34,228 nucleotides of DNA from NCBI GenBank assembly GCA_036795335.1, contig DAIREY010000001.1, positions 1 to 34,228 of the forward strand. The letters run 5' to 3'. Of the stretch, positions 1 to 34,228 are shown piece after piece (positions within the stretch are counted from its first letter, which is position 1; each line of letters opens with the position of its first letter). This DNA is from Patescibacteria group bacterium (lineage in GTDB: Bacteria > Patescibacteriota > JAHJAL01). A model generated the notes under the pieces. The model saw only the letters and a list, made by a program, of their open reading frames with translations. It ran no database searches and was not told where the DNA came from. The translations under genes were made by a program, and so were the position numbers.

Positions 1-40
1 GCAATGAAATCGCAAGGTAAAATTAGATAGTAACTCATTG

Positions 41-112
41 TGTCATACCCGCCTTCCGGGGTCCCCAATAAATCTGCAAGATTTTTGGGGTGGATTTGTG
101 CGGGTATCTTAT
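41..112 (+). repeat. Hairpin unit H1: outer stem ATACCCGC/GCGGGTAT enclosing inner GC stem CCCCAA/TTGGGG
   Basis: 45..52 pairs with 100..107 and 63..68 pairs with 85..90. The leader cgcaaggtaaaa..agtaa...tgtcatacccg is repeated at 200..243. Confidence 0.75.
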
Positions 113-231
113 CCGCAATAGGCAAGAAATTCCAAATCCCAAATCTCAAATTTCAAACGAAAGCAAGAATCAATTTTCAATATCCAATATCCAATTAAAA
201 TCGCAAGGTAAAAGTAAACAGTAATTAGAAT

Positions 232-286
232 TGTCATACCCGAAAAGACATGAGCGGAGCGAATATTCTTTGTCGGGTATCTCATT
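232..286 (+). repeat. Hairpin unit H2 (TGTCATACCCGA...TCGGGTATCTCAT)
   Basis: 236..243 pairs with 273..280. Near-identical inverted copy at 27463..27516, with about 4 mismatches in about 55 nt. Confidence 0.85.
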
Positions 287-470
287 CGTAACAATATGCA
301 AGGATCAATATCCAATATTTAATTTAAGCGCAAGAAATCTCAAACAGGAAACAAGGATCAATGATCAATATCCAATTTAATCGCAAGAAATTCAAAATTT
401 AAATCTCAAATTTCAAACGAGTCACATAGACAATTTTCGAGGATCGAAGTTATATTGTTTATAAAAAATT

Positions 471-1247
471 ATGTCACAATATTATCAAGCCAAGCGCACA
501 AAAAATATTTACAAACCGGGTAACCAAACGCCATTTAAGCTGTCGCGTTCCAAGATCGATTTGTTTGTGGAGTGTCCACGTTGTTTTTATCTGGATCGGC
601 GACTGGGAGTAGGACGACCACCGGGTTTTCCTTTCTCTTTGAACTCAGCCGTGGATAAATTGCTAAAACAAGAATTTGATATCCATCGCGCCACCGGCAG
701 CCGGCATCCTTTGATTGCTAGATACAATGTGGATGCTCGTCCGGTCGCTCATCCAAAATTGAATAGTTGGCGGGAAAACTTTATTGGAGTGCAATATCAT
801 CACGAACCAACAAATTTCATTATTACCGGCGCTATCGATGATTTGTGGATTGATTCGCAAGGTAATTATTTGGTGGTTGATTATAAATCTACCGCCAAGG
901 ACGAACAAATCATCATTCTCAATAAAGAGTGGCACGCCGGTTACAAGAGGCAAATGGAAATATACCAATGGCTGCTGAGAAAAAACGGTTTAACAGTTTC
1001 TGACACCGGTTATTTTGTTTATTGCAACGGTCGAACCGACCGACAAGCTTTCGATGGTAAATTGGAATTTGATATCACTTTGATACCATACGCTGGGCAT
1101 GATGATTGGATTGAACAAACATTGTTGGAAATAAAAAGTTGTTTGCTGTCCAATAAAATCCCAACATCTAATCCCAATTGTGATTATTGCGCCTACTATG
1201 ACACTAGGTACCAGGTTGAAAATGAAACGCCGGACAGTTTGTTTTGA
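471..1247 (+). CDS. PD-(D/E)XK (RecB/Cas4-like) nuclease with a CxxC...CxxC cysteine cluster
   Basis: Motifs read in the translation: GAIDDLWID, LVVDYKS (D/ExK), QMEIYQW (QxxxY), N-terminal ECPRCFY and C-terminal NPNCDYCAYY. No SD; the ATG lies about 15 nt after TAGACA-N18-TATATT. Confidence 0.75.
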   Translation: MSQYYQAKRTKNIYKPGNQTPFKLSRSKIDLFVECPRCFYLDRRLGVGRPPGFPFSLNSAVDKLLKQEFDIHRATGSRHPLIARYNVDARPVAHPKLNSWRENFIGVQYHHEPTNFIITGAIDDLWIDSQGNYLVVDYKSTAKDEQIIILNKEWHAGYKRQMEIYQWLLRKNGLTVSDTGYFVYCNGRTDRQAFDGKLEFDITLIPYAGHDDWIEQTLLEIKSCLLSNKIPTSNPNCDYCAYYDTRYQVENETPDSLF

Positions 1248-1602
1248 ATACGTAGTTGGTTATGAACCTTGGCATTGGTATTGGGAAAAAATGACTAATT
1301 ATATTTGTTGTCGAGAACAAAAATCTCGGCAATTTTTTGTATTTTTTGATTACTGCGCAATGTTTCGTTGAGATAATATAGTAAGAAATAACGGCAATTT
1401 CTTAATTTTATTTTAAAATTATCGATAGATTTATAATATGATTTGCCAAGCAACGCTGTTGTACTTGATGTCTGGCTGGAACAAAAAGATATTGTCACCA
1501 GCAATCATTAAGGTAAAATAATGTTGCACCAAAATGTTGATCAAAAAAAGTAGAGAAGAAATTGATTGCTGCCTTACCAAACTATAAAAATTAACTTTTT
1601 GC

Positions 1603-1608
1603 TATAAT
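1603..1608 (+). promoter_or_regulatory. Extended -10 element (TGcTATAAT) ahead of the 1637 gene
   Basis: tgctataat at 1600..1608, about 29 nt upstream of the ATG at 1637. No good -35. Confidence 0.4.
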
Positions 1609-1636
1609 AAAAACAAAGATCAATCATAATTTGCTA

Positions 1637-2353
1637 ATGAAAAATAACGACAAAAAATATTTTTGGTTGGCCAACGGAGTGGGTTTGATGGGAATAATAA
1701 TGTTTTTTGCGCCAATAATTTGGCCGATTGACATGTACGATGGCGGCGGCGCCATGATTTTTATTGGTATATTTTTGGCAATTTGCGGTCCGATTATTTC
1801 TCTGCTCTTTTGGCATCGCATGAGAGTGTTTGACGAGCTAAAAGATGAAACGAAATTGATTGTCCGTTGGCAATACGATCAATATTTATGGGAAAGTTTT
1901 GTTCAAGAAGAGATTAGCTTTCGTGCCGGTGAACAAAAATGGATGCAGCTGGTAGTTTTGTTTTTTTGTGTTGTGATCGGTGGAATATTTTGGTTGGCCG
2001 ATCCGGAGCCCGGTCGATGGGTGTTGCTAGTTTTGCTGGGAATAAATATTTTGATCGCCTTGATTGTCTGGCTGAACAACCGCGCGGTCACCGGTTGGAA
2101 AAACAGTCGTCAGGTGGAGTGCCGCATAAACGACAACGGATTAATTATTAATAATCAGCTGCATGTCTGGCGTGGTTGGGGAGCGCGGTTGGAAAATGTT
2201 CGAGATAGCCGCAACAAGATACATTTACTGGAAATAACTTATTCGACACCGAGCAGATATAGCCGACAATATTACACTATCCGAATCCCAATTCCTACTG
2301 CGGCAGAAAAAAATTTGCCGACTGTATTGAAAACAATATCCGCATTAATTTAA
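1637..2353 (+). CDS. Hypothetical integral membrane protein (about 4 TM helices plus a C-terminal soluble domain)
   Basis: Hydrophobic runs LMGIIMFFAPIIW, MIFIGIFLAICGPIISLLFW, LVVLFFCVVIGGIFWL, VLLVLLGINILIALIVWL. The ORF track starts at TTG 1631; I prefer ATG 1637. Confidence 0.7.
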   Translation: MKNNDKKYFWLANGVGLMGIIMFFAPIIWPIDMYDGGGAMIFIGIFLAICGPIISLLFWHRMRVFDELKDETKLIVRWQYDQYLWESFVQEEISFRAGEQKWMQLVVLFFCVVIGGIFWLADPEPGRWVLLVLLGINILIALIVWLNNRAVTGWKNSRQVECRINDNGLIINNQLHVWRGWGARLENVRDSRNKIHLLEITYSTPSRYSRQYYTIRIPIPTAAEKNLPTVLKTISALI

Positions 2354-2361
2354 AAATCGTC

Positions 2362-2895
2362 ATGCCAAAATTGATTGTACGTAATTCTCGACATCTGATT
2401 GCTTTTTTGATATTTATTGGATTATTATTTTTGACGGTCGGACTGGGTTTGTTGGTGTCGCAAATTTCCGGATGGTGGCAAGTCGATAGCGATAAAAAAT
2501 GGATTTTTGGGATTTTCGAATTTTTTGCACTATTTATCGGTGGCACAATTGCCGTTTCGCAAATCATAAATTGCATCAACCCGTTTGTGATGTTAAAAAT
2601 TGATGAAAAAGGTTTGTCATTTGGCACCGGTTGGCGGTATACACTATATTTGGTGCCATGGGAAGCAATTGAATCGGCGACAGTAGTTTCCAATGCCAAT
2701 TTTTCCATATTACAAATTGTCAAAGACACCTCTTCAGTCCAAATCATTGTCAAAAGCGGTGGTCAAATTCCAGCTTCATTGACTACTTCGGCCGGCATCA
2801 TGTATGTCGGTAATAATCTTACTCTATCCGGCGACTATATCGATTGCCCGGCTGGTTTGATTGTCGAGACAGTGAATGAAAAAATTAACAACTAA
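2362..2895 (+). CDS. Hypothetical membrane protein (2 TM helices plus a C-terminal domain), probably co-transcribed with the 1637 gene
   Basis: 8-nt gap after the previous stop. TM runs LIAFLIFIGLLFLTVGLGLLV and IFGIFEFFALFIGGTIAV. Confidence 0.7.
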   Translation: MPKLIVRNSRHLIAFLIFIGLLFLTVGLGLLVSQISGWWQVDSDKKWIFGIFEFFALFIGGTIAVSQIINCINPFVMLKIDEKGLSFGTGWRYTLYLVPWEAIESATVVSNANFSILQIVKDTSSVQIIVKSGGQIPASLTTSAGIMYVGNNLTLSGDYIDCPAGLIVETVNEKINN

Positions 2896-2993
2896 TTTTC
2901 GGTTGTCACAATAAATAATGAATATTTTCTAGAGACAATTTTTTTTCCAGGCAATAATGCAATAAATGACGATGTCTTATCTATCAGGAAAAA

Positions 2994-3034
2994 ACGAACC
3001 ACCACCGATTTAATAAAACGGTGGTGGTTGATAA
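2994..3034. terminator. Bidirectional intrinsic terminator between the convergent 2362 gene and giant ORF 1
   Basis: aaccaccaccg-atttaataaaa-cggtggtggtt: an 11-bp GC-rich stem with A-run/T-run flanks on both strands. Confidence 0.8.
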
Positions 3035-3063
3035 AAAGCGACCAGAAAAAAATAGAGAATTTG

Positions 3064-6000
3064 TTATTCAACTATGTTCATGACCCATCTATTTTGTCCA
3101 TTGAATCGAACCAGTTCTACCTTCCGAATAAAATTTCCAAGATTGTCTTTCATGTCATACATAAAATCATTGTCTTGTTCATTTTTTGTGTTTAATCCGA
3201 GTTCTGTTTTGATCTGGCTCGTAAGTTGATTCAGCGGAATGAACCCTCTTACCGGAAAATTTACATCAATTCCGATTATTTTATCATTATTATTTGCATC
3301 TCTTCTCCAGGCAAAACTGGTCGGCTTGATTTTGGCGCCCGGAAGTTCAAATTTGTATCGAAGTCTGGCAACCGGCCAATCGCCATTATTGGACTTTTCA
3401 ACCAAAATCTCAAAATTTGCTTGCTCTTCATCACTCATAAACTCTGCCGCATTGCTTCCGTTAATCAAAAAGATATAAGCTTTATCATTGTTAAGATGCT
3501 TAACATGATAAACATAACGTTTTTTGTCTTGTTTCCATCTGCTTTCAATCAGCCAATCTTCCGTATCAAAGATAAATTTGTAGTTATTATTGAGCACATG
3601 ATCAAAGACAATTTTTTCGTTGGCGCGGATCGCGTATCGAAGAATATTGGGCTTACGTAGTGCTTGCGGATTGGCGGTTAATAATTCGGTAATAATTTTA
3701 TTGCAGGGTAACTGATTATCAACGACTAATAATTTTTCCAAAACCTCAATTTGTTCTTCTTTGGTAGCAAAATGTGGTAAGGCATCAAAAATCACATCTT
3801 TGGCATCGGGATATTTTGCCAGTATGGCCAGTGATTTTCCGGCATTTTTGGCAAAAAGATCAATGACAACTTTCTTGTATTGAGATGGTTTTGGTTTTAA
3901 ATATGACATGAATAGTTTTGACATATTATCATTTTCCAAATGCTCCAACAAACTTGGTTTGTCGATTAAGACTTCTACAATACCGAGATCATCAAATGGC
4001 AGGATATCTGCTATTTTTTTGAAATAAATTATTTGTTCTTGATCACTTAGAAGGTTCAATTTATTTATAGCTATTTTGGCAGTAAAACTATTGAGCGTTG
4101 TATCAAGTATTACTTTTACTTCTTCCGGTTTGGTGATTCTGTTCATCAACTCGTGCCGACATATGTTTGATTTTAAAACATAAATATAAATCAAAATGTT
4201 TGATAGGATTTCCGGGTTGTTGGCCACTTCTTCGACTAAAAATTTCTGCAATTGTTCGTGCTGAATGTCATTGCTATTTTTGTCCGTTTCTCTGATAAAT
4301 TCTTCTATCAAATTTACCTTTGATGCGGCATCAAAATTGCTTAACGTTTTGATAAATAAATCAGTGGCATTTTGGTGGTTCATTTTTAACAATTTTTTGG
4401 CTTTGTCTTCCGTTTGAATATGCCGTCTGATGACCGAATAAATAGTTGAATCAACTAACTCATCTTTGTAATTTCCCGCCCGGAAATCATTTGTGATGAA
4501 TTCTCCAATAAGCATTGCATTATTAAGAACAGCATTGATTTGTTGAATTTTTTGGGGTGCTTGCGTGGGATATTTGTTCTCGATAAATTTTCGACATTTT
4601 GTCACATCTCCATCCGCCCACGCTCCAAATACCAAATCGGAGATTTGATATTTGATAGCTTTTTCGAAAAATTGATTATGATTGAGCAAATCACTCCTAA
4701 GATAAAATACTTTTTCGAGATTTTTTTTGTTTATCAATCCCTTGTCTTCCAATTTATCGATGATCTCGGCGGCAAAAAGTTCTTCTTCATCGGTAATTTT
4801 GTCCAAAATTATTTTTGCCGTGTCTTCATTGACATATTTTAAACTTTTTACAATTTTTTCCGGACAATCCATCCAGCTCGTAATAGTGTCGGTAAATTGA
4901 TGATCAAAAGCATATTTTATTACATCAGCTTTGTCTAGCGAAATAATATTTTGACCTAATAAGCTGCTGAAATCCTTTTCTGATAACAAATTTTTGTCAA
5001 TCAATTTTAGAGCGACTTCGGTCTGATCTTTTTGGTCAAATTCAGCTGATTTATTTAATATGATACTGACTGACTCTTTATCAACATATTCCAGCGTTTT
5101 ATCTAATTTATCTCGATTATCGATCCAATCTTCAACCAATTTTCTGAATTGATTATCATTAATAGTCCTTTTTAATATAGTTTCGTCATCAAATTTCAAA
5201 TATCCTTTTTCGATTAATTGATGCAAATTCTGCCAATATATGTGAGATTTTGTCCAACAAATATTAGCAATTTGTCCTCTGATACTAGGATCAAATGCCT
5301 CCAAATTATGAATTATTTGATCCAGTTTTTCTTTGTGAAGACAGTTGATTATTTCTACGACCTCACTTTGATCTTTGGCTAAATCTTTAATTTTTTCTAT
5401 TAATTCCGGACCATTGTTGGCGATATGTCCTTTGTACCAAATTTCGTTCCTGGTTTTCTTAGGTAATTTATCGAGGAATTTATCAAAATTTCCTCCCTTG
5501 ATCTGCTGCTCAATGAGCATTCGAGCTAATTCTATTTTTTCCTCGGCTGGTAATTTTTTTAGATCACATGTGCCAAGTAATTCATCGGCACTGGCCGGAC
5601 TGTATTTGCAGATCAATCGCAACTGATCATTCGTGTATTTTTTTAATGCATGATCTCTAATATATTCTTGAAAATGATACTTTGAAAAACTATTGGCAAA
5701 TATATTTCCTACATCTTCTGACTCCAATATCTCAGGGTTTTTCAAAACAAATAAGTAATAATCCTCATCAGTCAATTTAAATTGAGAATACATTTTTCCG
5801 ACCAATTTTGCTGAAAAATTATATTTCTCGATTGTCATTTCCATGTATCTTACATATCTGTTGGAATTATATATAGCAGTATAATAAGCATCATTCTGTG
5901 TATGATAAATATTAAATCTAATTGATCGGATGTAGTCATTGATTTTCTCTTCATTGCTAAATTTATCGGCCCATTTCAAAATCTTTGCATATTCCAAGGC

Positions 6001-9000
6001 TTTGAGATATCGACCATTTACGTTGTCGATATATAATTTATTTAACACTAATTCTTCCTTCTGTTCCAAAGTCACTGATGGTAGATCGCTTATCATCACA
6101 TCTACTATAATATTTTGCAATTTTTGCAATTTGGATAGGGAGCTTTCCGCATAGGTTGACCCATGAATATTTTTTCCTACCCACTCGTTGAATTCCTGAT
6201 AACTCGTATATCTTGCTAGTCGATTTGAAATTTCATTCATATCTATCTTGGCGCCAGTTTTGGTATATTGTTTTTCCATATCGAGATAAAGCGTTTGCAT
6301 CAATTTTTTTATTTCGTTGATGTAATTTATTGTTGGATTCTTCGCACTATCCGGTTGAGCAGAATTTTTTTGATCTTCTGTCTTAAAGTAATCATATAAA
6401 TTTTTGACCAAATCATCCAAATGATGACAGCTGGGTTTTAGATCACCAAATATTTGTTGCCAATCTTGGCCTTTTTCTATTTTTCCCTTCATCCAATCAA
6501 AAATTATCTTCTGACATTTGGCCGAAGCCTTGTGCCGAACAAATTCAAAGACGTTTTGATCATCGAGCAATAAATGATTGTTGTTTATTTTTGTTGCTAA
6601 CAAATCAATCAAATTATTCATTTTTTCGCCGAGTATCTGGTTTACTCCCTCATCTGTTTCTGTTTCATTGATTAATTTTACCGCTGAGTAAAAATATTTT
6701 TTTATCATTTGCCCGTTATTGGGATCAATGTCTTGTTTCTCGATCTTGAAATTCAAAAGGCCGACTATGATTTCATTGTATTTTGGATGATTAACTTCCA
6801 TACTCTCCAAAATGGCTGTCATGTCTTCCACTAACTTTATTTTTCCTTCCTGACTACTTTTGTAGTATTTATTTTTTAATATCAAATAATTACTATAAAC
6901 ATCCGGATAATATTTTTCGACTATCTCTACAATCTGATTGTTGAGTTGAGTTCTTTTGGTGCCGGCGGAAAGTGTTGTCGATTTCAGATTGGTGACGATC
7001 CACTCGATCAATTGATGATTTTTGGCGATCAATTCTCCCTCAGTATCAAATTTCAAAATATGTCTATCCAGTATTTTTTTGATCGATGCTTCATCGATTT
7101 TTTGACCGGAGGCCAAGAAATGTTTCTCTAATTCACGGATAATTTTTTCGTACTGCAAATTTCCCAATTCATTTAACAATAATTGCTTCTGTTCATCATT
7201 GGTTTCATACTCTGCCAGTAGTTGCAATATTTGTTCCTTCTTTCGGACATCTGTGACTGACTTATCTTGCAAATTTCGCAACAGCCGACTGAGCTGATCC
7301 CAATTTCGAGCGATATCGTCCTTGATCAAAACATGATTTCTGGATAGAAATTTCAACAATTTTTCCATCAACAGTTGGTTGTAATTGTTTTTTAAACTGG
7401 CGATAATTTTTTCAAAAACAGCTTTTTGCTGATCCCATTCGCATCGATCAAGAATACTTTCCAGTTCGCGTTGAGAAAAGTCTTTTTCGGTGGCAGGAGC
7501 TTCTTTGGAAAAATCGAAATAATATTGAGAATCATTGCCAAAACGCATTTCAACCGGCAAGTCCAACTTTTTGCCGGTAAGTCGGGAAAAAATTAATTGT
7601 TTGTATTTGGCAAACTGAGCGGAATTAAAATTATTGAAAATAAAATTTTCCAAAGCGCGTATACTATTTTCATCATTCCAATCAATTTTTTGCCATAAAG
7701 CCATAATATTTCGTTCATCCGCATCACAATCGGATAACAACTGAGGAAGATAGACATCAATATTATCGCTCATCATATGTAAGATTTCAGAATAAAGAGT
7801 ACTGTTGGGATCGATAATATTTAATATGTTGGCTTCGATCACTAATTCGGGTCGATTGGTCTGTTTGACGATTTCATAAAATTCCGGCAGAAATTGATGC
7901 AAATTTTTGTCATTGGTGTAAATCACGTACAGCTCGCGACACATGGCGGCGGTCAATTTTCCGGCCAAACTATTGAGTACCAGGCGAAAACGGTCGTTGG
8001 TTATATGGACACCGTCTAAATACTTTTGGGGATCAAATGCCCACATGATAAATACCGGGACAAAATCTTCTTGATTGTCGATATTTCCCATATTTTCCGG
8101 GGTGAATTCAACCGTTGCATTTGGTTGGTGATCATCCCCTTTCGCGGGAATATGGTCATCATGATCAATAGTGCCTTTGATACCGGCATAGTCATCGTAC
8201 AGACCATCCGTATTTGTTTCAATAAGGACAGGTGTTTCAACAATCGCATCGCCGACGGATGGTTTTTTCAATACTTTGTCGATATATTGCACCATCTTAT
8301 TAAACTCCATCACATCATGCAAATTGTTCAAATCGTATGCCGCTGATAGTAATGAAAATAATTCGAAAAATAATACCCGTAGACCATCGTAGTCCTTTTT
8401 CTTTTCCAGCTTTCGAATACGTCGTATGTATTCTTTGTATAGTCGTGTATCGCGGTACACTCTGATATTTTTTGTTTCTTTTTCAAATTCTTCTCGACTG
8501 ATATGCCGGCGTTTTATAGCATAAAAAGCTACTCGTCCCATTTGTTGTAAATCTTTTGAATCGGTTTTGTCACTCAACTCGTGCTGTTGATTGTACATCA
8601 AGATTTGCAAATCTAACTTATTTTTTAGAATATCAATAAATTCCGGCGAATACATTTCATAACTGCTAAATTTCAATATGCCCCCTACTCGCAGATGATC
8701 AAGAATTCTTTGCCAAACTTGTTTGACTGTCTCATTTTCGTTTTTGTCATACTTGGCAATATCACCCCAGCTGGAACATTCGATTAAATCAAAATCTTTT
8801 TTTTCTAGGTCAAAATTTCGAGCATCACCAACGATATCGTATTCGGTACAACAATCGGCAATATTTAATCCTTTTTGTTTCATCTGTGCTCGACTGGCTT
8901 GATGCATCAATGGTGAAAAATCCAAGCTATATATTTCCGGCAAAGCAGTAATTTCCTTTTTTTCCAGCAGTTGTCCATAGGCGCGCAACTCTTCATGCGG

Positions 9001-10518
9001 ACCGCTGGCAACGGACAAGATCGATTTGATCTTGTCGGAAAGCCCTTGCTCTCTGATGTATTGAATTCCTTTTTCATGAATTTGTTGATGACGACCGCCC
9101 TCAATAAATTTGACGTAGCCTTCGCACATCCATTCCGGAAAAGGAACGCCCGGATTGCTGCGAATAAAACGTTCGAAGTCTTGGAAAAACAATCTGCATT
9201 CCGGGACCATCCGACCTTTTTCGCCAGCTTTTTTGCCACTTTTCGGTGAGCCAATCTTGATGAGATTTGGCGTATAAGCGCCGGTAATTGTCGTGTTTCC
9301 ATTTACAATATTATCTTTTATGCTCGCACCAAAGTCTTTAATATTCGGGTTTTCACCTCTTTCCAGCCGGCCAAAGAACAAATCTGTTTGGCTCGGGTTG
9401 TTTGCCAGTTCTCGTTGTTCTTTGGTCAATGGATAACTGAATGATTGGCGGAATCGAAAGTCGATTTCGTATTCGTTGGTATTGATTGTCTTGGCCAGCT
9501 CGGGTTTTCTTTCTTGAAAAAAATTGTACAGTCTTTTTCTTAAAAACTGATTGAAATATCTTTTGCGAACATCTAAGTGGATACTTTCCGTTTCGTCTTT
9601 GTCGTATTTTTCCAAATATTTTTGGGCTTTTTGTACGGCATTTTTTCTAATTTCTTCTTTCTTTTCTTGCAAAAGTTTTTGTTTGTCGGCGGTATTGGTT
9701 TGGGCATCAATTAAAGATTGCGGGTAAGTTTTATTAACTTCTTGTTCGGCTTGGACCATAGTATCTTCAAATAAATTTGTGACATTTTGTCCATTTTTTC
9801 GATTTTTAAAATCAAAATATTTTAGAGTCAAAAGATCGATGTTGGCATTTATTTTCGACAATAACTCATTGGCTTTGTTCATAACCAATGAAGTTTCTTT
9901 TTCATCCAAATCAAAATTTATCGATTTGTCCTTTTCGGCCGGATTGAGTTTTGTAAACGCCAAAACACCTTGAGGCATCTTATGCCCTTTGGTTCCTTTG
10001 GTGTGTTTGAGAAATGTTTCAAAACTTGGTTTGTGATATTCACCGCCCAGTCGGCGAGACCAAATATTTAATTCTTTATATTCACAATTTTCCGGTTGCA
10101 AAATATGAATTATTTCATTAATTTTTTTCTCGTCGTTATTATCTATTACGTTGACAAAGGCATTGGACAATAGCCAGATGTTTTCCAAATTACCTTTGGT
10201 GACATCCAATTCGTTTGTCAAAGCATCGCCGCCGGTAAGCTCATTGATCCACCTGCTGTCATGAAAGTATAATCCTATTTCACTGAGTTTTGCTTCGGGA
10301 AATATTTGGTGAAAGGTTTTTATTTGCGCACAAGACAACAAGGTGCCGTTGACTCTTAAAAAGTCCGTGAGTTGTTTATCGTCATATTGATTTTCTTTAA
10401 TTTCCGGGTACCATTTTTTGAGCAGAGTTGTCTCAGCTTCCTCGTAATTGGCAGTTTTTTTGTGATTTAATTCTTGCAAACTTAATCTTTCTTTCTTGCT
10501 TATTTTGTCTTGGTCCAT
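3064..10518 (-). CDS. Giant protein 1 (2484 aa): conserved N-terminal module with a SAM-MTase-like fold, long helical repeat region, small C-terminal domain. Family unknown.
   Basis: Uninterrupted 7.4-kb ORF in AT-rich DNA. Paralogous to 14764..19416. No signal peptide or TM seen. Own promoter and terminator. Confidence 0.9.
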   Translation of the reverse strand: MDQDKISKKERLSLQELNHKKTANYEEAETTLLKKWYPEIKENQYDDKQLTDFLRVNGTLLSCAQIKTFHQIFPEAKLSEIGLYFHDSRWINELTGGDALTNELDVTKGNLENIWLLSNAFVNVIDNNDEKKINEIIHILQPENCEYKELNIWSRRLGGEYHKPSFETFLKHTKGTKGHKMPQGVLAFTKLNPAEKDKSINFDLDEKETSLVMNKANELLSKINANIDLLTLKYFDFKNRKNGQNVTNLFEDTMVQAEQEVNKTYPQSLIDAQTNTADKQKLLQEKKEEIRKNAVQKAQKYLEKYDKDETESIHLDVRKRYFNQFLRKRLYNFFQERKPELAKTINTNEYEIDFRFRQSFSYPLTKEQRELANNPSQTDLFFGRLERGENPNIKDFGASIKDNIVNGNTTITGAYTPNLIKIGSPKSGKKAGEKGRMVPECRLFFQDFERFIRSNPGVPFPEWMCEGYVKFIEGGRHQQIHEKGIQYIREQGLSDKIKSILSVASGPHEELRAYGQLLEKKEITALPEIYSLDFSPLMHQASRAQMKQKGLNIADCCTEYDIVGDARNFDLEKKDFDLIECSSWGDIAKYDKNENETVKQVWQRILDHLRVGGILKFSSYEMYSPEFIDILKNKLDLQILMYNQQHELSDKTDSKDLQQMGRVAFYAIKRRHISREEFEKETKNIRVYRDTRLYKEYIRRIRKLEKKKDYDGLRVLFFELFSLLSAAYDLNNLHDVMEFNKMVQYIDKVLKKPSVGDAIVETPVLIETNTDGLYDDYAGIKGTIDHDDHIPAKGDDHQPNATVEFTPENMGNIDNQEDFVPVFIMWAFDPQKYLDGVHITNDRFRLVLNSLAGKLTAAMCRELYVIYTNDKNLHQFLPEFYEIVKQTNRPELVIEANILNIIDPNSTLYSEILHMMSDNIDVYLPQLLSDCDADERNIMALWQKIDWNDENSIRALENFIFNNFNSAQFAKYKQLIFSRLTGKKLDLPVEMRFGNDSQYYFDFSKEAPATEKDFSQRELESILDRCEWDQQKAVFEKIIASLKNNYNQLLMEKLLKFLSRNHVLIKDDIARNWDQLSRLLRNLQDKSVTDVRKKEQILQLLAEYETNDEQKQLLLNELGNLQYEKIIRELEKHFLASGQKIDEASIKKILDRHILKFDTEGELIAKNHQLIEWIVTNLKSTTLSAGTKRTQLNNQIVEIVEKYYPDVYSNYLILKNKYYKSSQEGKIKLVEDMTAILESMEVNHPKYNEIIVGLLNFKIEKQDIDPNNGQMIKKYFYSAVKLINETETDEGVNQILGEKMNNLIDLLATKINNNHLLLDDQNVFEFVRHKASAKCQKIIFDWMKGKIEKGQDWQQIFGDLKPSCHHLDDLVKNLYDYFKTEDQKNSAQPDSAKNPTINYINEIKKLMQTLYLDMEKQYTKTGAKIDMNEISNRLARYTSYQEFNEWVGKNIHGSTYAESSLSKLQKLQNIIVDVMISDLPSVTLEQKEELVLNKLYIDNVNGRYLKALEYAKILKWADKFSNEEKINDYIRSIRFNIYHTQNDAYYTAIYNSNRYVRYMEMTIEKYNFSAKLVGKMYSQFKLTDEDYYLFVLKNPEILESEDVGNIFANSFSKYHFQEYIRDHALKKYTNDQLRLICKYSPASADELLGTCDLKKLPAEEKIELARMLIEQQIKGGNFDKFLDKLPKKTRNEIWYKGHIANNGPELIEKIKDLAKDQSEVVEIINCLHKEKLDQIIHNLEAFDPSIRGQIANICWTKSHIYWQNLHQLIEKGYLKFDDETILKRTINDNQFRKLVEDWIDNRDKLDKTLEYVDKESVSIILNKSAEFDQKDQTEVALKLIDKNLLSEKDFSSLLGQNIISLDKADVIKYAFDHQFTDTITSWMDCPEKIVKSLKYVNEDTAKIILDKITDEEELFAAEIIDKLEDKGLINKKNLEKVFYLRSDLLNHNQFFEKAIKYQISDLVFGAWADGDVTKCRKFIENKYPTQAPQKIQQINAVLNNAMLIGEFITNDFRAGNYKDELVDSTIYSVIRRHIQTEDKAKKLLKMNHQNATDLFIKTLSNFDAASKVNLIEEFIRETDKNSNDIQHEQLQKFLVEEVANNPEILSNILIYIYVLKSNICRHELMNRITKPEEVKVILDTTLNSFTAKIAINKLNLLSDQEQIIYFKKIADILPFDDLGIVEVLIDKPSLLEHLENDNMSKLFMSYLKPKPSQYKKVVIDLFAKNAGKSLAILAKYPDAKDVIFDALPHFATKEEQIEVLEKLLVVDNQLPCNKIITELLTANPQALRKPNILRYAIRANEKIVFDHVLNNNYKFIFDTEDWLIESRWKQDKKRYVYHVKHLNNDKAYIFLINGSNAAEFMSDEEQANFEILVEKSNNGDWPVARLRYKFELPGAKIKPTSFAWRRDANNNDKIIGIDVNFPVRGFIPLNQLTSQIKTELGLNTKNEQDNDFMYDMKDNLGNFIRKVELVRFNGQNRWVMNIVE
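4621..5127 (-). repeat. Two tandem 84-85 aa protein repeats within giant protein 1
   Basis: WIDNRDKLDKTLEYVDKESVSIILNKSAEF...LKLIDKNLL aligns with WMDCPEKIVKSLKYVNEDTAKIILDKITDE...EIIDKLEDKGLI. Confidence 0.6.
8590..9030 (-). other. Class-I SAM-dependent methyltransferase-like domain inside giant protein 1
   Basis: ILSVASGPHEE (motif I-like), IYSLDFSPLM (acidic end of beta2), FDLIECSSW (beta4), LRVGGILKF (post-II), in canonical order and spacing. Confidence 0.6.
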
Positions 10519-10551
10519 GGCAAATATATATGAAAAAATAAATTCCCAAAA

Positions 10552-10580
10552 AATATATCATCAAATACCTAAAAAGTCAA
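10552..10580 (-). promoter_or_regulatory. Sigma70-like promoter of giant ORF 1
   Basis: Minus strand TTGACT (10580..10575), 17 nt, TATATT (10557..10552). The ATG lies about 34 nt downstream, with no SD. Confidence 0.55.
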
Positions 10581-10592
10581 CCGCTATTTTAC

Positions 10593-10617
10593 AAAAAAAT
10601 AGCAGCCGAAGCTGCTA
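10593..10617 (-). terminator. Intrinsic terminator of the 148-aa gene
   Basis: Minus strand tagcagc-ttcg-gctgcta followed by ttttttt. Confidence 0.7.
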
Positions 10618-10629
10618 ATTAAAATATTT

Positions 10630-11076
10630 TTAAAAACTGGAAATGTGACCAATGTATTTTATTTCCAGCATTGATTCCTCTCCGGTCTTTCCAAACCCCA
10701 GAGAGTTTGACAATTTTGTTTTTTCATTTTTGTCAAAGAATTCACCTACTTTGGCCTTTCTTTGACCCTCAGAAATATACCAGTCGATTATCGTCGCGGT
10801 TTCAATCTTAATTCCGCAACTTGCAGTATAAATATGCAGATATTTGCTACCTCGATGACTGGGATAGCAAACTACATAATTTTTTTCCGATGGTTTACTT
10901 GTATCATCAGGTGTAGAAGATTTGCTTTTATTTATCATTGCAAAAATCTTCTTGGACAACTTTGTTTTATGCTCAGCGATATCCCAATGTTTTACTTTTC
11001 CGAGCATAATCACTTTTTTTAATTCTGGTATATACCAGATTTGTCCCTTAAAGGCATCTGTGACGTCGTCTTTCAT
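10630..11076 (-). CDS. Hypothetical protein (148 aa)
   Basis: Strong SD (AAAGGGGGCAATGACAA-ATG), own terminator, no recognisable motif. Confidence 0.7.
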   Translation of the reverse strand: MKDDVTDAFKGQIWYIPELKKVIMLGKVKHWDIAEHKTKLSKKIFAMINKSKSSTPDDTSKPSEKNYVVCYPSHRGSKYLHIYTASCGIKIETATIIDWYISEGQRKAKVGEFFDKNEKTKLSNSLGFGKTGEESMLEIKYIGHISSF

Positions 11077-11176
11077 TTGTCATTGCCCCCTTTTTTTTTA
11101 AAAATTCAGATGTTTGCACACTGTCAAGATATACAAAATATCAATAATAGTCAATGATTTCATTACACGATTCAAT

Positions 11177-11214
11177 AAAAAACAAAATAGCCTATTATTT
11201 GCATAATAAGCTAT
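11177..11214 (-). terminator. Intrinsic terminator of the 290-aa gene
   Basis: Minus strand atagcttattat-gcaa-ataataggctat followed by tttgtttttt. Confidence 0.65.
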
Positions 11215-11228
11215 TTAAAAAATGGTCG

Positions 11229-12092
11229 CTATTTTAGTTTTCCGAGCATCTGTTTGCTTTCGGCAATCAACGTCTCGAAAAATTTCTTTTTGAAAATATC
11301 CAAATTATCCTCCACCTCCTCGATAGTCAAATCCCTGGTGGGATTTTTTTCTATAACAGGAGGGGGTGAAGTTGTTGTTTCGACTTTAATTGGCAACGAT
11401 TCACCGCGGACAATACTGATGATTTCATCGTCAGTAAAATCATAAGTCTCGCCCTCTTCATTTTGCCATTCGATTTTCTTGCTTACCGGTTTATTTTCGG
11501 GAATATTATCAATAACCGTATCGATAATATTAACCCGAAAGTCGTCAGCGTTGTTGCTTGATAGAAAATCAAACAACTTGCTGCGAGTAAGCAACATCGG
11601 TTCAAGGTCTTTTTGGTTTACAAAGACCACCTCGAACTGATTTTTCTCTTTTCTCGGTTTGCACTTGTTGATGATGCCGAATTTATACATTTTTTGCATA
11701 AATTGGCATAATTCAACCGTCCTTTTGTCTGAGACGAAATAAGAATTTATTTCGTCAGCGCTTGGCATCTGATGGAAATTTTTACCCCAACCAATCACTC
11801 GCAGGTAAAAATTCTTTTCCATTTTGTCGATATCTCTTTTTGGCTGCAAAGTGATTTTTTCGGTTTCTTTGCAGTCTTTGAGAGTTTCATTGACGATATT
11901 CGTTACATAGCGGATATCCATCTTGATACAATCCGCTAGCAACAAACCCAGGAATCTCTCCTCGATTTCTCTTGGAAAGACTTTCTTAACTGGACGGGTG
12001 AGATATTCTCCCGCCTCCAAAAACGAGAGCATATATTTTAAATTTTTCTCAACGATGCTTTTGTAAGCATCGATCTTCTTTACAACTTCCAT
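11229..12092 (-). CDS. Hypothetical protein (about 287 aa)
   Basis: TAAGGAGGT SD lies 9 nt before ATG 12092 (MEVVKK...). The ORF-track TTG at 12101 is too close to the SD. No recognisable motif. Confidence 0.75.
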   Translation of the reverse strand: MEVVKKIDAYKSIVEKNLKYMLSFLEAGEYLTRPVKKVFPREIEERFLGLLLADCIKMDIRYVTNIVNETLKDCKETEKITLQPKRDIDKMEKNFYLRVIGWGKNFHQMPSADEINSYFVSDKRTVELCQFMQKMYKFGIINKCKPRKEKNQFEVVFVNQKDLEPMLLTRSKLFDFLSSNNADDFRVNIIDTVIDNIPENKPVSKKIEWQNEEGETYDFTDDEIISIVRGESLPIKVETTTSPPPVIEKNPTRDLTIEEVEDNLDIFKKKFFETLIAESKQMLGKLK

Positions 12093-12149
12093 TAATATCA
12101 AACCTCCTTAAATTTTTAATATTGCAAATTTTACTAAAAATTGTAAATA

Positions 12150-12163
12150 ACAAACGTGTTTGT
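12150..12163. promoter_or_regulatory. Palindrome ACAAAC-GT-GTTTGT in the divergent 290-aa/uvrB control region
   Basis: Perfect 6+6 inverted repeat, flanked by direct repeats ATTGCAA(A)TTTTACT at 12121..12135 and 12254..12267. Confidence 0.4.
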
Positions 12164-12196
12164 GTCAATAACAATTCTCCTCCTTTTTGAAAACCA

Positions 12197-12226
12197 TTGA
12201 CAATATGTAAAAAATAATGTTAGTGT
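12197..12226 (+). promoter_or_regulatory. Possible uvrB promoter
   Basis: TTGACA (12197..12202), 18 nt, TAGTGT (12221..12226). The -10 is weak. Confidence 0.35.
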
Positions 12227-12268
12227 AAAATTTGGTATAAATATTTTTTTACAATTGCAATTTTACTC

Positions 12269-14275
12269 ATGTCCAATCAATTCAAACTAAAATCTCCCTA
12301 TACGCCGACCGGTGATCAACCGCAAGCGATCGCCCAATTGGTGCAAGGTATAAACAAAAAACAAAAATTTCAAACTCTGAAAGGAGTGACCGGTAGCGGT
12401 AAAACTTTTGCCATGGCCAATATTATCGCCCAAATCCAAAAACCAACTTTGATCATTGCTCACAACAAAACCTTAGCAGCTCAGTTGGCGCAGGAATTCA
12501 AAGAATTTTTTCCGGAAAACGCCGTTCATTATTTTGTCAGCTATTATGATTATTATCAACCGGAAGCATATATTCCATCCACCGACACCTACATTGAAAA
12601 AGATTCATCTATCAATGAAGAAATTGATAAGCTGCGCCACGCCGCCACTTCCAGTCTATTGCTCCGCCAGGACGTAATTGTGGTAGCTTCGGTGTCTTGT
12701 ATCTACGGCATTGGCAGTCCGGAATTATACAAAAAGACCAGCATTCCTATCAGCCGTGGTCAAAAAATCAATCGTAACGACCTTGTCCGCCGGTTGATTG
12801 ATATCCAATATCAAAGAAATGACATTGATTATCATCGCGGCACTTTCCGAGTTCGTGGCGATATTTTGGAAATATGGCCACCGTATGAAAACAACGGATT
12901 TATGATCGATTTCTTTGGCAACACAATTGATTCCATCAAACAAATCGATGGACTGACCGGGGAAATAATGGCGGTTCATGAAAGCACAATGATTTTTCCC
13001 GCCAAACATTTTGTGACTGCCAAAGAAGATATCGCGGCGATATGTGACCAGATCCGCGCCGACCAAAAAAAAGAAGTGTCTATTTTACAGCAACAAAATA
13101 AATTAATTGAGGCACAACGACTGGAGCAACGAGTAAATTTTGATTTGGAAATGATCAAAGAAACCGGATATTGCAATGGAATAGAGAACTATTCGCGCTA
13201 TTTTGATCATCGTCGGCCCGGCCAAGCACCCAATGTCTTGCTGGATTTTTTTCCCAAAGATTACTTGATGTTTATCGATGAATCGCATATCACCGTGCCA
13301 CAAATCGGCGCCATGTTCAATGGCGACAAAGCACGCAAAGACATGCTGACCACACACGGCTTTCGACTGCAAGCCGCTTATGACAATCGGCCACTTAATT
13401 TTGCTGAATTTGAGTCGAAGATAAATCAAGTAATTTTCACTTCGGCCACTCCCAGCGAATATGAAAAACAACATTCCAAATACATGGTTGAACAAATCAT
13501 TCGTCCTACCGGTTTGTTGGATCCGCCGATTGAGGTGCGTCCCGCCACCGGCCAAATCGACGACTTGATCGCCGAAATCCGTTCGACAGTCAAAGCCAAA
13601 CATCGCGTGCTGGTGACGACTCTGACCAAGCGTCTGGCAGAAGAATTGACCGAATACCTACAAGAGATAAACATTAAAGTCCAATATTTGCATAGCGACG
13701 TGGATACGGTAGAACGAATTGAAATATTACGTGATTTACGATTGGGAAAATACGATGTCTTGGTAGGAATAAATTTGTTACGAGAAGGACTGGATTTACC
13801 GGAGGTTACTCTGGTGGCTATTCTTGATGCTGATAAAGAGGGTTTTTTGCGATCGGAAACAGCCTTGATCCAAACCATCGGTCGGGCCGCCCGCCACGTC
13901 GAAGGTCATGTCATCATGTATGCCGACAAAATCACACGTAGTATGCAAGCAGCCATCGACGAAACTAACCGCCGTCGCGACATCCAATCCGCTTATAATA
14001 AAGAACATGATATCACTCCACAAACAATTGAATCCAAGATCAAAGAAATGGGACTGACTTCCAAAAAATCCAAAGAAAAACAAAAACGTTATGGCCAGCC
14101 GATTGACTGGGAGCAGATTGATGAATATACCCCGGACGCGATTGACCGACTGATTGCCACCAAAGAGAAAGAGATGGATTTGGCCGCCCGCAATCTCGAA
14201 TTCGAAAAAGCGGCCGAAATCCGTGATGACGTGGAAGAACTAATTTTGATTAAGAAAAATAAAAATAGAAAATAG
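12269..14275 (+). CDS. uvrB: Excinuclease ABC subunit B (UvrB)
   Basis: PTGDQPQAI, Walker A GVTGSGKT, YVSYYDYYQPEAY, DESH box (IDESHIT), helicase C motifs (LREGLDLPEV, QTIGRAAR), and C-terminal UVR motif EFEKAAEIRD. Confidence 0.97.
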   Translation: MSNQFKLKSPYTPTGDQPQAIAQLVQGINKKQKFQTLKGVTGSGKTFAMANIIAQIQKPTLIIAHNKTLAAQLAQEFKEFFPENAVHYFVSYYDYYQPEAYIPSTDTYIEKDSSINEEIDKLRHAATSSLLLRQDVIVVASVSCIYGIGSPELYKKTSIPISRGQKINRNDLVRRLIDIQYQRNDIDYHRGTFRVRGDILEIWPPYENNGFMIDFFGNTIDSIKQIDGLTGEIMAVHESTMIFPAKHFVTAKEDIAAICDQIRADQKKEVSILQQQNKLIEAQRLEQRVNFDLEMIKETGYCNGIENYSRYFDHRRPGQAPNVLLDFFPKDYLMFIDESHITVPQIGAMFNGDKARKDMLTTHGFRLQAAYDNRPLNFAEFESKINQVIFTSATPSEYEKQHSKYMVEQIIRPTGLLDPPIEVRPATGQIDDLIAEIRSTVKAKHRVLVTTLTKRLAEELTEYLQEINIKVQYLHSDVDTVERIEILRDLRLGKYDVLVGINLLREGLDLPEVTLVAILDADKEGFLRSETALIQTIGRAARHVEGHVIMYADKITRSMQAAIDETNRRRDIQSAYNKEHDITPQTIESKIKEMGLTSKKSKEKQKRYGQPIDWEQIDEYTPDAIDRLIATKEKEMDLAARNLEFEKAAEIRDDVEELILIKKNKNRK

Positions 14276-14312
14276 ATATATTAATGAAAACTAAATAATT
14301 ATTGCATAACCA

Positions 14313-14341
14313 TTGACAAATATATAATCTATGTCTACAAT
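14313..14341 (+). promoter_or_regulatory. Sigma70-like promoter of the 108-aa gene
   Basis: TTGACA (14313..14318), 17 nt, TACAAT (14336..14341). Confidence 0.6.
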
Positions 14342-14387
14342 CTAGACATTAATTTTGAAAATTTAAAAAGAAAGGAAGATGATATAA

Positions 14388-14714
14388 ATGGCTATAGACA
14401 GTAATGTCATTATTGCTGGATTTCAGAATGCCATCATAAAAATCGGAGGACACCTGCAAGTCCTCCCCGATATAGTTAATGGTATATCGGAGATAAAGAG
14501 TCTTTTGAATCAGTTAATACAAAATTCAAAAGATCAGTTACCAAGCCATGCTGATCAAAATGGCAAAAGCTATATTGACAGCGTGATGGAAAAAATGACC
14601 CAAACGGGTCAAGTCTATTCCGAAAACCTGGCGCTCAAAAAACATAATCATGAGCTCCAGGAAAAAATCAAACTCCTCGAACAGGAAATCGAAAAATTGA
14701 AAAAAGAGGAGTAA
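14388..14714 (+). CDS. Small coiled-coil protein (108 aa)
   Basis: SD AAAGGAAG 9 nt before the ATG. C-terminal heptad-like LQEKIKLLEQEIEKLKKEE. Own promoter and terminator. Confidence 0.75.
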   Translation: MAIDSNVIIAGFQNAIIKIGGHLQVLPDIVNGISEIKSLLNQLIQNSKDQLPSHADQNGKSYIDSVMEKMTQTGQVYSENLALKKHNHELQEKIKLLEQEIEKLKKEE

Positions 14715-14720
14715 AAAAGT

Positions 14721-14762
14721 AAAATCTCAATGATATTAAATTATGTCATTGAGATTTTTTTT
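14721..14762. terminator. Bidirectional intrinsic terminator between the 108-aa gene and giant ORF 2
   Basis: aaaatctcaatga...tcattgagatttt: 13-bp stem followed by a T-run, with an A-run on the left for the minus strand. Confidence 0.8.
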
Positions 14763-14763
14763 G

Positions 14764-17700
14764 TTATTTCGTTACCTTGAAAATCCAATTTCCGTCATTA
14801 TCCAATTTTTCATATCTAAGTTTTATAGCATTCAAAGAAGCAATATAGCCTTTCGATCGGATATCATCCAAGAATTTTTCCGGAAAATCATCGCGATGGA
14901 TAAAGCCAAGTCGTTTATTGTTGTCTCTGGCTTCCAATCCGCATACCGTTCCATGCTCATCTAAGGTCAAATAACAATCATTATTACATATATCGACAGT
15001 TGTATTAATTAATTTTCTTTTGTCTAATAAATTAACTCCTATGTCTGAAGAATTTTTCAGAATAACTTGTAGTTCATAATATTTTTTATCTTCGGATTTA
15101 ATTTTGCAAAAACTGTCTTCTCCATTAAAAATTTTTACTACTCTTTTACCCCCCTCCGGCCGTTTCAAGTAATAATTATTTTTTCCTATTTTTTCTATAT
15201 CCCAATCTTTTAGATTCAAAACCAGCTTGTTTTTTAGCGCGATATAAAATAAATCTTTTGGACAAAAATCTGTCAGGCAACTAAAGCTTTCGGGATAGAT
15301 TTGCAGGCTAGGATTATTTGCTGCCACTCTCATAAAGAATGATCTTGTGTGTTTGTTGTAATGTTTTTTGAACAATTGAGCGAAAATATTAGATCTTAAT
15401 GAATTTTCTTGTTTATGAATGACCAAAAATAATGCTAGTGTTAATCCTTTTTCTCCTTGATCGGCCAGATACAAGATATCATCAGTAGAGTGAATATCTA
15501 ATAGTATCGCCACATCTATTGCTTGATTGTTGTAGTTCATCGCTTTACGCAAAATTGTGCTATTATGAACTGCTTTGGGGAAAGCAGAGATGAAATGTAA
15601 AAATTTCTGTTGGTCAAAGTCTCGCAATGTATTCTGTAAAATTTTGGTTGCCGTTTTGTTGTCACAATTACTTATCATGCTGATTTTTTCAAAATTTTCT
15701 CCTACCCAATCAACTACCTGTGCCAAATTTTTAATCGATAAAATTTCTTGGCCGATCAGTATATTTGTTGTTTCTTTGTGCAACAATAAATCCATATTAT
15801 TGATCATTAAATTATTAATTTCAACAATATCGAATTGTGCTTTTACTTTCCAATTTTTGTCCGATGTGGATCTGGTAATCTTTCTCGCCAAAAACATTAT
15901 TTTGCGGTAGTCACTGGGATATTTTTCCAAAATTAGTTCTAATATTACATTATCAAACTCGTCTATTTTGGCTGTCGTTGGATCGTCCAAATTATTTTCC
16001 TGATAGCTCAAATATCTACCGGCCAAAAAATCGATCAATTCTGAATCATCCGACATTAATTTATTGAATTCATCAGTGACAACTTCTCTATCGATTACAT
16101 TATTACTTTTTTCTAAATGATTAATTTTGAAATCATTATATTTTTTTATCATGATTTCCATTTCAATTTTGTGAATTTTATTTTGAATCTCATCCAAATA
16201 GCCGCTATCCTGAAAAAAATATTTCTCCACAAATTTATATGCTTTCAATTTATTTGAGTTTTCCAAATTTTCCACCAACAATCCAAAACTGGTCACAAAA
16301 TTATCTACACTATCTGATGATGGTTTTTCGTTCTCAAAGATATTTATCATCTTTATAAAGTAATTTTTCAAGTCATCGGGCAAATCTTCGGAATTAGTCA
16401 TTTTTAAGACTTGTTGATTGTAAATACGTTTACTGAATATATCCAACAAATCACCTTTCAATAACTTATTTGGTATATTAATATTTATATTTTTCGGAGC
16501 ATTATTCATGATTATTCTGGCATATTTAGTCATATTTTTTTCATCAGTTTTTTCCGCCAAAAATTTATTGACTAATTCAACCGTATTATTATTTAACCAA
16601 TCAATATTCTGGATATAGGCTTTCTTAATTTCCTCATCGATATTTGAACTAAACAAAACATCAGCCAAAAATAATTCCGGAAACTTCAACATCATCTGCC
16701 AAACTTTCTTTCTTAATTCATTATTGCCTTTTACCAACGGCCATATTCGCGCATCATACACTAACTGAATTCTATCCACCGAATTTTCAATCAAACTCAT
16801 TATTTCCGGAAGCAAAACGGCTAATTTGCTATTTTCCAAACATTTTTGATACAATTTTTGGCAAGATTTCAGATCCAAATAGCCCACCAATTCGGTCAGC
16901 ATCACTTTTATCTGGTCCAAACTCAAGGAGTCACTTTGTACATGTAATTCAATATTCTTAATCGCTTCCAAATATATTTGAATTTTTACTTGTTCGGCTT
17001 TTTTATCCTTGCGCTTTTTTTGCTGCTTCCAATCTTGGCGAAAATCATTGATTGCGTTTAGTAAATTTGACAATTCGTTTGCTTCTTTTTCCAAACCTCT
17101 TTTTTGGCACTCGGTGCGATAAATAACAATCGATAATTCCAAATATTTCAAATTTTCCAAGTCTTCCTTGGCAAATAGTTTTGTTATTTCTTTGTAAAAA
17201 ATATCATGCAAATTGTTATCATCATAAATTTTGACATGGCTCATTTTCTGCTCATATTCAGCTAGCGAAACATCTCTGGTCTTAATTCCCTTGAACCAAA
17301 CGCGCGGTTTATCAATTCTTTTTTGTTGATCTTTGTGATTGCTATATTTCTCATCAATGTTGTATTCCAAAATTTTCATATCCAAATCATTGGTCAAGAC
17401 ATCGATAAACTGTTGGTTGTATCTTTTGTAACTATAAAAACGGATAATACCGCCATTTTTTAAATGTTGCAGTGATTTGTACCACATCTTTTTTACCACT
17501 TCTTCTTCGTTCTTGTTGCCATGGGTATCTTTCGAGAATTGAGCAATATCATCCCAACTGGAGCATTCAATCATGTCAAAATCTTTTTCTGACAAATCAA
17601 AGTTTTGCGCATTGGTATTTGGCAAATCTATGCCTTTATCAAAAATGTCCAATCCATTTTCTCTCATTTGTTCTCGACTAGAGGAGAGCATAGATTCTGA

Positions 17701-19416
17701 CAAATCAAGACTATAAATCTGGGGTAATGTTAAACTCGGATTATTTTTCACGTAATCCGCATACACTCTTAATTCTTCGTGCGGCCCACTACCCAAGGAC
17801 AATACTTTGCTGATGTTTTGCAGATAATTTCCATCCGGATGGCGATGCAAATATTCTAATCCCGATCGATGTTCATAGATGAAAGAACTTTTTTCCACCG
17901 CCCATTTGACATATCTATCCGCAAATTCACTTGGCCACGGTATTTCCGGATTTTTTCGTAAACGAGCCATGTCTTGCGCCAACTTGTAGCCGCCATTTAT
18001 CTGTTTCTTGGCATCCGGAAATTCATTGGCTTTTTTGTAAGCTTTGACCAAGCTCCCCGGATCAGCTCGATCGATGATAAAATTTTCATTGATCGGTTCG
18101 AGAGTTGATCCCGTATTCACTTTGGATTCAATAACGCTTTGGTCAATATATTTAGCTAATTTGTCTGAGCTTCCGGCTATTTCCGCATTTTTCTTATCCA
18201 TACCAATGTTTTTCTTCTGAAAAAAACGTAAGTCAAATTCAAAATCATTCAATTTGCCACTTTTCAGAATGGAATGACCATCTTCTTTGAAAAATTTGTA
18301 CAACAAATTCTTGATCCGTTTGTTGAAATAATAATTTTTGGCTTCTTTCCTGATTTTTTGATATTTCTTCTTATTTGAAGACATTGACTCTTCTGTTTTG
18401 GGCAAATTATCGGTATCTCGTTCATCGTTCCAATCCTGTTCGTCTATTTTATTTTTTAAATCACAAATATATTTGCCAATCAACATACTGGCTTCTTTTT
18501 TTATCCCCTGAATATTCTTGTGTTGCTCAGTCAATAACTCCCGGCTGTCGTTATTTATTTCAAACTCCAAACAATCTTGAAAATTATTCAGATATTTATC
18601 ATGTTTTTCTCGACAATCAATCACGTTTTTTCTGATTGATTCGTCCTCAATTAGATCTGGATTTCGGTAGAGAAAATCTATGACTAATTCATGAATATTT
18701 TCATTTAATTCATTCGACAATGATCGGACTTTATTGAACATCAGTGTTGTTTCAAATGGATTCAAAGCGATATTCCGAACTTGATTATTTTTTTTGTTTT
18801 TAACTTGAACGGTAGCACTCGGAATCTGAAAATCAATCTCTGTCTTTTCCGAATTCTCCATATCGGTCATTGCATCGGCAAAAAAAGAATATGAATGTGG
18901 TTTGTGAGTTTCATCCAATTTGGTTGTCTGAATGATAGCGGCGTTGTCGGGTTTGCTCTTCGTTTTATTGATGCAGTCGGTAATATTTTCCACAACTTTT
19001 TTTGGCTGTGAAGCAGACAGATTAGTTTGAAAAGCATTAATAATAGTCCAGGCACTATCACAATTTGGTTTGGAAATCTTTTCTACTCCGGGTTTGTTGC
19101 CACTATTGAATTTTCTCTGTTTCAAAAGCTGCTCAATCCATTTTGCACTTTCTTCTTTTTCCTGATTTTGAAACATGGATTTAATCTCCGCAAAATTGCG
19201 ACTCGGAAATGATTGACGCAACACGTCAATTTCCGCTAGCGACAACTGAATGCCAAAAAGTTGAAAAATGTCTTGCCTTTGTGCTTCGGAAAAAAATTTA
19301 GTTTCCGGATACCACTTATTTAGCATTCTTTTTTCGGTCGCATCATAAAAAGTACTCTGCTTTTTCATTGCCTCGCGTATTTGCAGTCTTGAGCGATTGC
19401 CTTTTTCTATATTCAT
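14764..19416 (-). CDS. Giant protein 2 (1550 aa), paralog of giant protein 1
   Basis: Shared blocks with 3064..10518: KWYPE, YFN..(I/L)(R/K)..LY.FF, (E/D)F(E/R)(I/F)D(F/L)RF, SGPHEELR, IYSLD, NFDL.EKDFD.IECSSW.DIA, FID.L...LD..IL.YN, and a C-terminal F..NG..F and ..G.W.... end. Confidence 0.9.
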   Translation of the reverse strand: MNIEKGNRSRLQIREAMKKQSTFYDATEKRMLNKWYPETKFFSEAQRQDIFQLFGIQLSLAEIDVLRQSFPSRNFAEIKSMFQNQEKEESAKWIEQLLKQRKFNSGNKPGVEKISKPNCDSAWTIINAFQTNLSASQPKKVVENITDCINKTKSKPDNAAIIQTTKLDETHKPHSYSFFADAMTDMENSEKTEIDFQIPSATVQVKNKKNNQVRNIALNPFETTLMFNKVRSLSNELNENIHELVIDFLYRNPDLIEDESIRKNVIDCREKHDKYLNNFQDCLEFEINNDSRELLTEQHKNIQGIKKEASMLIGKYICDLKNKIDEQDWNDERDTDNLPKTEESMSSNKKKYQKIRKEAKNYYFNKRIKNLLYKFFKEDGHSILKSGKLNDFEFDLRFFQKKNIGMDKKNAEIAGSSDKLAKYIDQSVIESKVNTGSTLEPINENFIIDRADPGSLVKAYKKANEFPDAKKQINGGYKLAQDMARLRKNPEIPWPSEFADRYVKWAVEKSSFIYEHRSGLEYLHRHPDGNYLQNISKVLSLGSGPHEELRVYADYVKNNPSLTLPQIYSLDLSESMLSSSREQMRENGLDIFDKGIDLPNTNAQNFDLSEKDFDMIECSSWDDIAQFSKDTHGNKNEEEVVKKMWYKSLQHLKNGGIIRFYSYKRYNQQFIDVLTNDLDMKILEYNIDEKYSNHKDQQKRIDKPRVWFKGIKTRDVSLAEYEQKMSHVKIYDDNNLHDIFYKEITKLFAKEDLENLKYLELSIVIYRTECQKRGLEKEANELSNLLNAINDFRQDWKQQKKRKDKKAEQVKIQIYLEAIKNIELHVQSDSLSLDQIKVMLTELVGYLDLKSCQKLYQKCLENSKLAVLLPEIMSLIENSVDRIQLVYDARIWPLVKGNNELRKKVWQMMLKFPELFLADVLFSSNIDEEIKKAYIQNIDWLNNNTVELVNKFLAEKTDEKNMTKYARIIMNNAPKNININIPNKLLKGDLLDIFSKRIYNQQVLKMTNSEDLPDDLKNYFIKMINIFENEKPSSDSVDNFVTSFGLLVENLENSNKLKAYKFVEKYFFQDSGYLDEIQNKIHKIEMEIMIKKYNDFKINHLEKSNNVIDREVVTDEFNKLMSDDSELIDFLAGRYLSYQENNLDDPTTAKIDEFDNVILELILEKYPSDYRKIMFLARKITRSTSDKNWKVKAQFDIVEINNLMINNMDLLLHKETTNILIGQEILSIKNLAQVVDWVGENFEKISMISNCDNKTATKILQNTLRDFDQQKFLHFISAFPKAVHNSTILRKAMNYNNQAIDVAILLDIHSTDDILYLADQGEKGLTLALFLVIHKQENSLRSNIFAQLFKKHYNKHTRSFFMRVAANNPSLQIYPESFSCLTDFCPKDLFYIALKNKLVLNLKDWDIEKIGKNNYYLKRPEGGKRVVKIFNGEDSFCKIKSEDKKYYELQVILKNSSDIGVNLLDKRKLINTTVDICNNDCYLTLDEHGTVCGLEARDNNKRLGFIHRDDFPEKFLDDIRSKGYIASLNAIKLRYEKLDNDGNWIFKVTK
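17359..17815 (-). other. Class-I SAM-dependent methyltransferase-like domain inside giant protein 2
   Basis: VLSLGSGPHEE, IYSLDLSESMLSSSREQMRENGL, FDMIECSSW, LKNGGIIRF. Confidence 0.6.
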
Positions 19417-19452
19417 GTTTGACGCACTAAAAATGTGTAAAAATATAATCGC

Positions 19453-19481
19453 ATCATAATATCAAAAATACTATCTGTCAA
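19453..19481 (-). promoter_or_regulatory. Sigma70-like promoter of giant ORF 2
   Basis: Minus strand TTGACA (19481..19476), 17 nt, TATGAT (19458..19453). Confidence 0.55.
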
Positions 19482-19596
19482 TCATCAAGTCATGATAGTA
19501 CATAATAGTAAAGGTCTTTAGATTGAATAATACATTCAAATGAGTTAATTTATAAACAGGTAGTTGTTTTTTAAAAGAAAGGGCGTGACAAAGCAA

Positions 19597-20061
19597 ATGG
19601 TCAAAGAAATGAAGGAAAAAGCAAACGATAACTCGCTTCTTTATCAAGAATTGAAAAAATACATTCAAGAACTCGAACCGGAAATTTTTTATCCGGTTCC
19701 ATACAAAAAAAATGTGAACATAATGCCGCCGGCAATAAAAGAGACTTCGCAATGGTTTGTTGAATTGCCGTGCTACAACGCCAACATTATGAAGTCCAAC
19801 ATCCAAAAATTAGCTGATGAACAATTGATTCAGCTTAAACAAGAAAACGAAGTTGTCTATTTTCGCAAAACGAAAAATTGGGACAAAAAAGATAACCATC
19901 CGCTGAATCCCGGTTCGGAAGTGTTGGCAGAGATAAAAAAAGAAATAAAAGATTTGCGTGGTGAAATAAATAATATAAAACAGCGACTGGCCCAAAAAGA
20001 TGCGCAGATCATCAAGTTAACAAAAATTATCCGGGCAGAAAATATCAGAAAAGAAACATAG
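19597..20061 (+). CDS. Hypothetical protein with a C-terminal coiled coil (154 aa from ATG 19597)
   Basis: AAAGAAAGGG lies upstream. The ORF track starts at TTG 19564. C-terminal EIKKEIKDLRGEINNIKQRLAQKDAQIIKL. Confidence 0.7.
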   Translation: MVKEMKEKANDNSLLYQELKKYIQELEPEIFYPVPYKKNVNIMPPAIKETSQWFVELPCYNANIMKSNIQKLADEQLIQLKQENEVVYFRKTKNWDKKDNHPLNPGSEVLAEIKKEIKDLRGEINNIKQRLAQKDAQIIKLTKIIRAENIRKET

Positions 20062-20066
20062 ATTAT

Positions 20067-20108
20067 AAAAAAGCAGTGTGACGTCATGCCACGAACTGCT
20101 TTTTTTAT
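20067..20108 (+). terminator. Intrinsic terminator
   Basis: aaaaagcagt...actgcttttt followed by a T-run. Confidence 0.75.
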
Positions 20109-20134
20109 TTGTATTTAAATATTATAAATAAATA

Positions 20135-20163
20135 TTGACTAATAGCCAGTTTCGTATTACACT
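20135..20163 (+). promoter_or_regulatory. Sigma70-like promoter of the 20210-20864 two-gene unit
   Basis: TTGACT (20135..20140), 17 nt, TACACT (20158..20163). Confidence 0.55.
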
Positions 20164-20209
20164 TTCGTCGAATTTGCCAAATTTAAAAACAAGGAAAGGG
20201 GGAAATTTT

Positions 20210-20599
20210 ATGTTAGCTGAAAAGCTAAAAAAAGTTCTCAGCAAATTTGATCTGCTTGATCTGCAAATTGCTGAGATCAAGCAGAGACTTGATAAGCAAG
20301 AGCAAGTTTCTGAAGTCAAAGAGATGCTTGATGAGCATCTTAAGCAAGTGAAAAAACTGCACGACAAATTTCTTGATGTTACTGTCAAAAACGTCGTGGC
20401 AGAAATAATCAGCAAAAATTTATTGACTGGGCACATCGATCCATACGTAACTCAGTCAATACGTGAAGCCATGCTTCCTTATCAGGAGGAACAGGCCAAA
20501 CTCTCCAACCATTACCAAAAGTTATTTGAAAAATTTGTTGGTAATGAGGTGGAGGAAGAACTAGCAAGCGTTATAAACAAAAAAGAAGGAGGAAAGTAA
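20210..20599 (+). CDS. Small coiled-coil protein (129 aa)
   Basis: SD AAGGAAAGGGGG 7 nt before ATG 20210. The ORF-track TTG at 20135 lies on the promoter. Confidence 0.75.
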   Translation: MLAEKLKKVLSKFDLLDLQIAEIKQRLDKQEQVSEVKEMLDEHLKQVKKLHDKFLDVTVKNVVAEIISKNLLTGHIDPYVTQSIREAMLPYQEEQAKLSNHYQKLFEKFVGNEVEEELASVINKKEGGK

Positions 20600-20600
20600 C

Positions 20601-20864
20601 ATGAACATCACAGAGTTCACTCGTAATATTATTATAAGTTTACTGAAGCAGATGGAGGTGATTATTTATCGTCACTGGGAAAACCAGCAGACTTACTTGG
20701 AGATGATTATAGAGGGCATTGAACAAATCAATGCCAACCAGAAACAGATCATTTCTGATCTGCAACAGGAGAATGCCACCATCAAAAAGGAATTGGCGGC
20801 TTACCAAAAATTGCTAGCCAAAGACTATCAGGAGGTGGTTGCTCTTCTGGAAAATGTCAATTAA
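20601..20864 (+). CDS. Small helical protein (87 aa), translationally coupled to the 20210 gene
   Basis: The ATG is 2 nt after the upstream stop. SD AGGAGGA lies inside the upstream gene end. Confidence 0.75.
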   Translation: MNITEFTRNIIISLLKQMEVIIYRHWENQQTYLEMIIEGIEQINANQKQIISDLQQENATIKKELAAYQKLLAKDYQEVVALLENVN

Positions 20865-20876
20865 ACGAAAACATTG

Positions 20877-20905
20877 TTGACAACAATAAATTCAAGTGCT
20901 ATGTT
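20877..20905 (+). promoter_or_regulatory. Sigma70-like promoter overlapped by inverted repeats
   Basis: TTGACA (20877..20882), 17 nt, TATGTT (20900..20905). Palindrome attgttg-a-caacaat covers the -35. tgacaaca/tgttgtca spans the -35 to just past the -10. Confidence 0.55.
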
Positions 20906-20958
20906 GTCAGCAATGATATTCTGAATTATTTTAAAAAAATGAAAGGAGGTGTTGCTAA

Positions 20959-21375
20959 ATGGCAACACCCATGGATCTAGAGATATTAAAAAAAATAGCC
21001 CAAGTAGTAGTGGGCACCCGACAGGAAATGAATTTGAATTCTGAGTCGTTGCAACAGAAAATCAATAGTACTGCCAAAACGACTCAGGATGAAATCAAAA
21101 AATTATCGGGAATTCTGGCTGAAGGTTTCTCCAAAATCATTGGCACCGCCAACGAGATGGAGGAAATCAAAAAACAAGTTGCCCAGCTGAAAGGGCAATT
21201 ACAGGAAAAAGATGATCTTCTCCAGGAGAAAGAAGCCAAAATACTTTCTCTGGAAGAAGAACTTTTAATCAAGAAACAGGAAGAGGAGAATGTCGAACAA
21301 GAAAGCAAAGATATTCTCGACCTCCTGAACAGCAGTATTCCGAATCCGGCGCACATGCCGGCAAAACCGGAATAA
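20959..21375 (+). CDS. Small coiled-coil protein (138 aa)
   Basis: SD GAAAGGAGGTG 7 nt before the ATG. KQVAQLKGQLQEKDDLLQEKEAKILSLEEELLIKKQEEE. Confidence 0.8.
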   Translation: MATPMDLEILKKIAQVVVGTRQEMNLNSESLQQKINSTAKTTQDEIKKLSGILAEGFSKIIGTANEMEEIKKQVAQLKGQLQEKDDLLQEKEAKILSLEEELLIKKQEEENVEQESKDILDLLNSSIPNPAHMPAKPE

Positions 21376-21391
21376 AATAAAAAAAACGAAC

Positions 21392-21430
21392 ATTGCGTAA
21401 TCCGATCAATCGGAATGCGCAATTTTTTTG
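21392..21430 (+). terminator. Intrinsic terminator
   Basis: attgcg.a.tccgat-caa-tcgga.t.cgcaat followed by ttttttt. Confidence 0.75.
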
Positions 21431-21454
21431 TCCCAAAAAGTAACTGCTCACTTT

Positions 21455-21750
21455 TTCATGTGCGTCATCTCTGCCTTTACCGGGCCCCCAAGATTTTTTG
21501 TAAAAAATTTTGGGGTGGGTCGTCGTGAAGGGATCTTATTCTCTGGTTATCTGTTGTCAAGTTGCTGACAGAGATAAGTAACTTTGCGATTTTATCCAAT
21601 GGTAAAAGTAGATGACAATGGATGAGATACCCGCACAGGGCGGGTATGACACATGAATATGTATTTTTTGATTTTGACTGGATATTGGATATTGAAAATT
21701 GATATTTTGCGATTCATTGCATATTGAATCTTGCATATTTACTCATGGCG
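21455..21750. repeat. Mosaic intergenic repeat block B
   Basis: Degenerate H1-like unit with ccccaag...ttgggg at 21462..21545 (+). Hairpin ttatct..tgtca/tgaca..agataa at 21549..21580. H3 at 21622..21651. Heptad modules at 21665..21745, including an exact 25-mer (21679..21703) that is the reverse complement of 169..193, and a 23-mer (21717..21739) identical to 27584..27606. Confidence 0.85.
21622..21651 (-). repeat. Hairpin unit H3 (short-loop version: ATGAGATACCCGC-acag-GGCGGGTATGACA)
   Basis: Same conserved arms as H1 and H2 but in inverted orientation, with only a 4-6 nt loop. Confidence 0.8.
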
Positions 21751-21787
21751 GATCGACTAGAGAAATAACATAGGTGAGTGAAAATGA

Positions 21788-21816
21788 TTGACAAACAAAA
21801 AATTATATTATATAAA
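21788..21816 (+). promoter_or_regulatory. Sigma70-like promoter of the 697-aa gene
   Basis: TTGACA (21788..21793), 17 nt, TATAAA (21811..21816). Confidence 0.6.
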
Positions 21817-21854
21817 GCAGGTACAAATACTTAATTACCATAAAATCTGCGAAC

Positions 21855-23948
21855 ATGAAACCAAACAGCATTATCGAAAATAAAATGGAAAATAAAATGG
21901 AAATTGACACCACTTTGACCATTCCCGTCAATCAACCATTGTCACCGGCTGGTTGCGCTCCCGCCCCACAAATCTCGCGAACTCCAATGGATATATCCAT
22001 TGATGATTATTGCCAACAGCAAATCCCAGCAATAATCAAAAAAATAAGCCAATATCTGCCCCCGGCCGATTATAATCCCGAAACTGGATTCTTTGACTAC
22101 CAGCTAATAGAAAAAAAATATCAAAAAAGAAAAAATATTTTGGTTGACAGAATTGAGCAATTAAAACTGGATCATATCGCCCAAGAATGCAATTACAATA
22201 TCGTTAGCAATGAAATTATACCCATGATGACCATGGAAGCGGATGATCGCATAAATCAGATTACGAGCAATTTGGCAAAATTAAAATCGGATCGAAATCA
22301 ATATCAGCAGGAAATTTTACTTGAAAAAATTAACAAAACAGAAAGTGAAAAATTGGAAGAAAAAATATCTACCAAAAAAGATATTATCAAAATTCTGGAA
22401 GATAAGAACAATGCGATAAAAAGAGAGATTCGAAAACATGATTTACCAACAGATACTCAAGTAAAAAATATTATCCGTTTGGGCAGATTGAATGTTTTGT
22501 TTAATATTTTTACCAAAACATTACATCAAGAAAAAATCCAAACACCGGAAGAATTAGAAAATCAAAAACAAATTTTTAAAAAAACAATTGAAATAAACGA
22601 AGTCCAAATTAATGAGTTAAATAAAGAATTGGAGCAATTAATAAAAGAAAAAAAACGAGTTAAAATTTCCAAATCGGAAAAAAATAAAATCAAAAAAAAT
22701 AAAAAAAACAAACAAAAAACATCCGCCGAACTTTTGGAAGCGATTGACAGAGATATTCAACAATTGGAATTTGGTCTTGATTTCTGGCAAACTAAATTAA
22801 AATACATTGCCCAAATTGACCGCAAATATCAAGATCGAGTAAATAAAATAGAGTCACAACTAGTAACGGATTCTGACGAATTGGATACGATCACTTCGCT
22901 TGATGATGATTTATTGATATTCAAAAATGCGCTACATAATTTGTGGTCGGAGCACATTAAGCCGATTCTCGCCGCCATTGAGCACGATGATGGTGATTTT
23001 ATGAGTAATTTCTCATTCAAAAATGACGATCAAATTTTGCAAAATCCGGATTTTCAAAAATATCAAGCCAATTTACCTTCAAGTATTAATCAAAAGATTA
23101 AGGACAACAAACAACGGCGCAAAGATTACAAAAAAATTCAATTTGTACCAAACAAACACATTGAATTAATTTTGGCAACAAATGATCTAATTAACAAAAT
23201 ATCGTATGCTAATTTACTGATTATTTCTTATTCGCAAAAGCAATCCATAAATTCCGTTAATTTGACAGCGATTACTGAACTAAACAACAAACTGGAGATG
23301 TTGTATATTAGTAATATTAATTATTACAACCGATACATCGCTGATAAAAAAATTAAAGCTAATTATCAGGAATCATCTTTTCGTGGTATATTTTCCGAAA
23401 TGTATCAAATTTTCCGATGGCAAAAAGAAAATAGTAAATTCAGCCACCCTTCTGGCTTAGCGTTTATAAAAAGCCCGAAATTGCTGGATAAACATATGAA
23501 GGCGGATACGTTTGTTTGCGTGTTTGATAACAAAGACGATCAAATTATTGATATTAGCAAAACTCCGATTAAGAAAATATTTCCACTGCAATTAACTACC
23601 ATGGTCAAAATTGGAAACAATAATAAATTTACCAATAAATATCTAGATAAAAGAGACAAAGCATGGAATTGCGGTGTGCCGATGATAGAAATTGACGATT
23701 ATGAAAACATTAAAAAATTGGTATTAAATAATACCAATAAAACAAGCAAAATATTTATCAAAGAATTGATTGCAGCACTTCAAGAACAAAATCGGGAGAT
23801 CGATGATTATCAAAATGGAGTGCACTTCAGTAATGGCAAAGTAAATGGCAATCACATTGAGCCGAATGACGAGCGATTAAAGAATATCCGAGATCAAATT
23901 TGTGCATTGACCGAAGTATTGAATGACGTGTACGCAAATTGTCACTGA
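21855..23948 (+). CDS. Hypothetical coiled-coil-rich protein (697 aa)
   Basis: Long ORF with a K/E/Q/N-rich helical middle (KELEQLIKEKKRVKISKSEKNKIKKNKKNKQK). No recognisable enzyme motif. Three in-frame ATGs in the first 45 nt. Confidence 0.8.
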   Translation: MKPNSIIENKMENKMEIDTTLTIPVNQPLSPAGCAPAPQISRTPMDISIDDYCQQQIPAIIKKISQYLPPADYNPETGFFDYQLIEKKYQKRKNILVDRIEQLKLDHIAQECNYNIVSNEIIPMMTMEADDRINQITSNLAKLKSDRNQYQQEILLEKINKTESEKLEEKISTKKDIIKILEDKNNAIKREIRKHDLPTDTQVKNIIRLGRLNVLFNIFTKTLHQEKIQTPEELENQKQIFKKTIEINEVQINELNKELEQLIKEKKRVKISKSEKNKIKKNKKNKQKTSAELLEAIDRDIQQLEFGLDFWQTKLKYIAQIDRKYQDRVNKIESQLVTDSDELDTITSLDDDLLIFKNALHNLWSEHIKPILAAIEHDDGDFMSNFSFKNDDQILQNPDFQKYQANLPSSINQKIKDNKQRRKDYKKIQFVPNKHIELILATNDLINKISYANLLIISYSQKQSINSVNLTAITELNNKLEMLYISNINYYNRYIADKKIKANYQESSFRGIFSEMYQIFRWQKENSKFSHPSGLAFIKSPKLLDKHMKADTFVCVFDNKDDQIIDISKTPIKKIFPLQLTTMVKIGNNNKFTNKYLDKRDKAWNCGVPMIEIDDYENIKKLVLNNTNKTSKIFIKELIAALQEQNREIDDYQNGVHFSNGKVNGNHIEPNDERLKNIRDQICALTEVLNDVYANCH

Positions 23949-23954
23949 TTATTT

Positions 23955-23983
23955 TTGCCTTTTTGAGCGAAAAGCCATATAAT
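23955..23983 (+). promoter_or_regulatory. Sigma70-like promoter of the 110-aa gene
   Basis: TTGCCT (23955..23960), 17 nt, TATAAT (23978..23983). Confidence 0.55.
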
Positions 23984-24024
23984 AAACAATAGTTTAATTT
24001 AAAATTTATCTTAAAAATTCTTGT

Positions 24025-24357
24025 ATGAGCAAAAAAAATCGTCCCAAACACAAAAAAGTATCCAAGTCGGATATTTTGCAAGCAACCCAAAAACACGCTT
24101 CCGACAACCCAACTGTTTCTTCGGCAGGTTCTGCCCCCTCTGTCGTCGCGCAACCAAATGCTTCTGTGGCCGAGGCAAGTCTGTCAACACATAAATATGG
24201 CGGGATTTTTGATCATGTCAAAACCGACATGTCGTTTTTCCTAATTATGATTATTCTTTTTGCCGTTATCCTGGCCGTAATCTATTATTTTGATCGGCAA
24301 AATGGTATCATCTTACAAGCCGGCAATTGGTTGTATGGAGTTTTGGGATTGCAATAA
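24025..24357 (+). CDS. Small membrane protein with a basic N-terminus and one C-proximal TM helix (110 aa)
   Basis: MSKKNRPKHKKVSK... then FFLIMIILFAVILAVIYYF. Confidence 0.65.
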   Translation: MSKKNRPKHKKVSKSDILQATQKHASDNPTVSSAGSAPSVVAQPNASVAEASLSTHKYGGIFDHVKTDMSFFLIMIILFAVILAVIYYFDRQNGIILQAGNWLYGVLGLQ

Positions 24358-24379
24358 TTTGCTGCAAATTATCATACAG

Positions 24380-24416
24380 AAAAAAGGCGATTTTTTGATA
24401 ATCGTCTTTTTTATTT
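24380..24416. terminator. Bidirectional intrinsic terminator between convergent genes
   Basis: aaggcgatt-ttttgat-aatcgtctt with an A-run to the left and a T-run to the right. Confidence 0.7.
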
Positions 24417-24468
24417 TTAGCCCAAACATATCTTCAACTAATCGGATCAATTTACTAATTTATCTTGA

Positions 24469-25317
24469 TCAATAACTGAGCAAATATTGATAAATGAGAT
24501 AGCGATCGGTATTTTCATAGTAGCCCGGCTTGTCCACTCTTTGCCAGTTGCCACCCAAAATGTGATTGGGATTTTTGACATAGAGCAAAGGAGAAGCGTT
24601 GGTCGGACAGCTGTCGCATGTTTGTCCACCGATTTGGTAGGTGGCTTCATCAAAGGCAATGCCGGAATTGACTAAATTTTCGATCACTTTTTTACCATTA
24701 AAATTGGCCCATTCATTTTCGGGAACATTATATTTGTAATAAACACCGGCGGCATCATAAACCGGATTGAGAATTTCTTGTTCGGAAATATGCGGAGTGT
24801 ACTTGGGAGTGGTAATATAAATCCATACATTCATAATCAATACAGCGAAAAATATCACCACAATTAGTACACGGTTTTGTTCAATCCAACCTTCGGCTTT
24901 ATCAATGTTTGGTCGAGTGCTTTTATTTTCTTTCTTGATTGTTTGAAGATTGGTTGCAACATTTGGTGTTGGTTGTGCGATCGTTTTCTGAACGACTTTT
25001 TGTTGGACGGTCTTGTTTGGCTTTGATGGAGCAGAAACAGGATTTTTTGGGGTAACTGTTTTTGATTTACTAATGACCGGCATTTTTTTTGCTGTTTTTT
25101 TGACCGGTAGTTTCTTTTTGACGGTCTTTGCCGGACTTAAGTTTGCTTTTTTTGTCTGATATTTTTTGGCAATCGTTACCTTTTTGACCAATTTCTTGGC
25201 GGCCGGTTTGACAATCTTTTTTTTACTTTTTTTGTCTGGTGATTGTTTTTTGGATTTTGTTTGACCGGCGACTTTTTTGGGTTTTGTTGCCTTGGTTTTA
25301 ACTGACTTTGCTGCCAC
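24469..25317 (-). CDS. Lysine-rich (histone-H1-like low-complexity) N-terminal domain, single TM helix and C-terminal Cys-containing domain (282 aa)
   Basis: GTG start 5 nt after AAGGAGG, which lies inside the trpS 3-prime end; 20-nt overlap with trpS. About 130 aa of KK/AKK/PVKK repeats, then VLIVVIFFAVLIMNVWIYITT. Confidence 0.75.
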   Translation of the reverse strand: MAAKSVKTKATKPKKVAGQTKSKKQSPDKKSKKKIVKPAAKKLVKKVTIAKKYQTKKANLSPAKTVKKKLPVKKTAKKMPVISKSKTVTPKNPVSAPSKPNKTVQQKVVQKTIAQPTPNVATNLQTIKKENKSTRPNIDKAEGWIEQNRVLIVVIFFAVLIMNVWIYITTPKYTPHISEQEILNPVYDAAGVYYKYNVPENEWANFNGKKVIENLVNSGIAFDEATYQIGGQTCDSCPTNASPLLYVKNPNHILGGNWQRVDKPGYYENTDRYLIYQYLLSY

Positions 25318-25640
25318 TTTTTGCCTCCTTTTGTGGACTTAAAATTATTGCCTCTCCCCCATTATTTACTGCCAGAATCATACCTTTTGATTTGACACCT
25401 TTGATTTCTTTTTCCGCTAAATTTTTTAAAATCGGTACTTGTTTGCCGACTAACTCACTTGGTCGATAGTATTCTCGGATACCGGCAATGATGGTCGTTT
25501 CTCCGCTTTCACCAAAATCAAGCGCGATCTGATACAATTTGTCTGCGCCGGCTACTTCATTTACACTTTTTATTGTACCAATTTCTACGTCCAATTTCAG
25601 CCAATCTTCAAAAGACACAACAGGCTTGGATTTTGTATTG
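25298..25640 (-). other. tRNA-binding (OB-fold, MetRS C-terminal / CsaA / Trbp111-like) domain appended to TrpRS
   Basis: FEDWLKLDVEIGTIKSVNEVAGADKLYQIALDFGESGETTIIAGIREYYRPSELVGKQVPILKNLAEKEIKGVKSKGMILA matches the signature F.K.D.RVG.I..AE.V..ADKL..L.VD.G....IVSGI...Y.PEEL.GK.V..V.NL.P.K..G..S.GM.L. Confidence 0.75.
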
Positions 25641-26650
25641 GAAACACTTAGCGGTTCAACTAAGCCGATTTTTTTCTTAACTTTTTTGAGAGTTTCGTTG
25701 GCGACTAAAGCAGCTTTGGCGGCGCCATGCGCCAATACTTCCAGTACGTAATCGCGATTTTTATCCAATTCTTCATATTTTTTCTGAATTGGTTGTAGCA
25801 AGGCAATTGTCCTCTCGGCCAAATCCGCCTTTAGTTCGCCGTAGCCTCGGCCAGCAAATTTTTCTTCAATTTGTTGTTCTGTCCAACCGGTTAATATTTG
25901 ATAAATATTTAATAAATTATATAAACCGGCTCGTGTTTGATCGAATTTGATACTTTGCTCTGAATCAGTCACCGCTCGGGAAAATTTCAGACGAATATCA
26001 TCCGGTTTATCCAGCAGCCAAATATAATTGTATTTCGATTTGGCGGACTTGCTCATCTTGACCGACGGGTCATCCAAGGCCATTGTTCTGGCGCCACGCG
26101 GCGGATTGGTCGCTTCCGGCTCGACAAAAATATTACCATACAATCGATTGAAACGGCGGGCGATTTCGCGGGCGATTTCCACGTGTTGTCTTTGGTCTTC
26201 ACCCACCGGCACCAAATCTATGTTGTATAGTAGAATGTCAGCTGCCATCAGCACCGGATAGTCATACAATCCAACGGATACATTTTCGTCACCAACTTTT
26301 TTCGATTTTTCTTTGAACTGTATCATTTGGTTCATCCAGCCCAAGGGTGTATTGCAATTCAAAATCCAAGTCAATTCGGCATGTGCCGGCACATGTGATT
26401 GCACGAAAATATTTGACTTGGCTGGATCAATTCCGCAAGCCAAATAGAGCATGGCTACTTCCAAGGTTTTTTCCCTCAATGTTCGCGGTTCATACGGCAT
26501 AGTCATGGCATGCAAATCAACAACAAAAAACCAGTTTTCACTATCAGGATTTTCTTGATTTTGCACCCATTGCGATATTGCACCGATATAGTTTCCCAAG
26601 GTAATATTTCCGGAAGGTGCAACCGCTGACAATATTTTCTTTTTGGTCAT
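25298..26650 (-). CDS. trpS: Tryptophan--tRNA ligase fused to a C-terminal Trbp111/EMAP-II-type tRNA-binding domain
   Basis: APSGNITLGNYIG (HIGH region), FVQSHVPAHAEL, YPVLMAADILLY, VPVGEDQRQH, KMSKS. Collinear with E. coli TrpRS for about 335 aa, followed by a 115-aa extension. Confidence 0.95.
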   Translation of the reverse strand: MTKKKILSAVAPSGNITLGNYIGAISQWVQNQENPDSENWFFVVDLHAMTMPYEPRTLREKTLEVAMLYLACGIDPAKSNIFVQSHVPAHAELTWILNCNTPLGWMNQMIQFKEKSKKVGDENVSVGLYDYPVLMAADILLYNIDLVPVGEDQRQHVEIAREIARRFNRLYGNIFVEPEATNPPRGARTMALDDPSVKMSKSAKSKYNYIWLLDKPDDIRLKFSRAVTDSEQSIKFDQTRAGLYNLLNIYQILTGWTEQQIEEKFAGRGYGELKADLAERTIALLQPIQKKYEELDKNRDYVLEVLAHGAAKAALVANETLKKVKKKIGLVEPLSVSNTKSKPVVSFEDWLKLDVEIGTIKSVNEVAGADKLYQIALDFGESGETTIIAGIREYYRPSELVGKQVPILKNLAEKEIKGVKSKGMILAVNNGGEAIILSPQKEAKSGSKVS

Positions 26651-26708
26651 TTTTTGTCTTTAAAAATATTTTTAACGTTATCTTATTATATTATATGAAA
26701 ACTTGGCA

Positions 26709-26761
26709 AAATAAAAAACCGCTTTTTGGCATTTTGTTATAAATTACCAAAAAAACGGTTT
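26709..26761 (-). terminator. Intrinsic terminator of the response-regulator gene
   Basis: Minus strand aaaccg..tttttgg...ccaaaaa..cggttt followed by tttattttg. Confidence 0.6.
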
Positions 26762-26768
26762 AAAAAGA

Positions 26769-27194
26769 TTATGAAATTAGTTCAATACAATCATTGATGA
26801 AATTTTTTATCTTTTCAACGATCGTATTGAAATCAACTTTATTTATTCTTTCAATTCCCAGCTGACGATATTCGTCAACGACTGTTTCATCACTGGTAAT
26901 TGAAATTATTTTTTTAATTTTTTTTGCTAGTCCTTTTTTCTTGATGTTACGAATAACATCAATACCATTTGTACTTGATGAATCATACGAATGATCCAGT
27001 AGTACAATATCTGGCTGCAAATCACTGATCGATTCAACTGCGTCATTGGCGCAGTGAACCTGCCGCGCAAACACCTTTACGCCAGGCAATTGATGTTCAA
27101 TAATTCTCTCCAACACGTGAAGAATCATCTCATCGTCATCAGCGATTAATATTTTTACTTTTCTTTCTTTTGCTTGATTTGTTAACGTTAACAC
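26769..27194 (-). CDS. Stand-alone CheY-like receiver domain protein (141 aa)
   Basis: KILIADDDEM (acidic pocket), DIVLLDHS (phospho-acceptor Asp), ISITSDE, conserved Lys region. GTG start 9 nt after GGGGG. No output domain and no kinase in the window. Confidence 0.85.
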   Translation of the reverse strand: MLTLTNQAKERKVKILIADDDEMILHVLERIIEHQLPGVKVFARQVHCANDAVESISDLQPDIVLLDHSYDSSSTNGIDVIRNIKKKGLAKKIKKIISITSDETVVDEYRQLGIERINKVDFNTIVEKIKNFINDCIELIS

Positions 27195-27245
27195 AAATCA
27201 TTGCCCCCTTTTTTTTCATTAAAGATTTTTTAAATTGCACTATTA

Positions 27246-27274
27246 TTTATACGCCAAAATCCACATCGTATCAA
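27246..27274 (-). promoter_or_regulatory. Sigma70-like promoter of the receiver gene
   Basis: Minus strand TTGATA (27274..27269), 17 nt, TATAAA (27251..27246). Confidence 0.5.
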
Positions 27275-27300
27275 GCATTTTTTGGATATGTGGTTAAAAA

Positions 27301-27330
27301 AAATACATGAGCGGTATGTATTTTTTTGGC
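27301..27330. terminator. Hairpin aaatacat-gagcggt-atgtattt with U-runs on both strands; likely end of the GT39/76-aa transcript
   Basis: 8-bp stem. The loop region acatgagcgg matches the H2 loop at 248..257. Confidence 0.5.
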
Positions 27331-27339
27331 ATAATTTTT

Positions 27340-27635
27340 TTTCGATGGACTGCTTTGTTTCTTGATCCCCGACATCGAAACGCTAAAGCTTTCGATTCGA
27401 GAATAACAGCCTTTCTGCACTCGTTTGAGATTTGAAATTTCTTATCCACTTGCTTGTTGCGTATGAGATACCCGATAAAGGATATTCTCTTCGCTCATGT
27501 CTTTTCGGGTATGACAGAATTAGTTAATTATCTTTTTCATTCTGTGATTCGTTTGAAATTTGGAATTTGGGATTTGAAATTTCTTGCATATTGAATCTTG
27601 CATATTGTTAGTGTTTGAAATTTCTTGTTTGTCGA
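27340..27635 (-). repeat. Mosaic intergenic repeat block C, mostly inverted relative to block A
   Basis: The reverse complement of 27441..27590 aligns with 118..300: X module gcaagaaatt.caaatcccaaat..caaatttcaaacga, then H unit. 27340..27430 aligns with 412..450 (caaacgagt...tcga..atcgaag). Confidence 0.85.
27463..27516 (-). repeat. Hairpin unit H4, an inverted near-identical copy of H2
   Basis: atgagatacccgataaaggatattctcttcgctcatgtcttttcgggtatgaca is the reverse complement of 232..286 with about 4 mismatches. Confidence 0.9.
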
Positions 27636-27654
27636 TCATCGGATATTAAATTTG

Positions 27655-27885
27655 TTACTTGGTTTTGGTTATTGTCGTGGTCTGATCGGTTTCCAAATTG
27701 TTTCTGGAATCCATTTTAGGACAATCTCTTTTGGGGGGTGGCGCCGGAGAATTGCCGTGTTTGACCCAGATTCCATCCTGACAGATCCAACCGCCTTCAA
27801 AATTGTTCAGAGTGTGCCGGACCGACAAAATACTGGCAGCCGTGACCGCGGCTACAAATAAAATGATGATAAAAATGCCCACCAA
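27655..27885 (-). CDS. Small secreted or membrane-anchored protein (76 aa), downstream of the GT39 gene
   Basis: N-terminal hydrophobic IFIIILFVAAVTAASIL, two Cys, Pro-rich SPAPPPK. TTG or GTG start. The competing plus-strand ORF 27625..27861 is less plausible. Confidence 0.45.
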   Translation of the reverse strand: MVGIFIIILFVAAVTAASILSVRHTLNNFEGGWICQDGIWVKHGNSPAPPPKRDCPKMDSRNNLETDQTTTITKTK

Positions 27886-27987
27886 TATTGTTTCATTTTG
27901 TTTGTTTAAACTTGATCTATATCAATCATATTGTACATTAAATACGAAAAGTAAAAAAATGTCCCCGAAATTACAAACCACCGCTCG

Positions 27988-29514
27988 CTAATTATTTTTC
28001 ATATTTATTTGCCAAACCCAAACTTGCGAATAGATATTTGTTTGATCAAAAAATAACAAATGGCCATTTTTTTCAATCCAATCGAGGGTGGCGCCGTCCA
28101 AACGATCACGCGCCATTCGATCGTAAATAATAAATACAGTCTTGATCTGATTGAGCTCTTTTAATTGATCGAGATTATTGATAGTTTCAGCATTGACGTA
28201 GTATTCACGATTGTTTGAATCGACATAATAATCGGATTTTTCCGCCCCGATATAATCAAATTTTAACCAATATCCCGGTTGTCCCAATAAAATTTTGGTC
28301 AAATGCGGATATGCTGACACTACCGCATCATTGGCGGCAAGTTGCGCGCGCATTGTTTGATAGGCTGTGGCAAAATTTGGTTGTGGAGTGTATGACAAGT
28401 AAGTTTTGGAACTATTTTCCGGATTCGATTCCAGTTTGTAAAAAGTTTTTGGCCAAACAACCAATTCGCCGGAATAAATCATCAAGGCAAATAATGTTGC
28501 AATAGAAAGATAGGCCACATTTTTCTTTTTTATTTCTGCCAAAATCTCAGTAATAAACATACCATTTAATATTAGCAGTGCCGGGGTAAAAACGAAGAGG
28601 TAACGAAAAATTAGAGTTCTAAAAAAGAAACAAAATATGGTTAACGGAAATAAATAGGTTAATGCTAAAAACCAAGTCTGCCGCGAGTGTTTGTTTTCAA
28701 TAATAAACCAAACAACGGCTATTAACGACAAAACGCTTTGCCACAAATAGCTGTTACCAATGAATTCCAAAAATGACGGTAGATAAAAATTGAGTGAGAG
28801 ATTGTTTTTGATCAGATAAAATAGGGTGAGATTACGATAAATTGTAAAGTAGCCAATGATTTGCCAAAGCAAGACCAATCCAAGCAACCAGATAGTGATA
28901 CTTTTTTTGGATTTTGGATCGGGAAAGAAAAGCCAAAAAATAAGCAGATAAACCGGTCCAACTAGTAACACAACCGGGTGGCATAAAGTAGCTAGAACTA
29001 AAAAAGTTAGACTGACTAGGATTTTTTTCCACTTATCTTTTCCTTTTTCGATCACTTGCCAGAAAAAATATACAGACAACCATAAAAAAAGCATGGTTAA
29101 TTCATACATTCTAATTTGGCGGGACCAAGCGATTTGCCAATAGCCAAACCAATACAACAACAAAGTCCAAATGGAGGCCTGATTGGACCGAGTGATTTTC
29201 TGGGCGGTCTTGAATAATACTCCGCTTCCGGCCATGCCAATGATTACCGATAACAAACGCATGCCAAAAATATTGCCGCCGCTGATTCCATATAATCCAG
29301 CCAATAAATAGTGATATATTATGCCGCCCAGATAATATCGGCCGCTATCTAATATCGGCCATCCTTTTTGCCAAATACTCATGGCAGCATTAATTGAATA
29401 ACCTTCATCCATCCAAATACTAGTTTCGCCCAGATGATAGCAACGCAAAAAAAATGCCCATATAAATAATAGGGCAAGAGAAATTTTGTACCAATTTTGT
29501 CGCCACCAAGTCAT
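27988..29514 (-). CDS. GT39/GT83-type (PMT/ArnT-like) polytopic membrane glycosyltransferase
   Basis: At least 10 hydrophobic helices. First-loop motif SIWMDEGYSINAA (DE motif typical of PMT_2/ArnT-like enzymes). C-terminal soluble domain. Start is ATG 29514 or TTG 29550. Confidence 0.75.
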   Translation of the reverse strand: MTWWRQNWYKISLALLFIWAFFLRCYHLGETSIWMDEGYSINAAMSIWQKGWPILDSGRYYLGGIIYHYLLAGLYGISGGNIFGMRLLSVIIGMAGSGVLFKTAQKITRSNQASIWTLLLYWFGYWQIAWSRQIRMYELTMLFLWLSVYFFWQVIEKGKDKWKKILVSLTFLVLATLCHPVVLLVGPVYLLIFWLFFPDPKSKKSITIWLLGLVLLWQIIGYFTIYRNLTLFYLIKNNLSLNFYLPSFLEFIGNSYLWQSVLSLIAVVWFIIENKHSRQTWFLALTYLFPLTIFCFFFRTLIFRYLFVFTPALLILNGMFITEILAEIKKKNVAYLSIATLFALMIYSGELVVWPKTFYKLESNPENSSKTYLSYTPQPNFATAYQTMRAQLAANDAVVSAYPHLTKILLGQPGYWLKFDYIGAEKSDYYVDSNNREYYVNAETINNLDQLKELNQIKTVFIIYDRMARDRLDGATLDWIEKNGHLLFFDQTNIYSQVWVWQINMKNN

Positions 29515-29693
29515 ATTTACTTTTCTCAAAAAATATTTCTTTTTAAACAAATTGTAAAATTCTTATCACCAAAAGTAAAATATTCAAAACATCTTCAAAT
29601 TATTATTTGCATTTTCAATAGATATAATATATCATAAAGGAAACAGAAAGAGAGGTATTTTATTTTATTTATTAATTATTAAAAACCAAGAAA

Positions 29694-31526
29694 ATGTCAA
29701 AGAAAAAACTTTTCACGGGTATTGCTTCGTTCTTGGTCATAACAGGTCTGTCTTTGGTATCACTGATTGATGTCAAACACGGCCTTGGTTATGGCGGGGG
29801 AGGGGGTGGCAGCGCACAACCGAGTGCAACTATTAGTGTGATTTCTCCTAATGGCGGAGAAGTTTTAGGTGCCGGTTATACGGATACAATAAGTTGGAGT
29901 ACAACCGGGGGAACATTGATTTCCAAGGTATCGATTTCTTACTCAACCGACGGTGGAACGTACTTTACGACCATTGCTGATTTGGTGGACAATACCGGCA
30001 GTTATGAATGGTCAATTCCGGAAAATATTGAGACTACCAAAGCAGTTATAAAATTGCGTGGTTATACTTCCGGCGGTGGTTATTTGTATTCCGATAAATC
30101 GGATAGCAACTTTACTATTACTGCCAATGTCGAAATTCCGGCAGCACCAACCAATGTAGTCGTTTCCAATCCCGGTACAGGTGACAGTTTGAATATTAGT
30201 TGGGTCAATCCAGATAGTTTTGACTCTATACGAGTTTATCGCTCCACTGATGAAACCAGCGGTTTGGGCGAATTGATTCTTGATGATTCTACTTCCAGTA
30301 TGACTGACTCCGGTCTGACAAAAGACACAACATATTATTATACAATTCGTAGCGTCAACACGTCCGGCATCGAATCACAAAATACTGATCGTCACGCCGG
30401 CACTCCGACTGATTCCACTGGTGAAGGTTCGGTTAATGCTAATAATTCATATTTGTCGGCTGACAAAACTTCTGTCTTGGCTGATGGAGTGGATTATGCA
30501 GTAATTACCGTACATGCTCGCGATATAAAAAATAATCCAGTTACAAACGCTAACGTGACTTTGTATTCCAACCGTATGAGTGATGACTTAAATGCTGTTC
30601 TTGGTTCAGTTAATTCACAAACCAATGTTACCGATGGTTTAGGTGATGCCAGCTTTGTTGTTACTTCCAATGAAATTGGTATTTCTCAATATACCGCAAG
30701 TGTAAATAATGTTACTATCAACGATCAGATTTCGGTTGAATTTGCTCCAGTGAATCCTCCTTCTACCAATCCAGCAGATTATACTTACAGCTACGTTAGT
30801 CAATCATCAAATGCTACTGTCAAACAAGGTGGTGAGACAACTTTGACCTTGACTATCAAAAATACCGGCTCAGCAACTTGGTACAACACTGGTAGCAACT
30901 CGGTGCATCTTGGCACCGATCGACCGGCTGACCGAAATTGTGGATTCTACACAACCGGCTCCAGCTGGTTGTCAACCAATCGTATTGCCATGGATCAAGG
31001 TACTGTAGCTCCTGGTGAATTAGCTACCTTTACTTTTGCCATTGCCGGTGCTCCTTTGCCGGGTACATATCCAGAATACTTCCGTCCAGTGGTTGAAAAT
31101 GTTACCTGGATGAGTGATCAAAATATCAACTGGAATATCAATGTTACTGCTGCCAGTTATCAATATCAGTGGATCAGTCAATCAGAATACCCGACTTTGG
31201 ACACCAACGAACAAGCTACTTTGACTTTGACCGTTCAAAACACTGGTGACTCTACCTGGTATAATTCCGGCATGTTCCCTATTCATCTAGCCACTGACCG
31301 TCCAGCTGATCGATCCAGCGTAGTATATGATTCTTCTTGGTTGGCTATCAACCGTGCTGCAAGTATGAATGAATCAATTGTCGCTCCCGGTGAATATGCT
31401 ACCTTTACCTTTGAAATTCAAGCTACATCAAATAGCGGTACTTATTCCGAATACTTCCGTCCGATTGCTGAAAATCTTACTTGGATGAATGATGCCGGAA
31501 TATATTGGAATGTTACAGTTCGATAA
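29694..31526 (+). CDS. Secreted multi-domain surface protein: signal anchor, Gly-rich linker, SPNGGE-type Ig-like domain, FN3, Big_1 (invasin/intimin-like Ig), two NBR1-like Ig domains
   Basis: LFTGIASFLVITGLSLVSL; ISPNGGE...ISYSTDGG...GSYEWSIP; PAAPTNVVVSNPG...ISW...YYYTIRSVNTSG; LSADKTSVLADGVDYAVITVHARD; two copies of L.LT..NTG..TWYN.......L.TDRPADR...Y..SWL..NR......VAPGE.ATFTF.......GTY.EYFRP..E...WM. Confidence 0.85.
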   Translation: MSKKKLFTGIASFLVITGLSLVSLIDVKHGLGYGGGGGGSAQPSATISVISPNGGEVLGAGYTDTISWSTTGGTLISKVSISYSTDGGTYFTTIADLVDNTGSYEWSIPENIETTKAVIKLRGYTSGGGYLYSDKSDSNFTITANVEIPAAPTNVVVSNPGTGDSLNISWVNPDSFDSIRVYRSTDETSGLGELILDDSTSSMTDSGLTKDTTYYYTIRSVNTSGIESQNTDRHAGTPTDSTGEGSVNANNSYLSADKTSVLADGVDYAVITVHARDIKNNPVTNANVTLYSNRMSDDLNAVLGSVNSQTNVTDGLGDASFVVTSNEIGISQYTASVNNVTINDQISVEFAPVNPPSTNPADYTYSYVSQSSNATVKQGGETTLTLTIKNTGSATWYNTGSNSVHLGTDRPADRNCGFYTTGSSWLSTNRIAMDQGTVAPGELATFTFAIAGAPLPGTYPEYFRPVVENVTWMSDQNINWNINVTAASYQYQWISQSEYPTLDTNEQATLTLTVQNTGDSTWYNSGMFPIHLATDRPADRSSVVYDSSWLAINRAASMNESIVAPGEYATFTFEIQATSNSGTYSEYFRPIAENLTWMNDAGIYWNVTVR

Positions 31527-31548
31527 GCATTCATTTAAAATAATAAAA

Positions 31549-31577
31549 AAAGCAGGGTATATTCCTTGCTTTTTTTA
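31549..31577 (+). terminator. Intrinsic terminator
   Basis: aagcaggg-tatatt-ccttgctt followed by tttttt. Confidence 0.7.
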
Positions 31578-31628
31578 TTATTGTAAGCAAAAAAGATTTT
31601 TGTATTTATTTCTTATAGGAAACGTATT

Positions 31629-32570
31629 ATGAACGCAAAATTTGTAACAACGGTTCTTTTGTCAATTTGTTGCTTGATTGCACCAACCTGCGTGTACGCT
31701 ATTACTTATAGTGAAAGCACATATTACGATAGTTGTGCGGCTTCTACTGCTAATGAATGTAGTGAAAATAATCAAGAAGAAACAAATATTCCTCCCACTG
31801 GTGATGGCAGTAATCTGTTGTCAAAATATATTCGTCTGACTTCTCCCAACGGTGGAGAAACTTTGGGACGTCAGAGCAGTGATCTCGTTTATCCGGTGGA
31901 ATTGTCTTTGCAAGGCATTCATAGAGTAACTTGGGAATCTTTGACTTACGGAATAGAGTCAGTGGATGTTCTTTACTCGCTGGATTCAGGAAAAAGTTAT
32001 CGGGAAATTGCCAGCCATCTACCAAATTCTGGTTTCTATGATTGGACTTTGCCCAATATTAACGCTGATCAAGTCATGTTACGAATAAATGCTTATGGCG
32101 CCGATGATGTTAATCTTGGTTCTGATTATTCCAATGCACCTTTTTCTCTTTTAAACTACATTCCATCACCATTGCCTGGTGAATTTGATTCGGAATTTCA
32201 ACAAGCCATTTTAGTGGATCAAAAGATTGTCGACAATCCAATTCATGTGAACGAGGAGTTTGAGGTTGACGTGGTTTACTACAACAACGGTAATACAACT
32301 TGGTATAAATTTACTGATAACCCAGTAGTATTGGGCGGCTATATGCCGGAAGATCGCAACAGCGTTTTTGCTTCTTCGGGATGGTTGTCAGAAAATCGTC
32401 CGGCCATGTTGTCAGAGAATTTGGTCGTTCCCGGTGAAGCAGGTACTTTTCGATTCACAATGAAGGCGCCATCGGCTCCCGGTGATTATCATGAGATATT
32501 CGCACCGGTAATTGAAGGAAAGATGTGGTTGGCTACTCCGGTAGTGTTTGACATTAATGTTGTTTCTTAA
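31629..32570 (+). CDS. Secreted protein with an SPNGGE-type Ig-like domain and one NBR1-like Ig domain (313 aa)
   Basis: Signal peptide MNAKFVTTVLLSICCLIAPTCVYA; LTSPNGGETLG...VLYSLDSGKSY...GFYDWTLP; NNGNTTWY...MPEDRNSVFASSGWLSENRP...VVPGEAGTFRF...GDYHEIFAPV. Confidence 0.85.
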   Translation: MNAKFVTTVLLSICCLIAPTCVYAITYSESTYYDSCAASTANECSENNQEETNIPPTGDGSNLLSKYIRLTSPNGGETLGRQSSDLVYPVELSLQGIHRVTWESLTYGIESVDVLYSLDSGKSYREIASHLPNSGFYDWTLPNINADQVMLRINAYGADDVNLGSDYSNAPFSLLNYIPSPLPGEFDSEFQQAILVDQKIVDNPIHVNEEFEVDVVYYNNGNTTWYKFTDNPVVLGGYMPEDRNSVFASSGWLSENRPAMLSENLVVPGEAGTFRFTMKAPSAPGDYHEIFAPVIEGKMWLATPVVFDINVVS

Positions 32571-32589
32571 AAAAATATTGGTATTTTTT

Positions 32590-32620
32590 AAAAAACACCG
32601 ATTTTATTCGGTGTTTTTTA
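32590..32620 (+). terminator. Intrinsic terminator
   Basis: aaaaacaccg-attttat-tcggtgttttt. Confidence 0.8.
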
Positions 32621-32651
32621 TGTCAGGAACTTGTCTAATAGTAAAAAGTCC

Positions 32652-32680
32652 TTGAAAAAATGAACAATTTTCTTTATACT
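32652..32680 (+). promoter_or_regulatory. Sigma70-like promoter driving the ORF-less unit
   Basis: TTGAAA (32652..32657), exactly 17 nt, TATACT (32675..32680). Confidence 0.55.
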
Positions 32681-32687
32681 TTGAAGT

Positions 32688-32847
32688 AGCATTTTTAAAG
32701 TGGTTCTACTACGAAAAAAATTTTGTGTCTTGAATGGTAACTTGTTAAATCAAGTTTTGGTCCCCAATTCGCGGCAAACTTATGTAGTAGAACTTCTTTT
32801 AAAAATGTTATTTTTGATAAAATTACTTGAGAAGAAGTAATTTTTTT
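32688..32847 (+). ncRNA. Candidate structured small RNA (about 160 nt) of unknown family
   Basis: The predicted TSS coincides with the 5-prime arm of a long closing helix: 32690..32699 catttttaaa pairs with 32798..32807, and 32704..32712 ttctactac pairs with 32784..32792. A second hairpin at 32819..32844 is followed by a T-run. No ORF longer than 9 codons. Confidence 0.45.
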
Positions 32848-33069
32848 GTCGGCAATTTTCGTTTTTTATTGTTCTTTCTTGCAGACGTTAAAAATTATAT
32901 ATCAACCATTATGCAGTTGTCAACAAGATTGTCATGTGAATACCAAAATTGAATTAATAATGAAGTTAATCTAATCATATTTTTGAAAATATTTGTTTAA
33001 AAAATATATTTTGACAAAAACTTTGACATATTTGGATAAGAATAATTTAATGGATTATTGACGATATTA

Positions 33070-33140
33070 TTATGATTTATTTGAAATTTGAAATTTCTTG
33101 CGATTAAATTGATTATTGAATATTGATCCTTGCATATTGT
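33070..33140 (-). repeat. Mosaic intergenic repeat block D (heptad modules only)
   Basis: 33120..33139 is the exact reverse complement of 292..311 (20 nt). 33092..33111 is the exact reverse complement of 373..392 (20 nt). Confidence 0.85.
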
Positions 33141-33156
33141 CTTTTGTTTTTCACCG

Positions 33157-33186
33157 TTGACAATGTCAGATTTAACATGATACAAT
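33157..33186 (+). promoter_or_regulatory. Sigma70-like promoter of the 33256 gene
   Basis: TTGACA (33157..33162), 18 nt, TACAAT (33181..33186). Followed by palindromes tgaaatttca and tgcctaattaggca in the leader. Confidence 0.55.
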
Positions 33187-33255
33187 AATGTGAAATTTCA
33201 TTTCATGCCTAATTAGGCAAAATAAAATATAGAAATAAAAAAACAAATCTTTTAT

Positions 33256-34228
33256 CATGAAAGAGCAACCATCAACCATTAGTCCCACCAATTTTTCTCA
33301 ACTTTCGAAACCGATTGAGGTAAAAACATCTAAAAAAGGTTTTTTTGATCAGATTGGTGATTTCTTTCGTTCTAAGCCGCAGATAAATATTATTTCCACA
33401 AGTCCGAAACCTAGTACATCCGCAAAGATTGTCACCAACGAGCAAAAGGAATCGGAACAAAAATCAAAAAATCATTCTCAAATCACCGATTCGAGCAAAG
33501 CGGATGGTTTTTTTGTTGATAGAAAAAGTGACAACAAACAACAATCTTCATCAGCTGATCAATTGTCTTGGATTGATTCGGAAAAAGAATACGACGGAGA
33601 AATTAACGCGGATAAGCCTTTGTCTTTTTTGTGGATTATTGGCGGAGCAATTACTATTGTGATTATTATTGTGATTGTATTGGGTAGTTTTGGCTTGGTT
33701 AATCTGATCAAGAATCAGATTTCCGAACAAAGTTTGTCTGGATCTCAACAGGCTGCCAAACAGGCATCAGAAATGATAGCTGCCGGTAATTACGATGTTG
33801 CCGACAAAACTCTTCAAGACGCATTATCTGACGAGCCTGATAATTCTCAATTAATTGAATTGCAAAACGAACTGTATGCCACCATCGGTAAGCAATTGAT
33901 CACCGAAAGTCTAAAATTTAAAGATGAAACAACCCTTGCTTCAAATCCGGAAACCACCGCCACCTACCTCGACCCCAAAAATCACTTTCAAGTAGATCAG
34001 CAAACGAGTTGGCAAACCGTTGAAAACAGTAATTATGACATCAAATTGGCCAACAATGGCTCGTTTTATGGAGTAAAAAAATATCCAGAAGTTAGTTCGT
34101 TGTCTGAACTAGAGCAGCAATTCCAAGAACAATATGTCGGACAGAATTTCTCAATTGTTGCCAAAAAGGAAAATACTACTATCGCCGACAGCAATGCCGT
34201 TGTCTATGTGGCCAAAATCGATAATATG
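33256..34228 (+). CDS. Single-pass membrane protein, 3-prime end beyond the window (partial, more than 324 aa); not in the supplied ORF track
   Basis: Hand translation from ATG 33256 stays open to the window end: MKEQPSTISPTNFSQLSKPIEV...LSFLWIIGGAITIVIIIVIVLGSFGLVNLIK...AAGNYDVADKTLQDAL... Confidence 0.75.

Follow-up and report, generated by a model that had tools for sequence, protein, structure and literature searches.

Mosaic arrays of hairpins and heptad repeats in intergenic spacers of a Patescibacteria contig

Repeat blocks in four intergenic spacers

The window, i.e., the whole 34,228-nt stretch of Patescibacteria DNA analyzed here, carries repeat arrays in four intergenic spacers, termed blocks A to D (Table 1), and contains no tRNA or tmRNA genes. 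Twenty distinct 20-mers are repeated in the window, as opposed to none in 30 dinucleotide shuffles, and 54 16-mers are repeated against a shuffle mean of 1.8. Nearly all of them map inside the four spacers. The exact words quoted in an initial annotation of this DNA are real: positions 169–193 are the reverse complement of 21679–21703 (25 nt), exact 20-nt reverse complement matches connect 292–311 with 33120–33139 and 373–392 with 33092–33111, and 21717–21739 is identical to 27584–27606 (23 nt). The approximate match of 232–285 to the reverse complement of 27463–27516 has an identity of ~90%, and the two leader copies, previously placed 189 nt apart, are separated by 191 nt in a direct-repeat search. 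Heptad micro-arrays are detected by TRF at positions 127–151, 178–195, 21679–21706, 27552–27582, 33079–33096, and 33108–33126. The description of the blocks as by far the longest non-coding stretches was overstated, as spacer C holds a plausible 76-aa ORF (27655–27885), in spacer D, which measures 687 nt, only ~70 nt belong to the repeat family, and the 383-nt spacer at 1248–1630 is free of modules. The repeat arrays take up ~3% of the 34-kb stretch.

The module units are ~30 nt long, directional and opened by (C)GCAAG. Of the three module types proposed initially, X modules consist of YYCAAAT heptads, Y modules of NNNCAAT heptads, and H is a hairpin with the layout tGTCAT-stem-loop-stem-ATCTCAT; a leader, L, has to be added as a fourth type which always precedes H. 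H is always set between this conserved leader (..AAAATTAAANAGTAACT....T) and a trailer (TCGTAACAATAT). The different orientations described earlier apply only between blocks and to one hairpin of block B; otherwise, modules inside the blocks are co-oriented. On the family strand, the non-H modules are composed of 47% A, 24% T, 17% C, and 12% G and show a 7-nt autocorrelation of 0.48 compared to a baseline of ~0.28. The X and Y modules are structureless on both strands (fold z ~0). With a G+C content of 44.5% in H and 29% in the other modules, the arrays display a G+C wave like that of the NIMEs of Neisseria (PMC1797815). These GCAAG-plus-heptad modules are new sequences for the catalog of bacterial interspersed repeats.

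Several other roles for the modules were considered and dropped. GCAAG occurs 59 times in the 34 kb, which is near chance level and argues against a DNA-uptake sequence. The spacing is too irregular for a CRISPR-like array, an orientation rule as for promoter or UP-element arrays is absent, and GGA motifs are too scarce for a CsrA-type sponge.

Table 1. Modules of the repeat blocks in the window, with strand.
Block	Position	Strand	Feature	Remarks
A	1–10	+	Y-type (ATGCAAT) module tail	clipped by contig end; block A runs on upstream in other assemblies
A	11–40	+	leader L1 cgcaaggtaaaattagatagtaactcattg	direct repeat of 202–231; consensus kept in 22 H-flanks
A	41–112	+	hairpin Hc, 72 nt, tGTCAT-ACCCGC ... 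GCGGGT-ATCTTAT	nested CCCCAA..TTGGGG hairpin in loop
A	122–160	+	X module GCAAGAAAT + TCCAAAT CCCAAAT CTCAAAT TTCAAAC GA	TRF period 7
A	163–201	+	Y module GCAAGAATCAAT + TTTCAAT ATCCAAT ATCCAAT TAAAAT	holds 169–193 match to block B
A	202–231	+	leader L2	direct repeat of L1
A	232–285	+	hairpin Ha, 54 nt	followed by trailer tcgtaacaatat at 286–297
A	298–329, 330–351, 352–382, 383–420	+	Y-X-Y-X modules	include 53-nt tandem unit
B	21463–21539	+	Hc-type hairpin, cGTCAT-CTCT...AGGG-ATCTTAT, nested CCCCAAGATTTTTT/AAAAAATTTTGGGG	opposite strand to rest of block B
B	21622–21651	-	hairpin Hb, 30 nt, TGTCATACCCGCCCTGTGCGGGTATCTCAT	
B	21652–21741	-	Y-type modules (ATCCAAT + ATGCAAT heptads, GCAAGATTCAAT)	
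C	27364–27407	-	decayed H hairpin GTTATTCTCGA ... TCGGGGATC	5' arm with C-to-T changes; putative, from sequence reading
C	27421–27446	-	X module	repeat search
C	27463–27516	-	hairpin Ha, 54 nt	diverged leader at 27517–27548
C	27549–27627	-	X 27549–27587, Y 27588–27610, short X 27611–27627	TRF; 27584–27606 match to block B
D	33077–33140	-	X 33077–33101 + Y 33102–33140	hairpin-free

Further loci and strain alleles

A scan of metagenome contigs revealed no fewer than 12 additional loci that share the module grammar, and the Y pattern gave 118 metagenome matches, which are mostly due to chance and include ~12 true family members. The modules are thus not confined to the window, and the initial view of a mosaic, interspersed and modular intergenic family holds; this family is present at other loci and polymorphic between strains. 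Co-orientation of the modules within blocks extends across the loci, and array orientation has no fixed relation to the flanking genes. Many contigs terminate inside repeat blocks. None of the other family loci carries orthologs of window genes; these loci may belong to the genome of the window or to that of relatives. In relatives, arrays are missing from the orthologous spacer of L147 (73.7% DNA identity, adjacent PDDEXK gene) and from the orthologous spacers of L137 and L139 (UvrB protein identity 77–80%).

Block A is polymorphic, with three alleles among conspecific strains that are 96–99.9% identical. The first allele measures 256 nt (L001). The second measures 687 nt (L002/L005) and carries ~220 nt more array upstream of the contig end, reaching the Nramp stop codon; L003, from another assembly, reaches 5 nt beyond the contig end. 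In the third allele of 493 nt (L149), the upstream gene is RuvB instead of Nramp, while the downstream sequence is 99.5% identical. L001 is short by one 53-nt unit of the tandem at 298–420, and its length difference to L002/L005 equals 378 + 53 nt, the two distances at which internal direct repeats recur. This correspondence indicates homologous unequal exchange and not insertion or excision. The arrays diverge between near-identical strains via unequal crossing-over and even through exchange of the flanking gene.

The same alleles bear on the idea that the blocks are remnants of MITEs or IS ends inserted repeatedly into the same spacers. Their multi-copy and strictly intergenic occurrence, the contig breaks and the varying allele sizes would be in line with such insertions. 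However, the allele differences match internal repeat spacings, terminal inverted repeats and target-site duplications are absent at block and module borders, and no transposase adjoins the blocks. Furthermore, the viral contigs yielded no match to the X-module pattern and a single isolated match to the H pattern. An origin from mobile element remnants is thus regarded as very improbable.

The hairpin H and its likeness to NTS/SRM hairpins

The H set comprises 28 instances with 20 distinct sequences and 14 distinct stem versions. Total lengths range from 30 to 77 nt, and the long loops carry nested hairpins. The 8-bp outer stem is 96.4% paired and shows changes on both sides at four of its eight pairs, a degree of pairing and compensation that was reached by 0 of 500 shuffles, and slid controls were at most 46% paired. 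The stem of H is therefore maintained by compensatory changes. The flanking GTC, AT, and C-T are invariant in the set while stems and loops vary, and the window contains four GTCAT-palindrome-C hairpins compared to 0.11 expected. As DNA, the H hairpins fold with z values from -2.4 to -5.1, namely Hc at 41–112 (-15.9 kcal/mol, z = -4.5), which has variants with compensatory stems in L129 and L096, Ha at 232–285 (-8.8 kcal/mol, z = -2.4), of which 17 near-identical copies exist across at least 10 loci, the Hc-type hairpin of block B (-12.9 kcal/mol, z = -3.3), and Hb (-8.3 kcal/mol, z = -5.1). Compensatory stem changes would also be expected from RNA structure or from any hairpin that is copied as a unit.

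H also folds well as RNA, and the blocks often lie upstream of genes. Together with the compensatory and G-U-type changes in the stems, this would suit small RNA genes or cis-regulatory RNA leaders in which H is a functional RNA hairpin. Against this reading stand the inconsistent orientation to neighboring genes, the structureless X and Y parts, the array-free orthologous spacers of the three relatives and a copy number that varies between 99.5%-identical strains. In addition, an Rfam search of the four spacers returned nothing at the gathering threshold and only chance-level matches at E<=1, none of them on the modules. A function as RNA is accordingly considered improbable. Intrinsic terminators were dropped as a candidate since a T-run after H is missing, as was a micro-ORF of 13–18 codons inside Ha (ATGAGCGGAGCG...TAA), which is devoid of a ribosome-binding site and has a variable stop position.

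NTS/SRM (Ssn-related motif) hairpins are bound and cut as ssDNA by the Ssn family, small nucleases that consist of a single GIY-YIG domain and act on ssDNA (Chenal et al., Nat Commun 2025, PMC11893778). The published NTS corresponds to CGTCATTCCCGCG..CGCGGGAATC and its variant NTSvar to CGTCATACTCGGG..CCCGAGTATC. In these hairpins, the three nucleotides upstream govern cleavage and the C after the palindrome is critical for binding, whereas the loop can be lengthened or dispensed with. An Ssn gene (cd10448 GIY-YIG, 150 aa or less) is expected in the genome that carries the motif and is typically flanked by it; Patescibacteria are unmentioned in that study (PMC11893778).

Judged by its sequence, H has the defining architecture of these hairpins tied to Ssn GIY-YIG nucleases. 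The 5' flank HGTCWY is represented by (C/T)GTCAT, which is invariant over all stem versions and instances. It is followed by a directional, G+C-rich semi-palindrome starting from AT.CCCG, which falls into the hairpin range of 20–50 nt except for long-loop H that exceed it, and by a C directly after the palindrome (column 25, invariant) as part of ATC. A variable, insert-bearing loop and a multi-copy, intergenic occurrence are further likenesses. The sequence family had been called unknown, which no longer applies to the hairpin given its NTS/SRM architecture (PMC11893778); the repeat family is absent from Rfam. H differs, however, in the part of the stem next to the loop, which departs from the published SRM string, in the third stem base (A/C, not T), in loops of up to 40–60 nt with nested hairpins, and in the conserved leader and trailer. 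The SRM string HGTCWYN(0-2)YYVSBRHN(0-5)WNVSBRGN(0-2)RNCYNB has 0 matches in the window and all family loci. Hairpins in L006–L012 conform to this string, as do sequences flanking the Ssn-like genes of L143 and L144, but it fails to recover the hairpins beside the Ssn-like gene of L142 as well as one such hairpin in L144.

On three Patescibacteria contigs, GTCAT-hairpin-ATC elements neighbor a small GIY-YIG gene, lying on both sides of it in L142 and L143 and downstream in L144. The hairpin TGTCATCCCCGCCTTGAGCGGGGATC beside an Ssn-like gene is identical to H in the relative L139 and shares 25/26 bases with H in the family loci L072/L034, and Hb shares 22/26 bases with the hairpin 3' of the Ssn-like gene in L144. 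Moreover, the exact H string is found in Rickettsiales, Neisseria, Bacteroidota, and Elusimicrobia with 10 matches, compared to ~0.5 expected by our own estimate. The Rickettsiales and Neisseria loci also carry hairpins fitting the published SRM string. The ten cross-phylum matches could partly represent convergence on a simple GC-rich palindrome. GIY-YIG matches are absent from a Pfam search of the window ORFs, and tblastn with a GIY-YIG consensus detected no GIY-YIG or Ssn gene in the window and all family-bearing loci (~150 kb, perhaps 15% of a CPR genome); the nuclease step of the model below is therefore one that we infer. Among the proteins adjoining blocks (145 aa in L129, 141 aa in L112, 143 aa in L096, and others), none is a nuclease.

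The lack of an Ssn gene in the sampled ~150 kb and the mismatch to the SRM string would both be expected of a passive satellite, in which heptads grow by slippage and unequal crossing-over, the hairpins are leftover palindromes and their SRM likeness is coincidental. Such a satellite would also suit the strong 7-nt periodicity, and unequal exchange explains the alleles. It leaves unexplained why the unpaired GTC and C are invariant over 20 distinct hairpins with varying stems and loops, and why the order of leader, H, and trailer is fixed. The hairpin match of 25–26 out of 26 bases 3' of an Ssn-like gene on another Patescibacteria contig and the occurrence of the same hairpin in unrelated phyla beside canonical SRMs likewise speak against coincidence. 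A purely passive origin is thus rather unlikely.

Comparison with known repeat mosaics and a proposed role

Intergenic palindromes combined with other motifs in mosaics, as well as a presumed recognition of hairpins in ssDNA, are shared with REP/BIME elements, and the BIME/REP likeness noted initially stands as far as the mosaic is concerned. H might then be a repetitive extragenic palindrome mobilized by RAYT, an IS200-like Y1 transposase, with the blocks as BIMEs. RAYT genes do exist in the group, both on the family-bearing contig L072/L065 and in the relative L137. However, the gene in L072 is flanked by its own, GTAG-type REPs (GTAGGGACAGGTTTRAAACCTGTCCCTAC) and that in L137 by GGGCGGACCCAAGTGTCCGCCC, neither of them by H, for which reason RAYT was rejected as the mobilizer of H. 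Furthermore, H lacks the GTAG head and is co-oriented in the arrays, as opposed to the alternating orientation in BIMEs. This reading is considered very improbable.

Short tandem 7-nt repeats (STRR) in spacers of heterocystous cyanobacteria resemble the heptads described here, and the pneumococcal BOX element, which has a modular A-B(n)-C structure with variable unit number, resembles the modular blocks. Neither STRR nor BOX is known to be punctuated by GCAAG or coupled to an SRM-type hairpin, and their sequences and host phyla are unrelated.

NIMEs consist of dRS3 hairpins flanking RS elements in Neisseria and were declared not to occur outside this genus (Bentley et al., 2007, PMC1797815). 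By analogy, the whole array is closer to NIMEs than to REP/BIME, which places the Neisseria arrays nearer than the BIME comparison made initially (PMC1797815). Both are long spacer arrays in which G+C-rich hairpin inverted repeats alternate with, and are parted by, lower-G+C units of many kinds, and both show strain variation at the same site, as with the three block A alleles, and are tied to recombination end-points. In contrast to the dRS3 hairpin ATTCCC-N8-GGGAAT, H starts with ATACCCG or ATCCCCG and has loops of 5 to ~50 nt. The arrays further differ in phylum, in units of ~30 nt rather than 50–150 nt with 7-nt repeats and a common GCAAG start, in that several modules may part the hairpins and block D is hairpin-free, and in the co-orientation of all units. 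Counterparts of X, Y, and L are absent from the Ssn and NIME literature.

With moderate confidence, the blocks are interpreted as NIME-like mosaic arrays in a lineage of uncultivated Patescibacteria (CPR) whose hairpin H belongs to the NTS/SRM class and would be subject to Ssn-type nicking. In this model, H would fold whenever DNA becomes single-stranded, be it in replication or repair or when transforming DNA is taken up, and would be displayed amid sequence that otherwise lacks structure. H might then be bound by a single-domain GIY-YIG nuclease of the Ssn type, which would nick the leader a few bases to the 5' side of the hairpin. In combination with the numerous short homologies, such nicks could restrict or stimulate local recombination, and modules as well as adjacent genes may in turn be duplicated, deleted or shuffled. 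Slippage probably expands the heptad modules, which may serve as RS-like filler.

Patescibacteria are obligate episymbionts that rely on imported DNA and nucleotides. More speculatively, and with considerable doubt, the lineage may run an Ssn-hairpin system in NIME-like arrays where G-poor heptads expose the hairpins, thereby forming programmed recombination hot or cold spots which decide the fate of incoming or replicating DNA and reshuffle neighboring surface and membrane genes. If true, NIME-type plasticity would be a general strategy that host-associated bacteria share across phyla and no peculiarity of Neisseria. The description of Ssn nucleases with their hairpins dates only from 2025, and NIMEs had been regarded as restricted to Neisseria; the arrays of this CPR bacterium with a reduced genome follow the same logic. 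The three structural alleles, including a swapped neighboring gene, provide direct population evidence of the arrays as rearrangement sites, and oligonucleotides comprising L and H offer a concrete substrate for a candidate CPR Ssn enzyme. The repeat arrays also account for the assembly breaks at these spacers in this lineage.

Modular repeats in four spacers

In a repeat search of the window, repeated words were nearly all confined to four spacers (blocks A-D; see the table). Twenty distinct 20-mers recur in the window versus 0 in 30 dinucleotide-preserving shuffles, and 54 16-mers versus a shuffle mean of 1.8; period-7 micro-arrays were also detected by TRF. The initial annotation, which had described these blocks from shared words, made a real and well-described observation: a script returned 169-193, 292-311 and 373-392 as exact reverse complements of 21679-21703, 33120-33139 and 33092-33111, found 21717-21739 identical to 27584-27606, and confirmed 232-285 as a near reverse complement of 27463-27516. 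The proposed leader duplication is present in two copies, spaced 191 nt rather than 189 nt. The view of these spacers as the longest non-coding DNA needs qualification, since spacer C holds a plausible unannotated 76-aa membrane ORF, leaving its truly non-coding part shorter than apparent, and only about 70 of the 687 nt of spacer D belong to the family. No modules occur in the 383-nt spacer 1248-1630.

The window spans an entire 34,228-nt contig of a TPA MAG. Proteins named "Patescibacteria group bacterium" match the window's UvrB at 76-77% identity, and many from Patescibacteria/Parcubacteria match the window's PD-(D/E)XK protein at about 70%, identifying the host as a CPR bacterium. Several JGI, ENA, Logan and NCBI assemblies hold contigs 99.5-100% identical to the window, and locus L001 derives from a 96.4% relative. 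A metagenome scan with the Y-module pattern returned 118 loci, mostly chance matches; about 12 share the same block grammar (L020, L023/L100, L034, L053, L065/L072, L075, L096, L112, L129, L135), showing a modular grammar dispersed over many loci. At least eight contigs terminate within blocks, as expected of multi-copy repeats, and tRNA genes adjoin three family blocks (L075, Lys; L034, Val; L072, Leu).

Coordinates and composition of blocks, modules and other features (window positions unless a locus is named)
Feature	Location	Length	Description
Block A	1-430		repeat-bearing spacer
Block B	21455-21750		repeat-bearing spacer
Block C	27300-27635		repeat-bearing spacer
Block D	33070-33140		repeat-bearing spacer
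Y module			(aatat)GCAAG(ga/at/gg)TCAAT + ATCCAAT or ATGCAAT heptads + TTAAATC
X module			GCAAGAAAT + YYCAAAT heptads + TTCAAACGA
L module (leader)		~30 nt	CGCAAGGTAAAA.TAAA.AGTAACT....T
H module (hairpin)			tGTCAT-stem-loop-stem-ATCTCAT; L always before, tcgTAACAAtat always after
Hb		30 nt	H type
Ha		54 nt	H type; 17 near-identical copies
Hc		72-77 nt	H type; nested CCCCAA/TTGGGG hairpin
Block A, form 1	L001 5397-5652	256 nt	Nramp - Y L Ha Y X
Block A, form 2	L002 671-1357 (also L005)	687 nt	form 1 + second L-Ha, L-Hc, extra X/Y
Block A, form 3	L149 2884-3376	493 nt	RuvA-RuvB upstream instead of Nramp; Y L Hc X, 166-nt module, Y X
Non-heptad module	L149 3085-3250 (166 nt); L096 307-463	~160 nt shared	85% identical; small hairpin cgtagcaactacg inside; not in window
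Ha reading frame	232-297 + copies	13-18 codons by copy	ATG-initiated, MSGANILCRVSHS-stop
ORF in spacer C	27655-27885 (-)	76 aa	N-terminal hydrophobic helix
Ssn-like gene	L142 3538-4399 (region)		Parcubacteria; two flanking hairpins; inside a tRNA cluster, between Ile-Phe-Pro and Gly
RAYT-type (IS200-like Y1) gene	L137 2400-3400		cognate GGGCGGACCCAAGTGTCCGCCC tandem arrays, also inside gene region
RAYT-type (IS200-like Y1) gene	L072 6738-7415		cognate palindrome GTAGGGACAGGTTTRAAACCTGTCCCTAC
Terminator-like hairpin	32598-32615		spacer D; bidirectional; unrelated to repeat family
Promoter-like TTGAAA-17-TATACT	32652-32680 (+)
Long hairpin	32686-32811		spacer D; very stable; closing stem ~27 bp; RNA -38.4 kcal/mol
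Perfect promoter TTGACA-18-TATAAT	32923-32894 (-)		aimed at the long hairpin
Giant ORF	3064-10518 (-)	2484 aa
Giant ORF	14764-19416 (-)	1550 aa
Stretch shared by giant ORFs	8756-8825; 17543-17612	70 nt	77% identity
Internal duplication	30990-31145; 31365-31520		375-nt spacing

Modules within a block are co-oriented (motif hits of, for example, 0/15, 19/0 and 0/21), with block B as the sole exception, where Hc on the plus strand (21463-21539) faces minus-strand Hb and Y modules. The base composition of the non-H modules, read on the family strand, is 47% A, 24% T, 17% C and 12% G; their 7-nt autocorrelation is 0.48 versus a baseline of about 0.28. Their G+C content is 29% versus 44.5% in H; H folds with z of -2.4 to -5.1, while X and Y (z about 0) are unfolded on both strands. 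These unstructured modules, the lack of an orientation rule (no fixed relation of blocks to neighbouring genes was found), the absence from relatives and the lack of Rfam hits disfavour an RNA function of the arrays. The short reading frame of Ha is probably fortuitous, as it has no ribosome-binding site and its stop position shifts.

The hairpin H and Ssn-related motifs

Hairpin H is under constraint. Across 14 distinct versions reduced to their outer stems, the 8-bp outer helix is 96.4% paired, with both-side changes in four of eight pairs (e.g., ATACCCG/CGGGTAT versus ATCCCCG/CGGGGAT). This pairing or covariation was reached by 0 of 500 shuffles, and slid controls were at most 46% paired, while the unpaired flanks are invariant (GTC 5', C-T 3'). 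The window contains four GTCAT-palindrome-C hairpins versus 0.11 expected.

A related hairpin is the target of SsnA, a 94-aa single-domain GIY-YIG nuclease (cd10448) that binds and cuts the Neisseria NTS (CGTCATTCCCGCGMAVGCGGGAATCYRG), NTSvar (CGTCATACTCGGG-N5-CCCGAGTATC) and wider "Ssn-related motifs" (SRMs) in ssDNA only (Chenal et al., 2025, PMC11893778). Cleavage is governed by the three bases preceding the palindrome and binding by the C following it, the loop is dispensable and extendable, and the ssn gene typically has the motif on both sides (PMC11893778). In sequence, H shares the features of the published hairpin, but fails a hand-made degenerate SRM string derived from that work (0 matches); this string also misses some hairpins flanking Ssn-like genes. 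The exact H string TGTCATACCCG-N5-35-CGGGTATCTCAT was searched in 185,579 representative genomes and matched in 10 places (Rickettsiales, Neisseria dentiae, Bacteroidota, Elusimicrobia, Alphaproteobacteria) versus about 0.5 expected by a uniform-model estimate. Every match is a clean hairpin in the tGTCAT...ATCTCAT frame, and most of these loci hold sister hairpins with different stems. The Rickettsiales MAG Cyl330_bin36 bears an identical 32-nt hairpin, TTGTCATACCCGGCTTGACCGGGTATCTCATC, on three contigs (L006, L008, L011), adjoining variants with other stems (GCCC, CCCC, TTCC), and looks like a genome with a large SRM repertoire.

Querying with a consensus of small GIY-YIG proteins yielded thousands of PF01541 proteins of 93-100 aa, among them some named as Parcubacteria, Uhrbacteria and Patescibacteria. 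In three of three Patescibacteria contigs inspected (L142, L143, L144), GTCAT-hairpin-ATC elements adjoin an Ssn-like gene, on both sides with an inverted downstream copy in the first two, showing that the same hairpin type is tied to Ssn-like genes in other Patescibacteria. The hairpin directly after the gene in L144, TGTCATCCCCGCCTTGAGCGGGGATC, is identical to H of the relative L139 and matches Hb at 25/26 bases in family loci L072/L034 and at 22/26 in the window. The approximately 150 kb searched from this lineage yielded no GIY-YIG gene.

Array rearrangement and likeness to NIMEs

Upstream of the PD-(D/E)XK gene, the spacer takes at least three forms, of which the 687-nt one is present in truncated versions in the window and L003. 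The 256- and 687-nt forms differ by 431 nt, the sum of 378 nt (the spacing of two Ha copies) and 53 nt (the tandem-unit spacing), so that unequal homologous exchange explains both. In L149, RuvB replaces Nramp upstream of block A while the sequence downstream is 99.5% identical to the window, making the array a within-species rearrangement junction. These comparisons show that alleles are reshuffled by unequal exchange and that synteny is broken at an array. A MITE origin is unlikely, as terminal inverted repeats and target-site duplications are lacking and allele differences track internal repeat spacing. Among relatives, L147, whose PD-(D/E)XK gene is 73.7% identical at the DNA level, has no modules in the corresponding spacer, L137 (UvrB 80%) lacks X/Y/L modules in 22 kb and has only a degenerate H-like element, and L139 (UvrB 77%) has only an H(+)/H(-) doublet. 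Hence hairpins of the H type occur widely in the group, and X/Y/L represent a recent, lineage-specific elaboration. Palindrome mosaics of the REP/BIME type, mobilized by RAYT transposases, are likewise an unlikely explanation, given that the RAYTs on L072 and L137 have their own, different REPs; a second, independent hairpin-repeat system thus coexists in the group.

The best architectural match of the whole array is the Neisseria intergenic mosaic element (NIME), in which dRS3 hairpins flank many RS-unit families with a G+C wave; at a given position NIMEs vary from strain to strain, and they have been tied to the end-points of recombination and were stated to be unseen outside Neisseria (PMC1797815). 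In contrast to NIMEs, the units here are about 30 nt long, heptad-based, GCAAG-punctuated and all co-oriented, and several may lie between hairpins. The blocks are SRM-type hairpins in NIME-like arrays, where the kinds of hairpin and array are known and the phylum and heptad modules are new. We propose that the lineage encodes an Ssn-type nuclease which would bind folded H in ssDNA and nick within the leader. Such nicks, together with the dense short homologies, could modulate recombination, while the G-poor heptads would keep the hairpins exposed and may expand by slippage. The main alternative, purely passive satellite DNA, is considered rather improbable.

Other features of the window

Unrelated to the repeat family, spacer D also contains a candidate small RNA (32598-32923; no Rfam match), whose long hairpin folds with z of -5.7 on the plus and -4.0 on the minus strand. 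Two giant ORFs share a short similar stretch, and an internal duplication lies in an Ig-like surface protein gene.

Follow-up and report, generated by a model that had tools for sequence, protein, structure and literature searches.

Two very long open reading frames (ORFs) on the minus strand, here called A and B, flank uvrB in a stretch of 34,228 nucleotides (the window) from a Patescibacteria group bacterium, and the question was what these giant proteins are and what they may do in a lineage whose members are mostly episymbionts. The initial annotation had described them as a paralogous pair without a nameable family or a visible nucleic-acid enzyme motif. The coordinates and lengths of both ORFs were reproduced, and together they occupied 35.4% of the window, close to the 35% given before. 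Based on sequence comparison and structure models, A and B are genuine paralogs of a Patescibacteria (CPR) genome, each transcribed on its own, and they belong to a rare family with a divergent, probable class I SAM-dependent methyltransferase (MTase) in the head and with orphan bodies. The features were collected in Table 1.

Table 1. Location of the features of ORFs A and B in the window, with the basis of each assignment.
Feature	Position	Strand	Basis or remark
ORF A, giant family member, HPN67030.1	3064..10518	-	2484 aa
Promoter-like site of A	10552..10580	-	TTGACT-17-(TG)TATATT, ~33 nt upstream of ATG
A aa 1-130, conserved N-terminal domain, predicted all-alpha	10129..10518	-	Alignment; AF2 pLDDT 77.6, core ~90
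A aa 301-440, conserved pre-MTase helices (YFN..LY.FF, E.D.RF), then low-confidence linker	9199..9618	-	Alignment, AF2
A aa 441-720, predicted helical cap and class I SAM-dependent MTase domain	8359..9198	-	Pfam, family motifs, AF2, Foldseek, PDB profile
A aa ~800-1100, conserved post-MTase domain, putatively helical	7219..8121	-	Sequence comparison
A aa ~1101-2301, orphan body	3616..7218	-	No homolog beyond own 90% cluster
A aa ~1510-1810, strain-variable mosaic cassette (~300 codons)	5089..5991	-	Comparison with strain variant P0008/L092
A aa ~1788-1965, tandem repeat, ~85-90 aa unit, putatively helical	4624..5157	-	Smith-Waterman
A aa ~2302-2484, C-terminal tail	3067..3615	-	Weakly similar to B tail, z ~5
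Terminator of A	2989..3027	-	CCACCACCG-11 nt-CGGTGGTGG then T-run
ORF B, paralog of A, HPN67035.1	14764..19416	-	1550 aa
Promoter-like site of B	19453..19481	-	TTGACA-17-TATGAT, ~36 nt upstream of ATG
B aa 1-130, same N-terminal domain as A	19027..19416	-	Sequence comparison with A and family
B aa 346-762, predicted pre-MTase helices, cap and MTase domain	17131..18381	-	BLASTP, Pfam, motifs
B aa ~828-1010, post-MTase domain, diverged further than that of A	16387..16935	-	Sequence comparison
B aa ~1011-1386, orphan body	15259..16386	-	No homologs; no internal repeats found
B aa ~1387-1548, C-terminal tail	14773..15258	-	Weakly similar to A tail, z ~5
Palindromic bidirectional terminator, B / convergent 108-aa ORF	14714..14765	both	Hairpin scan

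The low G+C (0.30-0.35) and bodies without homologs could point to a chimeric assembly or to long frames that are open by chance in AT-rich DNA, but this reading has next to no probability. The exact A protein was recovered from several independent assemblies and an identical B protein from 7 contigs of different samples, and identical or near-identical full-length proteins were present in GCA_964590045.1, GCA_029567205.1, three JGI metagenomes and one Logan run, so that the same proteins stood on at least 7 independently assembled contigs. Compared with its ortholog P0021, A was under purifying selection (dN/dS 0.084 over 589 codons), the similarity between the paralogs was significant, and even the divergent cassette of A stayed in frame with dN far below dS. 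An artefact origin was thus refuted.

The expression signals were largely as described before. Both promoter-like sites lay where they had been placed; the site of B carries the proposed TTGACA, whereas that of A reads TTGACT and directly follows the terminator of the upstream gene (10617-10577). The lack of a Shine-Dalgarno sequence in A and B was borne out, and a clear one was found in only ~7 of the 21 genes of the window. A strong hairpin ends each gene; that of A was read by eye from the sequence, its 11-nt loop exceeding the limit of the hairpin scan. The way in which neighbours and terminators are arranged indicates that each gene forms its own transcription unit. Neither protein showed a signal peptide or transmembrane (TM) helix, as claimed (best 19-residue Kyte-Doolittle mean 1.27; hydrophilic N-termini), and a cytoplasmic location may be supposed from these absent Sec and TM signals, with the proviso that CPR may export by other routes.

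The position of uvrB between A and B (12269-14275, plus strand) was confirmed, and this adjacency is incidental, without functional meaning. The UvrB of the window was 77% identical to that of one Patescibacteria MAG, the syntenic uvrB-trpS locus of the closest relative contained no A/B-type genes, and compared with that locus the window holds an extra 9.7 kb including B. At other loci, the neighbours of A/B homologs were unrelated and none was conserved. Since the genes are missing at the locus of the relative, lack conserved neighbours and are lower in G+C (0.30-0.33, vs ~0.40 in adjoining housekeeping genes), they would be accessory rather than housekeeping genes.

The alignment reported over the front 900-1000 aa proved highly significant. 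BLASTP returned a first block (A9-716/B8-759, ~790 aa, 28% identity) at E 1e-76 and a second one (A842-978/B834-971) at E 3e-11, so A and B are remote paralogs within a single rare family. The conserved head of ~1,000-1,100 aa is predicted to begin with an N-terminal all-alpha domain and a variable linker, followed by a helical cap, then the MTase and lastly the post-MTase domain. The N-terminal domain (~125 aa; motifs KWYPE, LS..I and FP) was common to the long family members, and neither PDB nor BFVD offered a Foldseek match to the model of the A copy (best E 2.9 and 3.2). The post-MTase domain of A, with the motifs C.ELY, LPE and KLDLPVEMRF..YYFDFS, was also present in P0025, P0027, P0028 and P0029.

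The absence of a recognisable enzyme motif was not confirmed, since class I SAM-methyltransferase motifs are present in A and B alike. Residues ~440-720 of A and ~475-760 of B correspond to a divergent SAM MTase of the Methyltransf_11/25 type, with the class I Rossmann fold. Pfam matches were weak (Methyltransf_25/12 in A; Methyltransf_31/25/11 at B537-619) and below the gathering thresholds (19 and 16 bits vs 27), but relatives within the family that connect to A and B at E 1e-22 to 1e-46 do exceed the Pfam gathering scores for Methyltransf_11/Ubie, namely P0028 (32.6 vs 21.2), and likewise P0035 and P0026. In the AF2 model of A298-723, pLDDT fell below 50 in the linker (model residues 101-140) and was ~90 across the MTase domain, in which strands and helices alternate as in a Rossmann fold. 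Foldseek gave 835 PDB matches at E<=0.001, all class I methyltransferase folds among the matches listed, and the PDB profile search retrieved BH2331 and other Methyltransf_11-type MTases (E 4e-5). The Foldseek neighbours mixed small-molecule, RNA, protein and PKS-embedded MTases, therefore no substrate class was indicated.

The motifs were ILSVASGPHEE, IYSLDFS, VGDAR, DFDLIECSS and VGGIL in A, and VLSLGSGPHEE, IYSLDLS and DFDMIECSS in B. Both paralogs retained the family-invariant residues S-x-(A/G)-S-G-P..E, the motif II Asp and D..ECSS. Motif I was atypical, with A/G-S-G-P-H for G-x-G-x-G and Ser at the usual acidic position, and B lacked the motif III Asp, with TN where GD is expected.

When 1.84 billion proteins were searched exhaustively, only 32 representatives of the conserved head came up, and every named one was from Patescibacteria (Patescibacteria, Lloydbacteria, Yanofskybacteria and Azambacteria). 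MEX0896333.1 is named 'class I SAM-dependent methyltransferase [Patescibacteria group bacterium]' in the database, and the Azambacteria and Yanofskybacteria relatives are labelled 'Methyltransferase type 11 domain-containing protein'. Some members were 600 aa long without the long body and carried the same MTase motifs. The single 'Cytotoxic' match, in P0050, was discarded as a 35-residue fragment with no stretch passing by itself.

Differently from the head, what lies behind it (A 1100-2484, B 1010-1550) is orphan sequence, putatively mostly helical, of ~1,400 aa in A vs ~550 aa in B. For the body of A, no match was obtained by tiled phmmer against all family proteins or in Pfam, NCBIfam, PADLOC and PHROGs. 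Outside the cassette, ORF A was almost nucleotide-identical to P0008/L092, while three windows over aa 1501-1809 gave dN 0.15-0.38 and dS 0.64-2.2. The cassette is a recombined, imported divergent allele under purifying selection (dN/dS ~0.17-0.24), not positive selection. The tandem repeat scored 118 in Smith-Waterman alignment (shuffles 32.2+-5.9, 0/1000), and a window scan hinted at another copy upstream. The renewed alignment reported for the last 150 aa stood only weakly: the last 170 aa scored 60 (shuffles 32.7+-5.5) and the last 260 aa 66 (shuffles 36.7+-5.6), reached by 0/1000 shuffles in each case, with other B segments at 36-41, whereas BLASTP of the last 400 aa found nothing significant (best E 0.09; colinear tail alignment E 2.3). 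By tiled phmmer the tails, ~180 aa long, were absent from other family members.

Taken together, A and B are best read as an accessory methyltransferase on a long scaffold. The head would bind SAM, with the helical cap packed onto the SAM site, and may methylate a macromolecular or envelope-associated target, probably inside the CPR cell; the long body could be a scaffold or targeting module diversifying through duplication and recombination. The former proposal of a scaffold or effector rather than an adhesin held for the catalytic-looking conserved head, the length-variable body and the lack of secreted-adhesin features; its conserved tail was reduced to a weak similarity at best.

Other functions were weighed against this reading. 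A and B might be exported host-interaction effectors or toxin-like polymorphic proteins, in which the N-terminal domain or the tail marks them for recognition or export outside the Sec pathway, for instance by a T4SS-like or pilus-associated machine, while the MTase modifies a host-cell target and the variable body gives host specificity. The conserved N-terminal module with variable C-terminal parts, the recombined strain-variable cassette and tandem repeat of the body, the accessory, island-like distribution of a rare and patchy family, and a VirD4/TrwB-like coupling protein two genes downstream of P0031 are in line with it, as is the episymbiont lifestyle, very large Patescibacteria proteins being often linked to the cell surface and host contact (PMC13059738). 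It is nevertheless unlikely: signal peptide, TM segment and adhesion domain are all absent, no toxin/immunity domain was detected, the window holds no secretion genes, the cassette is under purifying and not positive selection, and the tails recur in no other family member.

That the proteins are structural or cytoskeletal scaffolds, architectural elements of the cell whose MTase fold is a pseudo-enzyme with SAM as cofactor or sensor or with no ligand, was considered improbable. Inactive MTase-like domains embedded in megasynthases are known, human FAS is among the Foldseek matches, the proteins carry a very large non-enzymatic mass, a substrate-specific subfamily could not be assigned, and the atypical motif I and the motif III Asp lost in B would fit. 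However, family conservation is strongest exactly at the SAM-site/active-site motifs (S.ASGP..E, motif II D, D..ECSS and, in the cap, W, Y and PQY.EHR), and these are kept in both paralogs and in the 600-aa members without a long body. Such a pattern speaks for ligand binding or catalysis as the conserved function. Nucleic-acid MTases of a defence or DNA/RNA-processing system, with the N-terminal domain as a DNA- or RNAP-binding helix-turn-helix (HTH), are very improbable. Such a role would agree with the weak, full-length colinear match of the N-terminal profile to PDB 1tty_A (sigma-70 region 4, E 0.12), a Pfam Sigma70_r4 match in P0025 (E 0.0028), a Cas4-like PD-(D/E)XK nuclease 1.8 kb from A with a 62.6% ortholog 5.4 kb from P0031, and the RNA methyltransferases METTL6, Bud23, NSun6 and MnmM among the Foldseek neighbours. 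But Foldseek with the confidently modelled N-terminal domain gave no HTH or sigma match, PADLOC had no matches for A, B and the orphan neighbours, DNA MTase motifs (DPPY/NPPY, PC) are absent with ECSS as motif IV, the charge is not basic overall (N-terminal domain of A pI 4.9, bodies pI 5-7), and no nuclease, helicase or ATPase partner is conserved across loci.

A family name applies to the putative MTase domain of the head, contrary to the initial annotation; the multi-domain family around it, with N-terminal and post-MTase domains and orphan bodies, is still undescribed. With known Methyltransf_11, Methyltransf_25 and Ubie_methyltran enzymes (BH2331 1vl5, YcgJ 1xxl, UbiE/MenG, BioC) the MTase domain shares the Rossmann-type fold, the motif II Asp that closes beta-2, the 'vGDa..lPf...fD.v.ss' motif III/IV pattern, the 'lk.GG' motif and an N-terminal helical cap, and family members pass the Pfam gathering scores. 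Unlike these enzymes, it has S-x-(A/G)-S-G-P-H-E-E for D-x-G-x-G-x-G in motif I and an invariant E-C-S-S signature after beta-4, sits inside proteins of 600-2,500 aa, falls far under the cut-off of the UbiE/MenG/BioC equivalog models (26-28 bits vs 158-185) and has no quinone or biotin pathway context.

Megasynthase MTs (StiD O-MT 6ecu; human fatty acid synthase pseudo-MT 8eyi, 4piv), among the top Foldseek matches, likewise set a class I MTase fold within a giant multi-domain polypeptide, but KS, AT, KR, ACP, C and A domains were not found in A, B or relatives, and orphan sequence stands in place of assembly-line modules. Exceptional length in a tiny reduced genome, accessory nature and diversification driven by repeats and recombination are shared with the very large proteins that Patescibacteria/Absconditicoccaceae and further episymbionts encode (PMC13059738) and the giant genes of predatory Omnitrophota (bioRxiv 10.1101/2023.11.21.568195). 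The giant proteins described go preferentially to the cell surface and have signal peptides, TM segments and adhesion domains (PMC13059738); A and B lack such features and carry a putatively enzymatic methyltransferase head. Polymorphic toxins and LXG-type effectors resemble them in layout only, not by any homology test: a conserved N-terminal module, a variable C-terminus, paralog pairs and a recombining variable part. Unlike in those toxins, neither a trafficking or toxin domain nor an immunity gene can be recognised for A and B, and their conserved part extends over ~1,000 aa and would itself be enzymatic.

The proteins encoded by ORF A (HPN67030.1) and ORF B (HPN67035.1) were compared by BLASTP and were 28% identical over A9-716/B8-759 (E 1e-76), with a second colinear block at A842-978/B834-971 (E 3e-11). 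These alignments bore out the paralogy that the initial annotation had proposed by eye and contained all of the motifs named there (KWYPE, SGPHEELR, NFDL.EKDFD.IECSSW and LPE...IDW); judged from the two sequences, the paralogy of the conserved front part, here called the head, reaches about residue 980. A similarity of the last ~150 aa had been claimed as well, which was not significant by BLASTP (best E 0.09 for the last 400 aa of A and B, E 2.3 for the colinear tail alignment) but was supported as a weak relation by a Smith-Waterman shuffle test. The score was 60 for the last 170 aa (shuffles 32.7+-5.5) and 66 for the last 260 aa (shuffles 36.7+-5.6), with 0 of 1000 shuffles as high in either case, and the tail of A scored 65 against the tail of B and 36-41 against other segments of B.

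Coordinates of ORFs A and B, internal features of A, and neighbouring genes in the window
Feature	Coordinates	Strand	Basis
Cas4-like PD-(D/E)XK nuclease	471-1247	(+)	
ORF A, 2484 aa	3064-10518	(-)	long ORF
Tandem repeat in A, aa ~1788-1965	4624-5157		Smith-Waterman 118 vs shuffles 32+-5.9
Divergent cassette in A, aa ~1510-1810	5089-5991		comparison with strain variant P0008
Canonical uvrB, between A and B	12269-14275	(+)	1038 bits vs NCBIfam equivalog
ORF B, 1550 aa	14764-19416	(-)	long ORF
697-aa orphan ORF	21855-23948	(+)	
TrpRS	25298-26650	(-)	
PMT_2/EpsG-type glycosyltransferase	27988-29550		
Ig-like paralog	29694-31526	(+)	Big_1, Invasin_D3, fn3, N_BRCA1_IG domains
Ig-like paralog	31629-32570	(+)	Big_1, Invasin_D3, fn3, N_BRCA1_IG domains

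Neither a TM helix nor a signal peptide was found in A or B, in agreement with the first inspection, as the maximum 19-residue hydropathy was 1.27 and both N-termini were hydrophilic; no adhesion domain was detected by Pfam, and the two proteins were not placed among adhesin-like giant surface proteins. Each ATG was preceded, at a distance of 33-36 nt, by a promoter-like sequence, which read TTGACT-17-TATATT in A and TTGACA-17-TATGAT in B, so that the TTGACA-N17 promoter annotated for each gene was exact in B but not in A, and the region overall showed no excess of such sites over shuffles. The absence of an SD from both genes and the hairpin plus T-run terminator at the end of each were verified. 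SD use was mixed in the window, with strong GGAGG-type sites before ~7 of 21 ORFs, about a third of the genes (for example 11229-12101, 20601-20864, 20959-21375 and 24469-25317), and none before uvrB, trpS, A or B.

The Pfam scan took in A, B and 28 family members. Class I methyltransferase (MTase) domains were matched in A and B only below threshold (A528-615 and B537-619; 19 and 16 bits vs a gathering score of 27). Homologs tied to A and B at E 1e-22 to 1e-46 passed the gathering scores, including P0028 (Methyltransf_11 32.6 vs cut-off 21.2, Ubie 26.1 vs cut-off 20.1), P0035, P0026 and P0024; Methyltransf_25 was matched by 19 and Methyltransf_11 by 16 of the 28 scanned members. A PDB sequence-profile search with the family alignment returned MTases at E 4e-5. 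With the family alignment as input, AlphaFold2 gave a model of A298-723 that reached a pLDDT of ~90 over the MTase domain and displayed the seven-stranded Rossmann-like MTase fold (strands E202-206, 231-236, 262-266, 279-284, 312-322, 340-348 and 366-372). When this model was compared with the PDB by Foldseek, 835 matches were obtained at E<=0.001, and those listed were all class I methyltransferase folds covering every substrate class (Rv2258c, StiD O-MT, METTL6, Bud23, RebM and NNMT). No match of A or B to the NCBIfam equivalogs UbiE/MenG and BioC was found. Because the matches ran across all substrate classes and the NCBIfam equivalogs were missed, fold and superfamily were regarded as established, with no subfamily or substrate assigned. 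Profiles and model together indicated that the head contains a class I SAM-dependent MTase, its catalysis being predicted. The two proteins had been described as having no nameable family, and their placement in a characterised family by profile searches was to refute this; the searches place them at superfamily level only, and no characterised family or function applies.

The family came to light only through an exhaustive HMMER search with the head profile, in which 1.84 billion representatives yielded 32 proteins at E<=1e-3, of which 25 also passed E<=1e-10. The word-index homology search returned only A itself when queried with A, and only P0021 and P0022 with the alignments A1 and A5, its overall yield being A, one fragment and one Lloydbacteria protein with PF01209 and PF08241. 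No relatives were found by scanning genome-collection contigs with the MTase core, and metagenomes, when scanned, contributed no more than 2 new loci. All named members among the 32 representatives were CPR bacteria, and the database relatives already bear generic methyltransferase names.

The conserved head was recognized by tiled searches and by alignments A6 (N-terminal domain) and A7 (post-MTase domain) in A, B and the long members (1,000-1,825 aa; P0024, P0025, P0028-31, P0033 and P0038). It consists, in order, of an N-terminal domain of ~125 aa, a variable linker, pre-MTase helices and cap, the MTase, and a post-MTase helical domain (A ~800-1100) with the motif KLDLP..MRF...YF.FS. Only cap and MTase were in common with the short members (~590-750 aa) from Azambacteria, Yanofskybacteria and Lloydbacteria. 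The model of the N-terminal domain had a pLDDT of 77.6 (core ~90), and Foldseek gave best E values of 2.9 (PDB) and 3.2 (BFVD), with no sigma factor or classical HTH among the matches. A sigma-70 region 4 HTH was not supported for this domain, as the PDB profile match to 1tty_A reached only E 0.12 and the fold search was unsupportive; Pfam Sigma70_r4 appeared in a single family member (E 0.0028, 17.6 bits vs cut-off 24.1). On the basis of the model, the domain was treated as an uncharacterised all-alpha domain.

Two further profile matches were observed in the head. Positions 170-227 of the profile of alignment A5 (A aa ~467-524, helical cap and motif I) matched PDB entries of ribosome hibernation promoting factor (HPF; 2ywq, 6gzx and 6gzq, E ~1e-4); this match is probably spurious, since the model has helices there and the predicted secondary structure is unlike the HPF fold. 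Positions 182-237 of A7 (A aa ~985-1040; LP...KLDLP..MRF...YF.FS), where the post-MTase domain is best conserved, weakly matched the EF-hands of calbindin D9k/S100 (E 0.0075-0.04), and a calbindin/S100 identity was set aside because E 0.0075 was too weak.

Beyond the head, tiled searches found no homolog of A after residue ~1100 or of B after ~1010 even within the family, and Pfam, NCBIfam, PADLOC and PHROGs gave no matches to the bodies. A tandem repeat of ~85-90 aa was found in A by a windowed Smith-Waterman scan and missed by BLAST self-comparison; a third copy possibly lies upstream, and no comparable repeat was present in B. Compared with A, the strain variant P0008 (2057-9490 of its locus, L092) showed 2 differences in 1000 codons of the head, and head and tail were essentially identical in nucleotide sequence. 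The cassette of ~300 codons differed sharply, with dS of 0.64-2.2 and dN of 0.15-0.38, and the aa divergence was ~46% over aa ~1501-1709 and ~25% over 1710-1809. Such a divergent cassette within an otherwise identical gene is the signature of a foreign allele that entered the body of A by recombination, not of local hypermutation.

The locus was then compared with the nearest-relative Patescibacteria MAG locus, L011 (JBAZOB010000021), whose UvrB and TrpRS were 77% and 68% identical to those of the window, all other UvrB matches being <=61%. The window comes from a Patescibacteria (CPR) bacterium. From uvrB to the 110-aa ORF adjoining trpS, L011 spanned 1.1 kb (11993-13108) and the window 9.7 kb (14276-24024), the latter interval holding a 108-aa ORF, B, four small orphan ORFs and the 697-aa orphan. 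No A/B homolog was found within 10 kb of the L011 uvrB, and the 9.7 kb block had no bounding repeats or integrase, only AT-rich chance matches. The position of A and B on either side of uvrB, as first annotated, was correct, but a linkage to uvrB was rejected since the nearest relative's locus is without these genes. Comparison of the window with L007, L009 and L010 revealed no conserved neighbourhood; a PD-(D/E)XK nuclease, present in the window and in L009, was the single gene in common, and homologs elsewhere have unrelated neighbours. The G+C of A and B (0.30-0.35) was lower than that of the adjacent housekeeping genes. Taken with the repeat, the cassette, the extra 9.7 kb and the unrelated neighbours, this indicated from sequence comparison that A and B are accessory and plastic and that their adjacency to uvrB is incidental.

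Several neighbouring genes were also recorded. The nuclease 1.8 kb from the 3' end of A has an ortholog (62.6% identical) at L009 1866-2633, 5.4 kb upstream of the family member P0031 in GCA_900089805.1, which could reflect loose functional linkage or residual synteny; two genes further downstream, P0031 is followed by a gene for a VirD4/TrwB-like coupling ATPase (L009 12323-13963), and no such gene occurs in the window. The 697-aa orphan, unrelated to A and B and without match in Pfam, NCBIfam, PADLOC or PHROGs, is also present in other assemblies, called at 683-697 aa. TrpRS carries a C-terminal tRNA-binding domain of ~110 aa (MetG C-terminal/CsaA/Trbp111-like), an unusual fusion for TrpRS, which is 68% conserved in L011. 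The two adjacent Ig-like paralogs (E 1e-18), likely cell-surface proteins, adjoin the glycosyltransferase. Rfam and tRNA scans of the window returned nothing.

The account we consider probable is that the head would bind SAM and methylate a target, the choice of which would fall to the cap together with the N-terminal and post-MTase domains, and that the plastic bodies would be scaffolds or targeting modules diversifying by duplication and recombination. Since A and B are without Sec or TM signals, they are taken by default to act inside the CPR cell. A pseudo-enzyme scaffold was judged unlikely from the motifs. Motif I, a glycine-rich loop after beta-1 with the consensus (D/E)xGxGxG, was atypical (LSVASGPHEE in A, LSLGSGPHEE in B), its leading acidic residue being replaced by Ser, and B has TN instead of GD in motif III. 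The family version of motif I, ilSvASGPhEE, has invariant S, G and P, and the Pfam Methyltransf_31/11 alignments span this loop in B. Apart from motif III in B, the family-invariant residues were kept in A and B. In motif II, the acidic residue that ends beta-2 and binds the ribose hydroxyls of SAM was an invariant Asp in each of the 21 members aligned (A, IYSLDFS; B, IYSLDLS). The remaining conserved segments were a helical region (n.lQ...A...G.W......Y.....PQY.EHR), the core motifs P...nlD.s..ML (II), gDmr..p (III) and fD.vECSS.Dnl (IV), and then lk.GG..R; the most conserved part of the family comprised residues near the active site of the MTase fold. An artefact, which the initial annotation had named as grounds for dismissal, is scarcely credible. 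Exact copies or >90% identical variants of both proteins occurred on contigs of two other NCBI assemblies, several JGI metagenomes and a Logan run, and this recurrence on separately assembled contigs excludes a chimera. Moreover, P0021, part of the A ortholog of a related organism (76% aa identity), gave dN 0.14, dS 1.66 and dN/dS 0.084 over 589 codons, which points to strong purifying selection on A.

Readings that send the activity elsewhere were given less weight. A nucleic-acid methyltransferase in defence is very improbable; METTL6 and Bud23 were among the structural matches, and A and B gave no match when searched against defence systems, phage families and NCBIfam. A Sec-independent effector directed at the host is rather unlikely. 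The Pfam, NCBIfam, PADLOC and PHROGs searches showed no toxin domain in either protein, which spoke against a polymorphic toxin, and the ORFs downstream of both genes were convergent orphans; the 'Cytotoxic' (colicin E3) Pfam match in P0050 was rejected as a 35-residue partial match in a coiled region. In the most elaborate form of the effector reading, which we offer as a long shot, A and B would be the largest members of a group of Patescibacteria-specific Sec-independent effector MTases, in which the structurally novel N-terminal domain would dock to a CPR export/contact apparatus, the head would methylate a macromolecule of the host (or of the cell itself) where episymbiont and host meet, and the repeat-bearing, recombining body would be a host-range/target-recognition module. 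If true, this would be a new mechanism for host manipulation by ultra-small episymbionts.

Returning to the SAM-MTase with a plastic body, the genes suggest their own importance: Patescibacteria genomes are ~1 Mb in size, and the ~12 kb devoted to two paralogs of one family is a large investment in a reduced genome. No paper on the A/B accessions or their family was found in the literature. What is new is the family itself, 32 representatives with all named members from CPR, along with its ECSS signature, an N-terminal domain for which no structural match was found, and giant orphan bodies in which a cassette recombines. Two giant orphans have thereby become a defined, so far CPR-only family, whose enzymatic core can be tested and which also has two uncharacterised conserved domains and plastic orphan bodies. 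The 280-aa MTase core or the ~600-aa short members, being expressible and assayable, provide an entry point for experiment, and the family could be a marker for comparative work on CPR lifestyle. By itself it overturns nothing, the class I MTase fold being among the commonest known and the superfamily well known.

Compared with known systems, the family stands far below the cut-offs of the UbiE/MenG and BioC equivalogs (P0028 scored 28.4 vs 184.95 for BioC and 26.2 vs 158.35 for MenG_MenH_UbiE). PKS/NRPS/FAS megasynthases have flanking KS/AT/ACP or C/A/T domains, whereas the MTase of A and B is without them, and the Pfam scan of A, B and 28 family members showed none. Finally, A and B depart from the preference for surface targeting seen in the very large CPR proteins described to date (PMC13059738).

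Follow-up and report, generated by a model that had tools for sequence, protein, structure and literature searches.

The window, by which the whole 34-kb contig is meant (34,228 nucleotides), contains two giant genes on the minus strand. Giant 1 (3064..10518) encodes a protein of 2484 aa, HPN67030.1, and giant 2 (14764..19416) a protein of 1550 aa, HPN67035.1. Both were determined from the ORF list, the translations and exact-sequence look-up, in the case of giant 2 also by BLASTP, and both products are annotated only as 'hypothetical protein'. The two genes take up 12.1 kb, or 35%, of the contig. A patescibacterial genome is roughly 1 Mb in size, of which the giant genes probably make up more than 1%. 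The giant 1 protein is soluble, with a maximum value of 1.27 in the Kyte-Doolittle analysis (19-residue window), and neither a transmembrane segment nor a signal peptide was predicted in it by this analysis. Apart from the domain described below, no recognisable domains were found in the giants in Pfam, NCBIfam or PDB sequences, and the marginal calbindin/EF-hand matches (E ~0.03) were not significant.

The neighbours of the giants are UvrB, an aaRS, a response regulator and unknown proteins; a gene for a PD-(D/E)XK nuclease lies at 471..1247. Giant 2 is part of a variable block of ~9.7 kb (14276..24024, not assigned to a strand) between uvrB and a conserved gene of ~110 aa. The block was delimited by synteny with the corresponding loci of two sibling patescibacterial genomes, L014 and L015, from which it is absent according to the synteny and to tblastn of all window ORFs against these loci. 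It holds giant 2, a 697-aa ORF and several small ORFs, none with a recognisable family. The location of both giant copies is accessory, in variable DNA beside uvrB that the sibling genomes do not have. No PADLOC match was obtained for the giants and six neighbouring ORFs, the PHROG search gave no matches, and no restriction or defence neighbours of the giants were found in the window. A phage or defence origin was rejected on the basis of these searches and of the absence of relatives from viral contigs.

The two proteins could be aligned over aa 1-760 with 28% identity (BLASTP, E 1e-76). In sliding windows of 50 columns the identity of the paralogs peaked at 40-50% over aa 489-654 and was 8-36% in all windows outside the domain, so the statement of an earlier sequence-only reading, that this block is the most conserved segment between the paralogs, was correct. 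That reading had placed a class I SAM-methyltransferase-like block about 500 aa into both proteins, which agrees with its intervals: in giant 1 they equal aa 497-643, and in giant 2 aa 534-686. Every motif string quoted for the four blocks was found at its place in the minus-strand translations of both giants, and the predicted secondary structure gave the elements to which they had been assigned, i.e. beta1 with its loop, beta2 ending in Asp, beta4 and beta5.

All the elements of giant 1 lie on the minus strand. Motif I (8989..9024, SILSVASGPHEE, SILSV-ASGPH-EE, aa 499-510) consists of beta1 and a variant cofactor loop. The beta2 strand, IYSLDFS (8914..8934, aa 529-535), ends in Asp533 and is followed by the D.S..ML helix; the position of Asp533 is that of the canonical ribose-hydroxyl ligand. 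The beta3 strand with its loop, DIVGD (8824..8838, aa 561-565), was aligned to 'gdmreL' of the PDB entries 3d2l and 1y8c, and D565, which is Asn in giant 2, occupies the canonical adenine-N6 contact position. The beta4 strand and the following loop, FDLIECSSW (8767..8793, aa 576-584), carry the family signature D-x-x-E-C-S-S at the place where class I enzymes have their catalytic or substrate-contact residues, and beta5, LRVGGILKF (8668..8694, aa 609-617), equals 'L.pGG.l' of Methyltransf_11/25. The corresponding elements of giant 2, also on the minus strand, are motif I, VLSLGSGPHEE (17773..17805, aa 538-548), beta2, IYSLDLS (17698..17718), with the acidic residue D571, beta4, FDMIECSSW (17554..17580), and beta5, LKNGGIIRF (17437..17463). 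The glycine-rich loop had been described as atypical, and the motif scan indeed found no G.G.G in either giant. In giant 1 A-S-G-P-H stands at the G-x-G-x-G positions; the loop reads S-h-(A/G)-S-G-P-H-E-E, with Ala or Gly at the first position, His at the third, and the middle Gly alone retained.

The sequence homology to known methyltransferases was weak for the window proteins taken singly. In Pfam, giant 1 matched Methyltransf_25 with 19 bits (cut-off 27), and giant 2 matched Methyltransf_31 with 16 bits (cut-off 27) and Methyltransf_11 with 14.4 bits (cut-off 21.2), all below the thresholds and with E-values of 0.0024-0.13. The Methyltransf_31 and Methyltransf_11 matches of giant 2 start at aa 537 and 542, respectively, and therefore cover motif I. 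The PDB searches with a single sequence and with two sequences returned no methyltransferase, the chance matches being isoleucine-tRNA ligase, ribosomal protein L36 and a GGDEF protein. Word-indexed homology searches with the giant 1 domain and with the 18-member alignment gave no matches either; these results carry little weight because known family members were not returned.

By an exhaustive HMMER search 17 distant relatives were gathered, and an alignment and profile of 18 sequences were built, within which the internal homology reached E-values down to 1e-19. The methyltransferase fold, which had been proposed for verification by profile search, was recovered with significant matches at the family level. 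Against PDB sequences the family profile matched 3d2l (2.8e-5), 1y8c (9.6e-5) and 3mgg (8.6e-4), and 23 of the 29 matches listed were SAM-dependent methyltransferases. Fifteen of the 18 members matched Methyltransf_11 (best E 5.2e-9) and Methyltransf_25 (best 9.8e-8), whilst Methyltransf_31 was matched by nine. The relatives P0032 and P0033 were above the Pfam curated cut-offs (P0032 on Methyltransf_11: 32.6 bits, cut-off 21.2) and passed also that of Ubie_methyltran, with alignments extending back across motif I; the membership of the window proteins therefore follows by transitive homology within the family. In 3d2l, 1y8c and 3mgg the beta3, beta4 and beta5 segments each have an aligned counterpart. 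Motif I was covered by none of the sequence alignments to solved methyltransferases, all of which begin at beta2, and its earlier assignment is supported by the structural model, as a predicted position, and by the Pfam coordinates of giant 2.

The AlphaFold2 model of the domain built with the 18-sequence alignment had a pLDDT of 89.5 and a pTM of 0.89. The predicted order of elements, three N-terminal 'lid' helices followed by beta1-alphaA-beta2-alphaB-beta3-beta4-alphaD-beta5-alphaE-beta6-beta7, is the class I strand and helix order, in line with the Rossmann topology expected by the sequence-only reading. A Foldseek search of the PDB with this model gave 1033 matches at E <= 1e-3. The best 50 of the 1033 all had a probability of 1.00 and were methyltransferase-fold proteins, led by 1y8c (2.6e-9), the StiD O-MT, MtfA, TylM1, 3dlc, PMT2, CmoM, NmbA, METTL6 and MnmM. 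Among the matches listed the TM-scores were moderate, 0.36-0.54, and the rmsd was often high. The domain belongs to the Methyltransf_11/25 (UbiE-like) type, comprises ~250 aa and starts ~440-475 aa from the N-terminus. The earlier motif interval was correct in itself, but the folded domain is larger and includes the three N-terminal helices and beta6/beta7. In giant 1 it extends over ~aa 440-690 (8449..9201, minus strand) according to AlphaFold2, Foldseek and the comparison of the family profile with the PDB, and in giant 2 over ~aa 475-733 (17218..17994, minus strand) according to Pfam and to the 41% identity with the giant 1 domain.

The possibility of a chance resemblance with no methyltransferase fold behind it is effectively refuted. 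The single-sequence Pfam statistics, the failed single- and two-sequence PDB searches and an unusable two-sequence AlphaFold model (pLDDT 48) would be in its favour, but the independent family-level lines, namely the profile comparison with the PDB, the per-member Pfam matches, the confident model and the Foldseek probability of 1.00 among the matches listed, agree with each other.

A DNA methyltransferase of an R-M, BREX or other defence system had been considered unlikely, with the lack of an NPPY/DPPY motif as the argument, and it appears highly improbable after the present analysis. The scan of both giants found none of [NDS]PP[YFWH], PC[QS] and ENV, hence neither N6/N4 nor C5 motifs, and the post-beta4 sequence is E-C-S-S-W. 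The island-like, variable DNA around the genes, the nuclease gene of the window and a single weak N6_N4_Mtase match of one family member (E 0.025) could be taken as signs of such a system; PADLOC, however, gave nothing for the giants or the ORFs beside them, the domain searches revealed no target-recognition domain, viral contigs contained no member of the family, and the best 50 of the 1033 structural neighbours are either methyltransferases of small molecules, peptides or RNA or methyltransferase folds that are uncharacterised. Catalytic-cysteine chemistry of the m5C/m5U type with Cys581 was also rejected: Pro-Cys and ENV are missing, and the residue aligned with Cys581 in 3d2l and 1y8c is a Cys that has no catalytic role.

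The putative SAM-contact residues, whose conservation in homologs had been raised as a point to check, are kept across the family. D533 is invariant in 18 of 18 domain sequences and in 12 of 12 full-length proteins. In motif I of the 18 sequences S502, P507 and E510 are invariant, and S505 and G506 are present in 17; the single exception to G506 is a UGA=Gly codon, as is that to G613 (17/18). The family member P0041 reads UGA as Gly and keeps the conserved glycines in SGP and beta5 by means of TGA codons. P527 and R/K616 are found in all 18 sequences, D561 and D565 in 15 each; the GD after beta3 is lost in giant 2. After beta4, E580 and S582 are invariant and D577, C581 and S583 occur in 17 of 18. 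When 12 proteins were aligned over their full length, 25 columns were invariant; 20 of these fall within the domain, where they lie at the C-terminal ends of the strands beta1 to beta4 and at beta5.

The domain is under purifying selection. The comparison with the sister contig L001 contained 10 substitutions, too few for dN/dS, and for this reason an ortholog fragment, P0030, was used for dN. At saturated dS, the domain had a dN of 0.086 and the region upstream of it 0.13-0.20, which makes the domain value the lowest within the N-terminal 590 aa.

The family is rare and was seen almost only in Patescibacteria in the exhaustive HMMER search. It includes lineages with UGA=Gly, and paralog pairs are found in at least two distant lineages. 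The proteins are large, soluble and mostly alpha-helical; the domain always lies 230-540 aa inside soluble proteins of 626-2484 aa and is never free-standing. No conserved operon partner was found for the long-form proteins, whereas the short-form members of two lineages have a TrmB-family regulator as a common neighbour, though in differing orientations. One relative, MEX0896333.1 (P0040), has 1325 aa, matches the paralog profile with an E-value of 1.2e-12, shares the architecture and the ASGPHEE and DIVECSS motifs with the giants, shows a domain identity of ~26-30% with the window proteins, and has the NCBI name 'class I SAM-dependent methyltransferase'. An N-terminal helix-turn-helix (Sigma70_r4) seen in P0040 was rejected as a family feature since 1 of 9 members matched and the N-terminal profile had no PDB match.

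Considering these results, each giant probably carries a genuine class I SAM-dependent methyltransferase domain which forms the core of a rare, mostly patescibacterial family of large proteins and works by the following mechanism. SAM would be held at the C-terminal ends of beta1, beta2 and beta3, with the (A/G)-S-G-P-H loop in place of G-x-G-x-G; the ribose hydroxyls would be bound by the invariant Asp533 and the adenine contacted by Asp565 (Asn in giant 2). The acceptor of the methyl group would be a nucleophile positioned by invariant residues that are particular to the family and surround the cofactor, namely His508/Glu509/Glu510 where alphaA begins, Glu580-Cys581-Ser582-Ser583-(Asp585) after beta4, and Tyr468/His481 of the lid helices. 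The long helical remainder of the protein probably recruits or scaffolds the substrate, and a macromolecular target, protein or RNA, would be the favoured guess.

An active enzyme seems more likely than a degenerate SAM-binding module, because the family-invariant residues cluster at the predicted cofactor and substrate site. The variant loop with His-Glu-Glu and no third glycine could affect or block SAM binding, and a pseudo-enzyme or SAM sensor, which would keep the fold and perhaps bind SAM/SAH with no methyl transfer and serve the giant scaffold as a structural element, a regulator or a ligand sensor, is an unlikely alternative. Such a role would suit the replacement of the canonical G-x-G-x-G by (A/G)SGPH and two Glu, the failure of motif I to align by sequence to known methyltransferases in the PDB alignments, the scores of the window copies under the Pfam cut-offs, the loss of GD after beta3 in giant 2, and the fact that the domain never occurs alone. 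On the other hand, the strongest conservation in the whole family is found at the cofactor/substrate site, including the ribose-binding Asp, the polar cluster of E580, C581, S582, S583, H508 and E510 would be needless for a purely structural module, and the domain has the lowest dN of the N-terminal 590 aa. Moreover, Ala at the first glycine position and a non-Gly residue at the third are known from active enzymes, UbiE with 'AGGTGD' and GNMT with 'ACGTG'.

Another SAM-dependent chemistry on the methyltransferase fold, such as aminocarboxypropyl or aminopropyl transfer, carboxy-SAM synthesis or SpnF-like cyclisation, is improbable. Proteins with this fold include some that are inactive or carry out a different reaction. 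SpnF, a methyltransferase-fold [4+2] cyclase, was among the Foldseek matches listed, the CmoA-type tRNA (cmo5U34) entries 4iwn, 4gek and 1im8 were among the weaker PDB sequence matches, and typical Methyltransf_11 enzymes have nothing that corresponds to the unusual invariant clusters E-C-S-S and H-E-E. The top sequence and structure neighbours are nevertheless nearly all true methyltransferases, and no biosynthetic gene cluster was found around any family member.

The nearest known proteins by sequence profile and Foldseek belong to the Methyltransf_11/25 group: the structural-genomics proteins 3d2l and 1y8c, and also 1wzn, 1ve3 and 3dlc. 3d2l and 1y8c share with the giant domain the layout from beta2 to beta5, 'LD.S..ML', 'gDmr.l', 'fD.v.C.ds.nyl' and 'L..GG.l.f', with a Cys/Ser-rich segment at the same place after beta4 (LCDSLNYL in 3d2l, ECSSFDNL in the giant family). 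Proteins of the 3d2l/1y8c type are free-standing enzymes of ~245 aa, whereas the giant domain is always embedded; it also differs from them in its (A/G)SGPHEE loop, where the Methyltransf_11/25 group typically has the canonical G-x-G-x-G, and in the invariant Glu at the end of beta4.

Among the UbiE/COQ5 C-methyltransferases, the motif I of UbiE resembles the giant family in the Ala at the first glycine position and the acidic residue after the loop. Ubie_methyltran was matched by 8 of the 18 family members (best E 9.6e-7) but not by the window proteins, the giant architecture is unrelated, and the window contains no quinone-biosynthesis genes; to our knowledge, Patescibacteria generally lack respiratory quinone pathways. 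Amine N-methyltransferases of sugars, peptides or small molecules (TylM1/DesVI, MtfA, CalS10, KedS8, CypM, NmbA and phosphoethanolamine N-methyltransferase) recurred among the top Foldseek matches, a weak NCBIfam match was to the daptide_MTase model, and the acidic residues E510, E580 and D585 at the presumed substrate site might suit a cationic amine. Their identity to the giant domain is 10-19%, however, a likeness of generic fold; no elements for substrate binding could be demonstrated in common, and no biosynthetic cluster lies near the giants.

Taken alone, a methyltransferase domain is nothing unusual, and one relative already carries this annotation. Patescibacteria, however, have very small genomes in which most lineage-specific large proteins have no assigned function, and a credible enzymatic core provides a concrete entry point to this family. 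The (A/G)SGPHEE loop and the invariant E-C-S-S segment add to the sequence variation known for class I methyltransferases, and are the reason why standard annotation calls the window proteins 'hypothetical'. Speculatively, and with low confidence, the domain might be the catalytic head of previously undescribed giant soluble accessory proteins whose helical bodies recruit a symbiont or host macromolecule for methylation. If so, they would be methyltransferases of a new type, tethered to a scaffold, acting on protein or RNA and taking part in the episymbiotic way of life.

The literature search turned up no paper on this giant-protein methyltransferase family, and one preprint on CPR methyltransferases concerns resistance-type and R-M enzymes. 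The giant genes of Omnitrophota likewise encode very large proteins, for the most part of unassigned function, from MAGs of uncultured bacteria (bioRxiv 10.1101/2023.11.21.568195). Those proteins are reported to be far larger than the giants of the window and to have a putative role in the breakdown of cell walls by predatory bacteria (bioRxiv 10.1101/2023.11.21.568195).

Giant 1 (3064..10518, minus strand, 2484 aa) and giant 2 (14764..19416, minus strand, 1550 aa) together occupy 12.1 kb, or 35%, of the window, a complete 34,228-bp contig of an uncultured MAG, and their exact-sequence matches, HPN67030.1 and HPN67035.1, are both named 'hypothetical protein'. The first ~760 residues of the two paralogs align with an E of 1e-76 and 28% identity. 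All the methyltransferase motifs proposed in the sequence-only reading were found in both giants, within aa 497-643 (giant 1) and aa 534-686 (giant 2). The location of the block was correct but its size was underestimated, the folded unit of ~250 residues extending beyond these intervals to aa 440-690 of giant 1 (nt 8449..9201, minus strand) and aa 475-733 of giant 2 (nt 17218..17994, minus strand). The block had also been described as the segment most conserved between the paralogs, in agreement with a sliding-window identity of 40-50% across aa 489-654 vs 8-36% outside the domain. The glycine-rich loop is atypical as described, with SGPH in place and G.G.G absent from both giants.

Taken alone, the sequences of the window proteins are not convincing as methyltransferases. 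The Pfam matches of giant 1 (Methyltransf_25, E 0.0024, 19 bits vs the cut-off of 27) and giant 2 (Methyltransf_31, _25 and _11, E 0.01-0.06) were sub-threshold, and querying PDB sequences with one sequence or with two gave no relevant match. An exhaustive HMMER search with the two-paralog profile against 1.84 billion representative proteins yielded 17 proteins of 605-1825 aa, 13 with E <= 1e-10; in all 17 the block lies 170-460 residues in from the N-terminal end. A word-indexed protein search missed the whole family, including the window's own paralog and the members found by HMMER; its nulls are therefore not evidence of absence. The family-level tests were based on an 18-sequence domain alignment, the profile of which matched the PDB sequences 3d2l (2.8e-5), 1y8c (9.6e-5) and 3mgg (8.6e-4), all SAM-dependent methyltransferases; methyltransferases made up 23 of the 29 among the matches listed. 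Methyltransf_11 (best 5.2e-9) and Methyltransf_25 (best 9.8e-8) were each matched by 15 of the 18 members individually, Methyltransf_31 by nine and Ubie_methyltran by eight. The Pfam curated cut-offs were passed by two full-length relatives, P0032 and P0033, and a further relative, MEX0896333.1, is named 'class I SAM-dependent methyltransferase [Patescibacteria group bacterium]' at NCBI. A match to the methyltransferase fold was thus reached at the family level, and the probability of a chance resemblance is considered negligible.

The AlphaFold model built from two sequences was poor (pLDDT 48). With the 18-sequence alignment, AlphaFold2 modelled aa 440-690 of giant 1 confidently (pLDDT 89.5, pTM 0.89), and in this model three N-terminal helices are followed by beta1-alphaA-beta2-alphaB-beta3-beta4-alphaD-beta5-alphaE-beta6-beta7. 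This predicted order is that of class I methyltransferases, in keeping with the Rossmann topology proposed earlier. The strands beta1 (aa 499-503), beta2 (528-533), beta3 (561-563), beta4 (576-581) and beta5 (609-619) were modelled in giant 1, and every motif lies on the element to which it had been assigned. Foldseek against the PDB resulted in 1033 matches at E <= 1e-3, and the best 50 of the 1033 were class I methyltransferase-fold proteins, among them 1y8c, StiD O-MT, MtfA, TylM1/DesVI, 3dlc, phosphoethanolamine N-MT, CmoM, NmbA, METTL6, MnmM and the methyltransferase-fold cyclase SpnF. A SAM chemistry other than methyl transfer is regarded as improbable. The TM-scores were moderate (0.36-0.54), as would suit a core that has diverged, bears additional lid helices and contains a disordered insertion (model residues 211-220).

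Of the 25 columns that were invariant when 12 full-length proteins were aligned, 20 fell inside the domain. On the model, the conserved residues (giant 1 numbering) mapped to beta1 and its loop (S502, A/G504, S505, G506, P507, H508, E509, E510), the end of beta2 (P527, D533), beta3 and its loop (D561, G564, D565), beta4 and its loop (D577, E580, C581, S582, S583, D585), beta5 (G613, R/K616) and the lid (Y468, H481). Class I enzymes bind SAM and the substrate at the C-terminal strand ends, and it is to this region that the conserved family positions map. The acidic residue of LD(F/L)S, the Asp at the ribose-binding position, was invariant in the homologs. The SGPHEE loop, proposed for a conservation test in homologs, reads 'ASGPHEE' in the long-form carriers (1000-2484 aa) and 'ASGPLQE', 'ASGPYEE' or 'GSGPAEE' in the short-form carriers of 626-680 aa, with SGP common to both forms. 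The A/G-S-G-P-H segment would follow the G-x-G-x-G register, because beta1 ends at V503 and the helix begins at E509 in the model, and because the Methyltransf_11 match on giant 2 begins at profile position 4, aa 542. Active enzymes with Ala at the first Gly position or a non-Gly residue at the third include UbiE ('AGGTGD') and GNMT ('ACGTG').

Compared with the ortholog fragment P0030 (locus L009, ~76% identical), the dN of 0.086 in the domain was the lowest, with 0.13-0.20 upstream, the synonymous sites being saturated. The translation of another relative, P0041, contains Trp at columns of glycines conserved in all other members. Its gene (locus L010, 4511..6865; 22% GC) has 36 in-frame TGA, 2 TGG and only 6 GGN codons, which points to a lineage with UGA=Gly (code 25), so that the 'Trp' residues are really conserved glycines. 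P0041 thus comes from a genetic code 25 genome of the Gracilibacteria/Absconditabacteria type, translated as UGA=Trp. The invariant residues at strand ends, the low domain dN and the retained glycines of P0041 favour a working cofactor site, with predicted SAM binding and catalysis, over a decayed one; an inactive or SAM-sensing module is considered rather unlikely.

Judged from alignment and model, the domain is probably a functional class I SAM-methyltransferase that belongs to the Methyltransf_11/25 (UbiE-like) type and has a variant motif I, and would be the catalytic core of an almost Patescibacteria-only giant-protein family. A DNA methyltransferase is very improbable, as already expected for R-M or BREX types: the N6/N4 and C5 motifs were absent from both giants, where [NDS]PP[YFWH], PC[QS] and ENV were all searched for, and PADLOC gave no defence-model match for the giants or their neighbours. 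A thiol-based m5C/m5U-type mechanism via Cys581 was dropped, since the counterpart of this residue in 3d2l and 1y8c is a Cys without a catalytic role. Targets among the nearest structural neighbours range from small molecules and peptide or sugar amines to tRNA and do not discriminate among substrates; a macromolecular or cationic substrate is our guess, based on how large the helical body is and on the acidic, polar character of the substrate site. The domain itself diverges from a very familiar enzyme fold, is auto-annotated already in MEX0896333.1 and is of moderate to low interest. The family that it anchors is of somewhat higher interest. The architecture around the domain is lineage-restricted and uncharacterised, and the literature search turned up no account of the family.

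A free-standing methyltransferase domain was never seen among the carriers. An N-terminal module of ~90 aa is kept in most members and matched no known family; a weak Sigma70_r4 lead in it was not reproduced. Neither TM segments nor signal-peptide-like N-termini were detected in the family proteins (maximum KD-19 <= 1.52). Downstream of the methyltransferase there was no Pfam, NCBIfam or PDB-sequence match; helical positions 808-869 of the full-length family profile gave marginal, non-significant calbindin D9k / S100G EF-hand matches (E 0.03-0.3). A short beta-rich C-terminal segment with the loose signature '...G(Y/F)hh....VFVP / GFIP...' was observed in giant 1 (about aa 2330-2484), giant 2, P0032, P0033, P0036 (two copies) and P0040 (MEX0896333.1). 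It recalls S1/OB- or SH3-like modules, although the alignment is poor and scanning complete member sequences against Pfam (E <= 0.05) revealed no such domain.

The family is rare, with only the 17 HMMER representatives. Pattern-based scans located five loci in a genome collection covering 185,579 species and three in a metagenome collection. The named carriers are Parcubacteria, Yanofskybacteria, Buchananbacteria and unclassified Patescibacteria; one more, a 5-kb contig binned as Bdellovibrionales, may be mis-binned. P0041 extends the family to recoded CPR lineages. In its locus two members stand head-to-tail (4511..6865 and 6884..9022, the second running off the contig end). Together with the giants of the window, this makes two distant lineages that carry pairs of paralogs, and either a heteromeric pair or repeated duplication may underlie the recurrence. 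No relatives were found on viral contigs, and PHROG gave no meaningful match for the giants or their neighbours.

No conserved operon partner was found across the family loci. Homologous TrmB-family winged-helix regulators of ~245 aa (L007, 3114..3854; L008, 4377..5114) adjoin short-form members in Yanofskybacteria and Buchananbacteria MAGs in differing orientations. The remaining window genes are ordinary chromosomal ones (PD-(D/E)XK nuclease, UvrB, class Ib aminoacyl-tRNA synthetase with tRNA_bind, response-regulator receiver, PMT_2 glycosyltransferase, Ig-like surface proteins), with no tRNA genes or Rfam matches in the window. Its UvrB has its closest named relatives, at 76-77% identity, in 'Patescibacteria group bacterium', which makes the organism a patescibacterium (CPR). 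In two sibling genomes (L014, L015; UvrB 77-80% identical), no more than about 1.5 kb separates uvrB from this synthetase gene, the interval containing only homologs of window 24025..24357 and 24469..25317, and no family member occurs within 10 kb of this region. Compared with the siblings, window 14276..24024 is 9.7 kb of extra DNA with giant 2, a 697-aa ORF (21855..23948) and small ORFs; the ORFs of this block matched no known families. Nothing in the window left of uvrB (1..12268), including giant 1 and the PD-(D/E)XK nuclease (471..1247), is matched in the 10-kb upstream flanks of the siblings. The giants thus belong to the accessory genes rather than the core, and uvrB looks like a hotspot bordered by variable DNA.

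The class Ib (Trp/Tyr-type) synthetase (25298..26650, minus strand, 450 aa) carries a C-terminal tRNA_bind (Trbp111/EMAP-II-like) domain, and this fusion is kept in both siblings. Adjacent plus-strand paralogs at 29694..31526 and 31629..32570 (38% identity over 97 aa), with Ig-like domains (Big_1/Invasin_D3, fn3 and N_BRCA1_IG), probably act at the cell surface or in adhesion and have a homolog in sibling locus L014.
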